Below, one piece after another: positions 1-64,000 of a stretch of DNA of 64,000 nucleotides. The position numbers were made by a program, and so were the translations under genes. This DNA comes from an uncultured Armatimonadetes bacterium (GTDB taxonomy: Bacteria > Armatimonadota > Hebobacteria > Hebobacterales > Hebobacteraceae). The stretch is from NCBI GenBank assembly GCA_963716175.1, contig OY970296.1, forward strand, positions 128,001-192,000, read 5' to 3'. How positions within the stretch are numbered: position 1 is the first letter of the stretch; every line of letters starts with the position of its first letter. The notes below the pieces were generated by a model. That model worked only from the letters and a program-made list of their open reading frames with translations. It searched no databases and was not told the DNA's origin.

Positions 1-520
1 GCCGAAACCGGCGGCACAGAAGAGCGCAGTGCCGCTGCCGGAATGGGCCCCGAAGAACCCCTCGCCGGAGTTCATGCGGGCGTGGAAAGCCCTCAAGCCG
101 GCGCCGCTTGAACAGCTTCGGGCCTTTGCGCACGGTGATAAGGCTGGCGAAGCGCAGATGATGAAGAGTCTCCGCTTCTGGCCAGCTTCCTATGAGTTCT
201 TCGGGACTCTCAGCGACGAGCAGATAGAGAAGTTTCGGGCGGAGAAAGAGCTTCGCATCCGGCCTAGAGACTTGACGGAACGTCAGCGCGCCGCTCTGGA
301 GGTGTGGTTCGCGGCCTTCCGCGAAGCCGAGAAGGGAGGCGATCCTGAGACCTCCGACTACCAGATCATGCTCTACAAGATGGGAGCAAGGGAGGACCTC
401 TCCAACGTCCGGGTCGGCTTCGTGGCGAACGCGGGCCACGCGGTGCACATCGCGTTCTGGATCACAGTGCCTGGAGGGAAGGAGGTGGGCCCCATATGCA
501 CGTGGTTCGCGGAGCTGTGA
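1..520 (+). CDS. Hypothetical protein, 5'-truncated by window edge; paralog of 544..1158
   Basis: Frame open from position 2 (PKPAAQKSAVPLPEWAPKNPSPEF). Shares PLPEWAPKNPSPEF, PASYEFFGTL and YKMGxxEDLSNVxVGF with the next ORF. Confidence 0.8.
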   Translation, partial: PKPAAQKSAVPLPEWAPKNPSPEFMRAWKALKPAPLEQLRAFAHGDKAGEAQMMKSLRFWPASYEFFGTLSDEQIEKFRAEKELRIRPRDLTERQRAALEVWFAAFREAEKGGDPETSDYQIMLYKMGAREDLSNVRVGFVANAGHAVHIAFWITVPGGKEVGPICTWFAEL

Positions 521-543
521 GGGACAGCCACAGAGGAGGAAGC

Positions 544-1158
544 ATGGTTCGGTTCGGGTTCATCGTTGGCATCATCGTGATCGCTGTACTCGCATCAGCC
601 GGCTGCGGTCATCGCACCACACGGAAGTCGGGTGCGGCTACGCCTGCGCCAAAGAGCGCCATCCCGCTCCCCGAATGGGCCCCCAAGAACCCCTCGCCGG
701 AGTTCCTGCGGGCGGCGCGGGTGCTCAGGCCAATGCCGGATGAGATGGTGCAGCAAATGGCTGGGGAATCGCCGGGGCTGAAGGTCTTGTTCCAGCGGTA
801 TCACGGCACGTTTCCGGCGAGCTATGAGTTCTTCGGTACGCTCGATGATCGCCAGATCGAGCATTTCCGCGCTGCCAAGGTTGTCCGCATTCCAGCTAAG
901 TCCCTAACAGCGAAGCAAAAGAGTGCCCTCAACCACTGGTTCGAGAGCTGGCGCGAAGTCATGAAAGGAGCGGGCTCGGGATTTGAGGATTACCTGGTCA
1001 CTGTCTACAAGATGGGTGGCAAGGAAGACCTCTCGAACGTGGATGTCGGTTTCTTCGCGCCGGGCGGAGCAGGTGGCCACAACGTCCATATCTACTTCTG
1101 GGTGCGAATGCCCGATGGGAAAGTGAATGACTTCGGCACCGCGTTCGCGATCATCTGA
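544..1158 (+). CDS. Putative lipoprotein, unknown function
   Basis: GAGGAGGA SD before ATG 544; hydrophobic signal ending LASAGC (lipobox-like); paralog of upstream ORF. Confidence 0.8.
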   Translation: MVRFGFIVGIIVIAVLASAGCGHRTTRKSGAATPAPKSAIPLPEWAPKNPSPEFLRAARVLRPMPDEMVQQMAGESPGLKVLFQRYHGTFPASYEFFGTLDDRQIEHFRAAKVVRIPAKSLTAKQKSALNHWFESWREVMKGAGSGFEDYLVTVYKMGGKEDLSNVDVGFFAPGGAGGHNVHIYFWVRMPDGKVNDFGTAFAII

Positions 1159-1178
1159 GTGCCGTAGGATGGCGCCCG

Positions 1179-3666
1179 ATGGCTGACACCCTCCATCTCG
1201 CCTGGCTTTCCATAACTCGCCACCGGCTGCGCTCCCTGCTCGCCATGGCGGGGGTGGCGGTAGGGGTGTGCGCGCTGACCTCGATCATGTCGGTGGAGAA
1301 GTCGTGGCGGCGGGCGGTGACGGATTTCTTCTCCTCTATGGACCTGGAGACGGTGCGAGTGGCGCTGCCCGCGGGCGAGAAGTGGCGGGAGCAGGGGTTC
1401 AGGAAGCCGGCGCTAGACAGCAGCGATCTCGCTGCCGTCTCGGCGCTGCGGCCGGCGGTCGCGTCGGCGACGCTGATGAGCTGGACGACGATGCGCGCCG
1501 AGACCGACGACGGCTCGGCCTTAGAACTGGCGGTGCGCGCGGTGGACGCGGACTTCACCAGGACGCTGCCAGACGAAGTGAAAGAGGGGCGGCTGTTCAC
1601 CGCCGCAGAGGCGGCGAAGCAGGCTCCAGTCTGCCTGCTCTCATTCGAGGCGAGGGTGTGGCTGTTCGGCGACGGGCAAGCGGTCGGCCGCCGCATCCGC
1701 ATCGAGGGGAACGGGTTCGAGGTCGTGGGCGTGATCGCCGGCAACCGCCACGCCGGAATCGGAACGCGGGCGGTCTACGTGCCCGCGAGCTGGACCCGCG
1801 CGCTGCTCAAGGCGCGATTCGGCATCGAGCCGCAGACCGAGGTCTTCGCCCGCACCACCGACCCGAAGCTCGCGGTGGCGCAGATCGAGCGACTGATGCG
1901 CGAGCGCGCCGGCGGAGACAACACCCGACCGTTCACTCACTCCCTCTGGCAGGTGCGTGAGGCCGCCCTCAACGCACGCAACCGCGCCACCCTCTACAGC
2001 GGGATAGCGGGCCTCTGCGCGCTGTTGGCGGCAGGCATCGGCATCGCTTCACTGCTCTTCGTCTCGGTCGCAGAGCGCTCCCGCGAGATCGGCGTTCACC
2101 GGGCGCTGGGCGCGTCGAAGGCGCATATCTACGGCGAGTATCTGCTGGCGTCGGTCATGCTCTCCTCGGGCGGGGCGCTGCTCGGCGCGCTCGGGGGCAT
2201 CCCGGCAGCCGCGGCGGGCGCGTTCACCTCGCGCTGGCAGCCTGTGCTCGACCCGCTCGCGGGTGAGATGCTGATGGAGGGCGCACGCGAACTGCCCAAG
2301 CTCTCAGACATCGCGCTGATGGTGTCGTGGGATGCGATCGCCATCGCGGTGGCGCTGGCGCTGCTCACCGGCGCAACTGCGGCGCTGGCGCCGGCATCGG
2401 AGGCGGCCGCGGTTGATCCGGCACTGGCCATGTCGCTGCGCCCGGGCACGCGCAACTACCTGCGCAAGTTGCTGACGTGCTTGCAGGTGGGCTTCGGCGT
2501 TCTTGTCCTCGTCGTGCTGACATCATACTTCTCCGTGCTCGAAAGCCAGGAGAAGGCCGAGGCGCGCGATCTGCTAGGCCAGGATCGAGTGTCGGCGATC
2601 GCGGACCCGATCGCCGCGCTGCGGAAGCCGGTCGAGAGGAAATACCTGGAGGGGTGCAAGGACGCGCTGGCGAGCGTCGCCGGCTCGCCCGCCGCGCTCG
2701 ACAGGCTGCGCCGCGCAGACCCCCCTGCTCGCGTCGCTGACCCCGGTCGTCCCGCTCACGCTATCTGTTGGGTCGGGCGCAGGTAAGGCTCAGGAGGTCG
2801 AGGTGATGCTGACCACGGCCGAGGTCTTCGCCTACAAGCCCGAGCTGGTGGGTCAGGAACTGCAGCGAGTGGTGCGCGCCTTCCGCGCAGGGGAGCCCGT
2901 CGCCGTCATCAACCCCGAGGTGAAGGATGATCTCTTCGCAAAACAGGACCCAGTGGGCAAGACGATCAGCATCGCGGGCAGCAGATTCACGGTCATCGCC
3001 GTTCGCCCCAACCCCGTGGGCATGTCGGGGATGCGTCAGGCCTGGGCGCCAATCGCGTTCTACCAGACGCTGAAGCGCCGGGCGCCGCCGGGCTCGGCGA
3101 TGAGCTTCATGGACGAGGCGCGGGTTGACGCGCGGCCGGTGGATGAGCGCCGCTACGCGGAGGCGCTGGCGCAACTGCGGGACGCGCTGCTGCCGATGCT
3201 GCCGGAGCAGTACCGCAGGGGCATCAAGTTCAGCGAGCAGATCCCGGAGACCACCAAGCAGTTCATCTTCCAGCAGAAGGCGGTGGCAGTGCGTGGCGCG
3301 GTCGGCGCTCTGGCGGTGCTGCTGGTGGCTCTGATCGGACTGGCGAACATGCTGTTGGTGTCGGTGCACCAGGAGGTGCGCGAGACCGGCGTGCGGCGCG
3401 CCTTCGGCGCGCAGAAGTCAGATGTGGTCATGCACTTCCTGGGCGAAGGTCTGCTGCTGAGTGTCGTTGGCAGCGCCGGCGGCCTGGCGGCAGGCGGGCT
3501 GGTCTGCTGGGCGACGCGGGTGTGGGCGAACCTGCCGATCTCCGTGTCAGCGTTCTGGGCCGTAGCCGGCGCAGTGGCGACGGTCGTGGCAGGCGCGGCG
3601 ACTTCGCTGCTGCCGGCGGCGGTGGCCGCGCGGATCCATCCGGTTGAGGCACTTCGCTATGAATGA
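1179..3666 (+). CDS. ABC transporter permease with duplicated MacB-PCD/FtsX units; +1 frameshift near 2712
   Basis: RHRLRSLLAMAGVAVGV, SVAERSREIGVHRALGA, SVHQEVRETGVRRAFGA, IHPVEALRYE. Removing one C near 2712 joins ORFs 1179..2786 and 2803..3666 (RLRAQTPLLASLTPVV...), matching the architecture of the intact paralog 4893..7445. Confidence 0.85.
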
Positions 3667-3675
3667 GGGCCGATC

Positions 3676-4896
3676 ATGATGTGGTTTCGAGTGCTGGGGC
3701 TGATCGTTGTCGTCATCGTCATCGCGGCGATGGGAGGCTGGTGGTTGATGCGAGGCCAGACAGCCGCGCCGCCAATCGGGGCGAGCGCGGACCGGCTGAA
3801 GGCCGACGCTGGGGCGGCTGCGCCCAGGTCGGAGCCGCTCCCCAAGATCGACCGCGATACGTTGACCTTGCCAGGCATCGTCGAGCCCTACGAGAGCGTG
3901 CCGGTGAGCGCCAGACTCACCGCCAACATCGCCTCCATGAAGGTCCGCGACAGCACTCTGGTTACGAAGGGTGAACTGCTCTGCGTGCTCGACGATACCG
4001 ACCTGCGGCAGGATATAGACTCCGCGCAGCTGGCGTTGATGCAGGCCCAGGAAACCCTCCGAAGATCGAAGGAAACCCACAACGCTGACCTGGAGCGCAA
4101 GCGGGTGGTGATGGCGACCGCGCAGACCGATCTGGAGAGCTTCCGCACCGAAAGCGCGGCGCAGATCCAGCAGGCGGAAGCGGCCCTGAGGCGAGCGCAA
4201 GCTGAGGCGGAGCGGTATCAGAAACTGTATCAGTCGAATGCCATCTCCGAGGAGCAGGTGCGGCTGAAGCGAGAGGCGGCCGAGGACGCTGAGACCGCGC
4301 TCGAGCAGCACCGGGCAGCGGCCGCGGCCGGCATCGCGTCCCGGCAGAGGGCGCTCCAGCAGGCGCAACTCGAGGCCGGGCAGGAGTCGGTGTCCGAGAA
4401 GGACATCATCGCGGCCGAGCTGGCGGTCACCAATGCCCAGAACGAGTTCTCGAAGCGGGAGCGGAGAAGAGCCGACATCCGCATTATGGCCCCGGTCGGC
4501 GGAACGGTGCACTTCATCCCGCGCACGCGGACCACGGCCATGGTCGTGACCGGCCCCGGCGCAGAGGTGCTCGGGCCGGGCGTGCGGGTGTACGAGGGCG
4601 ATCCGTTCCTGGAGATCGCGACCACCGAGCAGGCCTGCGTGCGCATCGAGGTGGATGAGACGGACATTGGGCGGCTCCACATCGGCATGCCCGCGAAGAT
4701 CACCGGCGACGCGTTCGCCGGGCGCGAGCTGACCGGGCGGATATCGGAGATCCAGACATCGGGCCGCAAGGCGGGTGAAGGGGTAACGCTTTTCCCCGTC
4801 ACCGTATTCATCAGCTCACCCCTGGAGGACGTGCGCATGGGGATGACGGCTGATGTGACCATCAGGTGCCCGCCCTCAAGAAGGGACAAAGGATGA
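3676..4896 (+). CDS. Efflux RND/HlyD-family periplasmic adaptor (MacA-like)
   Basis: N-terminal TM, lipoyl halves (VTKGELLCVLD, IMAPVGGTV), long coiled coil, VDETDIGRLHIGM and RMGMTADVTI. Confidence 0.9.
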   Translation: MMWFRVLGLIVVVIVIAAMGGWWLMRGQTAAPPIGASADRLKADAGAAAPRSEPLPKIDRDTLTLPGIVEPYESVPVSARLTANIASMKVRDSTLVTKGELLCVLDDTDLRQDIDSAQLALMQAQETLRRSKETHNADLERKRVVMATAQTDLESFRTESAAQIQQAEAALRRAQAEAERYQKLYQSNAISEEQVRLKREAAEDAETALEQHRAAAAAGIASRQRALQQAQLEAGQESVSEKDIIAAELAVTNAQNEFSKRERRRADIRIMAPVGGTVHFIPRTRTTAMVVTGPGAEVLGPGVRVYEGDPFLEIATTEQACVRIEVDETDIGRLHIGMPAKITGDAFAGRELTGRISEIQTSGRKAGEGVTLFPVTVFISSPLEDVRMGMTADVTIRCPPSRRDKG

Positions 4897-7445
4897 GAGA
4901 CGTCCTCGCACTGGCCTGGCAGTCGCTACGTCTCCACAAACTTCGGGGTCTGCTTGCCATCGGCGGAGTGGCGATCGGGATCACCGCCATCACCGGGATC
5001 ATCTCGGCCGAGACCTCTTGGGTGAAGGCGCTCGACCAGACCTTCGCTCAGCTCGGCGTCACCAAGATCGCGGTGGACCCGCCGGCGGCGGACGCGAGGG
5101 CGATGCGCCGCTACCTGACGCTCGGCGACGTTGACGAGATCAGGAGCGCCTGTTCGCTGGTGAAGTCCGCAATAGCCATGAGCTGGTCGCGCATGACGGT
5201 GCGGATCGGAGGCAGCGCCCAGACTCTCACCGTCAAGGCCGCGGGCCTCGGCATCGAGGACGCGCTCGGTCTCCAGATGCTCGCCGGGCGCAAGCTCAGC
5301 GCCAATGACCTGGAGCGAAGATCGCCTGTCTGCCTGGTCTGGGACTTCGTTGCGCGCGAGGCCTTCGAGGGGCGCGACCCTCTCGGGCAGACGATGCGCA
5401 TCGGCGACCGCGCCTTCACCATTGTCGGCCTGTTCAATGACAACAGCGGCGACCACGCCTACCGCCAGGCCATGGTCGGCCGGCGGGCGGAGGCCTACAT
5501 CCCGATCACCACCGCTCAGCGCATCCCCGAGCTCAACGGCGTGCACAAGATCATGGTCCAGGCCGACGACCAGGTGGGGGCGGCGGCCCAAATCACCGCG
5601 CTGCTGCGGGATCGGCTGCGGGCGAAGTCCACCGCTACCTTCGTCACCTCTCGCGCGAGCATGAAGGATGCTGCCATTCGCTCCCGCCGCCGCGTGTCGC
5701 TCTTCGTCGCCCTCGCCGGGTTCATGGCTCTACTGGTGGCCGGCATGGGCGTGGCGAACCTGCTCTTTGTTTCCGTCGCCGAGCGGTCGAGGGAGATCGG
5801 CATGCGGCGGGCGCTGGGCGCGGGCGCCTGGGCGATAGCCTGGCAGTTCCTCGTGGAGTCGCTCCTGCTCTGCTGCGCGGGCGCCGTGGCCGGCGTAAGC
5901 GCCGCCGTGCTTCTCACCCGCGCTTTCTTCGCCATCGCTTTCCCTGACGCCATCGGCGCCCAGAATCCCATCTACTCCGCACGCGTCGAGCAGTTGGCGA
6001 CGCTGCAACTCCCGGGAGCGAAGCCTGAGGTGGCCTGGGCGGCAGTGGCCATCTCTGCCGTTGTCGCCGTGGTGACGGGGCTGCTCGCAGGGCTGGAGCC
6101 CGCCCTCACCGCCGCCGGGATCCACCCCGCTCAGGCGATTCGCGTCAGTCCGGCGCAGCGCCATCGCGCCCGGGCCGTGATGACCGTGGTGCAGCTGGCC
6201 CTTGGCGTCGCTGCTGTGCTGCTCTTGGTATCCTTCTACGAGGGACGTGCCCAGACCGAACTCGCATCACTGAAAGAAGGCGCAGGCGCGAACCGAGTCG
6301 AGCTGCGATTTGCCGATGCGATCCCGGGCTACGCCCTCAACGACAGCCTCCCCGCGATCTATACCGGCCTCAGCGGCCTGACCAAGATCGCGCAGAAGCC
6401 AGAGGAGTTCCGCAGGCTGCTCAGCGAGCTATCGCTCTTTTCCTATCTCGATCCGAGGATGCAGTACAGGACGAGTGTCCGGGCCGGCGCGCGAGCGGTG
6501 CGAGTTGAGGGCACTGAACTGCCTATCATCCTCGGTACCGTCCCGCACGCCCTGGAGGTCGATATCGACAGCGCGCGCAAGGCCGACGTCGTGCCGAAGG
6601 ACGCGGGGCCGATGATGGCCGAGGGGCAGTTCTTCTCGGATCGGGATCTGGATGAGGTGCGGCGCGTCTGCGTCCTCCCCTACTCCATGGCCCAGACCCT
6701 TTTCGGGTCCAATGCGGCCACCGGCCAGACGGTGGTCATCGGCGGCCGGCCATTTCAGGTATCGGGCGTTCTCGCGCCCTGGGTCGAGAAGGTCGGGCCG
6801 GACGCGGAGAAGCACTTCCCCGTTCTCGTGCCGGCCACGACTTTTGCCCGCGAGATCCACAGTTACACCGATATAATGGACATGGCCCAGAGCGGCTGGT
6901 TCGGGGCTGCGCTTCGCGTGAAGGACACAGCTCAGGCGCCCGCGGCGCTGAAGCAACTCGAGGCCGCGGTGCTCGCACGCATTCGGCTGCCCAAGCACGT
7001 GGTGGTCTACCCGCAGGGGGACCTGGTCTCCGCAGTCGATGTGGCGAGCCGACAGCGCTCGGCCGAGCTGCGCGCAGGAGCGGGAGGGATTGCTGCGCTC
7101 CTCATCGCCATCGTCGGCCTGGTGAACATGCTGCTGGTGTCAGTGCACGAGAGCGTGCGCGAGGTGGGCCTGCGGCGGGCGCTGGGCGCGCTGCGCAGCC
7201 AGATCGGCTGGCAGTTCGTGCGCGAGGGCATGACGCTCGCAGGGGCCGGCTCAGTGCTCGGCCTTGCCGTCGCCCTCGCCACCGCCCGGTGGCTTGGCAA
7301 GCTCGCCGACGTCCCCATCCACACGCCCGCGGCCTGGGCCGCCCTCTCCGCCATCGGCGCGGTCATCGTCGGCTGCATCGCCTCTCTGGGCCCCGCCCTC
7401 CACGCCGCCCGCGTCGAGCCCGTCGAAGCCCTGCGATACGAGTGA
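4893..7445 (+). CDS. ABC transporter permease, duplicated MacB/FtsX domains
   Basis: ATGA overlap with adaptor stop; HKLRGLLAIGGVAIGI, ERSREIGMRRALGA, EPVEALRYE. Confidence 0.9.
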   Translation: MRDVLALAWQSLRLHKLRGLLAIGGVAIGITAITGIISAETSWVKALDQTFAQLGVTKIAVDPPAADARAMRRYLTLGDVDEIRSACSLVKSAIAMSWSRMTVRIGGSAQTLTVKAAGLGIEDALGLQMLAGRKLSANDLERRSPVCLVWDFVAREAFEGRDPLGQTMRIGDRAFTIVGLFNDNSGDHAYRQAMVGRRAEAYIPITTAQRIPELNGVHKIMVQADDQVGAAAQITALLRDRLRAKSTATFVTSRASMKDAAIRSRRRVSLFVALAGFMALLVAGMGVANLLFVSVAERSREIGMRRALGAGAWAIAWQFLVESLLLCCAGAVAGVSAAVLLTRAFFAIAFPDAIGAQNPIYSARVEQLATLQLPGAKPEVAWAAVAISAVVAVVTGLLAGLEPALTAAGIHPAQAIRVSPAQRHRARAVMTVVQLALGVAAVLLLVSFYEGRAQTELASLKEGAGANRVELRFADAIPGYALNDSLPAIYTGLSGLTKIAQKPEEFRRLLSELSLFSYLDPRMQYRTSVRAGARAVRVEGTELPIILGTVPHALEVDIDSARKADVVPKDAGPMMAEGQFFSDRDLDEVRRVCVLPYSMAQTLFGSNAATGQTVVIGGRPFQVSGVLAPWVEKVGPDAEKHFPVLVPATTFAREIHSYTDIMDMAQSGWFGAALRVKDTAQAPAALKQLEAAVLARIRLPKHVVVYPQGDLVSAVDVASRQRSAELRAGAGGIAALLIAIVGLVNMLLVSVHESVREVGLRRALGALRSQIGWQFVREGMTLAGAGSVLGLAVALATARWLGKLADVPIHTPAAWAALSAIGAVIVGCIASLGPALHAARVEPVEALRYE

Positions 7446-7464
7446 GGAAAAGGGAGAAGAAGCC

Positions 7465-8169
7465 ATGGCAATGCCGAGAGAAGATTGGGTCATACCCCTG
7501 ATCAGGCTGAAGGATATCAAGAAAACCTACGTCATGGGCAAGGTCCCGGTGGGCGCGCTGCAGGGCGTGAACCTTGAGATCTCCGATGGCGAGATGGTGG
7601 CGATCATGGGGCCGTCGGGATCGGGAAAGACCACGCTGCTGAACATCCTTGGGCTACTCGACACTCCTTCGATCGGGTCATACAGACTGGCAGGCGACGA
7701 AGTGGCGAAGCTGGCCGATCGCAGGCGCAGCCAGCTCAGGAACAAGCGCTTCGGGTTCGTGTTCCAGGTCTACAACCTGCTGCCGCGGCTCACCGCGGCC
7801 GAGAATGTGATGATCCCACTGATCTACGGGGGCGTGAAGAAGCGGGATCGCCGGCCGCGGGCGGAAGCCGCGCTGGAGGCGGTGGGGCTCAAGGACCGCC
7901 TCCGCCATAGGCCGAGCGAACTCTCCGGCGGCGAGCAGCAGCGAGTCGCCATCGCGCGGGCGCTCGTGAACGAACCCTCGGTGATCCTGGCCGATGAGCC
8001 GACGGGGAACCTGGACAGCAAGTCGGGCGCGGCGATCATGGACTTGATGCAGCAGCTTCACCAGGATCGCAAGGTCACCATCGTTCTTGTTACACACGAC
8101 TCGAACATCGCTGCCCGCGCCGAGCGCACTATCCGGCTGAGCGACGGGCAGGTCGAGGCCGTCGCATAG
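7465..8169 (+). CDS. ABC transporter ATP-binding protein (LolD/MacB-like)
   Basis: Walker A GPSGSGKT, signature LSGGEQQRV, Walker [16 protein letters not shown]. Confidence 0.95.
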
Positions 8170-8438
8170 GCAGACTCGGGGGCCGCCGGGACTGCTCTTT
8201 GTTCATCTGTGTGTCTCAGGCAGCCGTGGAGCCACCTGTCCTTGTTACGCGGCAATGGAACCGCCCAGATTGGCGTCTCTCGACCATTAGGTGCCGCACC
8301 GGTGGCAGCACCAACCCGGCCGGGTCCGACATGGATCCCACATATGGATAGCTGCACCGGCAGCGCGGGCATACGGCGCCGGGTGCTGTCCGCGGTGGCC
8401 CATGCTTCCCTGGGCCGGAGCGTGCAAGGCCGGTTCCA

Positions 8439-8618
8439 TCACAGCCTAACAACCACACGGGCCAGGGAGCGGCGTTCTTCATGGGTGCAGCGCAGCCGGC
8501 CCGGCATCTTGGACTTGAGCGTCCGGTTCTCCAGCAGCAGGTGCCTGTTCTGCAATGTCAGCTCCCGACACAGCAGTCGCGCCAAGGGGGCGATCACGGG
8601 CAGGTGGACCCACTCGAC
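8439..8618 (-). pseudogene. Remnant N-terminus of an integrase-core-domain (DDE) transposase
   Basis: Translates [51 protein letters not shown], resembling the ELxxQNEYLxxENRILxSKxPGRxRFTDEERRSL N-terminus of this transposase group. Start degenerate; no catalytic domain follows. Confidence 0.55.
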
Positions 8619-8875
8619 TCCCCGCTCAGTATCCCTTTCGATCCTCGCTAGCCTCCCGCAATAGGGGTATCAGCGAGTGCCGAGGATACCACGAGAGGCC
8701 GCAGGAGCAGTCTGGCAGCCAGATGAGTTTCGGAACAGGACCAGGAAGGGCGTTGACCCCGAAGACCCTGCCGGCCAGCCCGCCTGAGGCGGGCTGGCCG
8801 CGGCAGGGGCAAGCTCTCGCCTCACGAAGAGAGCACCCGCGGGCCTTGACTCTTGGTGAAAGGAGATTCCCCTTG

Positions 8876-9868
8876 ATGTCTGCCGGCGGTAGCGCAGGCT
8901 CCCAGCCTGCGGGCCAGCGCCGCGGTTCCCGGGTGCTGGTGGTGGGGAGCATCAACATGGACTTGATCGTGCGCTGCTGCAAGGTGCCGCGGTCGGGCGA
9001 GACCGTCCATGGGGAGGAGGTGGTCACAGCCGCGGGGGGCAAAGGTGCTAACCAAGCCGTCGCCTGTGCGCGCCTGGGCGCGCGGACAGTGATGGTGGGG
9101 CGAGTGGGAAACGATGATTTCGGCCGCCGCCTGCGCGCCGGGATGAAGGCGGAGGGAGTGGCGGTGGACCATGTGCGCACTGACTTCGGCGCGGCCACCG
9201 GGGTGGCGCTGATCTTGCTGGAGCCCTCTGGCGAGAACCGAATCATAGTAATCGGCGGGGCCAACCTCCGGCTGGATGACGAAGATGCGGCCGCGGTGAG
9301 AAGGCTGCTGAAGAAGGCCGATGCCTTGGTGATGCAGCTTGAGATTCCGCTGCCAATAGTGATGGCGGCGGCAGAGGCAGCGCGGGAGCTCGGAGTGCTC
9401 AGCCTGCTGGATGCGGGCGCGGCCACACCCGCGGCGGCGGAGGCCGGGCTGCCGGCCCTGGTGGATGTGATCTCCCCGAATGAGGGCGAGGCGGAGGCGC
9501 TCACTGGGGCGAGAGTGCGCGAAGTGCGGGAGGCGCGGGCCGCGGCCGAGCGATTGCGAGAGATGGGAAGCAGGGAGGTGGTGATCAAGCTCGGCGGCCG
9601 GGGCGCCTACTGGCTGGGGCCGGCGGGGGAGGGGCACTTCGCGGCATTCCCCGTGGATCCGGTTGACACCACCGCCGCCGGGGACGCCTTCACCGGAGCG
9701 CTGGCCGTGAGTCTGGCCAGCGGGAGGGAGATGCCGGAGGCGATCCGGCGGGCCAATGCCGCGGGGGCGCTGGCCTGCCTCAAGCTGGGCGCGCAGCCGT
9801 CCATGCCCACCGCGTCCGAGGTTGATGAATTTCTGCAGCAGCAGCGGCGGGGCCGTGCGCGGCGATAG
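8876..9868 (+). CDS. rbsK: Ribokinase (PfkB family)
   Basis: [34 protein letters not shown]; AGGAGA SD before ATG 8876. Confidence 0.9.
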
Positions 9869-9956
9869 CATCGGGACGGGCGGCGAGATCAAGGCCAAGC
9901 GGATGCGGAGGTTCAGGCCGGGCGACGCCCCGGCTGCCGGTTCCGTAGCATAGGTC

Positions 9957-11309
9957 CTATCCCCGCTGCCCGCCCCGGGGCACATGACGTGCCACCAGAT
10001 ACATGCGCTCCGCCATCTCGCTGATGCTGGTTTCGGGGAGCCCCTTCAGGTGCGTCCTGATCCGGTCGTGGAACGGATCGGTCCAGTAGGCAGGAATCCC
10101 CTGGGTGCCGAGGGCGCAGCCCATGATCGAGCCGGCGGTGGCGCCATTGCAGTCGGTGTCCAGCCCTGCCATCACCGCGATGCCGATTGTCTTGCTGAAA
10201 TCGCCCTCTCCCTTCAGCAGCGCCATGATCACGATCGCCGCGTTCGGCAGGGAATGGTTGACGATTTGGGTCTCCTTTGGGTAGTGGCTGCGGATGGCCT
10301 CGTTCACGGACTCCCATGACTCCTGCTCGGCGCACTCAGACCTGACGAACCGGAGCATCTCCGCGAAGCGCGACTTCGGGGGCACGTAGTGCTCCGCAGT
10401 CCGCAACGCTTGGAGCACATCTCCCTCGATCAGTGCGCTGGCCATCAGCACCGAGAAGAAGATTGCAGAGTAGATGCCGTTGCGCACCTGGGAGTTTGAA
10501 GCGTCCCGATGCGCGATGGCGGCAGCCAACCAGGGATTACCCGGGGCCGCCCAGCCCCAGGGGTCGCACCTGATCTGGCCGCCGAGTGACTGGCGACAGG
10601 GATTCCCGTAGACGGCTGTGTGCGGGGGAGTGAGACCGAAGAGGGCTGTGCGAAACATGCTCCGGCCGGCCGCGTAGAGGGACGATACGGGCGTTACCTC
10701 GATCAGCTTGGCGATGGCCTGCTGCGGCGTGAAATCGAGGCCGAACTGCTCCAGCACGAGCTGTCCCACGATGGTGTAGAGGATATCGTCATCGGGCTCG
10801 ACCGAGTTGAAGCTCCCTTTGCACAGGCCCTTCCGGTAGTGGGCCCTGAATGCGGCGCTGGAGGTGGCGAGCTCTTGCTGGCGCTGCTCAGACACTGAGT
10901 TCATGTAGTCGAGTAGCGGCCACGAGCCGACACTGATGAGAAGCTCGCGTACGGCCGCGGGCGGTGCCCCCTCTACGGGCTTGCCAAGCTGACAGCCGGC
11001 ACAGCGACCGCGCCATGCCGCCAGGAGCCGGTCGGCAAGATCATCATCGCCGATCTGTCCCCGCGTCGATCCGCTGTCGGGGAAGTGGCTGGAGATCGAC
11101 TCCCAGTCATTGGGCTCTTCATAGGGATACCGCGCCGGAGAAGGCCGCTGCCAGAGGTCTCCCTGCAAAGCCACCAACGCGTCGAAGGAACGCGTCGATC
11201 TTGCCGCCTCCAGCTCACTGAGCAGAGCGTTTTCGTCGTGTCCTTCCTCTACCATCTGCGATATGTCCAGACGCAGGTCGTTGAGTACGATGTCGTACAG
11301 CGGATGCAT
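9957..11309 (-). CDS. ADP-ribosylglycohydrolase family protein
   Basis: AWRGRCAGCQLGKPVEG, PDDDILYT, GGQIRCDPWG, GLDTDCNGATAGS. Confidence 0.85.
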   Translation of the reverse strand: MHPLYDIVLNDLRLDISQMVEEGHDENALLSELEAARSTRSFDALVALQGDLWQRPSPARYPYEEPNDWESISSHFPDSGSTRGQIGDDDLADRLLAAWRGRCAGCQLGKPVEGAPPAAVRELLISVGSWPLLDYMNSVSEQRQQELATSSAAFRAHYRKGLCKGSFNSVEPDDDILYTIVGQLVLEQFGLDFTPQQAIAKLIEVTPVSSLYAAGRSMFRTALFGLTPPHTAVYGNPCRQSLGGQIRCDPWGWAAPGNPWLAAAIAHRDASNSQVRNGIYSAIFFSVLMASALIEGDVLQALRTAEHYVPPKSRFAEMLRFVRSECAEQESWESVNEAIRSHYPKETQIVNHSLPNAAIVIMALLKGEGDFSKTIGIAVMAGLDTDCNGATAGSIMGCALGTQGIPAYWTDPFHDRIRTHLKGLPETSISEMAERMYLVARHVPRGGQRG

Positions 11310-11557
11310 CACGCTCCTCCATGACCCAAGAAGCAGAGCACTGGGCTCGGCGTACGCCGTTGCGCCTAACCCCAAGCGGCATACTACTGCGGCGCGGGGT
11401 GCCTGCCCTGCTGCGAACGTCAGGTATGAGTTGGGCACTCACGCATATCGGCAGCCTGCGGGCGCGATGCGCGCTGATGATCTTCAGGGCGAGGTGAGGG
11501 CGGTCGCAGGGCGAACTAGCACCGGCATACAGAGCCGCTCAGGGAGGCGGCAGTCCG

Positions 11558-13012
11558 ATGAGGCAAAGCGAGATGCAGGAAGTCCAGATGGCGGGTCTGA
11601 GGCATCTGCTGCCAGATCGATGGTGGGAGCAAGCCGCCGGCCTATACCTATGCACGTTCAAGCCCGGCCGCGGGTATGCGCGCGTGCTGTCCCTCGACCA
11701 GGAGAAGGCAGCGGAGGCACTGGCCGGGATCCGCGCGCAGGGGTTTCAGGCCATCGAGATCTTCGCCCCTGCGGAGGGCCGCTTCGGCTACGCGGGTTTG
11801 GACATGACAGATCCCTACAGCATCGACCGGGAACTGGGCACGATAGAGGACTTCCGGCGCTTCGTGCGACTGGCGCACGGCAACGGCATCGCCGTCGTCA
11901 TCTTCCTCAACGTCGGCTACTTCAGCATCGAGGCACCTGCCTGGCTCGAGGCCTGCAGGGACAGGAAGGCGGGACGGGACACTGAGAAGGTGCGCTGGTT
12001 CTCGTGGGCAGACAGCCCGGAGGCCCCGCCGCCAGCGCTGCCGGAGGACCGCGTTTTCTCGGCGGGCGTGATCCCAGGCGGCGGCCCCGATACCCCCAAG
12101 ACGTGGGGGTGGCAGCACAGCGAAGAGGCCGACTGCTACTACTGGGCCAGGTGGCAGGCGAAGGACGCGGAGGGCACCTGGGTCGGCCTCCCGCAAACTG
12201 ACTGGGGTTCCGAAGAGTGGCCGCGAGAAGCAGAGCGGATCATCCGTTTCTGGATGGACACGGGAATCGACGGGATCATCGTTGATGCTCCATGCTGCTA
12301 CTCGCGACTCACTTGGGAGACGAACAACAGGCACATCACGGATGTGATCTCAAGCTACGGGAACACGTATATCCAGGCCGAGGGCGTGGGGGAGGTGGCC
12401 TGGCTTACCGAAGGCGGCTACAACTGTCTGCAGGACTACCGTCTCGGGGAGCGTCTCATCGACGCGATGAGGACCGGTGACCCGCGGCCGATTGAGGAGT
12501 CGCTGAGAGCCTACCGCGATCTGGTGGTCGACTCAGGCGGCGTCCTGTATACGAAGGTCAGCGGAGTCGAGGCCCGCGAGCAGCGGCGGCTGCACGCAGC
12601 GGCGATCGCGAGCATCGGCGACACGCTTGTCTACGGCACACGCGACATGCCAGGCCCCGATGGGGAGGAGCAGTGGTTGCTGCGCACGAGGTTCGTGCAT
12701 CCGGCATTCCACCATCGGTCCAGCCGTCGCCGACTCTCCACCAAGGCCGACAGCACCTGCTACGCTTTCCTCAAAACGGCGCGGGACGGTTCGGAAAGGG
12801 TGCTGGTCGTGCTCAACTTCAGCGGTTCCGCCCAGACGGTCGAGGTGGACCTGAGCGGCGTGGCGGCGGCCGGGCTGATCAGCCTGAGAACCGCCGAGCA
12901 GTTCGGTCGGCCGCCGTCTTTCCATGTCTCTCTGCCCGCCTATGGCTATGCCTTCTTCCAGGTGCTGCCCGTGCTAGCGGAGTCGCCGTGCGTGCTACCA
13001 CACGACCACTGA
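11558..13012 (+). CDS. Alpha-amylase-like (GH13) catalytic-domain protein; start may be 11588
   Basis: IDRELGTIEDFRRFVRLAHGNGIAVV, FWMDTGIDGIIVDA, IQAEG, C-terminal ERVLVVLNFS beta domain. Confidence 0.7.
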   Translation: MRQSEMQEVQMAGLRHLLPDRWWEQAAGLYLCTFKPGRGYARVLSLDQEKAAEALAGIRAQGFQAIEIFAPAEGRFGYAGLDMTDPYSIDRELGTIEDFRRFVRLAHGNGIAVVIFLNVGYFSIEAPAWLEACRDRKAGRDTEKVRWFSWADSPEAPPPALPEDRVFSAGVIPGGGPDTPKTWGWQHSEEADCYYWARWQAKDAEGTWVGLPQTDWGSEEWPREAERIIRFWMDTGIDGIIVDAPCCYSRLTWETNNRHITDVISSYGNTYIQAEGVGEVAWLTEGGYNCLQDYRLGERLIDAMRTGDPRPIEESLRAYRDLVVDSGGVLYTKVSGVEAREQRRLHAAAIASIGDTLVYGTRDMPGPDGEEQWLLRTRFVHPAFHHRSSRRRLSTKADSTCYAFLKTARDGSERVLVVLNFSGSAQTVEVDLSGVAAAGLISLRTAEQFGRPPSFHVSLPAYGYAFFQVLPVLAESPCVLPHDH

Positions 13013-13039
13013 AGCTGCGACCAGCGGCCGGAGCGCTTT

Positions 13040-15169
13040 TCACGCATGGGCGGTTGTGATAACGATCTCCCGGAAGCCGGCGAAACCGTTGTCCACCCGG
13101 AAGCCCGCGCCGCCGCGGCCGAGCTTGGTGTCCTCGCCTGTAAGGACCCTCTTACCGTCGAGCGATGCGGTGATGGTGGTTCCGCGGACGGTGAGCGAGA
13201 GTCGGTGCAGTTCGTCTACCTCCCAGATGCACGGCATTTCTGCTAGCACCGTCTCGCCGTAGTAGTTGAGCAAGAGCTTGAGCGCGTCGCGCGTCTTGAC
13301 GAGCGCGATGAATCGTTCGAGGCCCTGGTAGCGGGCGATGATGCCAGCGGTGTCGGCGCAGTGGATGGAGAGTTGAACCGAAACAGTGTAGTCCGTCCAG
13401 TCTTCATTGCCGGTGGCGAGTATGCCGCACCCCTCATCCTTGCCCACGTAGGTCATCGCAGGGGCGGTCTTGCCAGAGCGGCCGACCACGCGGTCGGCAT
13501 CGACCACCCAGCCGGGAACAGTTCCGTCCTTCTGGGGAAGCTCATCGGGGATATGGATGTCGGGCGGTCCGGTGAAGAGGACTCTGTTCACAAAGAGCGA
13601 TCCGGCGGCGGATGGGCCCCCGGTGATCTCCACCCCAATGTCTTTGACCGGGAACCCGCGGTCGCCCGGTACGGGCAGGGTGAGAGCGAAGGGCGAGCCA
13701 GCCTTGAGCTGGACGGGCTCTCCATAGACCAGCTTCGTGCCCGTCACCTGACTGCCGTCCCCGTCGGCGGCGAGGCACCGAGCGAACAGGCGAATGCTCG
13801 CCTGGCTCTCGCACTTCCTCGCCACCCCCTCAAGCGTGACCACCTGCCCAGCGTAGACCTTCGGGGTTCCGACGATCCCATAGCCATAGCCAACAGGCTC
13901 TGCGAGAACCGGCGTGGACACGCGAACCGGATGGTTTGGCGCTGCCTCCTGGTAGGCTATCTCCATCACCCGCGTTCCGTTCGGTCCTGCGACATTCGCC
14001 ACCGCGCCCGTTCCAGGCATGCCCTGGTCGGTTCTCTCGACCATGTACCCGTGCCGGCTGCCGGGCAGGATGAAGTGATGCCAGGCGCCGCCCTTGGGCG
14101 CCTCCAGCTCGGGCCAGCCCATGATCTTCCGGCCGATGCGGGCAATGTGGAGGGCTTCCTGGAGGCAGTCGGAGACGTGGCGGCTGCCTTCGGCAGTGGG
14201 AAGGAGCATGCGATCGGCGAAGGGGCCCCGGAAGTCATAGTCCTTGCTGATGCCGTCGAGGCCTGCAACCAGTCCCATGACTGTGCCGACATTGGCGGCG
14301 TTGCAGTCGGTATCCCATCCGGCGGTGGTGACGATGGCCAGGGCCCGGCGGAAGTCGTCGAGCGCGTAGCTCCATGCCATCACCATGAGCGCGTGGTTCG
14401 GGATGACGTGGCAGCCTCCGCCGTAGCTGTCATAACCGTACTTTCCTGCGATCCGGTCATAGGTCCGATGCCAATCGCCGTCTTGCCGACACCAGGAGCG
14501 GACGTCGCGGTGGAGCTGCCCGACCAAGCTGTTCCGAGCGATGACGCTGACGCCGATATCGAGCAGCCTCTGCATATCTTTCTCGACGAAGGCGGCGGAA
14601 ACCATAGCGGCAACGACCATGGCGGCGTTGACCGCTTCGCCGTCATGGGAGACCTGCGCGGCGGGCCGCGCGAGGCGGGCGGCGAGCTGGGGATCGCCGG
14701 GAGCGACCAGGCCGAAGGCGTCGATGAAGATCTGGGCGCCGATCTGTTCGGCGACGACGCGGCCGTTGAGCGCGATGCTGCCGCTGCGGGGGCTCGGGAT
14801 GCCGTGCTTCAGGCGCAGGTAGGCGGTGTGCTCCGTGGACACGCCCAGGCCGCCCCACCAGAGGATCGTCTTGCCCTCAATGAGATAGTTGAGCCAGGTC
14901 TTCCCGAAGAAGTCGGGCGTGGTGTCGGCATAGCGGCCGGAGTCCTCTAGGGCGCGGACAAAGGTGAAGGTGCCGCTGATGTCATCATCGGGCACGACGA
15001 GGGGAACTCCGCGGTCGGCGGCGATGTAGTGATCGATGAGGCCCCATTTCTCAACCAGCCTTTGCTGTTCCCATCCCTCCACGGGGCGGGCGAGGTAGAC
15101 GCCAATAACCTTGCCGAGCACACCGGCGTAGACCTGTTGTTCGTAGTTGGCAATCTCAGATGCGGCCAT
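13040..15169 (-). CDS. ADP-ribosylglycohydrolase family protein with C-terminal beta-sandwich domains
   Basis: YAGVLGKVIGVYL, DDDISGTF, EQIGAQIFID, GWDTDCNAANVG. Confidence 0.85.
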   Translation of the reverse strand: MAASEIANYEQQVYAGVLGKVIGVYLARPVEGWEQQRLVEKWGLIDHYIAADRGVPLVVPDDDISGTFTFVRALEDSGRYADTTPDFFGKTWLNYLIEGKTILWWGGLGVSTEHTAYLRLKHGIPSPRSGSIALNGRVVAEQIGAQIFIDAFGLVAPGDPQLAARLARPAAQVSHDGEAVNAAMVVAAMVSAAFVEKDMQRLLDIGVSVIARNSLVGQLHRDVRSWCRQDGDWHRTYDRIAGKYGYDSYGGGCHVIPNHALMVMAWSYALDDFRRALAIVTTAGWDTDCNAANVGTVMGLVAGLDGISKDYDFRGPFADRMLLPTAEGSRHVSDCLQEALHIARIGRKIMGWPELEAPKGGAWHHFILPGSRHGYMVERTDQGMPGTGAVANVAGPNGTRVMEIAYQEAAPNHPVRVSTPVLAEPVGYGYGIVGTPKVYAGQVVTLEGVARKCESQASIRLFARCLAADGDGSQVTGTKLVYGEPVQLKAGSPFALTLPVPGDRGFPVKDIGVEITGGPSAAGSLFVNRVLFTGPPDIHIPDELPQKDGTVPGWVVDADRVVGRSGKTAPAMTYVGKDEGCGILATGNEDWTDYTVSVQLSIHCADTAGIIARYQGLERFIALVKTRDALKLLLNYYGETVLAEMPCIWEVDELHRLSLTVRGTTITASLDGKRVLTGEDTKLGRGGAGFRVDNGFAGFREIVITTAHA

Positions 15170-15232
15170 CTCTTGCCTCCTATAGTCGCTGTTGAACGCC
15201 GCTAGCGGCGCGCCATTTCCGAACTCCGGTCA

Positions 15233-17218
15233 CTAGAACCGCCCCCGGGTGGCGAGCGCAATGACATTCCAGAGCGAGCTGTTCAGCACATCGCCCACGA
15301 TCAGACCGACCGCTAGTGGGATCGTCCTTCGGTAGAGCCGAAGCCCGCCGTAGCGTATCACCGCCGACTTCAGCAGCCACGCGATGAGGAACGGGAATGT
15401 GCCCATGCCTTGAGGGAGGCTATTCGACAGCAGGTACCCCAACGGGTGCAGTGGCCACCACAGGAATCGCAACCGCATCAGCCCGAGCAGCACGCATACG
15501 ACTCCTCCCGCACCCACGTAGAACAAGCCCGACGCGCTCCCACCACCTCCGTTCGTGATGTCCCACCAGATGCTGCTGCCGTCATCCCGAAGCGCCCACG
15601 TCACGAAGTAGTCGCCTTTCGCGGCTCCTGTCCCGAGAAGACCGTAGTGGTACATGCCAGACAAGGTCACAAACATGCCTGTGGCCAGAGCAACCACGAA
15701 CGCGGCGAGCAGCAGATAGGTGAGTCGCCTCGGATTCGTGCCGTTCGCATCCGCGATCTTGAACGAGGTCAGCGTGTTGAGCGAGCAGGCGCTGAAGATC
15801 CTGCTCGGGAGCGGAGCGCCGGCCCAGTTCATCATGTACAAGCTGACGGTTTCCATGGGCAACAGGTTGCGCATGCCCACAGATGCACTGAAGATGTCGT
15901 TGAACCACCAGAAGAACGGATCCAGAGCGCCCTCTGCTTGCAGGCGAGCGTAGGCCAGATACACGCCGACTAGCAGGGCGACATAGGCCAGTCCGAAGGC
16001 AAGTCGGCAGCCCGAGAGGACGAAAAAGGCGACGAGCCAGGCGAAGCATGCCGAGAAGCCGAGCAGCGTCCACCGATACGGCAGGGGCTCGTCGCGGTCG
16101 CCTTCTGGAGAGCGGCGGCTGAGGGCAATGCGCAGCGCGCGGGACAAATGCCTCCGCGAGGTCCACAAGGCCCAGAGGGAGAGAGCTACTACCGCCCCGG
16201 TGGCCTGGTTGTACGGCGCGGGGAAGTCGAATCGCCACCAGTCCTGGGCCGAGCCGGGCTCTGCCCCGTATCCGATCGCCAGAGCGCACAGCCCGATCCG
16301 CACCAGCCAGAGAAACCAGACGGAGAACAGGAGATCCTTCGGGAGAATGTAGGCGAGAGAGATCAGCCACGGGTAGAGCCAGAGCTCGACCGTGCCAAGC
16401 GCCGAAGCCGGGCCAACCACTTGCCTGCCCATGACACTGGCCTGGAGGGGGAGCGAGGGGATCGCCGGATAACGCTGCGAGAGCTGGCTGATGAAGCCCA
16501 CGGCAGCGGCGAGCGCGAGGCCCGCCCAGAACGCTCTGCGGACAGGAAGGCGTCCAGCGTGGCTACCATCAGGCATCTCGTCCACGCTCTCGAGCGGAAT
16601 CTGCGCAAGGGGGAATGTCAGGCGCTCGTGTCTGATCCACTGCTTCTGAACCAGCACAAGGAGGCAGATGTTGGCGCCGAACAGGCAGAGCATGAATGAT
16701 GCCCAGGCCAGCAGCGGCACCGCCCACTCGACCCAGGGAACCGTGGCCCGGCCCAGGAAGTAGTCCTCCACCGCGGAGAGCGAAGAGGGTCCCCACCACG
16801 TTGGGATCAGGTTGAGGTAGGTAGTATCCCACTCCGGATGAGCGCGCGCCAGGTAGAAGTAGCTCGGGACCTTAGACAGCAGGTAGAAGAGCACGTTCAT
16901 GCCGAACACGGGCGTCACCACAAGCACGACTGAGTAGACCGTGAGTAGCTCCGGCCGGGTCAGCCCGAAACGGCGGAGAGCCGGCACGCTCGTGAGCGCT
17001 GTCAGCAGGAAGAGAACCGTAAGCGGCCAGGGCGCCGGCACACCGCTGGACCAGAAAAAGGGACCCTTCTGCCACACGATCTCCCCATAGAAGATCGCTG
17101 GGGCAGTCGCGGCCGCGATCAGGAGGGCGATGCCGGCCGCGCGCCAGGTCACGTCCCGGGTTTGGCCTGCAGGCTCACCAGCGTCAGCGCGGGTATCGGT
17201 ATCCGCAGCCTGCGGCAT
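15233..17218 (-). CDS. DUF6785/DUF6784-type polytopic membrane protein (OPT-like putative transporter), copy 1
   Basis: Many hydrophobic segments; KQWIRHERLTFPL, WWPLHPLGY, RYGGLRLYRR motifs shared with three paralogs. Confidence 0.8.
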   Translation of the reverse strand: MPQAADTDTRADAGEPAGQTRDVTWRAAGIALLIAAATAPAIFYGEIVWQKGPFFWSSGVPAPWPLTVLFLLTALTSVPALRRFGLTRPELLTVYSVVLVVTPVFGMNVLFYLLSKVPSYFYLARAHPEWDTTYLNLIPTWWGPSSLSAVEDYFLGRATVPWVEWAVPLLAWASFMLCLFGANICLLVLVQKQWIRHERLTFPLAQIPLESVDEMPDGSHAGRLPVRRAFWAGLALAAAVGFISQLSQRYPAIPSLPLQASVMGRQVVGPASALGTVELWLYPWLISLAYILPKDLLFSVWFLWLVRIGLCALAIGYGAEPGSAQDWWRFDFPAPYNQATGAVVALSLWALWTSRRHLSRALRIALSRRSPEGDRDEPLPYRWTLLGFSACFAWLVAFFVLSGCRLAFGLAYVALLVGVYLAYARLQAEGALDPFFWWFNDIFSASVGMRNLLPMETVSLYMMNWAGAPLPSRIFSACSLNTLTSFKIADANGTNPRRLTYLLLAAFVVALATGMFVTLSGMYHYGLLGTGAAKGDYFVTWALRDDGSSIWWDITNGGGGSASGLFYVGAGGVVCVLLGLMRLRFLWWPLHPLGYLLSNSLPQGMGTFPFLIAWLLKSAVIRYGGLRLYRRTIPLAVGLIVGDVLNSSLWNVIALATRGRF

Positions 17219-17369
17219 GGCGATTACTGCACCCCCGACCCAAATCCGAGGAGGCCACGCGAGAGGACACACCTGCAGTCTATGCCATCAAGGACGCGGT
17301 GACAGCGGAGCGTCCGCCGTCGCGGCTGCTCCGCCCGATAGGCCCTATGCAGGCATTGTGCGGCGGGCG

Positions 17370-18434
17370 CTAGAAGAGCGCCGGCTGTGGTGGGCTGCAG
17401 TCGCACATGAACCCGTCCGGCGTGGGGAACGAGGCAGGGCCTTCGTAGATGAGGCCCATTGGCCAAGTATCGCCACCACGCGCCAGTTCAGCCCACTTGG
17501 CAATCAGGCCCTCGGAGCTGAACCACTGTGCGTGGCCGTCGAGGAAGCCAACGTTCACCCCACCCAAGTGCCGGGCATAGCGCTTCCGCAGATTCACGTC
17601 CTTCAGCAGCGAGCCGTCGCTCGGCGCGTAGATCCCGCACGCTGCCGCGTCAGGGCAGTTTTCCCAGTTGGGCGTCTCCCCGCAGTTCGGCGCGGAGCAC
17701 CACAGGCAGCAGATCTCAGGATACGCGGCCAACGCGATGTTCATGTAGTCGGTGTTCGACTTCCAGCCTCCGTCCCCACAGAAGACGAAGCTGGCCGGGT
17801 CATTGACCGAAGAGAGCTTGCGCTCGTAGTTCGATCTCCCTAGCCCCAGGGCTAGCAGAGCATCAAGGTTCACCGTGATGGACTGCTCGAAGCGGCCCAC
17901 TGTGTCGGTCGCGCCCTGCGCCGGGGTGTAAGCGGGTCCCTGAAGGAAGGTGTCGGTGACGGAGCCACCCCAGCCAGGCGGAAACCAGCCGTTGAAAGTG
18001 CAGAGGGCATCGTCGCCGCGCCAAGCAGGCTCGTTGGCAAGCATTACGGCGAACCAGTCAGGGCCCGGGTTGATGAGGCCGGCGCCGCCGACGACCCTCG
18101 CGCTCGGACATCGCCAGACGTCCCGGTTCCTAACGTACTCATCGAGGACGACCGGCGCTTTCAGGTACGGGTTGGCAAGCGTGGCCGCCTCCGTGCAGCC
18201 GAACATGTCAACCACTTCCGGCCGATGCTCCGAGGGCATGAGCCTGTCGTAGTCCGCCAGGTACATCTGCACCGCCATGGCGATGTTCTTGATGCTCGAC
18301 AGGCACTGGATCTTGCGGGCCGACTCGCGCGCTCGTGCAAAGACGGGGAACAGCATGGCTGCGAGGATCGCGATGATCGCGATCACCACCAACAGCTCGA
18401 TCAGCGTGAACCCGCTGCGTCTTCGTGCAAACAT
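17370..18434 (-). CDS. Prepilin-type N-terminal cleavage/methylation, DUF1559-like, H-X9-DG protein, copy 1
   Basis: RSG|[32 protein letters not shown]; [15 protein letters not shown]; GGAGG SD. Confidence 0.9.
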
Positions 18435-18674
18435 CCTGGTCCAACCTCCTCTTAGGCTAGACATCAACACGACATCCCACGGGCAACTGCCTTGACCCTT
18501 GTCCCCTCCCTTCACTCACGCGTGTTGAACAAATCCGTTGAGATCGCCTCAGCACCGGCTCCTCAGCTCGGCCGCGTACTGGGGCTATGCGAACTGCCTT
18601 CGTGGTCCTGACACCACTCTCGGTGCACCGTTCGGCTTCCGTGATGCCAAGACGCCGGTTCCTCCACCGCTTGC

Positions 18675-18745
18675 ACTCTACGCTCAACTCCCCCAGAGAA
18701 GAATGCACGATTCTCTTGACTATTTGCACTATTCTGCTATATCGT
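18675..18745. promoter_or_regulatory. Divergent promoters with putative AraC operator
   Basis: Minus-strand -10 TAGAGT (18680-18675) with weak -35 TTCTTC; GAATGCACGATTC box; ATTCT repeats 21 bp apart; plus-strand TTGACT-N18-TATCGT. Same layout at 49744-49814. Confidence 0.6.
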
Positions 18746-18823
18746 GTCGGCCGACATGGCGGCAGACCAACGCGGCTTCCCTCCTCCGGATGCCTCGAAG
18801 CTGAGCCAAGAAGGAGCGATCTC

Positions 18824-19651
18824 ATGGCAGATCTTGACGACCGGGAAGAAGCAGAGCCGTTGGCAGTGACCGGTCTCGGCGTCCTCTGGGTACGCCAGCT
18901 CGGGTTCACCATAGACCGGGCCCATGGGCTCGGCCAATACTTGCTGCTGCGCTTCTATACTCCGATGTTGGTGCGCACTGTCGCCGGGCTGGTGCACGGA
19001 GAGCCTGGCGACTGTCTTCTCTACGAGCCAACGTTCCCTCAGTGGTTTACCGGGCGCGGTGTGGGATACATTGACGACTGGGTGCATATCAAGGGCCCGG
19101 CGATGCCTGAGCTTGTCGCTCGTTACCGGGTGCCGGCGAACACGCTCTTCCGGCCCCGCGAGGTTGACTTTTTCCCGTCCATGCTGGAGGCGATCAACCG
19201 AGAGCTACATCGAAGAGAGCTGTTCTGGCAGGACTCCGTCCGGACGCTGGTCGAGGCACTACTGTTGAGGCTGGGCCGGCTGGCGAACGAGCAAGAACGC
19301 TTCGACCTAAGGCCGGCCGACCTGGCCCGTGCCGACGTGTTCCGGAGCATCCGCATGCAGGTTCACGAGCGGCTGGAGGAGCGGTGGGCAGTACCGAGGA
19401 TGGCGGACCTGGCTCACGTGAGCCCCTCTCGCTTCGCCGTACTCTACAAGAAGCTGTTCGGCGTCAGCCCCATAGAGGATCTCATTGACGCTCGGCTGGC
19501 GAGAGCCCGGGCGCTGCTGACGAACGCGGGCCTGTCCGTTGGCGAGGCGGCCGCTCAGACCGGATTCACCAGTCTCTGCTACTTCAGCCGACTCTTCCAC
19601 CGTCGGGTGGGCAGCACCCCGAGGGACTACTGCCGCCGCGACCTCCAGTAA
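18824..19651 (+). CDS. AraC-family transcriptional regulator
   Basis: Cupin-like N-terminus; C-terminal double HTH (VGEAAAQTGFTSLCYFSRLFHRRVGSTP); AAGGAG SD. Confidence 0.92.
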   Translation: MADLDDREEAEPLAVTGLGVLWVRQLGFTIDRAHGLGQYLLLRFYTPMLVRTVAGLVHGEPGDCLLYEPTFPQWFTGRGVGYIDDWVHIKGPAMPELVARYRVPANTLFRPREVDFFPSMLEAINRELHRRELFWQDSVRTLVEALLLRLGRLANEQERFDLRPADLARADVFRSIRMQVHERLEERWAVPRMADLAHVSPSRFAVLYKKLFGVSPIEDLIDARLARARALLTNAGLSVGEAAAQTGFTSLCYFSRLFHRRVGSTPRDYCRRDLQ

Positions 19652-20465
19652 GGGGAGCCCACGGAGGCGGCCGCAGAGGAGGCAGTTGCCGCAGCCACGC
19701 CGGTCGTGGCCGCCAGCAGTGCCCGTAGCGCCGCCAGGCGCGGATCGCGTCGGCGTACCGCCTGCAATCGCTGACACACTGAGGCCGATCTCGATCGCCA
19801 CAACCGGTGCTTCAGCTTGCGTGTGTGGGGCGCTCGCAGGACCGCCTGTGTATGTCAGGCGACGATGAGACCGCTGCCCGGGCGCGGACCTCTGGACGCG
19901 AATCCGATTTATCACGCGACAAACCTCGGGTTGCCTGGGTGCGCGAGCCCTGCTGTCGGTCTCGAAACCTGGTAAGACCGCCACCCTTGGGCCTGTGGGA
20001 GGGCGTACAGGCGCGGGGCTCGCGGTTCGTCGAGACCGGGTCGGCGATGGCGCAGAGTGGCGGCTACGCTGCGGACCGCTCTGGCAGTCTGAGGATTGCT
20101 GGAATCCCCAGGTGATCCGTCAGGGCTTCGGGGCCCCCTCCGTCTCCTGCACGCGAGACGGCCCCCATCGCAACTGACGCGATGCCGACCGTCGTCACTC
20201 GATCGTTGAGCTTCCCCACCGCCAACCTCAGTGAGTATCGCGGTAAAGCACTCTTCGATGGCCGTCGCCGGTTCTGCCCGTGGAGACTGGCATTGATCGG
20301 CGGGGCGCTCTCCATCGAAGGCGCAGCTCAGGATGGCAGATGAGTCTCTGGACAGCATAGGGGGCTCATTGCCTGTTGACAAGCGCAGGCCGCCCCATCG
20401 GAATCTTGAGAGGTGGAGCAGCCTTCGTCCCTGCCGGCAGAGCACGCTGGGCCGTGAAGTCCAAG

Positions 20466-23345
20466 CTACTCGAATGGGCTGATCACCCCCGCCTCCAGGT
20501 CCGTCACCTTCACCCACCACAGCACCGGCGCCTGGTCGGCCGCGATCTTCACGCTCTGCATCCCAGGGGCCCCCACGGCCAGGAACCGCAGCGTCCAGCG
20601 CTGGCCCGCCTCGGTGGCGCCGATCCACTGCCACCCCCCGGGAGCCCCATTCTGGATGCCATCGTAGTCCGCCAGCGCCACCCCGTTGACTGCCACTTTC
20701 GTGGCGTCGTCGTCCCCGTCGCCGTTCTGGGCGCCGGCCCAGTTCTGCGCACATACCTGCACCCACAGCACCCCGCTGGCGGCGAACTTGTACTCCTGCC
20801 ACCAGTAGACTGCGACGAGCTTGCCTATGGGATCCACCCAGTAGGGTCCGCCCAGAGAGGCGCCGCCCGCTCCCGCCGCGCGCCCTTGCGCCCGCTCGTT
20901 CGGGTGGACTTCGAGGAGAACCTGGGGCACCACGGCCGGCTGAGCAGTCGGCTGAGACATGATCATCTCGGTGATGCGCTCCCGATAGCTATCTAGCGCC
21001 TGCTCGACCGCGGTGAGACAGCCCGGACCGTCCTGGATGCCAGCGAAGTGCTGAGTCTGACCAGTGTACCAGTCACCGCCGCTGATCGGGTACTCCGGCA
21101 CGTCATCTCTGAGCGACTGCAGCAGCGCGTCCGCGCCATCGGCCCACGCGATAAGAGTGGGCAGACCGCTCGCCCGCGCCTCGCGCGAAAGGCGATCGAG
21201 GGTGGCGGCGTAGCGGTAGTCGGTGATCCCCTGGCTCGCCCACTCGTACTTGAGCGTGGCCACGGGCCCAGCGGGGGAGGGATAGGTGTAGCGCCAGTGA
21301 TTGTTGAACGGGCTGTAGGGGAAGGGATCGAAGACGTCGCTGTCGAGCCAGTCGTAGTGCCATTCCCAGGCGCCGTCACTGGGCCACTTGAGCTGGTAGA
21401 AGCCATACACTAGGCGCAGGTCGCCGCCGGTGTTGTAGAACCAGATCGGCTTGCCCTGAGAGAGGGAACCGCTGATCAACCCGGCTGAGTTCGACCAGGG
21501 GTGGGTCTGCATGATGTCCAGGGCATCCGCGAGCGGGGTGTAGTCCACCCCCTCTTGGTCGTCCCGCATCACGGTCACGGTAGTGGTGGCCCCGGCGACC
21601 TGATGGGCGAGGTCGCAGTACTGCATGGTGTCCGCGAAGTTACGGTTCCACGGCTGGATCCCGCTCTCCCGGGGCTCGTCCAAGAGGCACATCACCAGCG
21701 GAGTGCCCACTGTATTTCCCCAGGCCAAGATCCTGCCGATGACATCCTTGTACGCGTTGTTGAAGTTGGTGTCGAACTCGCTCACGGAACTGTACTCCCG
21801 GATACGGTTGGCGAGGTCGATCGTCACCACCTGGCCCTTCCAGGCCCCGCCGAAGCCGGCATCACCCATGGCCGCCAGGTAGCGATTGGGCTCGGTGAAG
21901 TCCAGCGTGCCCACGTGGCCGCTAGTGGGGTTGATATCCAGGCAGCACGGGCATGGGAACTGAAGGGAGTTGAAGCCGTGCTTCCTCATATCCGCGAAGT
22001 CGAGGCGCAGCATGTCATCCCCCGCGCTCGCCATATCCGGAAAGAACTCGTAGCAGTAGCGTTGGTCTGGCGACATGTAGTACCAGCCATAGGCCATGTC
22101 GTTCGCCGCGTCCAACTGGAAGGGCCAGACCACCACCGTCAGCGGCAGCACCAGCGCCTGAGCCGAGGTGTTCAGCGTGACCGTGCCGGCGTAGGTCCCG
22201 GCAGGAGTGCCGGCCGGTACGTGTACGGTGAGCCAAAACTGCTTGGTCACCTGGCTGGCAACCGCTATGGGGAAGTTGCTCTGCAGCAGCCGCGGCTTCC
22301 ACGTCAGCACTCCCGAACCGAAAACCTCGCTGTCGGCAGTCGCCATGTAGCGCACATGCCGCCGCTCGATCTCCGCGCTGGGGATAGTATGCCCGTGCCC
22401 GTCGCTCAGGTCGCTTACCTGGAGGGAGACATCGGTGAGGTCATTGAGGGGCCGAATGGCGAAGCTGATTGACCGGTACTCGCCCTGAGAGGCTGCAGCG
22501 CTGACCGCCAACGCGGGCCGCGGGGAGGGCGGCAGGGTGTCCGGGTAGCAGGCATCCATGGTCGCCACCGGCCAGGCGGCATAGCCGCGCAGGCTCTCCT
22601 CGCCGGTAGGTGTGAAGGTTAGGTCCTGCGGCACGTTGATGTAATAGGCGGTCTCGAACTGCACCCGACGTTGGGCCTCCCAGTCCGCGATCCGGGTGCT
22701 CATCTCACCCGCGAGGTCGGTGGGGTAGGCTATCAGGGAATAGAGCCAGCACTGGACGAAATGCAGGTCGAGGCTGCCGTCGGTGACGCCAATGGTGAAG
22801 CTATAGGCGGGGAAGTTGGCGTTTTCGAACTGCTCCCAGGCGGATCGGCTCAGCGGGTAGTCCTCGTCCATGCCCCGATAGTAGTAGCTGGTGCTGTAGA
22901 AGGTGCCCGAATCCATCGGCGCATCCACCTGGAGCGCCCCTTCCGCCCAGACTTGCCAGTTCCTCACCGGCATGGCACTGGGATTGCCCGACCGGGCGAT
23001 CACATAGACCGTGTAGCTGTCATTGGGCAAGTCCACCCGGAAATCGAGATCGGAGTCACCAGGGTAACAGACGTTGCTGCAGGGGATCCCCCGCACGAAA
23101 TCGCGGGTCATGTCATCCGGACCGCCATAGTCGCCGCTGACACGAATCTGATCCGCCTGGCTATAGACCCATCCGAAAGGCATGGTGGTCGGATCCACTG
23201 GGTAGTTGTCGCTGTCCGACTCGGTTACCCGGAAGAAGTCCCTCCACCGGGGCGAGGTGGCGGTGCCGAAGTCGAACTTCCAGATGTTCCGGACGGCGTC
23301 GGCTCCAGGGTCATCATGAACCGTCTCCAGGCGGACGTAGTCCAT
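20466..23345 (-). CDS. Glycoside-hydrolase-like protein (GH123/DUF4091-like core), apparently 5'-truncated, with extra C-terminal domain
   Basis: KQFWLTVHVPAGTPAGTYAGTVT, LLDEPR, EWASQGITDYRY. No signal peptide or SD; frame begins mid-domain (IFVYMDYVRLE) at a junction near 23356. Confidence 0.65.
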   Translation of the reverse strand: MDYVRLETVHDDPGADAVRNIWKFDFGTATSPRWRDFFRVTESDSDNYPVDPTTMPFGWVYSQADQIRVSGDYGGPDDMTRDFVRGIPCSNVCYPGDSDLDFRVDLPNDSYTVYVIARSGNPSAMPVRNWQVWAEGALQVDAPMDSGTFYSTSYYYRGMDEDYPLSRSAWEQFENANFPAYSFTIGVTDGSLDLHFVQCWLYSLIAYPTDLAGEMSTRIADWEAQRRVQFETAYYINVPQDLTFTPTGEESLRGYAAWPVATMDACYPDTLPPSPRPALAVSAAASQGEYRSISFAIRPLNDLTDVSLQVSDLSDGHGHTIPSAEIERRHVRYMATADSEVFGSGVLTWKPRLLQSNFPIAVASQVTKQFWLTVHVPAGTPAGTYAGTVTLNTSAQALVLPLTVVVWPFQLDAANDMAYGWYYMSPDQRYCYEFFPDMASAGDDMLRLDFADMRKHGFNSLQFPCPCCLDINPTSGHVGTLDFTEPNRYLAAMGDAGFGGAWKGQVVTIDLANRIREYSSVSEFDTNFNNAYKDVIGRILAWGNTVGTPLVMCLLDEPRESGIQPWNRNFADTMQYCDLAHQVAGATTTVTVMRDDQEGVDYTPLADALDIMQTHPWSNSAGLISGSLSQGKPIWFYNTGGDLRLVYGFYQLKWPSDGAWEWHYDWLDSDVFDPFPYSPFNNHWRYTYPSPAGPVATLKYEWASQGITDYRYAATLDRLSREARASGLPTLIAWADGADALLQSLRDDVPEYPISGGDWYTGQTQHFAGIQDGPGCLTAVEQALDSYRERITEMIMSQPTAQPAVVPQVLLEVHPNERAQGRAAGAGGASLGGPYWVDPIGKLVAVYWWQEYKFAASGVLWVQVCAQNWAGAQNGDGDDDATKVAVNGVALADYDGIQNGAPGGWQWIGATEAGQRWTLRFLAVGAPGMQSVKIAADQAPVLWWVKVTDLEAGVISPFE

Positions 23346-23355
23346 GTAGACGAAG

Positions 23356-23931
23356 ATGTTTGAGATTCACGATGACGAGATCAACGTTGACGAGATCATG
23401 AGCCGGATTCAGGAGCGAGCCCGGCAGCGCGCCCTGCAGGGGCCGATCCCGAGCGGGGCCATGGCCCCTCGGGCAGCATCACTCCTGCCGGCCGCCGCTT
23501 ATCCCTCGGGCGATGAGGTCCGGAACCTGGAAATCCTGAACGCGAACTTCGACCCCGAGAGCACGCTCCCGGAGCGCACGCGCTTGCGTGGCCTCAAGCG
23601 CTTGGCCTTCTGGGCGGTCAGGCCTTTCGCGCGCGCTCAGGCCTCCTTCAACGCGGCGGCGACGGCGCTTCTATCAAGACACGTGGATCAGATCGACGCC
23701 GTGGTTCAATGCCTGTCCGCGCTGGAGGAGAGAGTCGGCGGCCTCGATGAACTAAGAGGCGTGATGGACAACCGCGTCACGGATCTTGAGAAGGCGCTGG
23801 ATGGGCTTTGTGCTGGCCTAGCCGGAAGGGAAGTGGGCCCGGATGGCCGGCTAGCTTGCCTGAAGGCGGCCGCGGCCGAACTTCACGAGTTGGAGGATCA
23901 TGAGCGCGCGCTCGGCCAGTTGGTCAGACAT
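23356..23931 (+). pseudogene. N-terminal coiled-coil fragment of a wzt-associated polysaccharide biosynthesis protein (methyltransferase/GT type), in inverted orientation
   Basis: MFEIHDDEINVDEIMSRIQE start typical of genes after wzt. No SD upstream. Segment bounded by ATGTTTGA / TCAGACAT; ORF beyond 23931 is antisense to wzt. Confidence 0.55.
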
Positions 23932-23948
23932 GTGACCTCCCCCCGCTC

Positions 23949-24758
23949 CTATTCCGTCCATGCTCTCGCCACGAAGATCCCCAGCTCCCGCCGGTCCCCC
24001 TTGAAGCCGTGCTCCTCTGGCACCCAGGTGCCATCCAGCCGAACCTCCACCTTCACCGGCGCACCGGTCTCCAGGGTGACCGGGATGCTGATGGTCTTGA
24101 GCTGACTCGAGTCCAGCTGGAACTCTCCCACCTCGGCCCCGTTCACCCACACCCGCCCCCGCACCGGCCGCTCGCGAATATCGCCCCGGTGGCAGGAAGC
24201 CGTCAGGCCGACCGCCTTCGCCGGCCCCCGCAGTACGAAAGCGAACTCCCCCTTGGTCCAGCACATGGGCCGGCCGCCTGCGTCCTCTACGTGATACCAT
24301 CCTTGCAGCAGGTATTTCTCATCCCGCATATCCAGCGACCGCGGCGCTTCCGGATAAAGGGCCGCGATCACGGAGGCGAGATCAGACACTCCCTCTGCGC
24401 GCCGAAAAGAAACCTGAGGGCGCAAGTGGGCGGCCCCGATGAAGTGGTAGTCGGTCCGCGGCAGCACCTGGAAGGAAAGCATCGCGTCCGCCCAGTCAAA
24501 ACAGCGGTACAGGTGCACGTCCTCGGTGTGCACCGCCACTGTCACAGTGTACTGCCCGGGGCCAATGTCCATCTCCAAGGCCCACCTCACCTCCAGCCCG
24601 TCGCCCGCGTCAAAGGCTCCGGTCTCCCGGCCCAGGCCATAGGTGTTGGTGCCCCATATGTCGTTTCCCAGCCGGTCCCGTATCAGGATGCCAACGGTTG
24701 GGTTCTCGCCCATGACGTCGGGAGCGCTGCTGGTACGCTGAGAACGCGTCGTGGGCAT
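23949..24758 (-). CDS. Wzt C-terminal carbohydrate-binding domain fragment plus extra beta domain, fused to a short foreign N-terminus; no ATPase domain
   Basis: ENPTVGILIRDRLGNDIWGTNT, IGPGQYTVTVAVH, FIGAAHL; no Walker motifs; TGCTATAAT on minus strand at 24786-24778. Confidence 0.7.
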   Translation of the reverse strand: MPTTRSQRTSSAPDVMGENPTVGILIRDRLGNDIWGTNTYGLGRETGAFDAGDGLEVRWALEMDIGPGQYTVTVAVHTEDVHLYRCFDWADAMLSFQVLPRTDYHFIGAAHLRPQVSFRRAEGVSDLASVIAALYPEAPRSLDMRDEKYLLQGWYHVEDAGGRPMCWTKGEFAFVLRGPAKAVGLTASCHRGDIRERPVRGRVWVNGAEVGEFQLDSSQLKTISIPVTLETGAPVKVEVRLDGTWVPEEHGFKGDRRELGIFVARAWTE

Positions 24759-24890
24759 GGCATCACTTCCATGCCCATTATAGCATAGGGCCCGGTTCGT
24801 TGGGTGCAGGAGCGTCCTGGGGGCAGTGGGCTATCGTCAGTAGCCTGTCGCTCTATCTCGACGCTCATCTCCGCGATCCCGAGCTAGCGT

Positions 24891-24919
24891 TTGACCGGGA
24901 TCGAAGATTGTGGTATAGT
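24891..24919 (+). promoter_or_regulatory. Sigma70-type promoter for the DEAD-box operon
   Basis: TTGACC-N17-TATAGT with extended TG. Confidence 0.65.
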
Positions 24920-25057
24920 GTGCCCAGTGCTCATGCTCTGACTGGTCGGACAGCCGCCAGCCAAGGTCAAAGGGCACAATCAAGAGCAAGTCACCTCGTC
25001 GGCTAGAAGAGCGCCGCTGTGGCGATATGACTTTCTCTAGCCTGCGAGGCAACGACA

Positions 25058-26270
25058 ATTTTCACTCAGTTTCGCCTTTCCCCCGGACTCATTCGGGCCA
25101 CTCGCCGAATGGGCTTTGAGACGCCGACTCCCATCCAGCAGGAAGTAATTCCTCTTGCGCTTGCCGGCGGCGATGTCATCGCCACGGCGGAGACGGGAAG
25201 CGGCAAGACCGCTGCCTTCTTGCTCCCACTGATCCAGCGTCTCTACGGCGGCCGGAACGGATGCACGCGAGCGCTGATCCTCTCTCCCACGCGTGAGCTC
25301 GCGGCCCAAACCGCGGAGCAGTGCGTCCTACTGACGCACGACACACCTCTGCGCACAATAGACGTGTACGGCGGCGTCGGCATGGCCCGCCAACATCGAG
25401 GCCCTGAGAGTCGGCTATGAGATCGTGGTGGCAACGCCTGGTCGATTGCTCGACCACTGCCGCCGACGTTCGGCTCGGCTCGACGCGGTCGAAGTGCTGG
25501 TGGTGGACGAGGCCGACCGCATGATGGACATGGGGTTCATCCCCGACCTGCGGCGCATCCTTGCGCTGCTGCCTAGAGAACGCCAGTCCATGCTCTTCTC
25601 CGCCACCATGCCGATCGCGCTGATGGAAGTGGCGTATGAGGAGATCCTGCGGAACCCGACCCACGTCGAGGTCGGCTCGCCCTCTGCTCCGCCCCCGACG
25701 GTATCGCAGTCTGTGTACATGGTGCCGTCGGCGCGCAAGACCGATCTGCTGCTGGAGTTGCTCAACCACGATGCCATGGTGAGCGTGGTGGTCTTCGTTC
25801 GCACCCGGCACCGCGCCAATCTCCTCGCCACTCGTCTTCAGCGCGAGAGGCTGAAGACGGCCTGCATCCACGGTGATCGCAGCCAACACGAGCGGGAACA
25901 GGCCCTCGACAGCTTCCGGCAGCGCTCCGTGCGAGTGCTTGTCGCAACCGACGTTGCTGCTCGCGGCCTCCATGTGGAGGGAGTCACGCATGTGGTCAAC
26001 TACGACGTCCCTGCCCTGCCAGTGGAGTATCTCAACCGGATCGGACGAACGGCGCGAGCCGGAGCCTCCGGTGATGCCCTCACCCTGGCAAGCCGCGAGG
26101 ACGCCGCTGCTCTGGCGGGCATTGAACGTACTCTCGGCGGGCAGTTGCCCCGGGTGGCCGTGGCGGGGTTGACCGAGCCCGAGCCTGCTCGCATCTCGCC
26201 TGTACCTGGGAGGCCCCGCCCGCACCCACGCGGTGCGCGGCGGTCGCTGGGCCGAGGTCGGCGAAGGTAG
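25058..26270 (+). CDS. DEAD-box RNA helicase (RhlE-like); +1 frameshift near 25394; probable ATT start
   Basis: Q motif FTQFRLSPGLIRATRRMGFETPTPIQ, ETGSGKT, PTRELA, VDEADRM, FSAT, TDVAARGL, RIGRTARAG. Confidence 0.88.
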
Positions 26271-26396
26271 CCGCTCGGCCACTGTGTGCCTCGCTTCTGC
26301 TGCACCACGCCCTGGCGCGCGGTGAAGAAGCTGGCGCTTCAGCGATATGCATCAAGCTGTTACCCCGGAGCCAGGCCAGGGCACAAGGAGAGCATA

Positions 26397-26693
26397 GTGG
26401 CAAACAAGAGTCTGTACGTTGGGAACCTGAGCTACTCCACGAGCGAGAGCTCGCTCCGCGCGTTGTTCGCGGAGTTCGAGCCGAGCGAAGTCCGACTCAT
26501 CGGCGACAAGGGCTTCGGCTTCGTGGACGTCCCCGAAGACAAGGCGGCAGCAGCAATCCTTGCCATGAACGGCAAGGAAGTGGATGGCCGCGCCATCACT
26601 GTCAATGAGGCGCGTCCTAGGGCTGAGCGCAGTGGCGGCGACCGGCGTTCTGGTGGCGGCTTCGGTGGGGGCGGCGGCCGCCGACGCTGGTAG
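26397..26693 (+). CDS. RRM RNA-binding protein with Gly-rich tail
   Basis: LYVGNL (RNP2), KGFGFV (RNP1), ITVNEARPR; AAGGAG SD, GTG start. Confidence 0.92.
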   Translation: MANKSLYVGNLSYSTSESSLRALFAEFEPSEVRLIGDKGFGFVDVPEDKAAAAILAMNGKEVDGRAITVNEARPRAERSGGDRRSGGGFGGGGGRRRW

Positions 26694-26695
26694 TC

Positions 26696-26887
26696 ATGCC
26701 TGACGTGGAGCTAGTCTGCGAGTTCTGTGGGCAAGGCTTCGTCTATTCGGTCGCTGAGCAGGCGGCGGACGGCCGAGCAGGCTATCCGCCGCCTCGCGCC
26801 TGCCGGCCTTGCCTGCAGCAGCGCCGTGCCGCAGGGGCCGCCAAACGTGCCGCCAGGCGTCCCCGCACCAGGCGGTTCGGCCGCTGA
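26696..26887 (+). CDS. Small zinc-ribbon protein (zf-trcl-like)
   Basis: LVCEFCGQGFVYSVAEQ...PRACRPC; starts 2 nt after RRM stop. Confidence 0.75.
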   Translation: MPDVELVCEFCGQGFVYSVAEQAADGRAGYPPPRACRPCLQQRRAAGAAKRAARRPRTRRFGR

Positions 26888-27057
26888 GGAGGACGACCAC
26901 TGATCGGGCCTGCGTCCTTGCCCAGCAGGGCGATGCTGTAGGAAGGCCGCCTGCCGGGCAGCTGATGCGCACGGGGCCTGGCGGGTAGGGCGGGGAGACA
27001 ATCCTCCTCAATCCCTGCCGCGAGTATACGACTGGCAAGGCTGACTGTGAGACGAGT

Positions 27058-28401
27058 GTGACGAAAAACAGGCCGAGGCTGCTCATCATTGCGCCCGCAT
27101 GGTCGCAAGGCTGGTGGGGTGGAGGCAGGGTGCTCGCACCCCCGCTGGTACTGCCGTCGCTGGCGGGATTGACACCACCCGATGTGGACGTACGGCTGGT
27201 TGACGAGAACGTCGAGGCCGTCGACACGAACGCCGATGTGGATTGGGTGGCGATCACCTGCATGACGGCCTCCGCGCCCCGCGCCTATGTCATCGCCGAG
27301 GCCTTTCGCCGGCGAGGCATACCAGTGGTCATGGGCGGCATCCATCCGACGGTGTTGCCTGATGAGGCCGCCGCTCACGCTGACGCGGTGGTAGTCGGCG
27401 AGGCCGAGCCGGTCTGGCGGGAGGTAGTGGCGGATCTGGCAGCCGGCCGCCTGAGGCCTCGCTACACGCATGATGGCTATGCCGATCTCTCAGGTCTTCC
27501 TCGTCCTCGCCGAGAGCTGCTTCAGGTCGACCGCTACCTTACCACCAACATCGTCCAGACCGCGCGAGGGTGCCCGAATGCGTGCACCTTCTGCACGGTG
27601 AGCGCGGTATCCGGTAGGAGATATCGCTTCCGCCCCGTTCCCGAGGTGGTGGAGGAAGTCCGATCGCTGTGCGGTGGATGGGTCGGGTTTGTTGATGACA
27701 ACATCGCCGGTCACGCCCGGCGGGCGAAGGAGCTGTTCGAAGCGCTGATCCCGCTCAAGCGCCGCTGGATCGGCCAGGCCGACCTGACCATGGCCAGGGA
27801 TCCCGAGCTGCTCTCCCTCGCCGCGCGCAGTGGCTGCCAGGCGATGTTCGTGGGCCTGGAATCGCTCTCGCAAGAGAATCTGCGAGCCACGGGCAAGTCC
27901 CCGAACCTGGGGATGGATATGGGCGCGGCGATTCGAACGATCCACAAGGCCGGCATTGAGATCATCGGGTCGTTCGTCCTGGGGTTGGACGGAGATGACC
28001 GCGGCGTCTTCGCCAGGACGGTGGAGTTCGCGGAGCAGCACAAGCTGGTCGCCGCCCAGTTCGCGGTGCTCACTCCCTTCCCGGGCACCGCGATGCGTCA
28101 GCAGCTCGAGCGTGAGGGGCGGATTCTGGATCACGACTGGGCACACTACACCATGAGCAACGTGGTGTTCCGTCCCCGGCACATGACGGACCTCGAACTG
28201 CGGGCGGGGCAGAAGTATGCGTACGGCCGCTTCTACTCCATGCCCTCGATCCTCAAGCGCAACTTGACGGTACGGAGGAAGTTCCTCGGCCGTCTCCTCG
28301 TCAACCTCAGCTACCGCGGCATTCACCGCGGGAAGGGCATGCACGACCGTCTGCCCGCGCAACAACACGCCAAGCCGGTGCGCATCGGCAGCACCGGGTA
28401 G
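27058..28401 (+). CDS. B12-binding radical SAM protein
   Basis: VMGGIHPT, VVGEAE, RGCPNACTFC, FVDDNI, LTPFPGT. Confidence 0.9.
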   Translation: MTKNRPRLLIIAPAWSQGWWGGGRVLAPPLVLPSLAGLTPPDVDVRLVDENVEAVDTNADVDWVAITCMTASAPRAYVIAEAFRRRGIPVVMGGIHPTVLPDEAAAHADAVVVGEAEPVWREVVADLAAGRLRPRYTHDGYADLSGLPRPRRELLQVDRYLTTNIVQTARGCPNACTFCTVSAVSGRRYRFRPVPEVVEEVRSLCGGWVGFVDDNIAGHARRAKELFEALIPLKRRWIGQADLTMARDPELLSLAARSGCQAMFVGLESLSQENLRATGKSPNLGMDMGAAIRTIHKAGIEIIGSFVLGLDGDDRGVFARTVEFAEQHKLVAAQFAVLTPFPGTAMRQQLEREGRILDHDWAHYTMSNVVFRPRHMTDLELRAGQKYAYGRFYSMPSILKRNLTVRRKFLGRLLVNLSYRGIHRGKGMHDRLPAQQHAKPVRIGSTG

Positions 28402-29397
28402 ATGCCCCTTGCTGAGCCGAGGTCGAACTGGGGTCCCAGTTATCCGAGGGAGAGCCTGAAGCTCCAGAGGGTGCGATTCCGCTGCACCCGAACGTGCAAC
28501 GCGAGCCCGCGAGTCGGACCTTCGTGAAAGGATGTGAGAATGCGCCTCGACTATGTCGTCCCGCGTGACCTTCCAGCTGGTGCGTGCCATCGCATCCGCC
28601 GCGAATCGCGTAAGCGCCAGTCCCCAGCGCGGGGCGGTGTGCCCGGTCGTTTCCTCTGCACCCACCATGGCATCGTACTCAGGGACGAAGAGATGGCCAA
28701 GTGCGAAGGTCGCGGGAGCAGTCCATGCTGGTACGAAGCGCCAAGCGGTTGATCTATGCCTGGTGCACCTTCGCGTGGACCACGACGCCGCCCACCGAGG
28801 GGTTACGGGTGGCAGCCACCGCGCGGCGAGACGGAGCGCGTCTCGGTGACGCAGCTTACGAACACACAGAGCGCGCGCCGGGAAGCCTCGTACGGGCCAT
28901 AGACTCATATGCGTAGTCCGGTGTGGCTGGAGTCCGCCCGGGGACAGGATCATGGACCGGGAGAGGCCGCGAGCCAGGCTCGGACGGGAGAGGATGAAGC
29001 CCCGCGCCAGGCGTCCCTGATAGCGCGGCCCAAGGCGCCGGTAGTAATAGGGCCCCCGGTCTTCCTGTGGGTGTTCCCATAAGGCGGCGTGTCAGTAGCC
29101 CTCCTGCAGTACCCCGAGACCCGTATGCGGTCTCTGTTGAGACATGCTGTCGTTGTCAACCGCTCGTGAAGCCGGCCTGAGGGCACCCTCGCCCAGTCCG
29201 ACCACAGCTCGGCATCGTCGCCTATCCTCTACGCCTCCCAGCACAGGAGTGTCAGCGAGTGCCGAGAATATCATGATGTGCGTCCCAGTAGCGCTCTGGC
29301 GGGCGGGACGCTATCCGGACACTGCGAGGCCCAGGTGAAGTGGCGCTTTGATCCTAGCTCTGCTGGCATCGAACACCGCAGGACCAAGAGGAGACCC

Positions 29398-31032
29398 ATG
29401 GACCACCTGATGTTTCTGAGCATCGTCTGCGCGCTCTGCTGCTGCGCTACGGCAGCTCACGGGCGCGAGATCACAGTCGCTCCCGGCGCATCCGGAGAGT
29501 CGGTGCTCGGCAGGGCGATCGAGGCCGCCAGGCCCGGAGATGCCATCCACGTGCGTAGAGGCGTCTACCGCGAGACCCTCACCATCACCAAATCGGTGTC
29601 CATCGTGGGCGAGGAGGGGGCCCTTCTGGACCCCTCGCAGCCTTTCCGGCCTGACTGGCGCCCCGCGGGCGAGGTCGGAAAGGGGGTGTACCGGGCACCC
29701 GTCGAGGATCATCCGCGCGTGCTCTGCGTGGACGGCAAGATCATCCCGGAGCTGAACCCCGAGAACCCCGGGTGCAGCTCGGAGGACAGAGGTGACTGGT
29801 ACTGGCGGAGACTGCTGGTTGCTGGCACTCCGCGCACCGGGTTCCAGCAGATCCGGGCATTGTGGGTCTACCGGCGCGACGAGAAGGCGATGTACGTCCA
29901 TCTCGCCGACGACGCGGACCCCGGGCGTCTGCACTGGTCTGCTTCCTGGGAGGGCGTGCCGATCATCTCGTTCAAAGGGGCGACGAATGCCTCGGTGACC
30001 GGGCTCACCCTGGCGCACGGCTACCAGGGCGTCGCCTTCGAGCAGGGAGCGCGCCAGTGCTCTCTCCACCGGTGCACCATCGGTCCCTGGGACAGGGACG
30101 GAGTCGTGCTGCGGTCGGGGGCGTCCGACTGCCTGGTGGAGCGCAATGAGATCTTCCGCGGCGCCTATGAGGATTGGGTGCCCCATGACGACTCTCGCGA
30201 GCTGTATGAGATCTGGCAGATCCACAAGGTGGCCGGCTACTGGGACCGGGTGGGCATTGACATGGTTCGCCTCGGCACCGGCAACCGGATCCACGCCAAT
30301 CACGTCTACGAGACCTTCGACGGCATTGACCTGGGCGATTCGGACACGGAGTCGCTGTCCATTCCGCTCCACGATCCGGACGACGGCCGGGACACGGAGA
30401 TCTGGAAGAACGTCATCGAGCGCACCCGGGATTCGGGCATCGAGCTTGGGGTGGGGTGTATCAACGTGAAAGTGCATCACAACATCCTGCGGCAGACCCA
30501 CGGCGGGCTGCGCTACAAGCTGCCGCGCGTCGGCCCGGTGTTCATCTACCGGAATGTGCTCATTGACGGCGCACCCTACAACATCTGGTACAGCATGGAC
30601 GCCTCTCCCGCGGAGGGCTACGTCTACCACAACACCATCATCGGCGGGCAGGCTGCGCTTGCCTACCAGTTCCGCAAGAACGCCGATATCGGCACTCCGA
30701 ACTGGCATTACCTCAATAACCTGGTGATTGGCACCAAGGGGTTCTTCAGCCCGGGGAGGGGGGAGACGCCGGTGAGCTTCATCACGGACTACAACGTGGT
30801 GGTGGGCGGCGGCAGGCCCTACCCCAGCGATCCGACAAAAGATAGCCACTCGCGCTATGTGGAGGCAGTGCCGTTGGCGCCTGGCTTCCCGCCGAAGCCG
30901 CTTACCGGCAGCCCGGCCAGCGATGCGGGGCTGGATCTGTCCACTTACCTCCACGGCAAGCCGCTGCCCGGGTGTGAGCCGGGGTACTTCCAGGGGAAAG
31001 CCCCGGACGCCGGGGCCTACGAGGTGGAATAG
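29398..31032 (+). CDS. Secreted right-handed parallel beta-helix protein (polysaccharide lyase-like)
   Basis: Signal peptide, ARPGDAIHVRRGVYRE, repeated N-ladder strands (ERNEI, HANHV, YRNVL, YHNTI), APDAGAYE end. Confidence 0.75.
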   Translation: MDHLMFLSIVCALCCCATAAHGREITVAPGASGESVLGRAIEAARPGDAIHVRRGVYRETLTITKSVSIVGEEGALLDPSQPFRPDWRPAGEVGKGVYRAPVEDHPRVLCVDGKIIPELNPENPGCSSEDRGDWYWRRLLVAGTPRTGFQQIRALWVYRRDEKAMYVHLADDADPGRLHWSASWEGVPIISFKGATNASVTGLTLAHGYQGVAFEQGARQCSLHRCTIGPWDRDGVVLRSGASDCLVERNEIFRGAYEDWVPHDDSRELYEIWQIHKVAGYWDRVGIDMVRLGTGNRIHANHVYETFDGIDLGDSDTESLSIPLHDPDDGRDTEIWKNVIERTRDSGIELGVGCINVKVHHNILRQTHGGLRYKLPRVGPVFIYRNVLIDGAPYNIWYSMDASPAEGYVYHNTIIGGQAALAYQFRKNADIGTPNWHYLNNLVIGTKGFFSPGRGETPVSFITDYNVVVGGGRPYPSDPTKDSHSRYVEAVPLAPGFPPKPLTGSPASDAGLDLSTYLHGKPLPGCEPGYFQGKAPDAGAYEVE

Positions 31033-31202
31033 GCGCGGCCAGGCGTTGGGCTGTGCGAGAGCATCGCTCCCTGCGACGGCTGACGGCTTTCAGGAGGGCG
31101 GACTCGAAGGAGCTTTGCCCGTCGCTGCTGCAGCCCACTTGGGCGGATGGCGACCGGCGGCATGAGGTACTCCGGACTCCGTAGCTGATCCGGTGCAAGG
31201 AG

Positions 31203-32621
31203 GTGGAAAGCATGTGCCTGTCTACTCTGACGCTGCTCGCTGCAATCGCGGTCGCGGTGGCGCTGTGCGCCGGGGCTGCGCCGGCGCGCGCTCCGGGCTT
31301 CGCGGGCGAGACGAACCGGATCACGGTGCGACCGCGGGAGATCGACGACGTGCTGTACAACCCCGGCATGGGCTTCACGACCATGGGCAGCTTCGACGGG
31401 GACGTCCCGGGCCACCCCAGGTCTACCATCGCCTACTGGAGGTGGTACTGGAACGCGATCGAGCCGGAGAGCGGCGCCTACCGGTGGGACATCATCGATG
31501 ATGTGATCGAGAAGGCGACGGCCCGCGGACAGCGCGCCGCCCTCGGGATTATGCCGAGCAATGGCCGGGGTGGAGCGCCGCACTGGTACCGCGATCTGGG
31601 CGCGAAGGGTTGGGACTTCCGCCCTGAGGAGGGCACCACTGGCTGGATGCCCGATCACAACGACCCGTTGTACATCCAGCACATGGGGCGGCTGGTGCGG
31701 GAGTTCGGCAAGCGCTACGATGGGAACCCGCAGATTGACCATGTCGACATGCGCTCGTTGGGACACTGGGGCGAGTGGCACTTCTACTTCACCGAGAAGA
31801 ACCCCGATTGGATGAACGCGACACCCGAGACGCGGCGCGCGCTGGTCGACATGTACCTGGAGAGCTTCAAGAGGACGCCCCTCCTCATGCTCATCGGCCC
31901 AATCGACGACCTTCGTTATGCCGTGGCGAATGGTACCGGGTGGCGGGCGGACTGTCTCGGGGATGTGAAGCCCGGCTGGAATCATATGAGGGACAGGTAT
32001 CAGCAGAACCTAGACGCGGCGAATGCCAATGACGCCTGGAAGCGATCGCCCGTGGCCTTCGAGTCGTGTTGGGTGATGCAGCACTGGGCCGACGAAGGAT
32101 GGGATATCGAGTTCATCTTCGGCGAGGCCCTGCGCTGGCACTGCTCCGTGTTCAACAACAAGTCATCGCCGGTGCCTCCGCGCTGGTGGAGCGCGAGCGA
32201 AGCATTCATGAAGCGGATGGGGTACCGGTTGGTGCTGCGATCCATCACTCACCCTGCGCAGGTCGCGGCGGGCGCTTCGCTGCGGGTTGACAGTGAATGG
32301 GACAACATCGGAGTGGCACCCCCGTACCGCAAGTACCTCCTCGCCTGGCAGCTCACGCCTGTCGGCCGGCGCTTGGGCAAGACGCCGGTGGAAGACGCCA
32401 CCCATCCTGTCGACGTGACCACGTGGCTGCCCGGCAAGCATAACGTTAGCCCGGACCTGGCGGTGCCGAAGGACCTGACGCCTGGTCGCTATCGCCTCTC
32501 GCTCGCGCTGCTCGATCCGTTCACACGCGAGCCGGCGGTGCAGCTTGCCATCGAGGGGCGGGATGCTCAGGGGTGGTACAACGTGACCGAGTTGGAGGTG
32601 GCCGAGGCAAGAGCCGGTTAG
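31203..32621 (+). CDS. Secreted DUF4832-domain / GH42-like glycoside hydrolase
   Basis: Signal peptide, LYNPGMGF, GHWGEWH, KRMGYRL, NIGVAPPY, WLPG. Confidence 0.72.
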   Translation: MESMCLSTLTLLAAIAVAVALCAGAAPARAPGFAGETNRITVRPREIDDVLYNPGMGFTTMGSFDGDVPGHPRSTIAYWRWYWNAIEPESGAYRWDIIDDVIEKATARGQRAALGIMPSNGRGGAPHWYRDLGAKGWDFRPEEGTTGWMPDHNDPLYIQHMGRLVREFGKRYDGNPQIDHVDMRSLGHWGEWHFYFTEKNPDWMNATPETRRALVDMYLESFKRTPLLMLIGPIDDLRYAVANGTGWRADCLGDVKPGWNHMRDRYQQNLDAANANDAWKRSPVAFESCWVMQHWADEGWDIEFIFGEALRWHCSVFNNKSSPVPPRWWSASEAFMKRMGYRLVLRSITHPAQVAAGASLRVDSEWDNIGVAPPYRKYLLAWQLTPVGRRLGKTPVEDATHPVDVTTWLPGKHNVSPDLAVPKDLTPGRYRLSLALLDPFTREPAVQLAIEGRDAQGWYNVTELEVAEARAG

Positions 32622-32791
32622 CACAGGTTTGAGTGGTGAGACGGCCTCAGACGCCGGGATGGGGATCGGCGGCCCAAGAGGGCATCCGGATCCCCCCGAA
32701 AGCCTGGACCCAAGGGCGCGTTCCGCGGTGAGAGTCGCACAACATACAGCAGCGCCGAGGGGCAGGTCAGAGCATGTGGGAGGTACGGTCG

Positions 32792-33779
32792 ATGACGCAG
32801 AGACGCGTGTTCGTGGCGCTTGTGCTGCTGATGGTCGTGCTTGCCATTCTCGTGCGGGCCCTCGACGGCCCTGCCCGAGTCAGCCCCGTCCCCGGCGGGA
32901 GACTCCTTCACCTGGATTGCGGTGGCCGATCAGCTTGATGAGCCCGCCGAGGGCCTCGTTGAACGCATGGTCGCGGCGAAGCCGGCCTTCGTGGTCGGCG
33001 TCGGCGATCTGGTATTCGAGTCGAGGCCAGAGGAATTCCAGACCGTCAAGAAGCTCATGCTGGACCCGCTCGCCAAGGTTGGGGCCCGATTCTACCCGGT
33101 GGCGGGGAACCACGATTTCCCGGTCCGGCCGCACTGGTTCGAGTTCTGGGAGCCCCCGGCGAACACGCTCTACTACTCGTTCGACTACGGTAACTCGCAC
33201 TTCGTCATCCTCGACACGAACAAGGCCTGCCTCACGGAGGGAGGGAGGAGCGAAGACCAACACTATGATCCGGGCAGTGAAGAGTATGCGATGCAGACGC
33301 AGGCGGAGAGCTTCCAGCCGGGCAGTGCGCAGTATGAGTGGCTGGTGAAGGATCTTGCGGGGACGAAGAAAACGCACATCTTCGTGTTCTTCCACGAGCC
33401 GGCGTTCAGCTATGGCGGACATGATGGTAGTCCAGCCATCCAGCGAGTGCTCTGCCCGTTGTTTGAGCAGTACAAGGTCACGGCGGCGTTCTCGGGCCAT
33501 TCGCATGGCTACGAGCGATTAGTGCCCCTGCGCGTGGATTTCTCCTCAGGCAGCCCGGTGGCGGTTCCGGATGAGAGGAACGGGGTGGTCTATGTCGTGA
33601 CCGCAGGGGGTGGGAAGCAGCTCTATGACATAACATCGAACAAGCTGCACGCTGCCGTCGCGAAGGCCTTCCATTTCCTGCGCGTCGATGTGCAGGGCGA
33701 CAGCGCGAGATGCTTCGCGATAGAGGCGAAGACCGGGAAGGTGCTGGATTCCTTTGAGCTGAAGAGTCGGCGACACTAA
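32792..33779 (+). CDS. Metallophosphoesterase, probable lipoprotein; +1 frameshift near 32845
   Basis: GVGDLV, AGNHD, FFHEP, SGHSHGYER. Deleting one C joins SD/ATG 32792 signal peptide (..VVLAFSC) to the catalytic frame. Confidence 0.85.
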
Positions 33780-33879
33780 GGAGCTTCGCCGAATGAAGTA
33801 ACACGGCGAAGCTCAAGAAGCGGCCCACACAGGCATAGGGCGATGTTCGCACATTACTTCGTTGTGCGAACATCATTAG
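33776..33879 (+). repeat. 104-bp double-hairpin MITE/REPIN-like element, family A copy 1
   Basis: CTAA...TTAG ends; stems GAGCTTCGCCG/CGGCGAAGCTC and GATGTTCGCACA/TGTGCGAACATC; 100/104 identical to the reverse complement of 42241..42344. Confidence 0.9.
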
Positions 33880-33983
33880 TTGCCGGAGGGGGATATCGCA
33901 TCGAGGCGGCCAAGCAGGGCGCTCCTGTGGCACACGGAGGATGCGAGACAACGGGCCATCAGCCGCGCCCCTTGATGCGCCGG

Positions 33984-34056
33984 TGCCGGGTCCCAGAATC
34001 GAACTGGGGACGCCGCGATTCTCAGTCCCGCGCTCTACCACCTGAGCTAACCCGGC
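33984..34056 (-). tRNA. tRNA-Phe-like gene with anticodon GAG (Leu); possibly a pseudogene
   Basis: Cloverleaf: acceptor GCCGGGT/ACCCGGC, D arm GCTC/GAGC, anticodon loop CTGAGAA, 5-nt variable loop, T arm CCCAG-TTCGATT-CTGGG; G:G mismatch in anticodon stem; ends A-CCG. Confidence 0.85.
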
Positions 34057-34246
34057 ACACAGTTTCCGTTCTTCAGTCAGGTAGGTTGGCGTCTGCTGTA
34101 AGCTCTACCATCTGACCTGACCCGCCACGCAGCTCGGCATCTTCGGTCGCTCGGAACCTCGGGCTCAGTGCGGCTCGATGCCAGCGTCTCAGCGCCGTGA
34201 ACCCCGCCTCATCCTGGGGGACCCCCCATACCCAGGAACCCCCGTG

Positions 34247-34554
34247 CAGCGCTCTGGGGTCTGCCGCGGCTCTGCACGCCTCTCGCGCTTCACGAACAAA
34301 CGGCTGCTGCGAGCCGTTACGCAGGCGGCGCTGACAGCTGCGACCCACCACGCAGAGTCCCGACTCTACTACCAGAAGAAGCTGGCCGGCCGATCCGATC
34401 CGCGCACCAAGACTCTCGCCCTCATCGCGCTCGCGCGGCATCGCGCCCGGCGGCTCTACAAGGTACTGCGACGTGCGTCGTTACCGTCGGCGGAGGTCGC
34501 CGCGTAACGTGAGCAAGACCGCGTTGAGACAACTCTTGACTAAACAGAGAGTCT
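34247..34554 (+). mobile_element. IS110-family transposase C-terminal remnant with probable element end
   Basis: QRSG..RLSRFTNKRLLRAVTQAA..YYQKK..ALIALARHRARRLYKVL, followed by CTTGAC-containing tail; N-terminal DEDD domain absent. Confidence 0.7.
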
Positions 34555-34595
34555 TATAGAGACAGGACGGGTTAGCGAGGCCTGATGGCCGTGGG

Positions 34596-36539
34596 CTAGT
34601 GAGAGACGGCGAGGATGCGGAGGAGGAAGGAGGTGCAGATGAGAGTCACGGCGCTGCCTGTGATCATCCCCAGAAAGAAGGGGAGCGCACGGCGGTAAGC
34701 TCGCAGGCCGCCATACCGAAGCAGCAGTGCTTTCACGATCAGGGTGCCGATGACCGCGGGCATGATGGTGTCAATCACCCAGCCGCTGGCGAGAGGGAGG
34801 GCCACGGGGTGCAGCGGCCAGACCGGGAAGCGCAGCTTGAGCAGCATCAGCAGTCCACTGGCCCCAATGCCCACGGCTATGGCCGCAACGCCGGCCCAGT
34901 CCCCCCGGGTGGGAGCGCGCAGCCATTCGTCCAGCCTCTCGGCCGGGGCGCGAGCTGTCATCATGGATGCATGGACCGCGCCGGTTCCGAGACCGACGCG
35001 GTAGCCGACCTGGAGGTTGGCCCAGAAGTAGGCCAGCATCCCGACGGCGATGACGCCGGCCATCATCCAGGCGAGTCGGTTGGGCCGAGGGCCAAGACGC
35101 TCAGCCATCCGCAAGGCCTCGAGCTGTACCGGGGAGGGATTGAGCCCTTGATCGAGCATATACGGCCGCACCAGGGCCAGCATCCCCAGGGTGCGTGCGC
35201 TCAGAGCAGATGTGCCCGGGAACTCAGTGAGGACGAACTCCGGCATGACCCCTGACATGCCGTGGTAGGGGGGGCCAAGATGCGCCCGCATCCGCCCCAT
35301 CACCAGCCCCATGAGGAAGTAGAGCGACAGGAAGACCGGTATCACCGCCTGGCTCATCCCGGCGCGGGCGAAGAACCACCAAAGGAAGCCTAGCCCGCCG
35401 ATGGCACCGAGGACTGCGGTGCGATAGCTGAGCGCCTCCTCACTGTCGTCAGCATGAGAGCGCAGCCCGATTGCCTTTCGCAAGACCTGGAGCAGGTAGC
35501 GCCGATCAAGCCACAGCACGAAGCCGATGACCCCGAGGTAGCCTCCTATCGTCTGCTGATCGCCGTACGGGAAGCCTTCGTACGGGCTCACCATCCACCC
35601 CGTCAGCCGGGCCAGCACGTACTCGGCGCGCCAGACCAGGTTGAACAGGACCAGAGAGAATGCCAGGTCCACCGGCATAAGATAGGAAAGGCCGACGTAC
35701 CAGGGCTCCCAGCTCAACCAGGCATCTCGCAGACCATCCCAGGGGAAGCGATTGGCGATGAAGGGATCCAGGTTCACAACGACGGGAATGGCGGGAACCG
35801 CGGGCAAGAAGTCCGAGACCGTGTTCAGGATGAGAACGAAGGCCGAGCCAGAGAAGCCGAGCCAGAACAGACCACTTCGGAGTAGCTGAGTTCCGGGCTC
35901 GGTCAGGTTCAGGGGCAGTACGGTCATCGGGAACGGAAGCCGTTCCTCTTGGGACCATCGGCGGCGAACAATCAAGTTGAGACAAAGGGATACCCAGAGC
36001 AAAGCGGTCAGCCAGGCCGTCCACCATAGGGCGGGTTGGGCCCAGGCGAGAAGCACCTCCCGCCGGTAAGGGTTGGCCCCACCGATGTAGAAGCCCTCGA
36101 GGGCGCGGCGGTCGGTCACGATCAGCCAGGGCGGAAGGCTGGGCCACATCATTCGCTCCCAGCCATTGCCTGGGTTCGCGCCCCAGACCGGCCAGGTGAG
36201 GGACGGGGCCAATGCCGCGCCCCAGTCTGTGGGTGTGGCGCACAGGCATGTGCTGAGCGCAAGGGCCACATAGACCGCAATCAGCTCGCCAGGCGCGAAG
36301 GCCCACTTGGGTCTCAGGCGCTTCAGCGCCAGATTGGCCACAGCCAGAAGGAAGAGCCCGCACACGGCGGGTGTGGCCATGGAGCCGGCGAAGGCCCCCG
36401 AGCCCAGCAGCCAGTTGCCAGAGACGAGGAAGGTGACGTTGAGCGGCACGAACAGGAGGACCATGAGCAGACACCGGACACCGATGCCGGTACTGCGACC
36501 AGAGGCCCCCGAAGTGCATTGCGCACATGGCGCGGTCAT
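34596..36539 (-). CDS. DUF6785/DUF6784-type membrane protein, copy 2
   Basis: RRRWSQEERLPFPM, GFPYGDQQ, WPLHPVA, RYGGLRAYRRALPFFLG. Confidence 0.82.
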   Translation of the reverse strand: MTAPCAQCTSGASGRSTGIGVRCLLMVLLFVPLNVTFLVSGNWLLGSGAFAGSMATPAVCGLFLLAVANLALKRLRPKWAFAPGELIAVYVALALSTCLCATPTDWGAALAPSLTWPVWGANPGNGWERMMWPSLPPWLIVTDRRALEGFYIGGANPYRREVLLAWAQPALWWTAWLTALLWVSLCLNLIVRRRWSQEERLPFPMTVLPLNLTEPGTQLLRSGLFWLGFSGSAFVLILNTVSDFLPAVPAIPVVVNLDPFIANRFPWDGLRDAWLSWEPWYVGLSYLMPVDLAFSLVLFNLVWRAEYVLARLTGWMVSPYEGFPYGDQQTIGGYLGVIGFVLWLDRRYLLQVLRKAIGLRSHADDSEEALSYRTAVLGAIGGLGFLWWFFARAGMSQAVIPVFLSLYFLMGLVMGRMRAHLGPPYHGMSGVMPEFVLTEFPGTSALSARTLGMLALVRPYMLDQGLNPSPVQLEALRMAERLGPRPNRLAWMMAGVIAVGMLAYFWANLQVGYRVGLGTGAVHASMMTARAPAERLDEWLRAPTRGDWAGVAAIAVGIGASGLLMLLKLRFPVWPLHPVALPLASGWVIDTIMPAVIGTLIVKALLLRYGGLRAYRRALPFFLGMITGSAVTLICTSFLLRILAVSH

Positions 36540-36612
36540 GGGATCCCCGACAGACTTCCACCTTCAGGCTCATCACTACCAGGCCAGGTGCTGGCTCGCG
36601 CCCGATGGCCGG

Positions 36613-39600
36613 TCAGTAGGCGGTCAGCAGTTCGGGATGCGTGAGCGCCAGGCTGAGTCTCCGTTCCATCTGGTCCACCATGTCTCTCTCGCAGACCAGG
36701 GCCAGCGCCGTCGCCCGGTCGGCATCGAACACGAGGTCAATGCGGTCGGCGCGGCTCGGCGCCACGACTTCAAACCTCCTCCAGTCACCATCCTGGAAGG
36801 CGCCGAAGCAGACGACCGGGTCCTGCCACTTCCGCTGCGTGAGCAGGGAGAGCCGCCCTGCTGCGAACGGCGCTATCAGCAGCGCTTCGCTTCCCCTGAT
36901 GTCGGCCCCGTCCAGGGAGAGCACCCCCGCCATGGCATCTCCTTCCAGGACCGGGACGCCGTCCACCTCCGAGCAGCCGCCTGTGAGGATAGAGACCAGG
37001 CGTCCGCCTGGCGCGACCGCGGCCAGCGCCGGGTAACGGTAGCCCTGGCGCAGGGACACCGAACCGGCCGCCGTGGGCACCCGCACCGTCAGGCAACCCT
37101 CACGCTTTGCTGCTGGGAATACCACGTGCACCGTGCCGCCGGCTTCGGTGGCCTGTGCCATCACGTGTATGTCAGGCTGGTTGGGAGTGACTGCGAGCGG
37201 CCCGGGAGCCGCCTCTGCTGCATGCAGCGCGTAGCTGTAGAGCCAACGCAACAGCTTCCGGTCCTCCTGATCGTTACTGAGTTCGGGGGCGTCCGTGACG
37301 TAGATGACCTGGCCCTTGCCGAGCCGATGGCGGAGCACCAGCGGGGTGCCATCCTCGCAGGCCAACAGCACTTGGGCCTTCCGCGGTCTCACCTGCACCG
37401 CGGGACGGACGGTGTAGGCAGCACCATCGGGGGCCTGCACTCGCCGCGCGGGAGTGAGGTCACGGGCCACTCCTTCCATGAGCTGGTGGACGACCTCGAC
37501 TCCGGCCAGCTTCGCCAGCCGACCTCCCCCCACCGGGTGCCGGAGCAGGTCGTAGTTCACGTGGCCGGTGAGGATCAGAGTGCCGCCGTGCTCCACCCAG
37601 GTGACCAACCGGCCGTAATCCTCCTCACGCACGGCTAAGGGGCAGGAGTAGAGCATCACCCGCGTCGCCTCTGGAAGCTCGTCCAAGTGCCAATCGTCCA
37701 CCACGTTGAAGTCGTAATGCAGGCCCATGAGGGCCTCAATCGCCCTCCACCGATAGGAGGCCTCGCAGTTGACCACTGGCTCGAATAGCCAGAAGGTCGC
37801 CGGACCTGGACCGTTGTTCCCCAGGCGGAGGCAGTCCCCCAACAGCAAGGAGAGCCGGGCCGGCTCGTACTTGGGTGCGAAGAACCGCCACATCAGGCTC
37901 AGGTTCCGATGCCAGACAGCGACGTCCTTGGGCACCGGCAGGTTGGGGTAGAACAGGCCCCAGGGAAACGCGCGGGTGTCATCATCGTGCAGGCACCAGG
38001 TCTGGATCTTGTAGGCCCCCAGGCCCAGTCCATAGGCGGCGGCGGCCATGAAGAGCTGCTGCAGTTGCTCTTGGCTGCGTCTGACATGGTAGTACTCGGC
38101 GCCGTTGTCGAGCTCGAAGGCGGGATGAGTCAGCGCTCCGTACTCGCCCAAGGAGACACCCTTCCCGCGGTAGCGAAGATCGTTGTAGCGGAGGGTCCAG
38201 GGTAATGTCTCGATGTCGCTACCCGGGCTGTCGAAGGCCTCGGCCCCGTGCAGGTCGTGGCCATCAATGGCCAGCCGGGCATCAATGTTGTTGTTGTTCG
38301 GCAAATGGTAATACTCGGAGATGATCGGATGGGCTGGGTCATGCTGGCGGAGGCTGGCGATGCTATGGGCCACCCACCGGTTCATGAGATACACGTTGAA
38401 CGCTTGGCGATCCACCTCCCGGGGATCGTCCCAGGCGCCGCTGTTGGGCGGCGGGAAAGACAGGTTGCCGAACTCGCCGTAGACCTGGCGTTCACCCCAG
38501 GCCTGCGCCAGGCCCTCCGCCGACCGATATCGCGCCAGGAGCCACTGGTTCCACAGCTTTGTCAGTGCCGGGGTATCGCGGTAGTCCAGCGAGAAGTCGC
38601 CGTTGGGATACCAGATCAGAGCCGGGAGATCGCCCAGCTCCTTGGCGTAGTCGGAGCACCACCGGCCTTGGGCCTCGAGCGCCTGCTGTGAGATGGCCAC
38701 ATTGGCGCCCACGTGCAGACCTGGCATGAACACCAGGTTGAGCTGCTGGCTCACCTCGCCCATGGCGGTGAACGCCCTTCGGTCGGCCTCTGTCAGCTTC
38801 TGGTCAGGGTGGTTGTACTGCAGGTTCTCGTTCAGATTGACGCCGTAGTCTCTCGCCGCGCTCAGGTACTGAAGCCATCGGTCTGGCCCCGTGCTGGGCG
38901 GGCGGTAGTCCGAAGCGTAGCTGTCGCTCCCGAACAGAAAGAGCGACCGGTCGCCGCACTGCAGGTAGTTGCCCCGGGCCTTCAGGGGCGCGGCCGCGTG
39001 GCGCAACTGGCGATCGGCGACCACGATGCCCTTCTCCGCCAAGTCCACTTGCTCGCCACCCGAGATCAGCCGGAACCGGAGGGTGAAGACGCCGCCGCGG
39101 TCGGTCTGCAAGGGCAGCTCGAACCGGGCTTCAGTGTGCCCGCCGGCATCCAGGCCGATGCCCGATGTCTGGCAGACCGACTGCTCGCCATTGGGGCTTG
39201 CCAACACCGCCTGCACTTCGCCCTGGAATGATCGCCAGCCGAAGTTCCTCACCGCGAGCTCTACCTTCACCGACTCACCCGGAGTGTAGTAGTGATACTG
39301 CGGCCGCGGGAACCCCAGGCTGACCCCCCGGAGCATATGCTTCACCAGACGGACGAAGCCCTGAGGGAAACCCGGGAGGGAGAGCAGGTCGAGGTTGGTG
39401 ACCCCGAAGTAGGCCCACGTGGAGCCGGCATAGTAGCCGGCGTAGTTGTACATGATGGCGCCGACCGGGCCGCGCAATCGGCGGTACCGGTCGTACCCCA
39501 GCAGCAAAGGAACCCACCGGCTGTTGTCGTTCCCGATGATCCCAGTCGCGGCCCATCCCTGGACCGCGCCCTCAAAGCCGAACCCTTCGAAGGGCCCTTG

Positions 39601-40839
39601 TCCAGGAGCGGTCTCCAGGCGGCTGACGCGCTTGAGTGGGTAGTCCGCGTCGAACACGCCAATCTGGTCCAGGCGGAACCGGATCGGCTCGTCCGGGATG
39701 CCGGTTGACGTGTTCATGACCTCGTAGGGAAGCCTGTGCTCGGTCACGTCAACCAGGTGGATGGCGTCGAACCAAGCGCGTCCGCTGGCGCGCAGCAGGC
39801 CGCACTTCACCATGACGAGGGCACCCTCGTCCGGACAGGTGAACTCGAAGCCGCGCGTCCACGGGTGATGCACATCGCGCCACCCGTCGCCGCCTTTGAG
39901 CTGACACGCGTCCTGGGCCCAGAGAAGGCGGCCGTCTGCGGTGTGGACCTCTGCCGCCACGAAGGCGTAGGCGCCGCTCACCTGTGAGGTCTTCACCTTC
40001 CCCCTGAGCCGGTAGGTGTGTCCTGGCACTATGGGGAGGTGTAGATACCAGGTGCGCTGGCCGATCTTGCCCATCCGGAGTTCCTCCGGGCTCACCCCTA
40101 CTTCCGCGCACCGCGCGCCCTGCACCGCGCCGCGCTCTGTGACCATGCATTTGTCATCGTCGCGATGCCACCGGCCGTCATCGGTCTGCCCGCCGACAGG
40201 GGCCTGGGCGGCCTGTTCGAACCCGCCGTCGGGCAACAGATTGCTTTCCCAGGACAGGGCGCGCTTGCGCTCCTGCTCGCGTGCGGCCAGCCAGGAGCGC
40301 CACTCCCGGCCCTCCCGCGTCAGCAGATTGTCGAATGCATAACCCCCCAGGCTCACGAAGTCGCCCCCGTCGTGGAGGAACTCTACGAAGGAGGCCCGCG
40401 CAGCTTCCGGAAAACTGGCCCCGTAGGGCAGGATCAGCAGATCCACCTTCCCCACGTTCAGTCTGGCGGGATTGGCCAGCTCGTCAGCGGATAGGAAGCA
40501 CGTCTCTACCCCAGCCTCTCCCAGCAGCCGGGCGATCTCCTCAGGATCTGAGGCCGCGCCTATGACAGGGAGCCGCGCCTCGCGGAAGATCGCCACCTGC
40601 TCGCCGCGCTCCATGCTGTGGGAACCCACCTCGGTCACCTCCTCGTAGCACTGCGCTTGGCTGCCTTGCACCAGAGTCCACCTGTCAAAGTCCGCTACGC
40701 CTTCGGTTCGGCAGCACCCAAGCCGAGGCGAGGTAGGGTTTCTGGCCCAACCGGCGTTCGTCGGTTGAAACGAGGCGGCACTCGCGTGAGGAAGAGCACC
40801 GAGTGCCGCCACTAGCCCCAATAACCACGGTATTCTCAC
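36613..40839 (-). CDS. Large secreted multidomain glycoside hydrolase-like protein (CBM4/9-like, GH42-like barrel and trimerisation domain)
   Basis: Signal peptide; NLLPDGGFE...AWFDAIHL CBM-like module; WNQWLLARYRSAEGLAQAWG; SLGEYG; HRLGKGQVIY. Confidence 0.65.
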   Translation of the reverse strand: MRIPWLLGLVAALGALPHASAASFQPTNAGWARNPTSPRLGCCRTEGVADFDRWTLVQGSQAQCYEEVTEVGSHSMERGEQVAIFREARLPVIGAASDPEEIARLLGEAGVETCFLSADELANPARLNVGKVDLLILPYGASFPEAARASFVEFLHDGGDFVSLGGYAFDNLLTREGREWRSWLAAREQERKRALSWESNLLPDGGFEQAAQAPVGGQTDDGRWHRDDDKCMVTERGAVQGARCAEVGVSPEELRMGKIGQRTWYLHLPIVPGHTYRLRGKVKTSQVSGAYAFVAAEVHTADGRLLWAQDACQLKGGDGWRDVHHPWTRGFEFTCPDEGALVMVKCGLLRASGRAWFDAIHLVDVTEHRLPYEVMNTSTGIPDEPIRFRLDQIGVFDADYPLKRVSRLETAPGQGPFEGFGFEGAVQGWAATGIIGNDNSRWVPLLLGYDRYRRLRGPVGAIMYNYAGYYAGSTWAYFGVTNLDLLSLPGFPQGFVRLVKHMLRGVSLGFPRPQYHYYTPGESVKVELAVRNFGWRSFQGEVQAVLASPNGEQSVCQTSGIGLDAGGHTEARFELPLQTDRGGVFTLRFRLISGGEQVDLAEKGIVVADRQLRHAAAPLKARGNYLQCGDRSLFLFGSDSYASDYRPPSTGPDRWLQYLSAARDYGVNLNENLQYNHPDQKLTEADRRAFTAMGEVSQQLNLVFMPGLHVGANVAISQQALEAQGRWCSDYAKELGDLPALIWYPNGDFSLDYRDTPALTKLWNQWLLARYRSAEGLAQAWGERQVYGEFGNLSFPPPNSGAWDDPREVDRQAFNVYLMNRWVAHSIASLRQHDPAHPIISEYYHLPNNNNIDARLAIDGHDLHGAEAFDSPGSDIETLPWTLRYNDLRYRGKGVSLGEYGALTHPAFELDNGAEYYHVRRSQEQLQQLFMAAAAYGLGLGAYKIQTWCLHDDDTRAFPWGLFYPNLPVPKDVAVWHRNLSLMWRFFAPKYEPARLSLLLGDCLRLGNNGPGPATFWLFEPVVNCEASYRWRAIEALMGLHYDFNVVDDWHLDELPEATRVMLYSCPLAVREEDYGRLVTWVEHGGTLILTGHVNYDLLRHPVGGGRLAKLAGVEVVHQLMEGVARDLTPARRVQAPDGAAYTVRPAVQVRPRKAQVLLACEDGTPLVLRHRLGKGQVIYVTDAPELSNDQEDRKLLRWLYSYALHAAEAAPGPLAVTPNQPDIHVMAQATEAGGTVHVVFPAAKREGCLTVRVPTAAGSVSLRQGYRYPALAAVAPGGRLVSILTGGCSEVDGVPVLEGDAMAGVLSLDGADIRGSEALLIAPFAAGRLSLLTQRKWQDPVVCFGAFQDGDWRRFEVVAPSRADRIDLVFDADRATALALVCERDMVDQMERRLSLALTHPELLTAY

Positions 40840-40980
40840 TGAAGCCCCATTCCGGGGTTCAGACCCAAGCGCCCGAGGGCCCTCCTCTGGTCCGGATGGA
40901 GGGGCCTGGTCCGGCTTGGCCTGCTCGCCCTGCTGACCGCGGCCGCGGGTGGGACTGGAGCGCGGACTGGCCGGGCGAGG

Positions 40981-41992
40981 CTACTGGAAGCCGAATACGT
41001 AACCGGCGCCGCGGAGCTTCCCGCCGCTTGGGTCCCAGGACCGCGGGGCGTTGGCGATGATGGCATCGGCCGCCATCCAGGCCGCGTGGCCATCCCCGAA
41101 GCCCAGGTTGCTGCCGCCCATGTGCCTGGTGAACGGCTTGCGGGTGGTGCTGTCGGTCCACCAGCTCCCGTTCAGCTTGGCCTCCTCGGCGACGCCACAG
41201 CTCTCGCCCTCCTCGCAGGTGGCCGCGCAGCACCCCGGCTCGCCGCCGCAATCGGGAAAGCACCTTTCTGGGAAGGCGATCAGACTGACCATCCAGACAT
41301 CAACCTGGGCCCCGCCGTCGCCGCACACCACAAACCAGGCGGGATCGTCAATCTGGGAGGTCTTCAGGTCATAGTTGGTGGTGGTGGCGATGCTCTGGTC
41401 GAAGGCCCCCGTCTCCCCTCCCGACTGCTTCTGCTGCCCGATGGAGTCGGTGACCGAGCCGCCCCAGCCAGGCGGCCAGGCGAAGCAGCAGGGGCCGCCA
41501 GGGCAGGTGGTGCTGGCCCCTGGGCCCCATTGGCCCTGAGTGGACACCAGGTACCCGAACCAGTCGGGGCCCGGGACGATCCAGCGCGTACCGTGAGTCA
41601 TTTCGCGCGCTTGGGCACCGCCACACATCCCGGTTTTTCACATACTCGTCCAGGATCACCGGCCAGCCCAGATATGGGTTGGGATGGGCGAGATTGTCCT
41701 GAAGGCAGCCGACGACAACCTCCGGCGGCGTGCCGCTCCCTGGTCCGGTGTCGAAGTAGGCGAGCACCTCGGCACGGTGCTCGCTGGGCGGGAAGGCGTC
41801 GTAGTCGCCAAGGTACAACTGCAGCGCCATGGCGATGTTCTTCACATTGGACAGGCACTGAATCTTGCGGGCCAACTCGCGCGCCCGCGCGAACACGGGA
41901 AACAGCATTGCCGCCAGGATCGCGATAATAGCGATCACCACCAGCAGCTCGATGAGGGTGAACCCCAATCTGCTTCGGCCTCGAGACATCAT
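40981..41992 (-). CDS. Prepilin-type DUF1559-like H-X9-DG protein, copy 2; +1 frameshift near 41602
   Basis: [26 protein letters not shown] in ORF 41369..42016; [11 protein letters not shown] and [15 protein letters not shown] in ORF 40981..41628. Removing one A gives CPSARMTHGTRW. Confidence 0.88.
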
Positions 41993-42240
41993 CTTGGGCC
42001 TCCTGTCTCTCTCCAAGCATCACCGTCTGTCAGTTCGGACAACAGGACAAGGCACGAGGGGGAGTGATCGGGCTTTCCTTCACCTCCTCTCATTCGAAGC
42101 GGGCGTGCCCAGGCTTGATCGCCCACAGATGTGAGTATAGCCGGAACCCGCCCAGGAATCATTGCCAAAGCGCCCCTGTTAACCGCCCGTGGAACCGGCA
42201 TGAACGGCTTCCAGGCTCGTGCGGTGAATCCTTGTCCTCT

Positions 42241-42344
42241 CTAATGATGTTCGCACAACGAAGTACTGTGCGAACATCGCCCTGTGCCTGTCTGGGCCGC
42301 TTCTTGAGCTTCGCCGTGTTACTTCGTTCGGCGAAGCTCCTTAG
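42241..42344 (-). repeat. MITE/REPIN-like element, family A copy 2 (inverted)
   Basis: Reverse complement of 33776..33879 with 4 substitutions, all outside the stems. Confidence 0.9.
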
Positions 42345-42500
42345 ATGTGACGCGACTCCCAAGATAGGCCATTCTTGTAACTTCAAGATGAGACAGGCCA
42401 GCAGGCGAGTCTTGGGTGGGCCATGGGAGCGAAGAACCGCAGGCTGACGGAAGCCCAACCTGTCCCTGGCCATGCCACTGGCGAACCCGGTGACGATGGG

Positions 42501-43544
42501 TCACTTGGCAGGAGGGATGAGCGCGTCGCGAAGGGGCTCTACCCACTTGCCTGCGTCGATATTGTAGACGACAAAGTCGTCGTCGAATTGCCAGTAGGCC
42601 CAGCTCCAGCCGTGCGACTCGGCCAGCCGGGCGACGAACGAGGTCCACCGCACGCGCGAATCCATGTCGGCCCGGTCATAGGCGCCGAACTCACCCAAGA
42701 AAACCGGTCTCTTGTGCTGCTTCGCCCACTCCTGCGCGGCCAGGAAATCGTGCTCGATCGCGCTCCGCTCGGACTCCGTCGCGTTCCACTCGTAGCCGAC
42801 GTCTTCCCCGCGGCCTTCAAAGGCCGCCCCCTGGTGGGTGAAAGTGAAGGGCTCGTAGTAGTGAACCGTGACGATGATGTCGCGATCATCCTCCGGCAGG
42901 ATGAACTCCCCCAGCTTCTTGATCGAGTTCCACTCGCCGGGCCCGATGATGACCGTCCGCCGCGGGTTCGACTCGCGTACGATGGCCAACGCCTCGACGA
43001 GATAGGGGTTCCACATCTCCGGCGTCAGGGCACGGTTGGGCTCGTTCAGCAACTCGAACAGGACCGTGTCAGGCGCGCTGGAATAACGCTTGGCCATCTG
43101 TCGCCAGAAAGCCAACCACTTCGGCTTCAGCCCCTCTGGATCCCGCGCCATGGCGTTGTACTCGTGGCAATCGAGGATCACCATCAGGCTGTTGGCCAGG
43201 GCGCGCTCCAGCGCCCAGTCGAGCATCGCGAACCATCCCCCCTCCACCCGGTAGCCCTCCCCGGCGTCGGCCATGCGCTCGAAGGGGTGCAGCGCGATGC
43301 GCACGTGCGAGAAGCCCGCCTGCCTGATCAGCCGGAAGTGCTCGTCCTGCATCCTGCGCTGGTCCGGAGCCGACCATCCTGGGTCATACCCGAAGACGTT
43401 CACGCCTCGTCCCAACCGTTCGTTCTGAGCGAAGACGTCCATCTCTCTCCCCCGCGGTCCGAGTGGCTGTCCGCCTCTCCCTGTCTCGCTACAAGCGGCA
43501 AGCATAGCACAGAGCGCGAGCGCTGTCCATCGAGTCGCCTTCAT
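42501..43544 (-). CDS. GH5 endoglucanase-like lipoprotein
   Basis: Lipobox LAAC; LGRGVN, FSHVRI, ELLNEP (acid/base), VHYYEP, FLGEFG (nucleophile), WAYWQF. Confidence 0.9.
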   Translation of the reverse strand: MKATRWTALALCAMLAACSETGRGGQPLGPRGREMDVFAQNERLGRGVNVFGYDPGWSAPDQRRMQDEHFRLIRQAGFSHVRIALHPFERMADAGEGYRVEGGWFAMLDWALERALANSLMVILDCHEYNAMARDPEGLKPKWLAFWRQMAKRYSSAPDTVLFELLNEPNRALTPEMWNPYLVEALAIVRESNPRRTVIIGPGEWNSIKKLGEFILPEDDRDIIVTVHYYEPFTFTHQGAAFEGRGEDVGYEWNATESERSAIEHDFLAAQEWAKQHKRPVFLGEFGAYDRADMDSRVRWTSFVARLAESHGWSWAYWQFDDDFVVYNIDAGKWVEPLRDALIPPAK

Positions 43545-43817
43545 CTTCGACTCCCTCGCCTACTCGCCGAGCGCGTTCTGGTAGAGCCTGCGTGTGTTAA
43601 GTGGCCTTGGGACACTTGCGGAACCGGTGCTGCCCAATAACTCATTGACGCGCCCCGGGAGGGATGAGCGCCGGTTCGACGATGGGGTGATGGATCACGA
43701 AGGGGAGCGACTCGGCCCTGTCGCCAGGGGCAATGGTGACGATCAGAGGGCCTGAGCGCGCGAGTGAGGGCGCCGGTAGCGATGCATGCCCCGGCGTTCC
43801 CGGGTGACCTTCCCGCG

Positions 43818-45779
43818 CTACTGGCCCAGTAGCGCGTGCGATAACACCGTCCCAGCTACACTGACGCAGGCATCGCCCACGATCAAGCCCAGGAAGAACG
43901 GGAGCGCCCGCTGGTGCGCACGGAGGCCCCCGTATCTCAGGAGCGACGCCTTGATCACCCAGGTAAGGGTGATCGCTGGCAGCAGCGCATCGACGGCCCA
44001 GCTGAAGGCCAGTGGAAATGCCATGGGGTGAAGTGGGAAGATTGGGATTCGCAGTTTCAGGTTCATCAGTGCCAGTGCGATCACCGCGCCGATGCCGATG
44101 CCGATGGTGCCGCTCCAGTTGGGCCCACCGGGGTCGCGCAACCAGGTGGCGAGCTTGTTCGACATGTCACTGCAGATGGCGAGCAGGTCGGCTGGGCTCT
44201 TCGCGGCCATGCCGAACTGGTAGCCGATATGCACGCTGGCCCAGAAGTAGCATAGCATGATGAGGGGGACCGCGAGCATGATGGCCCAGGTGAAGTGGCT
44301 CGCCCTTACCACACCGCGCTCGGCGATGCGCAGTCCTTCGAGTTGGATCGGCGCAGGGTTTGCCTCCTGCTCGAACATGAAGGGGCGCAGTATTGCGATC
44401 ATCCCAAGTCCGCGCGGCCCGATGGCGCGCGTCCCAGGGAACTGGGTGAGCACGAACTCCGGCATGGTGCCGAACATCCAGTGCGCCGGCGGCCCGATCT
44501 GGGCGCGCATGCGCACGATCGCCATGATCATGGTGAAGTGAAGGAAGAGAAACGCGGCAGTGATGGGCGCCGCCATGCCAGCACGACCGTAGCACCACCA
44601 GAGAAAGCCAAGCCCGGCGACCAAGCCCAGGAGCGCGGTCCGATAGCTGAACCCTTCCTCACGGTCATCGAGCGAGGATCGCAATCCCAGCGCTCTCCGG
44701 ACCACCTGCGCCAAGTAGCGCCGATCCAGCCAAGCGACCGAGGCCATCAGGGCGAGATAGGCGCCGACGTTCTGCTGGTCGCCGTAGGGGAAGCCGCCCC
44801 AGGGGCTGACGAGCCACCCTCCCATGCGGCTGAGCATGTACTCCGCTTTCCAGAACAGGTTGAAGACGATGAGGGAAAAGGCGAAATCGAGCGGCATGAG
44901 GTAGCACAACCCGATCGACCATGGTCCCCAGTATAGCTCGACTCCCCGGATGGCATCCCACGGTGGGTTGTTGGAAAGAAGGTTCTCTATCTCGACGGCC
45001 GTCGGGATGACCGGAGCCGCCGGGACAAACGCGTGCAGAATGCCGAGGGTGCCGATCCCGGCCGAGATACCGATTCCCAGCCACCAGAGGCGGTCTCGGA
45101 ACAGCCTCCCGCTCGGGTCGGTCAGATGGAGAGGCACGGTGGTCATGGGGAAGGCGAGCTTCTCCTCGCCCGACCAGCGGCGGCGGACGATAACGCTCAG
45201 GCAGAGCGTGACCCACAGCGTTGCCGAAACCCACCCCGTCCACCAGAGCGCGGGCATCAGCCACGCGCGCAGCACCTCCAACCGGTAGGCGGTACTGCCG
45301 CCAAGGACGAACCCCTCCAGCGCGGCGCGGTCTGTCACCACCATTCCGGGTGGCAGGTTCGGCCACATCATCTCCGCCCAGCCGTTGCCCGGTGTCGCCG
45401 CCCAAATCGGGTAGGTGATGGCCGCGGGGAGTGAACCGCCCCACTGCCAGATCCCCCCGGTGATGCTCATGCAGGTGGCGAGAACGAGGTAGATGGTGAT
45501 CAGCTCTCCAGCGGAGAACGCCCATGCGGGCTTCCAGCGCCGGAGGAGAGCGTTGGCCGCCGTGAAGGCAGCGAGCATACCCACCGCGAAGCTGTTCAGA
45601 GACTGCGCCGCGCCGTTACCGCCCTCTATCCAGTCGCCCCAGACCGCGAACAGCGTCACTGCCGGCACCAGCAGCACCACCGCGACGACTGCCCGCAAGC
45701 GGAGAGGAGGGCGCCGGTCGGCCGCAGCAACCAGCCTGGGTGGCGTGCGCTCACCCGTGTCGGGCGAGACAGGCCTCAA
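43818..45779 (-). CDS. DUF6785/DUF6784-type membrane protein, copy 3
   Basis: RRRWSGEEKLAFPM, GFPYGDQQ, FPLHPMA, RYGGLRAH. Confidence 0.82.
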   Translation of the reverse strand: MRPVSPDTGERTPPRLVAAADRRPPLRLRAVVAVVLLVPAVTLFAVWGDWIEGGNGAAQSLNSFAVGMLAAFTAANALLRRWKPAWAFSAGELITIYLVLATCMSITGGIWQWGGSLPAAITYPIWAATPGNGWAEMMWPNLPPGMVVTDRAALEGFVLGGSTAYRLEVLRAWLMPALWWTGWVSATLWVTLCLSVIVRRRWSGEEKLAFPMTTVPLHLTDPSGRLFRDRLWWLGIGISAGIGTLGILHAFVPAAPVIPTAVEIENLLSNNPPWDAIRGVELYWGPWSIGLCYLMPLDFAFSLIVFNLFWKAEYMLSRMGGWLVSPWGGFPYGDQQNVGAYLALMASVAWLDRRYLAQVVRRALGLRSSLDDREEGFSYRTALLGLVAGLGFLWWCYGRAGMAAPITAAFLFLHFTMIMAIVRMRAQIGPPAHWMFGTMPEFVLTQFPGTRAIGPRGLGMIAILRPFMFEQEANPAPIQLEGLRIAERGVVRASHFTWAIMLAVPLIMLCYFWASVHIGYQFGMAAKSPADLLAICSDMSNKLATWLRDPGGPNWSGTIGIGIGAVIALALMNLKLRIPIFPLHPMAFPLAFSWAVDALLPAITLTWVIKASLLRYGGLRAHQRALPFFLGLIVGDACVSVAGTVLSHALLGQ

Positions 45780-45846
45780 CGTAATGGTTCCTCCCCTGTA
45801 ACAGGGACGCGTCGCCGGCGAGAGTTGCCGCTGGCAGTGCGCCGGC

Positions 45847-46908
45847 CTACTCCAGTGGCTCGGCCTGCAGCTCCCGCCCCTCCCGCACCGCCTGCTGGCA
45901 CAGCAGGGTCAGGTAGTGGTCCTGGCAGGCCTCGGCGAGGGGATAGAACTCCCGGCTCGTGCGCACGTACTCGTCCATCCTCACCAAACAGGCGGCGATC
46001 GCGATCTCGTCGTCGGAGAGAGGCGCAGGTGCGAAGGGGTTAGTGTAGAGCCACTCGCCTCCTGCCTGGATGCCCCTCAGGTAGAAGCCCTCGAGGTTGC
46101 CGTTGGCGCCGGTGGTGTCTCGGCGAAGGTCGAGCGCGATGGGGGTGTGGAAGTCCTTGAGATAGTAGACCGTGTCATTGACGATCTCACCTCGCTCGCC
46201 CCGGATCAGCACGCGGCGGCTGCGGATCCAGCCGAAGTACTGATCGCCGGTGAAGTCGAGAAGACCGAGGCGGTCACCCCAATCGAAGAAGACGATATCC
46301 TGCTCCGAGTCTCTGATCTGCTCCTGGGCGGGCGGGCCCTGCCGCCCGGCCCCGGCAACGATGGGCGCGGCGAAACGTCTGCCGCTGATCTTGGGCATCT
46401 CGAATCCAATGCCCAGGAATCTCCGGATCAAACTGATCCCGTGATAGCCGTGGGCCACTGAGATTTGCGCCTGAGTCGGCCGTCCCAACAGTCCCTGCTC
46501 AATCACCGCCGAGCAGGCCTGATGGTGGGGCTGGGCCCAGTATTGCTCCGCGACCTGGATCTTCGCGCCCTTCCGTGTCAGGGCAGTGACCTCTCGGAGC
46601 TGCTCCAGATCGGGCGCAGGCGGGGTCTCCGAGAGGATGGGCATCCCTCGCTGGGAGAGCTCCTTCAGCAGCACGGGATTGCTTGTCCAGCTCACGGAGG
46701 TTACCACAAACGACGGCGATGTCTTGAGCAGTTCCTCGCTGTCCGCGCACACGCGCACCCCCCAGGCCTGCTCTAGGGGCCCGCGCTTCTCGGGGTTGCG
46801 CACGACTACACCGGTGATGCGGAAACGCGCGGGCAAGGCCCGGGCGATGCGCAGGTAGAACTCGGTGCGCCATCCCGCTCCGACGATGCCGAATTCGATC
46901 GGTCTCAC
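45847..46908 (-). CDS. Gfo/Idh/MocA family oxidoreductase
   Basis: FGIVGAGWR Rossmann motif, ILSETPP, QVAEQY, HGYHG. Confidence 0.85.
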   Translation of the reverse strand: MRPIEFGIVGAGWRTEFYLRIARALPARFRITGVVVRNPEKRGPLEQAWGVRVCADSEELLKTSPSFVVTSVSWTSNPVLLKELSQRGMPILSETPPAPDLEQLREVTALTRKGAKIQVAEQYWAQPHHQACSAVIEQGLLGRPTQAQISVAHGYHGISLIRRFLGIGFEMPKISGRRFAAPIVAGAGRQGPPAQEQIRDSEQDIVFFDWGDRLGLLDFTGDQYFGWIRSRRVLIRGERGEIVNDTVYYLKDFHTPIALDLRRDTTGANGNLEGFYLRGIQAGGEWLYTNPFAPAPLSDDEIAIAACLVRMDEYVRTSREFYPLAEACQDHYLTLLCQQAVREGRELQAEPLE

Positions 46909-46920
46909 GTCTGCCCTCCA

Positions 46921-47988
46921 TCAACGCAGCTTCGGAAGATTCCGCCCATCACGGCCGCCGCCCCTTCCAGAATACGGCTTGCCCGGCTCCCAGTTGTTCG
47001 CCGCGGGCGGGGTGAAGCGTGCCAGCGGCAGCTCCACTTGGCACTGGTGCTTGCAGGACAGGTAGGCCGCCTCACACATCTCCAGGGCAGCCAGCGAGCT
47101 CTCCGGGATGGCATAGTCGGTGCTCCCCTCATCCATCTGTCGGGCCATCGCCTCCAGATGATCCCGGTGCCCCTTCCCGGCCGGCCGAACATCAACCTTC
47201 TTGCCTCCCGGGTGCTGCTCGTTCAGGAGCAGGTACGCGCTCTCCCAGGCCCAGAACTCGATCATCCCCTTCGCGCCGACGATGTGGAAGACCGTGTCCT
47301 TGCCCTTTCGCGTTGTGGTGACATAGTCGCCGGTGTTCATCACGAAGCGCACGCCATTGCTCGCCTGCACATAGGTGACGGCAACCGTCTCCACCTGCAT
47401 TCCATCCCGGTAGGTCCGCGATGAGCTGTCACCGGCCGCCATCACTGACTGCGCGGCCACCGCTCCGTTGAGCATATGAGCGTAGTTGAGCCAGTGGATG
47501 CCGGCGTTGATGATGTCCCAGCCGTTACACTGGATCTCGATCAGTACCAGCTCCCCGATCTCTCCGGACCTCACCCGCGCCACGATCTCCCTCGCATGAG
47601 TCGCCACCAGCAGCCCATGCGGCACCGCCATGGGCAGCCCTCGGCTTCGGATCGCACTCAGGATCGCGGCGCCGTCCGCCGTCGTCTGCGCCAGGGGCTT
47701 CTCGACCAAGATCCCCTTCAGGGGAAGCTCCAACGCGGCCTCCGTGATCTCCCTGTGTGACGGCGCCCAAGTGGAGACGCATACGGTATCAGTGGGACAT
47801 TTCCGGAACATCGCCTCATGGCTGTCGAAAACCGCAAGGCCGGGGTAATCTCGCGCCAGCGCCTCGCGGGCGGCGGGGCTGATGTCTGCTACCGCCAGCG
47901 GCTGATAGCAGTCGGAGGCCTGGAGGGCATTGATACTCAGCCGTCCGCCCGCCCCGCCGCCGACCACACTCGCCGTGTACTGCTTCAT
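46921..47988 (-). CDS. Gfo/Idh/MocA family oxidoreductase
   Basis: VVGGGAGG, ILVEKPLA, GEIGEL, NAGIHW. Confidence 0.85.
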   Translation of the reverse strand: MKQYTASVVGGGAGGRLSINALQASDCYQPLAVADISPAAREALARDYPGLAVFDSHEAMFRKCPTDTVCVSTWAPSHREITEAALELPLKGILVEKPLAQTTADGAAILSAIRSRGLPMAVPHGLLVATHAREIVARVRSGEIGELVLIEIQCNGWDIINAGIHWLNYAHMLNGAVAAQSVMAAGDSSSRTYRDGMQVETVAVTYVQASNGVRFVMNTGDYVTTTRKGKDTVFHIVGAKGMIEFWAWESAYLLLNEQHPGGKKVDVRPAGKGHRDHLEAMARQMDEGSTDYAIPESSLAALEMCEAAYLSCKHQCQVELPLARFTPPAANNWEPGKPYSGRGGGRDGRNLPKLR

Positions 47989-48416
47989 GTGACACCTCCA
48001 GGGTCTATGCCCCCTAGAACTCAGAGCCGCCTACAGCAGCCATCGCGGTCACCGACGGCGCGACGACGCTGTGTTTTCCAGACGCGGCCGGCGTTCCTTT
48101 CAGCTTCGGTGCGGCGCCTGGTGCCACTGCAATCGAGTGGGCCGTCCGTCGCATACTTTCACAGTCACCGCAGATTACACCTGGCGCTCACGGCCGAACA
48201 GCTGGTCCATGCCGGTGATAGCAGGCAGCTCCTGGCGAGCGCCAGGCCTACCGTAAGCGGTGATCCGCCACGAGTGCGGCCAGCTTCAGCAGGCCAGCCT
48301 CGAGCCCGCTTGTCGCAAGGAGCTGCGATCCGCAGAGCGAGGTGCCTGGAGCACGGCCAGGCGTGATGTCGCGCCAAGCGCGCGGATAACACCACCGGCG
48401 ACGGAAGTCAGCAGTC

Positions 48417-48444
48417 AGGCGGAGCGCCCGCGGGCGCTCCGCCT
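48417..48444. repeat. 28-bp perfect palindrome (3' stem-loop of pilin copy 3)
   Basis: AGGCGGAGCGCCCGCGGGCGCTCCGCCT, about 35 nt after the stop at 48479; no U-tract. Confidence 0.8.
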
Positions 48445-48478
48445 CTTCGTGCTGGACTGCAGCTGCGGGGCGCGCCTC

Positions 48479-49500
48479 TCAGCACCCGCAATTCGGGTCG
48501 TCACCGGGCTGACAGTACCGGCAAAAGCAACTGTCACAGCAGGCGGTGCCTCGGAGATCGCCGAAGGTGTCCTGCTTGGCCCTCGGCCTCCCCGGGAGTT
48601 CGCGTAGATGGCGTCGGCGGCCATCCAGGCGGCGTGGCCATCCAGGAAACCCATGTTGCTGCCGCCCATGTGACGGGTGTACTGCTTCCTCAGGCTGGGG
48701 TCGCTCCAGAAGCGGACCTGCATCTCGTGGGTTAGCCCGCACTGCTGGGTGGCCGAGCAGTTCACCCAATCCGCGCCACAACTGGCATCGGCCTCGACCT
48801 TGCAGACGTCGGGGAAAGCGAGATCGGAAAGTTTCATCCACTCGGCCCTAACGCCGGCGTCGCCGGTGACGACGAACTTCGCGGCATCCGCCACCGCGCT
48901 GGGCTTGAAATCGCGATAGTAGGAGGCGGTAGTGCCTATGGTTTGCTCGAAGGCGTTGGCCACCGCCTCACTGGGACCTGCCCTCGCAAATCCCGTCCGG
49001 CCTTGCAGGGCGGAATCGGTGACGCTGCCGCCCCATCCCGACGGGAATGTATCGTCGCCTGCGAAGGCGTCACCTGCGCACGTTTCCCCGCCCGATTTCG
49101 CGACCCAGTACCCGAACCAGTCTGAGGCGGGGATGATGGCTCTTGCTCCGTTGGCGGACTTGGCGCTCGGGCAGCGCCAGACATCGCGGTTCTTGACGTA
49201 CTCGTCCAGGACCACCGGCCAGCGCAGGTAGGGGTTCTTGCCGGTGGCGCTGGGCACGCTGCCACAGAAGAAGTCGATCACCTCCTGGCGGTGCTCCTTG
49301 GGCGCCAGCCTGTCGTAGTCTGTCAGATACATCTGGAACGCCATCGCGATGTTCTTCACATTCGACAGGCACTGAATCTTGCGGGCCGACTCCCGCGCTC
49401 GCGCGAACACCGGGAACAGCATGGCAGCAAGGATCGCAATAATCGCGATCACCACTAACAGCTCGATCAGCGTGAATCCGCTGCGTCTTAGCCTTACCAT
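48479..49500 (-). CDS. Prepilin-type DUF1559-like H-X9-DG protein, copy 3; probable -1 frameshift near 48595
   Basis: [12 protein letters not shown]..., [15 protein letters not shown]. Adding one C gives a Cys-rich end ...[27 protein letters not shown], like the ends of copies 1 and 4. Confidence 0.88.
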
Positions 49501-49743
49501 GATGGTTTTGCCTCCTCTCAAGCTAGACCTGCGCACAGCCTCCCGCCGACAACTGCTCTGGCCTGTCTCACCTCCCTTTGCTCACTGGTCTTGCCCAAAT
49601 CCGTTACTCTTGCCTTACTTGCCACTGGCCACTTAGCCAGCCTTTGGTGCCCAGGCGAACTGCCTCCATCCGCTCCTGGCATTGCACCGCATGCAGCAGG
49701 AGGCTTCCGGGCCGCCGCTGACACGACCCCCTGGTGCTTCTTC

Positions 49744-49814
49744 ACTATACTGCTGGCCTCCTCAAAGAGGAATGCAGGATTCGGTTGATCACTTGACCTA
49801 TTCGGTTGTATACT
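49744..49814. promoter_or_regulatory. Divergent promoters with putative AraC operator
   Basis: Minus -10 TATAGT (49749-49744) with weak -35 TTCCTC; GAATGCAGGATTC; ATTCGGTTG direct repeats at 49779 and 49800 (21 bp); plus TTGATC-N18-TATACT. Confidence 0.65.
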
Positions 49815-49881
49815 GGTGGTCAGCATCGGAACGGTAGGAGGCGGCCTCTCACATTTCCGAGGGCCGAGAACGGAGCTTCGG

Positions 49882-50739
49882 GTGAGTGATCCAGGCGAGC
49901 GAGAGGAGACAGGCCGAGTGGTGGTCACGGCCCTCGGCGTCCACTGGGTGCACGAGTTGGGCTACACCGTAGACCGGCCCCACGGGGTGAACGAGTATGT
50001 GCTGCTGCGGTTCTATAGCCCGATGTTGGTGCGCACTGCCGCTGGGCTGGTGCACGGGGAACCTGACGACTGCCTTCTCTACGCTCCAAGGTTCCCGCAG
50101 TGGTTCTCTGGGCGTGATGTAGGACATGCGGACGACCACATGCATATGGACGGCCCAGAGGTGCCTGAGCTCGTCAGTCGCTTCCGGTTGCCGGTGAACA
50201 GGCTCTTCCGGCCCCGCGAGGTTGACTTCATCCCGCCGATGATCACGGCGATCCGCCGAGAGCTGTACCGAAGGGAGCCGTTCTGGCAGCATTCTGTTCG
50301 GACGCTGGTTGAGACGCTGTTGCTGAGGCTCGGCCGGCTGGCGGACGAGCAGGAACGATCCGGCCTGACGCCGGCCGACCTGGCCCGCGCCGAGGTATTC
50401 CGGAGCATCCGCATGCAGGTTCACGAGCGGCTGGAGGAGCGGTGGACAGTGGCGAGCATGGCAGAGCTGGCCAATCTGAGCGTCTCTCGCTTCGGTGTGC
50501 TCTATAGGAAGCTCTTCGGCGTCAGTCCTATCGAGGATCTCATCGACGCGCGATTGGCCAGAGCGCGCGCGTTGCTGGCGAACGCAGCCCTGTCCGTTGG
50601 CGAGGCCGCGGCCGAAGCCGGCTTCAGGAACGTCTGCTACTTCAGCCGCCTGTTCCACCGTCGGGTGGGGAGCACCCCCAGAGACCACTACCGCCGCGAC
50701 CTGCCGGAACGCGACAGCACCAAGGCGGCGGGGCCGTAG
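49882..50739 (+). CDS. AraC-family regulator, close paralog of 18824..19651
   Basis: LLRFYSPMLVRT, VFRSIRMQVHERLEERW, YFSRLFHRRVGSTP; GGAG SD, GTG start. Confidence 0.92.
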   Translation: MSDPGEREETGRVVVTALGVHWVHELGYTVDRPHGVNEYVLLRFYSPMLVRTAAGLVHGEPDDCLLYAPRFPQWFSGRDVGHADDHMHMDGPEVPELVSRFRLPVNRLFRPREVDFIPPMITAIRRELYRREPFWQHSVRTLVETLLLRLGRLADEQERSGLTPADLARAEVFRSIRMQVHERLEERWTVASMAELANLSVSRFGVLYRKLFGVSPIEDLIDARLARARALLANAALSVGEAAAEAGFRNVCYFSRLFHRRVGSTPRDHYRRDLPERDSTKAAGP

Positions 50740-50906
50740 CTAGCTAGCGAAGCGGCATGCCGGTGCTGCTTGTCCGTGGCCACAGGTGAAATCGTGCGAC
50801 GCAGGATTCCAGAGGCCACGCTGAGCTGGTTTCACCAATCCAGGGCGGGTCGGTTCTGGACGCCGATGGTGGGTGAATTCCCGATGCCGACTGACAATCG
50901 CTCATG

Positions 50907-51038
50907 CTAGAAGCTGTTTCATAACCTTCCCAGGCAAGGTTATGAAACAGCACCGCACAACCTCAGGCCGCGGCCGGCGCATTTCATGCGAGGGCGTGGT
51001 GCGGCCAACCAGCAGGTAGGTTATGAAATGCGCGCTAC
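50907..51038 (+). repeat. 132-bp MITE-like element, family B copy 1
   Basis: CTAG..TTTCATAACCT terminal inverted repeats and internal hairpins; about 86% identical to the reverse complement of 52310..52441. Confidence 0.85.
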
Positions 51039-51043
51039 GTGCG

Positions 51044-51640
51044 CTAGCTCTTCTCTTGCGACTGCTTTTCCGCTAGCCAGGTATCGCGGGATGGGAGCTT
51101 GCCTTCCAACCCCTGATAGGGGGGCAATATGACTTCCGAAGGCTCGATCTTCCTCAAAGGTGGCTCTGTAAGCAGCGCGATGTTCTTTGGACCTCGGATG
51201 TCTAGTATTGCGCGTTCATGGGCAATCTGGTATTTCCGGTAAAACTCCTCGATCGACTCAACCAGTGCAATCGTTCCGAGCCTTTGCGATCTATCCCAGA
51301 AGTTGCAGCAAGGCACAAGCAGAGTGCGGGTATATAGAGCGCTCATCGCAATGGCACGGGTGGCCTGGTCTGGATGCACGCCCACTATCAGGTCATAGTA
51401 CGAGGCCTGATGCGGATCGAACTCCTCCTCTCTCCCGGGCACTCCTCTGATACGACAGCCGCGAGGGTCAACTACTTCGGCATCATAGCCAAGCCTGTTG
51501 CGAAGCAGCTTTGAAAGCATGCCCTGTCCGCCCGCAACATCGGCGATGTACTTCACCCCGCGGCCGTAGACCCGGGAGATAAGACCAGCGACTTCCGGGA
51601 ATCGCGCAGGGTCTCCGTGGAAATCGTACCTTGCACTCAT
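51044..51640 (-). CDS. Class I SAM-dependent methyltransferase-like protein
   Basis: IADVAGGQG motif I, VVDPR, VGVHPDQAT, LVPCC; visibly lower GC than neighbours. Confidence 0.65.
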   Translation of the reverse strand: MSARYDFHGDPARFPEVAGLISRVYGRGVKYIADVAGGQGMLSKLLRNRLGYDAEVVDPRGCRIRGVPGREEEFDPHQASYYDLIVGVHPDQATRAIAMSALYTRTLLVPCCNFWDRSQRLGTIALVESIEEFYRKYQIAHERAILDIRGPKNIALLTEPPLRKIEPSEVILPPYQGLEGKLPSRDTWLAEKQSQEKS

Positions 51641-51719
51641 CACCGCAATTCTAGCATGGATCGGAATGTGTGCGCATGTTAAGTTGGCGTGGGGCATCCA
51701 GGCTCACCTCCCACATCGC

Positions 51720-52020
51720 ACGAAGACCTAGAGCCGGCACCTGTTCGTGAGCGCCTGGAAGGGCCAACCCATCCATGGCCGCTGCATCAACCGCATGCTC
51801 AAGATCGCGATCCGCAAGGATGGCCCGGAGGGCCAAGGGATCACGCCCCACAAGCTCCGGCACACCTTCGCCACCCCACCTCATCCGCAACGGGGTGGAC
51901 ATTCGCACCGTACAGGAGCTGATGGGCCATTCCGAACTCGAGACTACAGCCAAGTACCTGCACTCGGATACGCGCACCAAGCAGGCCGCGGTGGGGAGGC
52001 TGGATGGATTGCTGGGCACC
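51720..52020 (+). pseudogene. Tyrosine recombinase (XerC/D-like) C-terminal remnant, frameshifted
   Basis: ITPHKLRHTFAT / HLIRNGVDIRTVQELMGHSELETTAKY (HxxR, H, Y catalytic residues); N-terminal half absent. Confidence 0.85.
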
Positions 52021-52023
52021 AAC

Positions 52024-52290
52024 TCAGCGGCAGAGCCATCGCAGCCGCCGGCGATAGAGAACCACGCCGATCCACGCCATGAACCCGCCCATTAGCATCA
52101 GCTTGGCCACGGCGATGAAGATCAGGTGCACCTCCGGGGATGGCCACCACGCATCTGGCATGAAGCGCAGCCTCCCCGCCATCCGAGCCACATACGCCGC
52201 CCAGCCTGCCATCAGCCAGGCCCACCAGATCAGCACCACCCAACCCAGCGAGAAGACGAGAGCATCGAGCCTCCGGTCAGCATCCTGCAT
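52024..52290 (-). CDS. Small two-TM membrane protein
   Basis: Strong SD GAGGAGGTGA; two hydrophobic helices; basic C-terminus. Confidence 0.65.
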   Translation of the reverse strand: MQDADRRLDALVFSLGWVVLIWWAWLMAGWAAYVARMAGRLRFMPDAWWPSPEVHLIFIAVAKLMLMGGFMAWIGVVLYRRRLRWLCR

Positions 52291-52309
52291 TCTGCTTCAC
52301 CTCCTCTCA

Positions 52310-52441
52310 CTAGAGTGCATTCCATGACCTACCTGCTGGCTGGCCGCACCACGCCCTCGCATGAAATGCGCCTGCCACTGCCTGACGTTGTGCAGTGCTC
52401 TTTCATAACCTCCTCTGGGAAGGCTATGAAACAGCTTCCAA
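52310..52441 (-). repeat. MITE-like element, family B copy 2 (inverted)
   Basis: Reverse-complement match to 50907..51038; begins CTAG. Confidence 0.85.
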
Positions 52442-52844
52442 TCATTCTAACACAGGCGGTGGCCTCCTGGCGCTGTCGGGTCAGGCCGTAGCTAGCCGCG
52501 CTCAATGCCGGCCACAGTGGGCCCAGATCGGCACTTCCGTTGTCACTTGCGGGCAATCTCTTCGCCGGCCAACACCCACAGAGTGCCTCACTGTGGATCT
52601 GACAGGCGCACAGGCGGCGAGCCCGGGGGCAGGCAGCAGATTGAGCGCATCGCCGATGGTGAAGGCCGGCGTTGACCGTGCTTCTGCTTAGTGCTACTAT
52701 CGAGCCAGCGCCAGCCTTTGGGCGTCCAAACCCTAACAAGGCCAGTTGGCTTTGCGGAGGAGGAAAGGAGGTAACAGAAGGCAGTTGTCTGCAGCAGCCA
52801 TCGCAGCCTCGGCTGCGCATTCCGTCTGGTGTGGAGGCGATGTG

Positions 52845-53786
<942 letters not shown>

Positions 53787-53833
53787 TCTGGGTCAGGCGG
53801 GCCCTAAGGGTTGATCTAGTATGAGTTGACTGA

Positions 53834-53871
53834 GAGCCGTGCGGAGCGCCTACTGGAGCTCCGCACGGCTC
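53834..53871 (+). terminator. 14-bp stem-loop after pilin copy 4 (stabiliser or terminator)
   Basis: GAGCCGTGCGGAGC-N10-GCTCCGCACGGCTC; no U-tract. Confidence 0.55.
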
Positions 53872-54060
53872 GATCTCAGCTATGGGGTGAAAGGACAAGG
53901 GGTGCCCCTTGGCCTTGCTGTTCCCGCGCGCAATCGGCCTGGGAGCGTGCGTCCGTGTCGGGCGCCCGTAGGACCGTGCTGAGCGGGCCGTGGACTCGCT
54001 CGGGCTGACTCGCTCCCAATCATCTGAGACTGGTTGTCTATGTTAGGTCGGGTTGGGACG

Positions 54061-54168
54061 CTGAGGATTACAGCGCCCGGCTACGTGCCGTACCGCGTGC
54101 TGCTGAGGACTGAGGACCCCGCGCTAGCGCCGTACCTCAAGCGCGTCACGTTGCGGTCAGGCAGCTAG
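54061..54168 (+). pseudogene. C-terminal remnant of a large secreted protein
   Basis: GYVPYRVLLRTEDPALAPYLKRVTL* resembles the YxQYRxxLxTxDPxxxPxLxxVxx terminal strand pair; no upstream domain. Confidence 0.4.
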
Positions 54169-54718
54169 GGGAAGGATGCCGAACCTGTCGCCGCCAGGTG
54201 TAGCGGAAATGGCTCAGCAGCAGAACATGCATGGTTCGATGCCCGAGCTCAGCGTCATCGCACGTCATGCACGCCGCCTACATGCCAAACCCATGGAGTG
54301 GGCCGATATCGGCACCTATGGGCCCACTGGCGACAGGACCTCGAGGCGAGGAGCTAGATGGGGCGCCGCTAGTCGGCGATCTGGCTGGATACGCCATAGG
54401 GCAATTTCCCGACAGCCCGAGGGAATCGCGTCGTCGCTACCGTCGGCGACGAAGTCAGCCCCACCGGGCATGGTTCTGATGGATCCGGAGGCGAGAACCA
54501 GTGGGCGCAGGCTGGCTAACGCTGTTCCAGTGGGCGTGCAGACCCGAACCTGGCACGCAGCAGATTCCACTGCAGACGAATCGTGATATACTGCGCGCGG
54601 CAGAAGGCCGCTCGGCGGGTGCAGATCATGTGAGGGCTACGGTCGTCTTACAGGTGGCCCGCGCCGAGCCCGCGTGGGCTCTCACCATCCCGTCTGCCGT
54701 GGGGGAAGAAAGCGGTCC

Positions 54719-55324
54719 ATGACTCCTCGAACTCGTCACTGCAGGGGTCAACGACTCCGCCCCGTCCCTGGCCTGGCATGGGCGCTTTGCGGAATGGTCT
54801 CGCTTTCGGCCTGGGCCGGGTCCGCGGGTCCTCTCGACACGCGGGCGCTCATCGCCCTCGCCCGCGCCGCCGTGGAATCGGAGGTGAGGTGCGGCAGCCC
54901 GCCGCACACCGCCGCTAAGACCCCTCCCCGGCCGGTCTTCGTCACCATCGAGAGGAAAGCGAAGGTGCTGGGCTGTCGCGGCGCTCTGGAATGCCGGACC
55001 CGCTCCCTCGAGGAAGAGGTGGTGCTGGCGGCGCGGGCGGCGGCCAGCCACGATCCCCGGTATCGTCCGCTGACGCAGCGCGATCTCGCGGATTTCCTGG
55101 TCACGGTCACCGTGGTCGAGCGCCTGGAACCGCTCGACCGCATCGAGTCTCTTGGACCCGCGGATGGTCTAGTGCTGAAGTCTGGCGGCCGGACGGGAGT
55201 GGTGCTGCCGTGGGAAGGAAAGGACCCCAAGGTCCGTCTGGAATGGGCCTACAAGAAGGCCGGGGTCCCTGTCGGGGCGGCCTGTGAGCTGTCCCGCATG
55301 AAGGCGGAAAGGATGCGCGGATGA
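54719..55324 (+). CDS. AMMECR1-domain protein with signal-like N-terminus
   Basis: PVFVTIE, VLGCRG (cf. LRGCIG), AASHDPRYRPL, GVVLP; ATGA overlap with next gene. Confidence 0.8.
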   Translation: MTPRTRHCRGQRLRPVPGLAWALCGMVSLSAWAGSAGPLDTRALIALARAAVESEVRCGSPPHTAAKTPPRPVFVTIERKAKVLGCRGALECRTRSLEEEVVLAARAAASHDPRYRPLTQRDLADFLVTVTVVERLEPLDRIESLGPADGLVLKSGGRTGVVLPWEGKDPKVRLEWAYKKAGVPVGAACELSRMKAERMRG

Positions 55325-58300
55325 AGCGAGGAGCCGCGGTATGGATGGTGCTGGGGCTGCTGGCCTCCACCGTGAGAGCGTGGGGGGCGACACCGCACAG
55401 GCAGGTGAGCATCTGGGTGGCGCGGGACGTAGCTCCGGGCCCCAAGGTGGGGCTCGCGCTCAATACCTGTAACGTGGCTACGCTGCGCCTGGCCGCCTAC
55501 CGGTTAGAGCCGACTTCGCTGCTGGTCGCGCGGGCTAAGGAGCCGGTTCGCCCGCCGACACCCCGGGCGCCGCTGCGCACCTGGACCGTCTCCATGGCTC
55601 GCAAAGGGGAGCCGCCTCCGCGGGGCGAGCGCGATATCTACCGGAGCAGGCGGGTCAATCTGCCCCCGTTGTCGCCGGGAGTCTACCTCATCACCGCCCA
55701 AGGTGACGGCACAGAGGTCGAGGTGCCAGGGTGGCGACCCTGGGCGGTGGTGAATGTCACCCACCTGGCGGTCGTGGTGAAGCGGTCCCCGAGCAAGGCG
55801 CTAACCTGGGTGTGCCACGCCCTCAGCGGCCTGCCCCTCGCGGGCGCCAGAGCGACCCTCTACGACCAGGACCAGAAGCCCATCGCCAGCGGTGTCACGC
55901 GCCGCGACGGCACCGTGGTGCTGGCAGCCAAGCCCGGCCCGTCCCAGACCATCCTGGTGGCCCGCGGGCGGGATGTGGCCGGTGTGCCCTGCGCCGTGAC
56001 CGGTTCCGACGGGGTGCTGAAGGCCCACTTCCAGACAGATCGGCCCATCTACCGGCCCGGCCAGACCGTGCTCTTCAAGGTCATCCTGCGCCGCACCCAA
56101 GGCCGAGGCTACCAGGCCCTGGCCAACACCGCGTGCCACCTGGAGGTGCGCGATCCCAAGGATAACGTCCTGTGGGAGAAGCAGGCGACGAGCAACGCGG
56201 TGGGCACGATCTCGGACGAGTTCGAAGTGCCGGCGGAAGGGCTTACCGGGCCGTACACTGCTGTTGTCACCGTTGGGGAGGACTCGGCTTACGAGACCTT
56301 CAGCGTGGCGGAGTATCGCAAGCCCGAGTTCAAGGTGAGCGCCGCGCCGGCGGCCAAGCGGTATCTGGCCGGCGAGGAGGCCGTCTTCGAGGCGCAGTGC
56401 GCCTACTACTTCGGCGCGCCGGTGCCGCAGGCCGAAGTGCGCTACCAAGTCCGGCGCGACACGACCCCGTACGGAACATATGACGAGCTGTCGGCCTGGT
56501 ACGCAAGCAGCGATGGTAACCTCTATCCCCGCGATACCTACGCGGCATCGCCCTTCGTCGCTGAGGGCACAGTGTATACCGATGACGCGGGAAAGGTGCG
56601 GATCCCGGTGAAGACGGACAAGGCCGCACCCGATTCCGTGTACCAGATCACCTGCACCGTGCAGGACCCCTCGCGGCGGCGAGTGCAGGCCACCGGAAGC
56701 GTCCCGGTGTATGCCGCGAGCCTGCGGCTGGCGCTGGAGACCGACGTGCTGGTGGCGCCGCTCGGCAGTGTCATCCCGCTGCGCGTGAAGGCGGCCGACC
56801 TGGACGGTAAGCCGGCGGCGGCGCGGGTGACGCTGATCGAGAAGCAGCCGGTGTGGATAGAGAAAGAAGGGCGGTATCGGTTCAAGGAACTGACCCGCAC
56901 CGAGGTCAGCATTCCGCCCACAGGCAGCGCCCGCGCGACCCTGCCCGCAGGGGCCGAAGACACAGTTCTCATCACGGCCACTGCGCCGGATCGGACCGGC
57001 CGCACGGCCTCGGCGGAGCTGTCGGTGTGGGTGGCCGGGCCCTTCGCGGAGGCGCAGGTCGCGGGGAAGGAGCCGCGACTCCAGCTGAGGCTGGACCGCA
57101 AGAGCTACAAGCCAGCGGACACCGTAACGGCCTGGGTCACCACCAGCGTCGCCAGTCGCCCGATCCTGATCACCGCGGAGGGTGGGGACCTGTGGCAGTA
57201 TGCGGTGCTCTCACCCAGAAGGAAGCCTATCGCCTGGCATCTGAAGACGAGCCTGGCGATGTCACCCAACGCCTACCTGTCTGCGGAGCAGTGGTCGCGC
57301 TCCCGTCTGCTGTCGTCCAGCGCGCTGGTGCCGCTGCCCGACCTCAGCCGGAAACTCACCGTAGAGGTAGCATCCGAGAAGCCGGCATATCGGCCGGGTG
57401 ATACCGCGCGGTACCTCCTCCGTACCACGGCGGAGAACGGCAGACCGGTTCCGGCGGAGGTGGCGATCACGGTGGTGGATGAAGCCATCTATGCTATGCG
57501 CCCTGATATGACGCGCGATCTCTATACGACGTACTGGGGCATCCGCGAGAACCGAGTTGTCACCAACCAGTCGGCGCCGGAAGAGCTGTCGGGGGGCGCC
57601 TATCAGCGGGTAAGCGCGATGGCGCCCGTGCGCGAGCGATTCCTCGATACCGCCTACTGGAACGCACAGGTCATGACCGGCGCAGACGGCGTCGCGACGG
57701 TCAGCTTCGAGCTGCCTGGCAACTTGACCACCTGGCGTGCCACCGGACGAGCGGTGACCGAAGACACCCGGGTGGGCACAGGGGAGGCTTCAGTACAAGT
57801 GTCGCGGCCGGTGATGCTGCGCCTGGCGACACCTCGGCAACTCGTCACCGGCGACCGTCTGGTGTTGATCGGCACGGTCAGCAACCGCACCGACGCGGCG
57901 CATGAGTTCGAGACCGCCATCTCCGCCCAAGGCGTGCGCGTGGAAGGCGGAACCACGAAGCGCGTCGCGGTTCCAGCCGGCGGCGAGGGAACGGTGTCCT
58001 GGACGATCGTCGCGGATGTCCTGCCCGAGAGCGGCGAGGCGCTGATCACGGGGCGAACACTCGCCACTGATGCGCCGCGGGATCGAGGCCCGGAGTTCTC
58101 CGACGCGCTGCGCCTCCCGGTCCGCGTGGTGCCGGCCGGAGTGGCCCAACGCGTTGTGGTTGCGGGTGTGCTCGCCAGGGAGACGACGGCCACGCTCGCC
58201 CTGCCGCCGGATCGCATCGAGCCGGCGACAACGGTGAAGGTGACCGTTCGCGCGGGTCTGAAGCAGACGGTTGATGAACTGGCGGCGAGGGTGATGGCTT

Positions 58301-59613
58301 CGGGGCGGTATGGAAGCCCGGGCGCGGCGGACAATCTTATCGCGGCCGCGATCCTGGGGCGCGAGGCGCCGGCTCGAGCCGCGCGTGAGTCGCTCGCGCT
58401 CCTCTCCCGGAGTCAGCTGAGCAACGGCGCCTGGGGCTGGTGGGAGCAGCAGCCGCCCGACGCCTTCATCACGGCCCGGGTCTTGCTAGCCCTGACCGAG
58501 GCCCACTCTGCCGGGATACCGGTTCCGGCCGCGATGCTCACCCGCGGCATCTCCGGGGCCACCCAGCTCTACAGCAACACCAATCTCTGGGAGCACCGCG
58601 CCCTGCTGGCATCTGCGGCGACGCTGGCCGGCGCTCCGAAGGCCTCGGACCTGCTGGCGGAGGTCCATCGGCGAGCCACCCATCTCTCGCCGTACGCCGA
58701 GCTTCTGCTGGCGCGCGCCTATGACAAGGCCGGCCAGAAGGAATGGGCGCAGGAGTCGGCAGCAAAGGCGCTGGAGGACACGGCAGCCGGCCCGCAGGCT
58801 GCCTACCTGCCCGCGGGCGAGCACCCTGGATGGTCGGCGGATACCGTGGAGACCACCGCGCAGGCGCTTTCGGCGCTGCTCGCGCTCTCCCGGGATGCGG
58901 CGCTCCAGGCCAAGCTGGCGCAGTGGCTGGCCGAGCCCGAAAGGGAGGCCTGGTGGTGCCAGGACCAGACCGCGGCGGCCGCGGCGGCGCTCGTGAGCTA
59001 CCTGCGCGAGCACCCACAGCCCGAGCGGCTGGGCGAGCTGGAGATCGTGTTCAACGGCAACCCGCTGGAAGCTTCGGCCCCGGCGGGGAAGCCGGCACAG
59101 GCCGTCGTGCCCCGGTCGCTGCTGCGGGAGAGCAACACTGTCACGTTGCACAGAAACGGTGACGGCGAAGCGTTCTTCTCCATAGAGGCGCAGGTATTCA
59201 GACCCGCGGAGGGCGCCACCGCCAATGGGGTCACGATCATGCGCCAGTACGAGGTGCGTAACGCGGCTGGGCTGTGGGACGAGGTGAGTGGGCCCATCAA
59301 GCCAGCCGAGCCCGTCCGCTGCACGGTGCTGGTGTGGCCTGACGATCGTCCCGACGCGCTCCGGGTGGCCGAGCCGATTCCGGCCGGATTCGAGTTCGTG
59401 GATTCGGAGCCCATAGACGGGGCGCGGGAGGAGGTCCGGGATGGGGCCGTTATCCACTACCTGCTCGCGAACGGTAAGCCCGTGTACTTCCCGTACTACC
59501 TGCGGGCTGAGTCAGACGGAAGCGTGCTCGCCCTCCCCAGCCTGGCCGAGGCGCTGCGGCGACCCGCGGTGCGCGGGACTACGGGCGTCCTGAAGATCGA
59601 GGTGAAGGGATAG
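55321..59613 (+). CDS. Bacterial alpha-2-macroglobulin family protein lacking the thioester motif
   Basis: Signal peptide; TDRPIYRPGQTV (MG2), EYRKPEFKV, VRERFLDTAYW, LPGNLTTWR, QLSNGAWGWW; YGSPGAA where YGCxEQ is expected. Confidence 0.9.
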   Translation: MKRGAAVWMVLGLLASTVRAWGATPHRQVSIWVARDVAPGPKVGLALNTCNVATLRLAAYRLEPTSLLVARAKEPVRPPTPRAPLRTWTVSMARKGEPPPRGERDIYRSRRVNLPPLSPGVYLITAQGDGTEVEVPGWRPWAVVNVTHLAVVVKRSPSKALTWVCHALSGLPLAGARATLYDQDQKPIASGVTRRDGTVVLAAKPGPSQTILVARGRDVAGVPCAVTGSDGVLKAHFQTDRPIYRPGQTVLFKVILRRTQGRGYQALANTACHLEVRDPKDNVLWEKQATSNAVGTISDEFEVPAEGLTGPYTAVVTVGEDSAYETFSVAEYRKPEFKVSAAPAAKRYLAGEEAVFEAQCAYYFGAPVPQAEVRYQVRRDTTPYGTYDELSAWYASSDGNLYPRDTYAASPFVAEGTVYTDDAGKVRIPVKTDKAAPDSVYQITCTVQDPSRRRVQATGSVPVYAASLRLALETDVLVAPLGSVIPLRVKAADLDGKPAAARVTLIEKQPVWIEKEGRYRFKELTRTEVSIPPTGSARATLPAGAEDTVLITATAPDRTGRTASAELSVWVAGPFAEAQVAGKEPRLQLRLDRKSYKPADTVTAWVTTSVASRPILITAEGGDLWQYAVLSPRRKPIAWHLKTSLAMSPNAYLSAEQWSRSRLLSSSALVPLPDLSRKLTVEVASEKPAYRPGDTARYLLRTTAENGRPVPAEVAITVVDEAIYAMRPDMTRDLYTTYWGIRENRVVTNQSAPEELSGGAYQRVSAMAPVRERFLDTAYWNAQVMTGADGVATVSFELPGNLTTWRATGRAVTEDTRVGTGEASVQVSRPVMLRLATPRQLVTGDRLVLIGTVSNRTDAAHEFETAISAQGVRVEGGTTKRVAVPAGGEGTVSWTIVADVLPESGEALITGRTLATDAPRDRGPEFSDALRLPVRVVPAGVAQRVVVAGVLARETTATLALPPDRIEPATTVKVTVRAGLKQTVDELAARVMASGRYGSPGAADNLIAAAILGREAPARAARESLALLSRSQLSNGAWGWWEQQPPDAFITARVLLALTEAHSAGIPVPAAMLTRGISGATQLYSNTNLWEHRALLASAATLAGAPKASDLLAEVHRRATHLSPYAELLLARAYDKAGQKEWAQESAAKALEDTAAGPQAAYLPAGEHPGWSADTVETTAQALSALLALSRDAALQAKLAQWLAEPEREAWWCQDQTAAAAAALVSYLREHPQPERLGELEIVFNGNPLEASAPAGKPAQAVVPRSLLRESNTVTLHRNGDGEAFFSIEAQVFRPAEGATANGVTIMRQYEVRNAAGLWDEVSGPIKPAEPVRCTVLVWPDDRPDALRVAEPIPAGFEFVDSEPIDGAREEVRDGAVIHYLLANGKPVYFPYYLRAESDGSVLALPSLAEALRRPAVRGTTGVLKIEVKG

Positions 59614-59614
59614 C

Positions 59615-60632
59615 ATGAAGCGCGGTCTGACCTTACCTGTGCTGGCTGCTCTCGCGGCCCTGGTCGCGGTTCGACCTGCAGTGGCCCTGTCGGAACCGGG
59701 CGGGAGAATGCAGCCCTTCATCCTCCCACAGTCGGATGGGTCATCCTTCCGCTGGCAGCCGGGCACAGTGACGGTGTTCACCTTCTGCGCCTTCTGGTGC
59801 GATACCTGGAAGACGCAGAGCGAAAGTCTGGCCGCGGCGAGCAAGGCGCTGCACGGCCTTCCGGTTTCCTTCATCACCATCTCCGTGGATGATCGCTGGA
59901 GTGAGCGGGCGCGCGGGAAGATCACCGGCACGCTGCTGGCGGACCCGGGCAGCGCTTTCTCGAGGTCGCTCGGGATCGACGGCATCCCGTATCTCCTGCT
60001 AGTTGATGGGGAAGGCCGCATTCGCGAAGCGACGCGCGGTGTCACCCGCGCGGTCAACGATCGAGCAGGCGGTGCGCGGCCTGCTGGAGGGAGAGCCGGC
60101 GCCGCGTGAAGCGGTGGTCTACCTGGTGTTCGACGACTTCCCTTCTCAGGCCGGGGGCGCCACCACCGATCTCGACGACCGCTTGCTAGACGGGCTTCGG
60201 AGCGCGCAGGCGAAGGCCACCTTCTTCTGTCGTGGCGACCACATCGCCGGGAGTGCGGAGGTGGTGCGGCGCGCAGCGCGCGAGGGGCACTCGCTGCAGA
60301 TCCATTCCTGGGACCATCGTGCCGACCGGCCGCTGCTCGCGCGCTGCGTGCAGATGCTGCAAGAGACCGCGGCCGTCACGCCTACCCTGTACCATCCGCC
60401 GGGGAGCGCCCGATTCCAGCGCCTCGGGGGCGAACCACTCGCCCTCGCCGTGGTTAACCCATACGACTACCTCCGGCCCGGTGCTTCGGAACTTGTGCGG
60501 CGGGTGGTGCTGGCCGCGAAGCCGGGAAGCGTGATCCTGCTGCACGCGGGCGTCTCGGAAACGGTCGAGGTGCTGCCGGAGATCATCCGCGCGCTGCGCG
60601 CCCGTGGCTTTGAGTTCGGCGTTCTGGAGTAG
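59615..60632 (+). CDS. TlpA/redoxin-like domain fused to NodB polysaccharide deacetylase; +1 frameshift near 60052
   Basis: FCAFWCDTW, TISVD, GIPYLLLVDGEGRI, then YLVFDDFP, ATFF, HSWDH, VILLH. Deleting one G gives TRASTIEQAVRGLLE. Confidence 0.78.
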
Positions 60633-60776
60633 CCTCGCCCGTTGCGAGGCCCGAGCCGGAACCACCTGCGTGTGTTGGCCGCCCGTGGTGCTGCCATTGT
60701 GGGCCGAGAACAGCGCTTGCAGCCCAGTACCCAGCCACGAGGTACCTCGCGGAAGTGGTGCCCCGCACCTAGGGTG

Positions 60777-62618
60777 TCAGAGCCCTGACGCGGCTGGCAT
60801 GTGCTCGATGACTTCAGCCATCTGCTCCCGCGCGCTCAGCAGCTCCTCTGGGTCGTGGCACCAGTCAGCGAAACTCTCGACTACCCGCTGTTCGCTAAGC
60901 CACCGCTTCGCCTGAGCGACCAAGTCCGGGCTCTTGCCGGCGGCCTCCAGCTGCTCGACGCCATTGGCGAGCAGCCGGACATACTCGTAATCCTCCATGC
61001 CGTCGCGAAGCGCCTCGAGGCGGAGAGACGAAAGGGCAGTGCCGTTAGGGCCGGGGTAGATCAGGTGTCCATCTCCGTTGAAGTACTCCGCCTGTCCCTC
61101 CCAATGGCTCACGAAGTTCGCTGCAACCCAGGGTCGGTTCGGCCATTTCGCTTCGGGCCCTGCTCCCATCAGGTTGGCCTCTCCCCAGTAGTTGGCGCTC
61201 CAGTAGAGTAGACCCTCGAGGTCGTACTTCCAGCACAGCCATGGGAGCATGCGACAGTCTATCAGGGGGTAGTCAATGAAGATATTGGGATAGGGATGGT
61301 GCACATCGCAGGCGACGTAGACCCAGAGCAGTTTCTTCTGCTGCCGCCAGCGTTCGATGTTCGCCCGCGCCCGGTTGCCACCTTGAGCGATATTCAGCAT
61401 GTGCAGGCCCCAGATATCCACTTCCTCCTGACACAGGTCCACCAGCGGTCCCGTGACCGGGCCGTCCAGTCTGGTCCGGAGGCGCGGGTGAGACCGGTGG
61501 ACTGTCTGGAGCTCTTTCAGCACCTGCTGGGCATACTGGTCCCGGGGCTCATCCCAGACCATCGCAAAGGCGCGATCGAGCCACCCGCGCGCCTCTAAGT
61601 GCTCTGCGAGGTCACGCAGACAGCTCACGATGCGAGCTCTTTCGGCCTCGTTCAGGTCTGGGCCTCTTTCCAGGAAGCCGGGGAGGCGGGCCCCCTGGAA
61701 TGCTGTCAATCCGCGAGGGAAGCAGTACTCCAGGCACTCGTCGAACTGATGGTAATCGAAAGGCCCCGTGTCGCGGCCATCGATCACGGCCTCCATGCCC
61801 TGCCGCAGATAGGTCCCGAGATCATCGCTGCTCAGCCGGTGGCTGAACAGCATATCCCAGTAGTTCCGCAGTGTACTCTCCGGTAGAGGGTCCTGGTTGT
61901 AGAACTGGGAGAGAGTATCAGTGTAGATCGCAATCGCCGACGGCAAGGGTGGGTTGGGCGCCAGCGCGAAATCCCAGACTCGCAGCACCAGCGGGACTTG
62001 CTGATCTGCCCCATCCCCGGCGGAAACGGTGATGGTCCCCTGATAGCGTCCGGCGGTCGCGGCCTCTGGAACGTGCACCGTGAGCCAGAAAGGTTGGCGC
62101 CGACCGGGGAGCACGTCCATCGGCTCGGGCGGCAGCAACGGATCGGGCCACCACCCGGTTCGCTCCACCGGGTATGCGGGCTGCTTGGTTTCGACGTAGC
62201 CCACTGGGTTGATCCTGATCCGTGTTGCGGGGATGACGTGGTCGCCGGCTTCGTCTCGCAGGTCGGATACCGACACCGTGACATTGTGGAGCGCCTCTGT
62301 ACCTGCTTCGACGACTACTTGCAGGCTCTCCCTCTCGTTCCGGCACGCGCTGATGCGCGCCGTTCCCCGTCTCAGTAGGGAGGCACCGTTCTCCGGCTCG
62401 CGGAGGAGTTTGGTCAGGCTGTCAGCAATCGAGACCTGCATTCCCCTGGTCCTTTCTGCTGCCTGAGATGAGATACCCGCGGCCCAGCAGTTCCCCGCTG
62501 AGAACACGAGCGCGACCAGCCCGATGCGCCAGCAGTGGTGGGCCGTCATCGTGTCACGTGCCATCTCGGGCCCTGGATACGCTGGGATTCCACAGATCAC
62601 CTGCTGTGCCCGGTCCAC
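60777..62618 (-). CDS. GH123-like / DUF4091 glycoside hydrolase-domain protein
   Basis: RNERESLQ, WWPDPLLP, WDEPR, GLLYW, GDGHLIYPG, SSLRLEALRDGMEDYEY. Confidence 0.8.
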   Translation of the reverse strand: MDRAQQVICGIPAYPGPEMARDTMTAHHCWRIGLVALVFSAGNCWAAGISSQAAERTRGMQVSIADSLTKLLREPENGASLLRRGTARISACRNERESLQVVVEAGTEALHNVTVSVSDLRDEAGDHVIPATRIRINPVGYVETKQPAYPVERTGWWPDPLLPPEPMDVLPGRRQPFWLTVHVPEAATAGRYQGTITVSAGDGADQQVPLVLRVWDFALAPNPPLPSAIAIYTDTLSQFYNQDPLPESTLRNYWDMLFSHRLSSDDLGTYLRQGMEAVIDGRDTGPFDYHQFDECLEYCFPRGLTAFQGARLPGFLERGPDLNEAERARIVSCLRDLAEHLEARGWLDRAFAMVWDEPRDQYAQQVLKELQTVHRSHPRLRTRLDGPVTGPLVDLCQEEVDIWGLHMLNIAQGGNRARANIERWRQQKKLLWVYVACDVHHPYPNIFIDYPLIDCRMLPWLCWKYDLEGLLYWSANYWGEANLMGAGPEAKWPNRPWVAANFVSHWEGQAEYFNGDGHLIYPGPNGTALSSLRLEALRDGMEDYEYVRLLANGVEQLEAAGKSPDLVAQAKRWLSEQRVVESFADWCHDPEELLSAREQMAEVIEHMPAASGL

Positions 62619-63330
62619 GGCATACCTCCGTGCCGGGCCTCGCGGACCGGGATAGGCGCCTTCCCTCTGACCGAATCAGGCGGGGCGCGGCGACGCGTGA
62701 GTCCCAGAGCACTTCGCCGTAGTCGACCACGCGCCAGAATCAGATGTAAAGGGCAGCCATCTGCCCATCCCCACCCGATCCGGCATTGGTGCAGACCTGG
62801 TCACAGACCGAGTCGCCCCCTTCCTGTGGGCCGAGTGTCGGCAGGGCTAGCTGGCATGCGCTGCCGGCGTCGCGTACTCCGGCTCTTCGCGTCGGTGGTG
62901 GCCAAGCGATGATGGAACCGCCTGCGGGTTCCGAAGCCCGTTTGGCGGCGCATGGGCCCATATCGGCGCGTAGCGGCCAGGGCCGCATTCTGCCACACCG
63001 ACCTACGGGGCGAAGCCAGAGTGCGGCCACTTGTCGGGAATCGAGGCCTACTGTCGCTTTGCACAGGGCATGGGGGTGACCGCGGATTGCGAGTGGGAGG
63101 GCCCCCTTTCTCGCTGCCTGTGGGCGCACCCGCGCTGTTCTCCGCGGGGCGGTCAGCTCTCGTCCCACAAGACTCTGCCGAAGCCGAGCCTGCTCCCTGT
63201 GCCTGGAGGAGAGTGACACTAGCTGGAGAAGGCGCTTCTTACTGGAGCTTCGGTTGGTCAGTGAAATCAGCACTGCGCTGTCGGACCCCCCTCGCGGGGA
63301 GCGGGCGCGTCCGCCGAACCCCATCGAGGT

Positions 63331-64000
63331 GTGACCGCGCGCGCTGTGACCCTCGGGCTGATCCTGACGCCCCTGAATGTCTTCTTCCTCGTGAATGCCA
63401 CCTGGACCGTTGGCGGATTCACCGGTTCGGAGAGCTTGTTCCTCAACACCGTAGCCCTCCTGTTTCTGCTGACACTGCTCAACCAATGGCTCAAGCGTCG
63501 GCGATCCCCTCGGGCCTTCGTCGCCGGCGAGATGCTCACCATCTACTTGATGCTGGGGGTGAGCACTGGTCTGGTGAGCAGCGTCTGGGATCTGGGAGGC
63601 GCGCTTGCCGGCACCATCACCTACCCCTTCTGGTTTGCCACCCGGGAGAACAAGTGGCAGGAGCTGCTCTGGCCGAACCTGCCGGGCTGGCTGACGGTCC
63701 AGGACAGGCAGGTGCTGGAGGGCTTCTACGCGGGCCGCTCGGACGCTTACACCTGGCCCGTGATCAGAGCCTGGGCGGTGCCGGCCTGCTGGTGGGCCGC
63801 CCTGATGGGGACGGTGATGTGGGTCTGCCTCTGCCTCAACTCCATCGTGCGCCGCCGGTGGGCGGACGAGGAGAAGCTGCCCTTCCCCATGACTATGCTC
63901 CCGGTGCAGCTCGCAGAGGAGCGCTCAGGCCTGCTCCGCAACCGGCTGTTCTGGCTGGCCGTAGCCATCTCGGCCGGGATGGGCGTCTGGAACACCCTCA
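63331..64000 (+). CDS. DUF6785-type membrane protein, copy 4, 3'-truncated by window edge (true start possibly TTG 63254 with a frameshift)
   Basis: VTARAVTLGLILTPLNVFF, GEMLTIY, LWPNLPGWL, RRRWADEEKLPFPM; colinear with copies 2 and 3. Confidence 0.82.
   Translation, partial: MTARAVTLGLILTPLNVFFLVNATWTVGGFTGSESLFLNTVALLFLLTLLNQWLKRRRSPRAFVAGEMLTIYLMLGVSTGLVSSVWDLGGALAGTITYPFWFATRENKWQELLWPNLPGWLTVQDRQVLEGFYAGRSDAYTWPVIRAWAVPACWWAALMGTVMWVCLCLNSIVRRRWADEEKLPFPMTMLPVQLAEERSGLLRNRLFWLAVAISAGMGVWNTL

Follow-up and report, generated by a model that had tools for sequence, protein, structure and literature searches.

Pilin-like proteins, AraC-type regulators and OPT-fold carriers in candidate nutrient-utilisation operons of an Armatimonadota bacterium

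An uncultured wetland bacterium of the Armatimonadota (genome 4.56 Mb) carries, in the 64,000-nucleotide stretch of DNA analyzed here (the window), three gene runs that we read as ligand-induced nutrient-utilisation operons. They would be assembled from interchangeable parts: a regulator, a type IV-filament subunit whose head varies, and an importer of the OPT fold. We assign this reading a probability of about 50%; in it, the binding of ligands, the assembly of filaments and the substrates are predictions. Across the genome, the pilin-like family that supplies the first gene of each run is tied to ligand-responsive nutrient operons, as seen at 13 of 13 AraC genes and at the one cobalamin riboswitch.

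Gene content of the window

The window was analyzed by a Pfam scan of 41 open reading frames and with NCBIfam profiles. Four prepilin-type H-X9-DG genes, four DUF6785/DUF6784 membrane genes and two divergent AraC genes were identified, and the parts list of an initial annotation of this DNA (pilins, DUF6785, AraC, enzymes and their coordinates) was borne out by both sets of profiles. Module 1 runs on the minus strand from the prepilin-type H-X9-DG protein P1 (17370–18515, likely start 18434; N_methyl and the DUF1559 N-terminus) through the DUF6785/DUF6784 transporter T1 (15233–17272; PF20581 301.9 bits, PF20580 97.7 bits) to a 709-residue enzyme of the ADP-ribosylglycohydrolase family (13040–15169; PF03747, 170.6 bits). 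An AraC-family regulator (18587–19651, plus strand; HTH_18 67.0 bits, with HTH_AraC) is divergent from P1. Near this module, the Pfam scan places a PfkB kinase (8555–9868, plus strand), a second ADP-ribosylglycohydrolase (9957–11438, minus strand) and a GH13-like gene (11558–13012, plus strand). Module 2, also on the minus strand, consists of P2 (40981–42016, start 41992; N_methyl and DUF1559 in the reading frame 41369–42016), a GH42-like protein of 1408 residues (36613–40839; Glyco_hydro_42M and Glyco_hydro_42, both weak) and the transporter T2 (34596–36539; PF20581 391.5 bits, PF20580 66.5 bits). Module 3, on the same strand, contains P3 (48415–49536, likely start 49500; Pfam N_methyl and DUF1559), two genes for Gfo/Idh/MocA oxidoreductases (45847–47988; Pfam scan), the transporter T3 (43818–45779; PF20581 360.8 bits, PF20580 80.7 bits) and a GH5 (42501–43544; PF00150, 147.4 bits), with an AraC-family regulator (49816–50739, plus strand; HTH_18 59.2 bits) divergent from P3. 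In NCBIfam both regulators match AraC best, though short of equivalog level, and the C-terminal double helix-turn-helix is present. The fourth pilin-like protein, P4 (52746–53786, plus strand, likely start 52845; Pfam, with TIGR04294 at 19.4 bits), belongs to a gene run without a transporter. The fourth transporter, T4 (63331–64000, plus strand), continues beyond the window end and scores 190.1 bits on its in-window part; the whole gene (G000:C1:191331-193226) is divergent from a GH123-like gene (60777–62618, minus strand; Pfam scan).

The N-termini of the enzymes were read for hydrophobicity, a crude guide to signal peptides. None was seen on the ADP-ribosylglycohydrolase of module 1 or on the Gfo/Idh/MocA pair of module 3. 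The GH42-like protein of module 2 begins with a hydrophobic, signal-peptide-like segment, and the GH5 of module 3 with a lipoprotein-like signal peptide in which a cysteine follows the hydrophobic stretch. Judged from these signals, the GH42-like protein and the GH5 lipoprotein would trim polymers outside the cytoplasm, and the ADP-ribosylglycohydrolase, the oxidoreductases and the kinase would complete the breakdown in the cytoplasm. Combining a regulator, exported hydrolases, an importer and cytoplasmic enzymes, the modules are thus PUL-like in logic without SusC/D. Like the SusC/SusD loci of Bacteroidota, they are co-oriented clusters with their own regulator, exported glycanase, importer and cytoplasmic enzymes, and there are many per genome. 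Unlike those loci, they have a pilin-like gene first, a predicted OPT-fold carrier as importer, and neither a SusC-like TonB-dependent transporter nor a SusD-like protein among the 41 reading frames; the two TonB_dep_Rec matches of the genome lie outside the window, at 1.05 and 1.76 Mb. The initial annotation had also described the modules as devoid of ABC solute-binding proteins, SusC/D and pilus-assembly genes, and in the Pfam scan none of the 41 reading frames matched these families, nor was an ABC importer found within the modules.

The DUF6785/DUF6784 family and the OPT/YSL fold

In the window copies PF20581 is followed by PF20580, and both exceed the gathering score in T1–T3. The initial annotation had suggested the OPT/YSL transporters as a structural comparison for DUF6785, and a transporter fold was indeed found. 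An AF2 model of T2 (pLDDT 86.9) superimposes on barley YS1, a member of the OPT family (7wsr_A), with a Z score of 24.6 and an rmsd of 4.0 over 547 of 600 residues; the runner-up chain reaches Z 5.9. Foldseek gives the same answer (7wst_A, E 1.1e-8, TM 0.60–0.65). The fold was computed on T2, and that of T1 is read from this paralogue. As judged from the model, DUF6785/DUF6784 has the OPT/YSL transporter fold.

The similarity to the OPT family (PF03169; which we take to be TC 2.A.67) extends over nearly the whole protein in structure and is weakly visible in the sequences of three DUF6785 paralogues: Pfam OPT matches occur at three places in the genome, all DUF6785 loci outside the window, and the best of the three is the one that exceeds the cut-off (28.5 versus 25.8 bits). 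The window copies differ in having no match to OPT at the sequence level. They are 11–12% identical to YS1, the OPT model does not match T1 or T2 at E values up to 10, and the DUF6785 family profile did not find YS1 in a sequence search of the PDB. The expected role, secondary-active import, would be shared. In contrast to OPT/YSL, the family is multiplied 47-fold here, and its members adjoin glycoside hydrolases, sugar oxidoreductases and catabolic enzymes rather than genes for peptides or metal chelates.

With 47 loci, DUF6785 far outnumbers every other importer-like family in the genome (12 matches for BPD_transp_1 and two for TonB-dependent receptors). More than half of the loci (27/47) fall in two regions near the contig ends, at 0–0.5 Mb and 4.19–4.46 Mb. 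Sugar-active or sugar-metabolic neighbors are found at 10 of the 17 other annotated transporter loci, and gene context points to substrates other than peptides or metal chelates for these predicted carriers. The family is present in 65 of 81 sampled Armatimonadota genomes; no paper in the literature searched mentions DUF6785.

Pilin-like proteins and their gene neighborhoods

All four pilin-like genes of the window match N_methyl (33.6–39.7 bits), and P1, P3 and P4 match TIGR02532 (32.4–34.5 bits; P1 32.6). In the alignment, the prepilin leader ends in glycine and is followed by F-T-L-I-E, with glutamate at +5, and a hydrophobic helix; the starts proposed in the initial annotation (18434, 41992, 49500 and 52845) coincide with the ATGs that most closely precede this G/FTLIE cleavage motif. 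The H-X9-DG motif is visible in every row of the alignment. Against the TIGR04294 cut-off of 19 bits, P1 scores 25.2 and P4 19.4; P3, at 18.7, and the H-X9-DG half of P2, at 18.3, just miss it. The module 2 pilin of the initial annotation is present, but its reading frame is not intact in the window: a frameshift near 41604 brings a stop after 207 codons and leaves the H-X9-DG half in the reading frame 40981–41628. One base at 41604 is absent from contigs of two other public runs (X1, X2), and P2 then reads through to 336 residues.

We take the DUF1559/H-X9-DG (TIGR04294) paralogue families to range over Planctomycetota, Verrucomicrobiota and Lentisphaerota. The proteins studied here resemble them in the prepilin N-terminus, the C-terminal H-X9-DG motif and the dozens of paralogues per genome (55 pilin-like genes in this one). 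They differ in occurring in Armatimonadota, in often having a DUF6785 importer as partner, and in the attachment of every AraC gene and the sole B12 riboswitch to the family. Furthermore, the DUF1559 model (PF07596, 'SBP_bac_10'; 24.0–42.6 bits, cut-off 23.3) matches them only in its first 30–40 positions (2 to 33–42 of 268). In the literature searched, DUF1559 turns up in only four papers; the available text of one of them, PMC5352709, gives no role for it.

Across 43 pilin paralogues the first 45 residues do not vary at all, yet where residues are identical only 63.5% of codons agree at the third position. An invariant stem with varied synonymous sites indicates purifying selection for one common fit; gene conversion as the cause is ruled out by the third-position divergence. 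The heads are variable and cysteine-rich. An AF2 model of P1 is of middling confidence (pLDDT 69.6) and resembles pilins weakly: the structural matches do not exceed Z 4.0 and are nearly all pilins or pseudopilins, and the fold search with this model recognized no ligand-binding fold.

The association with regulators is the stronger one. The genome has 13 AraC helix-turn-helix (HTH_18) matches, and all 13 lie beside a pilin-like gene, 92–1585 nt from its reading frame, where chance predicts 6% per place. The genome's single cobalamin riboswitch (84.6 bits) also borders on a pilin-like gene, and CobT, CobS and a BtuF-like lipoprotein are encoded just behind it.

The association with transporters is looser. 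On a map of 3707 genes that we built from reading-frame length and GC3, 8 of 47 transporters immediately follow a pilin-like gene on the same strand. When labels were shuffled across the whole genome, such pairs averaged 0.41 (maximum 4 in 2000); shuffles inside 60-gene blocks, which keep regional density, averaged 1.0 (maximum 5; 0/2000 reach 8). The co-localisation noted in the initial annotation therefore exceeds chance despite the high copy numbers (8 versus 0.41 or 1.0). A pilin-like gene is found within four genes of 19 of 47 transporters (shuffle mean 5.3, maximum 12), and the order within pairs is fixed, pilin first. The pairing recurs across other families of the phylum: in other Armatimonadota genomes, the two genes lie within 6 kb of each other at 7 of 20 loci and are adjacent at four. 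No pilin-like neighbor was found at 29 Poribacteria-labelled or four Fervidibacter-labelled DUF6785 loci, with a profile that may miss distant forms. No pilin-like gene occurs within four genes of 28 of the 47 transporters, nor a transporter within four genes of 35 of the 55 pilin-like genes; some pilin-led operons otherwise encode only enzymes. Co-phylogeny of cognate pairs, a check proposed in the initial annotation, was not found between pilin heads and transporters (Mantel r 0.05, p 0.27; eight pairs, low power).

Pilin–transporter adjacency is therefore enriched but facultative, and the link between pilin and regulator is stronger than that between pilin and transporter. The two proteins are separate modules that are often combined, with no obligatory complex. 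Of the 'undescribed PUL equivalent' that had been suggested, the PUL-like logic, the transporter fold and the tie to regulators stand; a fixed two-part system of pilin and DUF6785 does not.

Possible functions of the pilin-like proteins

We propose the following route. The AraC-type regulator, beside the operon and usually divergent from it, would, to judge by its position, control expression. The product of the first gene, the prepilin-type H-X9-DG protein, would be processed by a prepilin peptidase and by type IV-filament machinery, whose genes lie elsewhere in the genome (two prepilin peptidases, nine secretins, and seven full-length and 14 partial T2SSE ATPase matches). In the envelope, it may catch a nutrient or pass it inward, the step that precedes import by whatever inner-membrane transporter the operon relies on. 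DUF6785/DUF6784, probably a distant secondary carrier of the OPT family, would import the product; its substrate, direction and ion coupling are predicted. Such a filament would be analogous to the type IV pili of DNA uptake (competence), which catch an outside ligand and bring it through the outer membrane. Planctomycete pili have likewise been proposed to take up polysaccharides (Boedeker 2017, via the review PMC12673574), with players that the available part of the review calls unknown. Here, by contrast, ligand binding and retraction are putative.

Could the pilin-like proteins serve export instead? They may be variant major pseudopilins, each letting a shared type II secretion machine export the hydrolases of its operon, with DUF6785 as an independent importer. 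Their best named sequence matches are to the N-terminus of GspG (TIGR01710, 35.6–41.4 bits), the genome has the nine secretins and many T2SSE ATPases, and large enzymes with signal-peptide-like N-termini are encoded in modules 2 and 3 and at loci L113, L117 and L119. In the accessible portion of PMC13274419 (2026), this role is proposed for a pulG-like gene with 67 homologues; there, as here, pseudopilin genes lie inside a polysaccharide cluster, that for alginate in Verruconatronum alginivorum, and one pseudopilin is over-expressed on alginate. However, the GspG matches cover the N-terminal 62–95 positions only, the N-terminal helix, and stay far below the equivalog cut-off of 88.85 bits. No exported enzyme is encoded in module 1, at L110, L105 or L118, or in the corrinoid operon under riboswitch control, and a B12-sensing switch over a secretion part has no obvious logic. 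We consider this role possible but unlikely.

It is quite unlikely that the proteins stay unpolymerised, as periplasmic binding proteins tethered to the inner membrane that hand their ligand to the importer. The analogy is the Sulfolobus bindosome, in which, according to the available text of PMC3047682, sugar-binding proteins carry class III, prepilin-type signal peptides and rely on type IV-filament-like machinery (the Bas assembly system), as we predict here; those archaeal proteins are true solute-binding proteins of ABC transporters, whereas here a pilin-like head would serve an OPT-fold importer. The genes lie directly upstream of importers, in the position that a binding protein has in ABC systems, and in the B12 operon one accompanies a BtuF-like gene. 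The head core, however, looks pilin-like (a weak match) rather than of the periplasmic-binding-protein fold, there is no co-diversification with the transporters, and a stem of 45 residues without variation among 43 paralogues is better explained by packing in a shared fiber than by a simple anchor. Moreover, we know of no OPT-family carrier that uses a binding protein.

Type IV pili are commonly adhesins, and the variable heads and the linkage of pilin-like genes to polysaccharide lyase and hydrolase loci would suit adhesive pili, induced by the substrate, with which the cell clings to insoluble polymer and which have no part in transport. This seems improbable, as adhesion is not called for by the cobalamin-riboswitch operon or by L110 and L111, which are operons for small soluble compounds, and adjacency to importers is enriched. 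Finally, that the co-localisation is a meaningless by-product of two numerous families (47 and 55 copies) crowded in the same regions can be practically dismissed: most copies are unpaired and the two contig-end regions hold many of the transporters, but the block shuffles never reached the observed eight pairs, the pilin-first order is fixed and the pairing recurs in the phylum.

Returning to the nutrient-utilisation reading, the many uptake clusters built from a regulator, a pilin-like protein and an unstudied importer point to an undescribed route of nutrient uptake. A wider proposal, which we put forward tentatively, is that in Armatimonadota, and probably in PVC phyla with H-X9-DG proteins, a single type IV filament may form an outer-envelope nutrient gate. 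Its stem would be constant and its heads, dozens in number, interchangeable, each specific for its ligand and switched on by its own regulator or riboswitch. The filament would replace TonB-dependent transporters and feed an expanded set of divergent OPT-fold carriers for glycan fragments and other organic nutrients, not for peptides or metal chelates. Two large families without assigned function, together about 100 genes in this genome, are at the heart of its catabolic loci. The copy under the cobalamin riboswitch is a family member with a predicted ligand and is directly testable. Capture of nutrients by the pilin-like proteins, if true, would explain how large nutrients pass the outer membrane in bacteria with few TonB-dependent transporters. 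Should the OPT-fold family import glycan fragments, it would add a major new class of carbohydrate importers, and DUF6785 would be the chief entry route for nutrients in a phylum noted for breaking down polysaccharides.

Organisation of the modules

The genome is a single contig of 4.56 Mb (~65% G+C), of which the window covers 128001–192000, and close kin of its proteins carry the Armatimonadota label. Annotation of the window with a Pfam scan of 41 ORFs and with NCBIfam recovered, in its place, every part named in the initial annotation. In module 1, the pilin-like gene P1 (17370–18515, minus strand) is followed on the same strand by the DUF6785/DUF6784 transporter gene T1 (15233–17272) and an ADP-ribosylglycohydrolase gene (13040–15169), and an AraC gene (18587–19651, plus strand) diverges from P1. 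A GH13-like gene, a second ADP-ribosylglycohydrolase and a PfkB kinase adjoin this module. Module 2 is headed by the pilin-like gene P2 (start 41992) and carries, on the minus strand, the gene for a GH42-like protein of 1408 aa (36613–40839) followed by the transporter gene T2 (34596–36539). Module 3 also has a divergent AraC gene (49816–50739, plus strand); the pilin-like gene P3 (48415–49536), the transporter gene T3 (43818–45779) and a GH5 gene (42501–43544) lie on the minus strand, with two Gfo/Idh/MocA genes between P3 and T3. A fourth pilin-like gene, P4 (52746–53786), and a fourth transporter gene (63331 onward) are on the plus strand.

Several other genes surround the modules. Between P4 and a GH123-like gene lies a 1430-aa alpha-2-macroglobulin homologue (55321–59613, plus strand) with MG2, A2M and bait-region domains and a signal-peptide-like N-terminus. 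Outside the modules, at 1179–8169 (plus strand), a cluster of MacB/FtsX-type permeases that also includes an HlyD-like adaptor and an ABC ATPase resembles systems for efflux or lipoprotein release. The interval between modules 1 and 2 (20466–23345, minus; 27058–28401, plus; 29278–33779, plus; 33984–34056, minus) encodes a 959-aa protein whose N-terminal domain is GH123, a B12-binding radical SAM enzyme, secreted beta-helix and DUF4832/GH42-like proteins, a metallophosphoesterase and one tRNA.

In the window, the reading frame of P2 is broken by an extra base in a short T run at 41604. Contigs from two other public metagenome runs have one base fewer at this site, and without the extra base P2 is open for 336 aa, including both the prepilin and the H-X9-DG motif. 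Either an error of assembly or a lesion specific to the strain therefore accounts for the break in P2. Together with the 9 of 47 transporter loci in the genome that are split between frames, the extra base suggests indel errors in the assembly.

Fold and distribution of the DUF6785 transporter

The initial annotation had cast DUF6785 as an importer, a proposal that depends on a transporter fold. T2 was modelled with AlphaFold on 44 sequences (pLDDT 86.9) and compared with ~48,000 PDB representatives. The sole strong match is barley Yellow Stripe 1 (YS1), a member of the OPT family (Z 24.6, rmsd 4.0, 547 residues aligned), whereas the runner-up chain has a Z of 5.9; Foldseek gives the same answer (E 1e-8). 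The expected fold is thus upheld by the model. At the level of sequence, however, no OPT match was found for the transporter copies in the window. Genome-wide, the Pfam OPT model matches three places, one of them above the cut-off, and all three are DUF6785 loci outside the window. The predicted fold of T2 and the confinement of OPT-model matches to DUF6785 loci place DUF6785/DUF6784 on a very remote branch of the OPT family, with a transporter fold. We found no mention of DUF6785 in the literature searched.

The genome contains 47 DUF6785 loci, compared with just 12 matches to the permease domain of ABC importers and two to TonB-dependent receptors. Of 81 genomes sampled from the phylum, 65 carry the family, usually in many copies. 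We annotated the transporter neighbours at 17 further loci of 40 regions fetched. Ten of the 17 have sugar-active or sugar-metabolic enzymes nearby, the sugar-related neighbours being GH4, fucosidase, heparinase-like, sulfatase, Gfo/Idh/MocA and xylose-isomerase-like barrel proteins; other neighbours are nitrilase-type hydrolases, peptidases, aminotransferases and URO-D-like proteins. Given this mixture, the DUF6785 family looks like the general organic-nutrient importer of the organism, with glycans not its sole cargo. Genes of the URO-D-like (uroporphyrinogen-decarboxylase) fold lie within four genes of the transporter in 4 of the 17 loci (L075, L077, L084 and L085).

The DUF6785 loci are unevenly distributed: 27 of 47 fall in two regions beside the contig ends (0–0.5 Mb and 4.19–4.46 Mb) that make up ~19% of the genome. 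Were the contig circular, the two would join into one large catabolic region. Two tandem transporter pairs occur, at 1146755–1150753 and 3239377–3243418 of the genome contig. IS110-family transposases, an rve integrase and an IS200-like transposase adjoin transporter or pilin-like genes at four loci (L070, L072, L073 and L112) and could be vehicles for module shuffling.

The pilin-like family and its partners

Both the prepilin and the H-X9-DG definitions apply to the pilin-like genes, and all four window copies carry a prepilin cleavage motif and a C-terminal H-X9-DG motif. Using our own HMM and gene map, we count 55 such genes in the genome. In 43 paralogues the first 45 residues past the cleavage site are invariant (in the window, from 18434, 41992, 49500 and 52845), while at stem codons with identical residues the third-position identity is only 0.635. 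Because synonymous positions vary freely while the protein is unchanged, the stem is under unusually strong purifying selection; gene conversion as the source of the identical stems is ruled out by the same variation. By implication, every paralogue must fit the same partner, the simplest candidates being a single filament core or a single assembly platform. Filament machinery is encoded elsewhere in the genome (two prepilin peptidases, nine secretins, and seven full-length and 14 partial T2SSE ATPase matches). At 4137734–4147814 of the genome contig, a canonical cluster for a type IV filament combines pilin-like ORFs with a prepilin peptidase (4143008–4143379) and a T2SSE ATPase (4146663–4147814); it is a candidate for the shared assembly machine.

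The middle of the pilin head is variable and cysteine-rich. The structure model obtained for P1 has moderate confidence (pLDDT 69.6), and nearly all of its matches, none above Z 4.0 in VIA, are to type IV pilins and pseudopilins. A solute-binding-protein fold, as in the Pfam name SBP_bac_10, is not among these weak matches, and a Foldseek search with the head gave no hit with an E-value of 0.001 or lower. In four wetland or sediment runs, the summed contig depth over the conserved stem coding region (41572–42115 and 49188–49731) is 10–100 times that of the flanks, and the stretch is the site of many contig breaks or joins; it is therefore common to many paralogues or relatives in those communities.

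Is the pilin-like gene specifically associated with the transporter? In our gene map (3707 genes, ORFs chosen greedily on length and GC3), eight transporters have a pilin-like gene immediately upstream in the same orientation. Shuffling labels genome-wide gave a mean of 0.41 direct pairs (maximum 4 in 2000), and shuffling within 60-gene blocks, which maintains the local density of the two families, gave one of 1.0 (maximum 5; 0 of 2000 reached eight). For 19 of 47 transporters a pilin-like gene lies within four genes (shuffle mean 5.3, maximum 12). Elsewhere in the phylum (20 loci in 12 genomes), the pilin-like gene lies within 6 kb at seven loci and is adjacent at four. It is present at 15 of 69 DUF6785 loci in the species collection, mainly in close relatives (11 of the first 25), and at none of 29 Poribacteria-labelled or four Fervidibacter-labelled loci. 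On the other hand, no partner lies within four genes for 28 of the 47 transporters or for 35 of the 55 pilin-like genes, and enzyme-only pilin-led operons exist. Across the eight cognate pairs, the relatedness of the pilin heads does not follow that of the transporters (Mantel r 0.05, p 0.27), although eight pairs give low power. Thus the association is real, ordered and recurrent, yet facultative. Of the uptake system that the initial annotation proposed, the adjacency beyond chance and the transporter fold stand; a fixed pair is not supported.

The link to regulators is stronger than that to the transporter. All 13 AraC helix-turn-helix matches in the genome lie 92–1585 nt from a pilin-like ORF, a proximity reached by a random place in 6% of trials. 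Seven diverge from the pilin-like gene closest to them, others diverge from a second one or stand in tandem upstream, and none of the 13 borders a transporter. A single cobalamin riboswitch was found in the genome (84.6 bits), and it too abuts a pilin-like DUF1559 gene (3994288–3995169 of the genome contig), which is followed by CobT, CobS and a BtuF-like lipoprotein. This operon lies outside the window, at 3990907–3995370 of the genome contig (4908–9371 of locus L142), with no TonB-dependent receptor nearby; no TPP riboswitch matched in the genome (90.85% complete). The regulator proximity and the riboswitch show that the pilin-like gene is the promoter-proximal gene of ligand-responsive nutrient operons, whichever importer they encode.

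A possible role in uptake

In a crude reading, the GH42-like protein and GH5 have signal-peptide-like N-termini and the ADP-ribosylglycohydrolase and the oxidoreductases do not. This pattern fits a pathway in which the GH42-like protein and GH5 would trim substrate outside the cytoplasm, the OPT-fold carrier would import the product, and the ADP-ribosylglycohydrolase and oxidoreductases would finish its breakdown in the cytoplasm. On one reading, the pilin-like protein is a variant pseudopilin that helps a type II system to export the enzymes of its locus, as PMC13274419 proposes for a verrucomicrobial alginate cluster with 67 pulG-like homologues, and it may be so at some loci. However, module 1, L110, L105, L118 and the B12 operon are pilin-led and lack an exported enzyme, and a vitamin-sensing switch is sensible for an uptake part. 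We therefore favour a part in capture or passage at the envelope. A tethered binder, like the archaeal bindosome described in the available part of PMC3047682, is possible, as is an adhesin.

The modules function as polysaccharide utilisation loci do, although the SusC/SusD pair that defines such loci is absent. The literature searched held nothing relevant on H-X9-DG and nothing joining Armatimonadota and pseudopilin. DUF1559 is named in only four papers there, and the accessible portion of one of them (PMC5352709) gives no function for it. For planctomycetes, pili have been proposed to act in macromolecule uptake, with the players described as unknown in the consulted section of a review (PMC12673574). 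As a whole, the initial annotation is confirmed in what it observed and partly supported in its uptake-system reading, and the modules raise a new envelope uptake route as a testable possibility.
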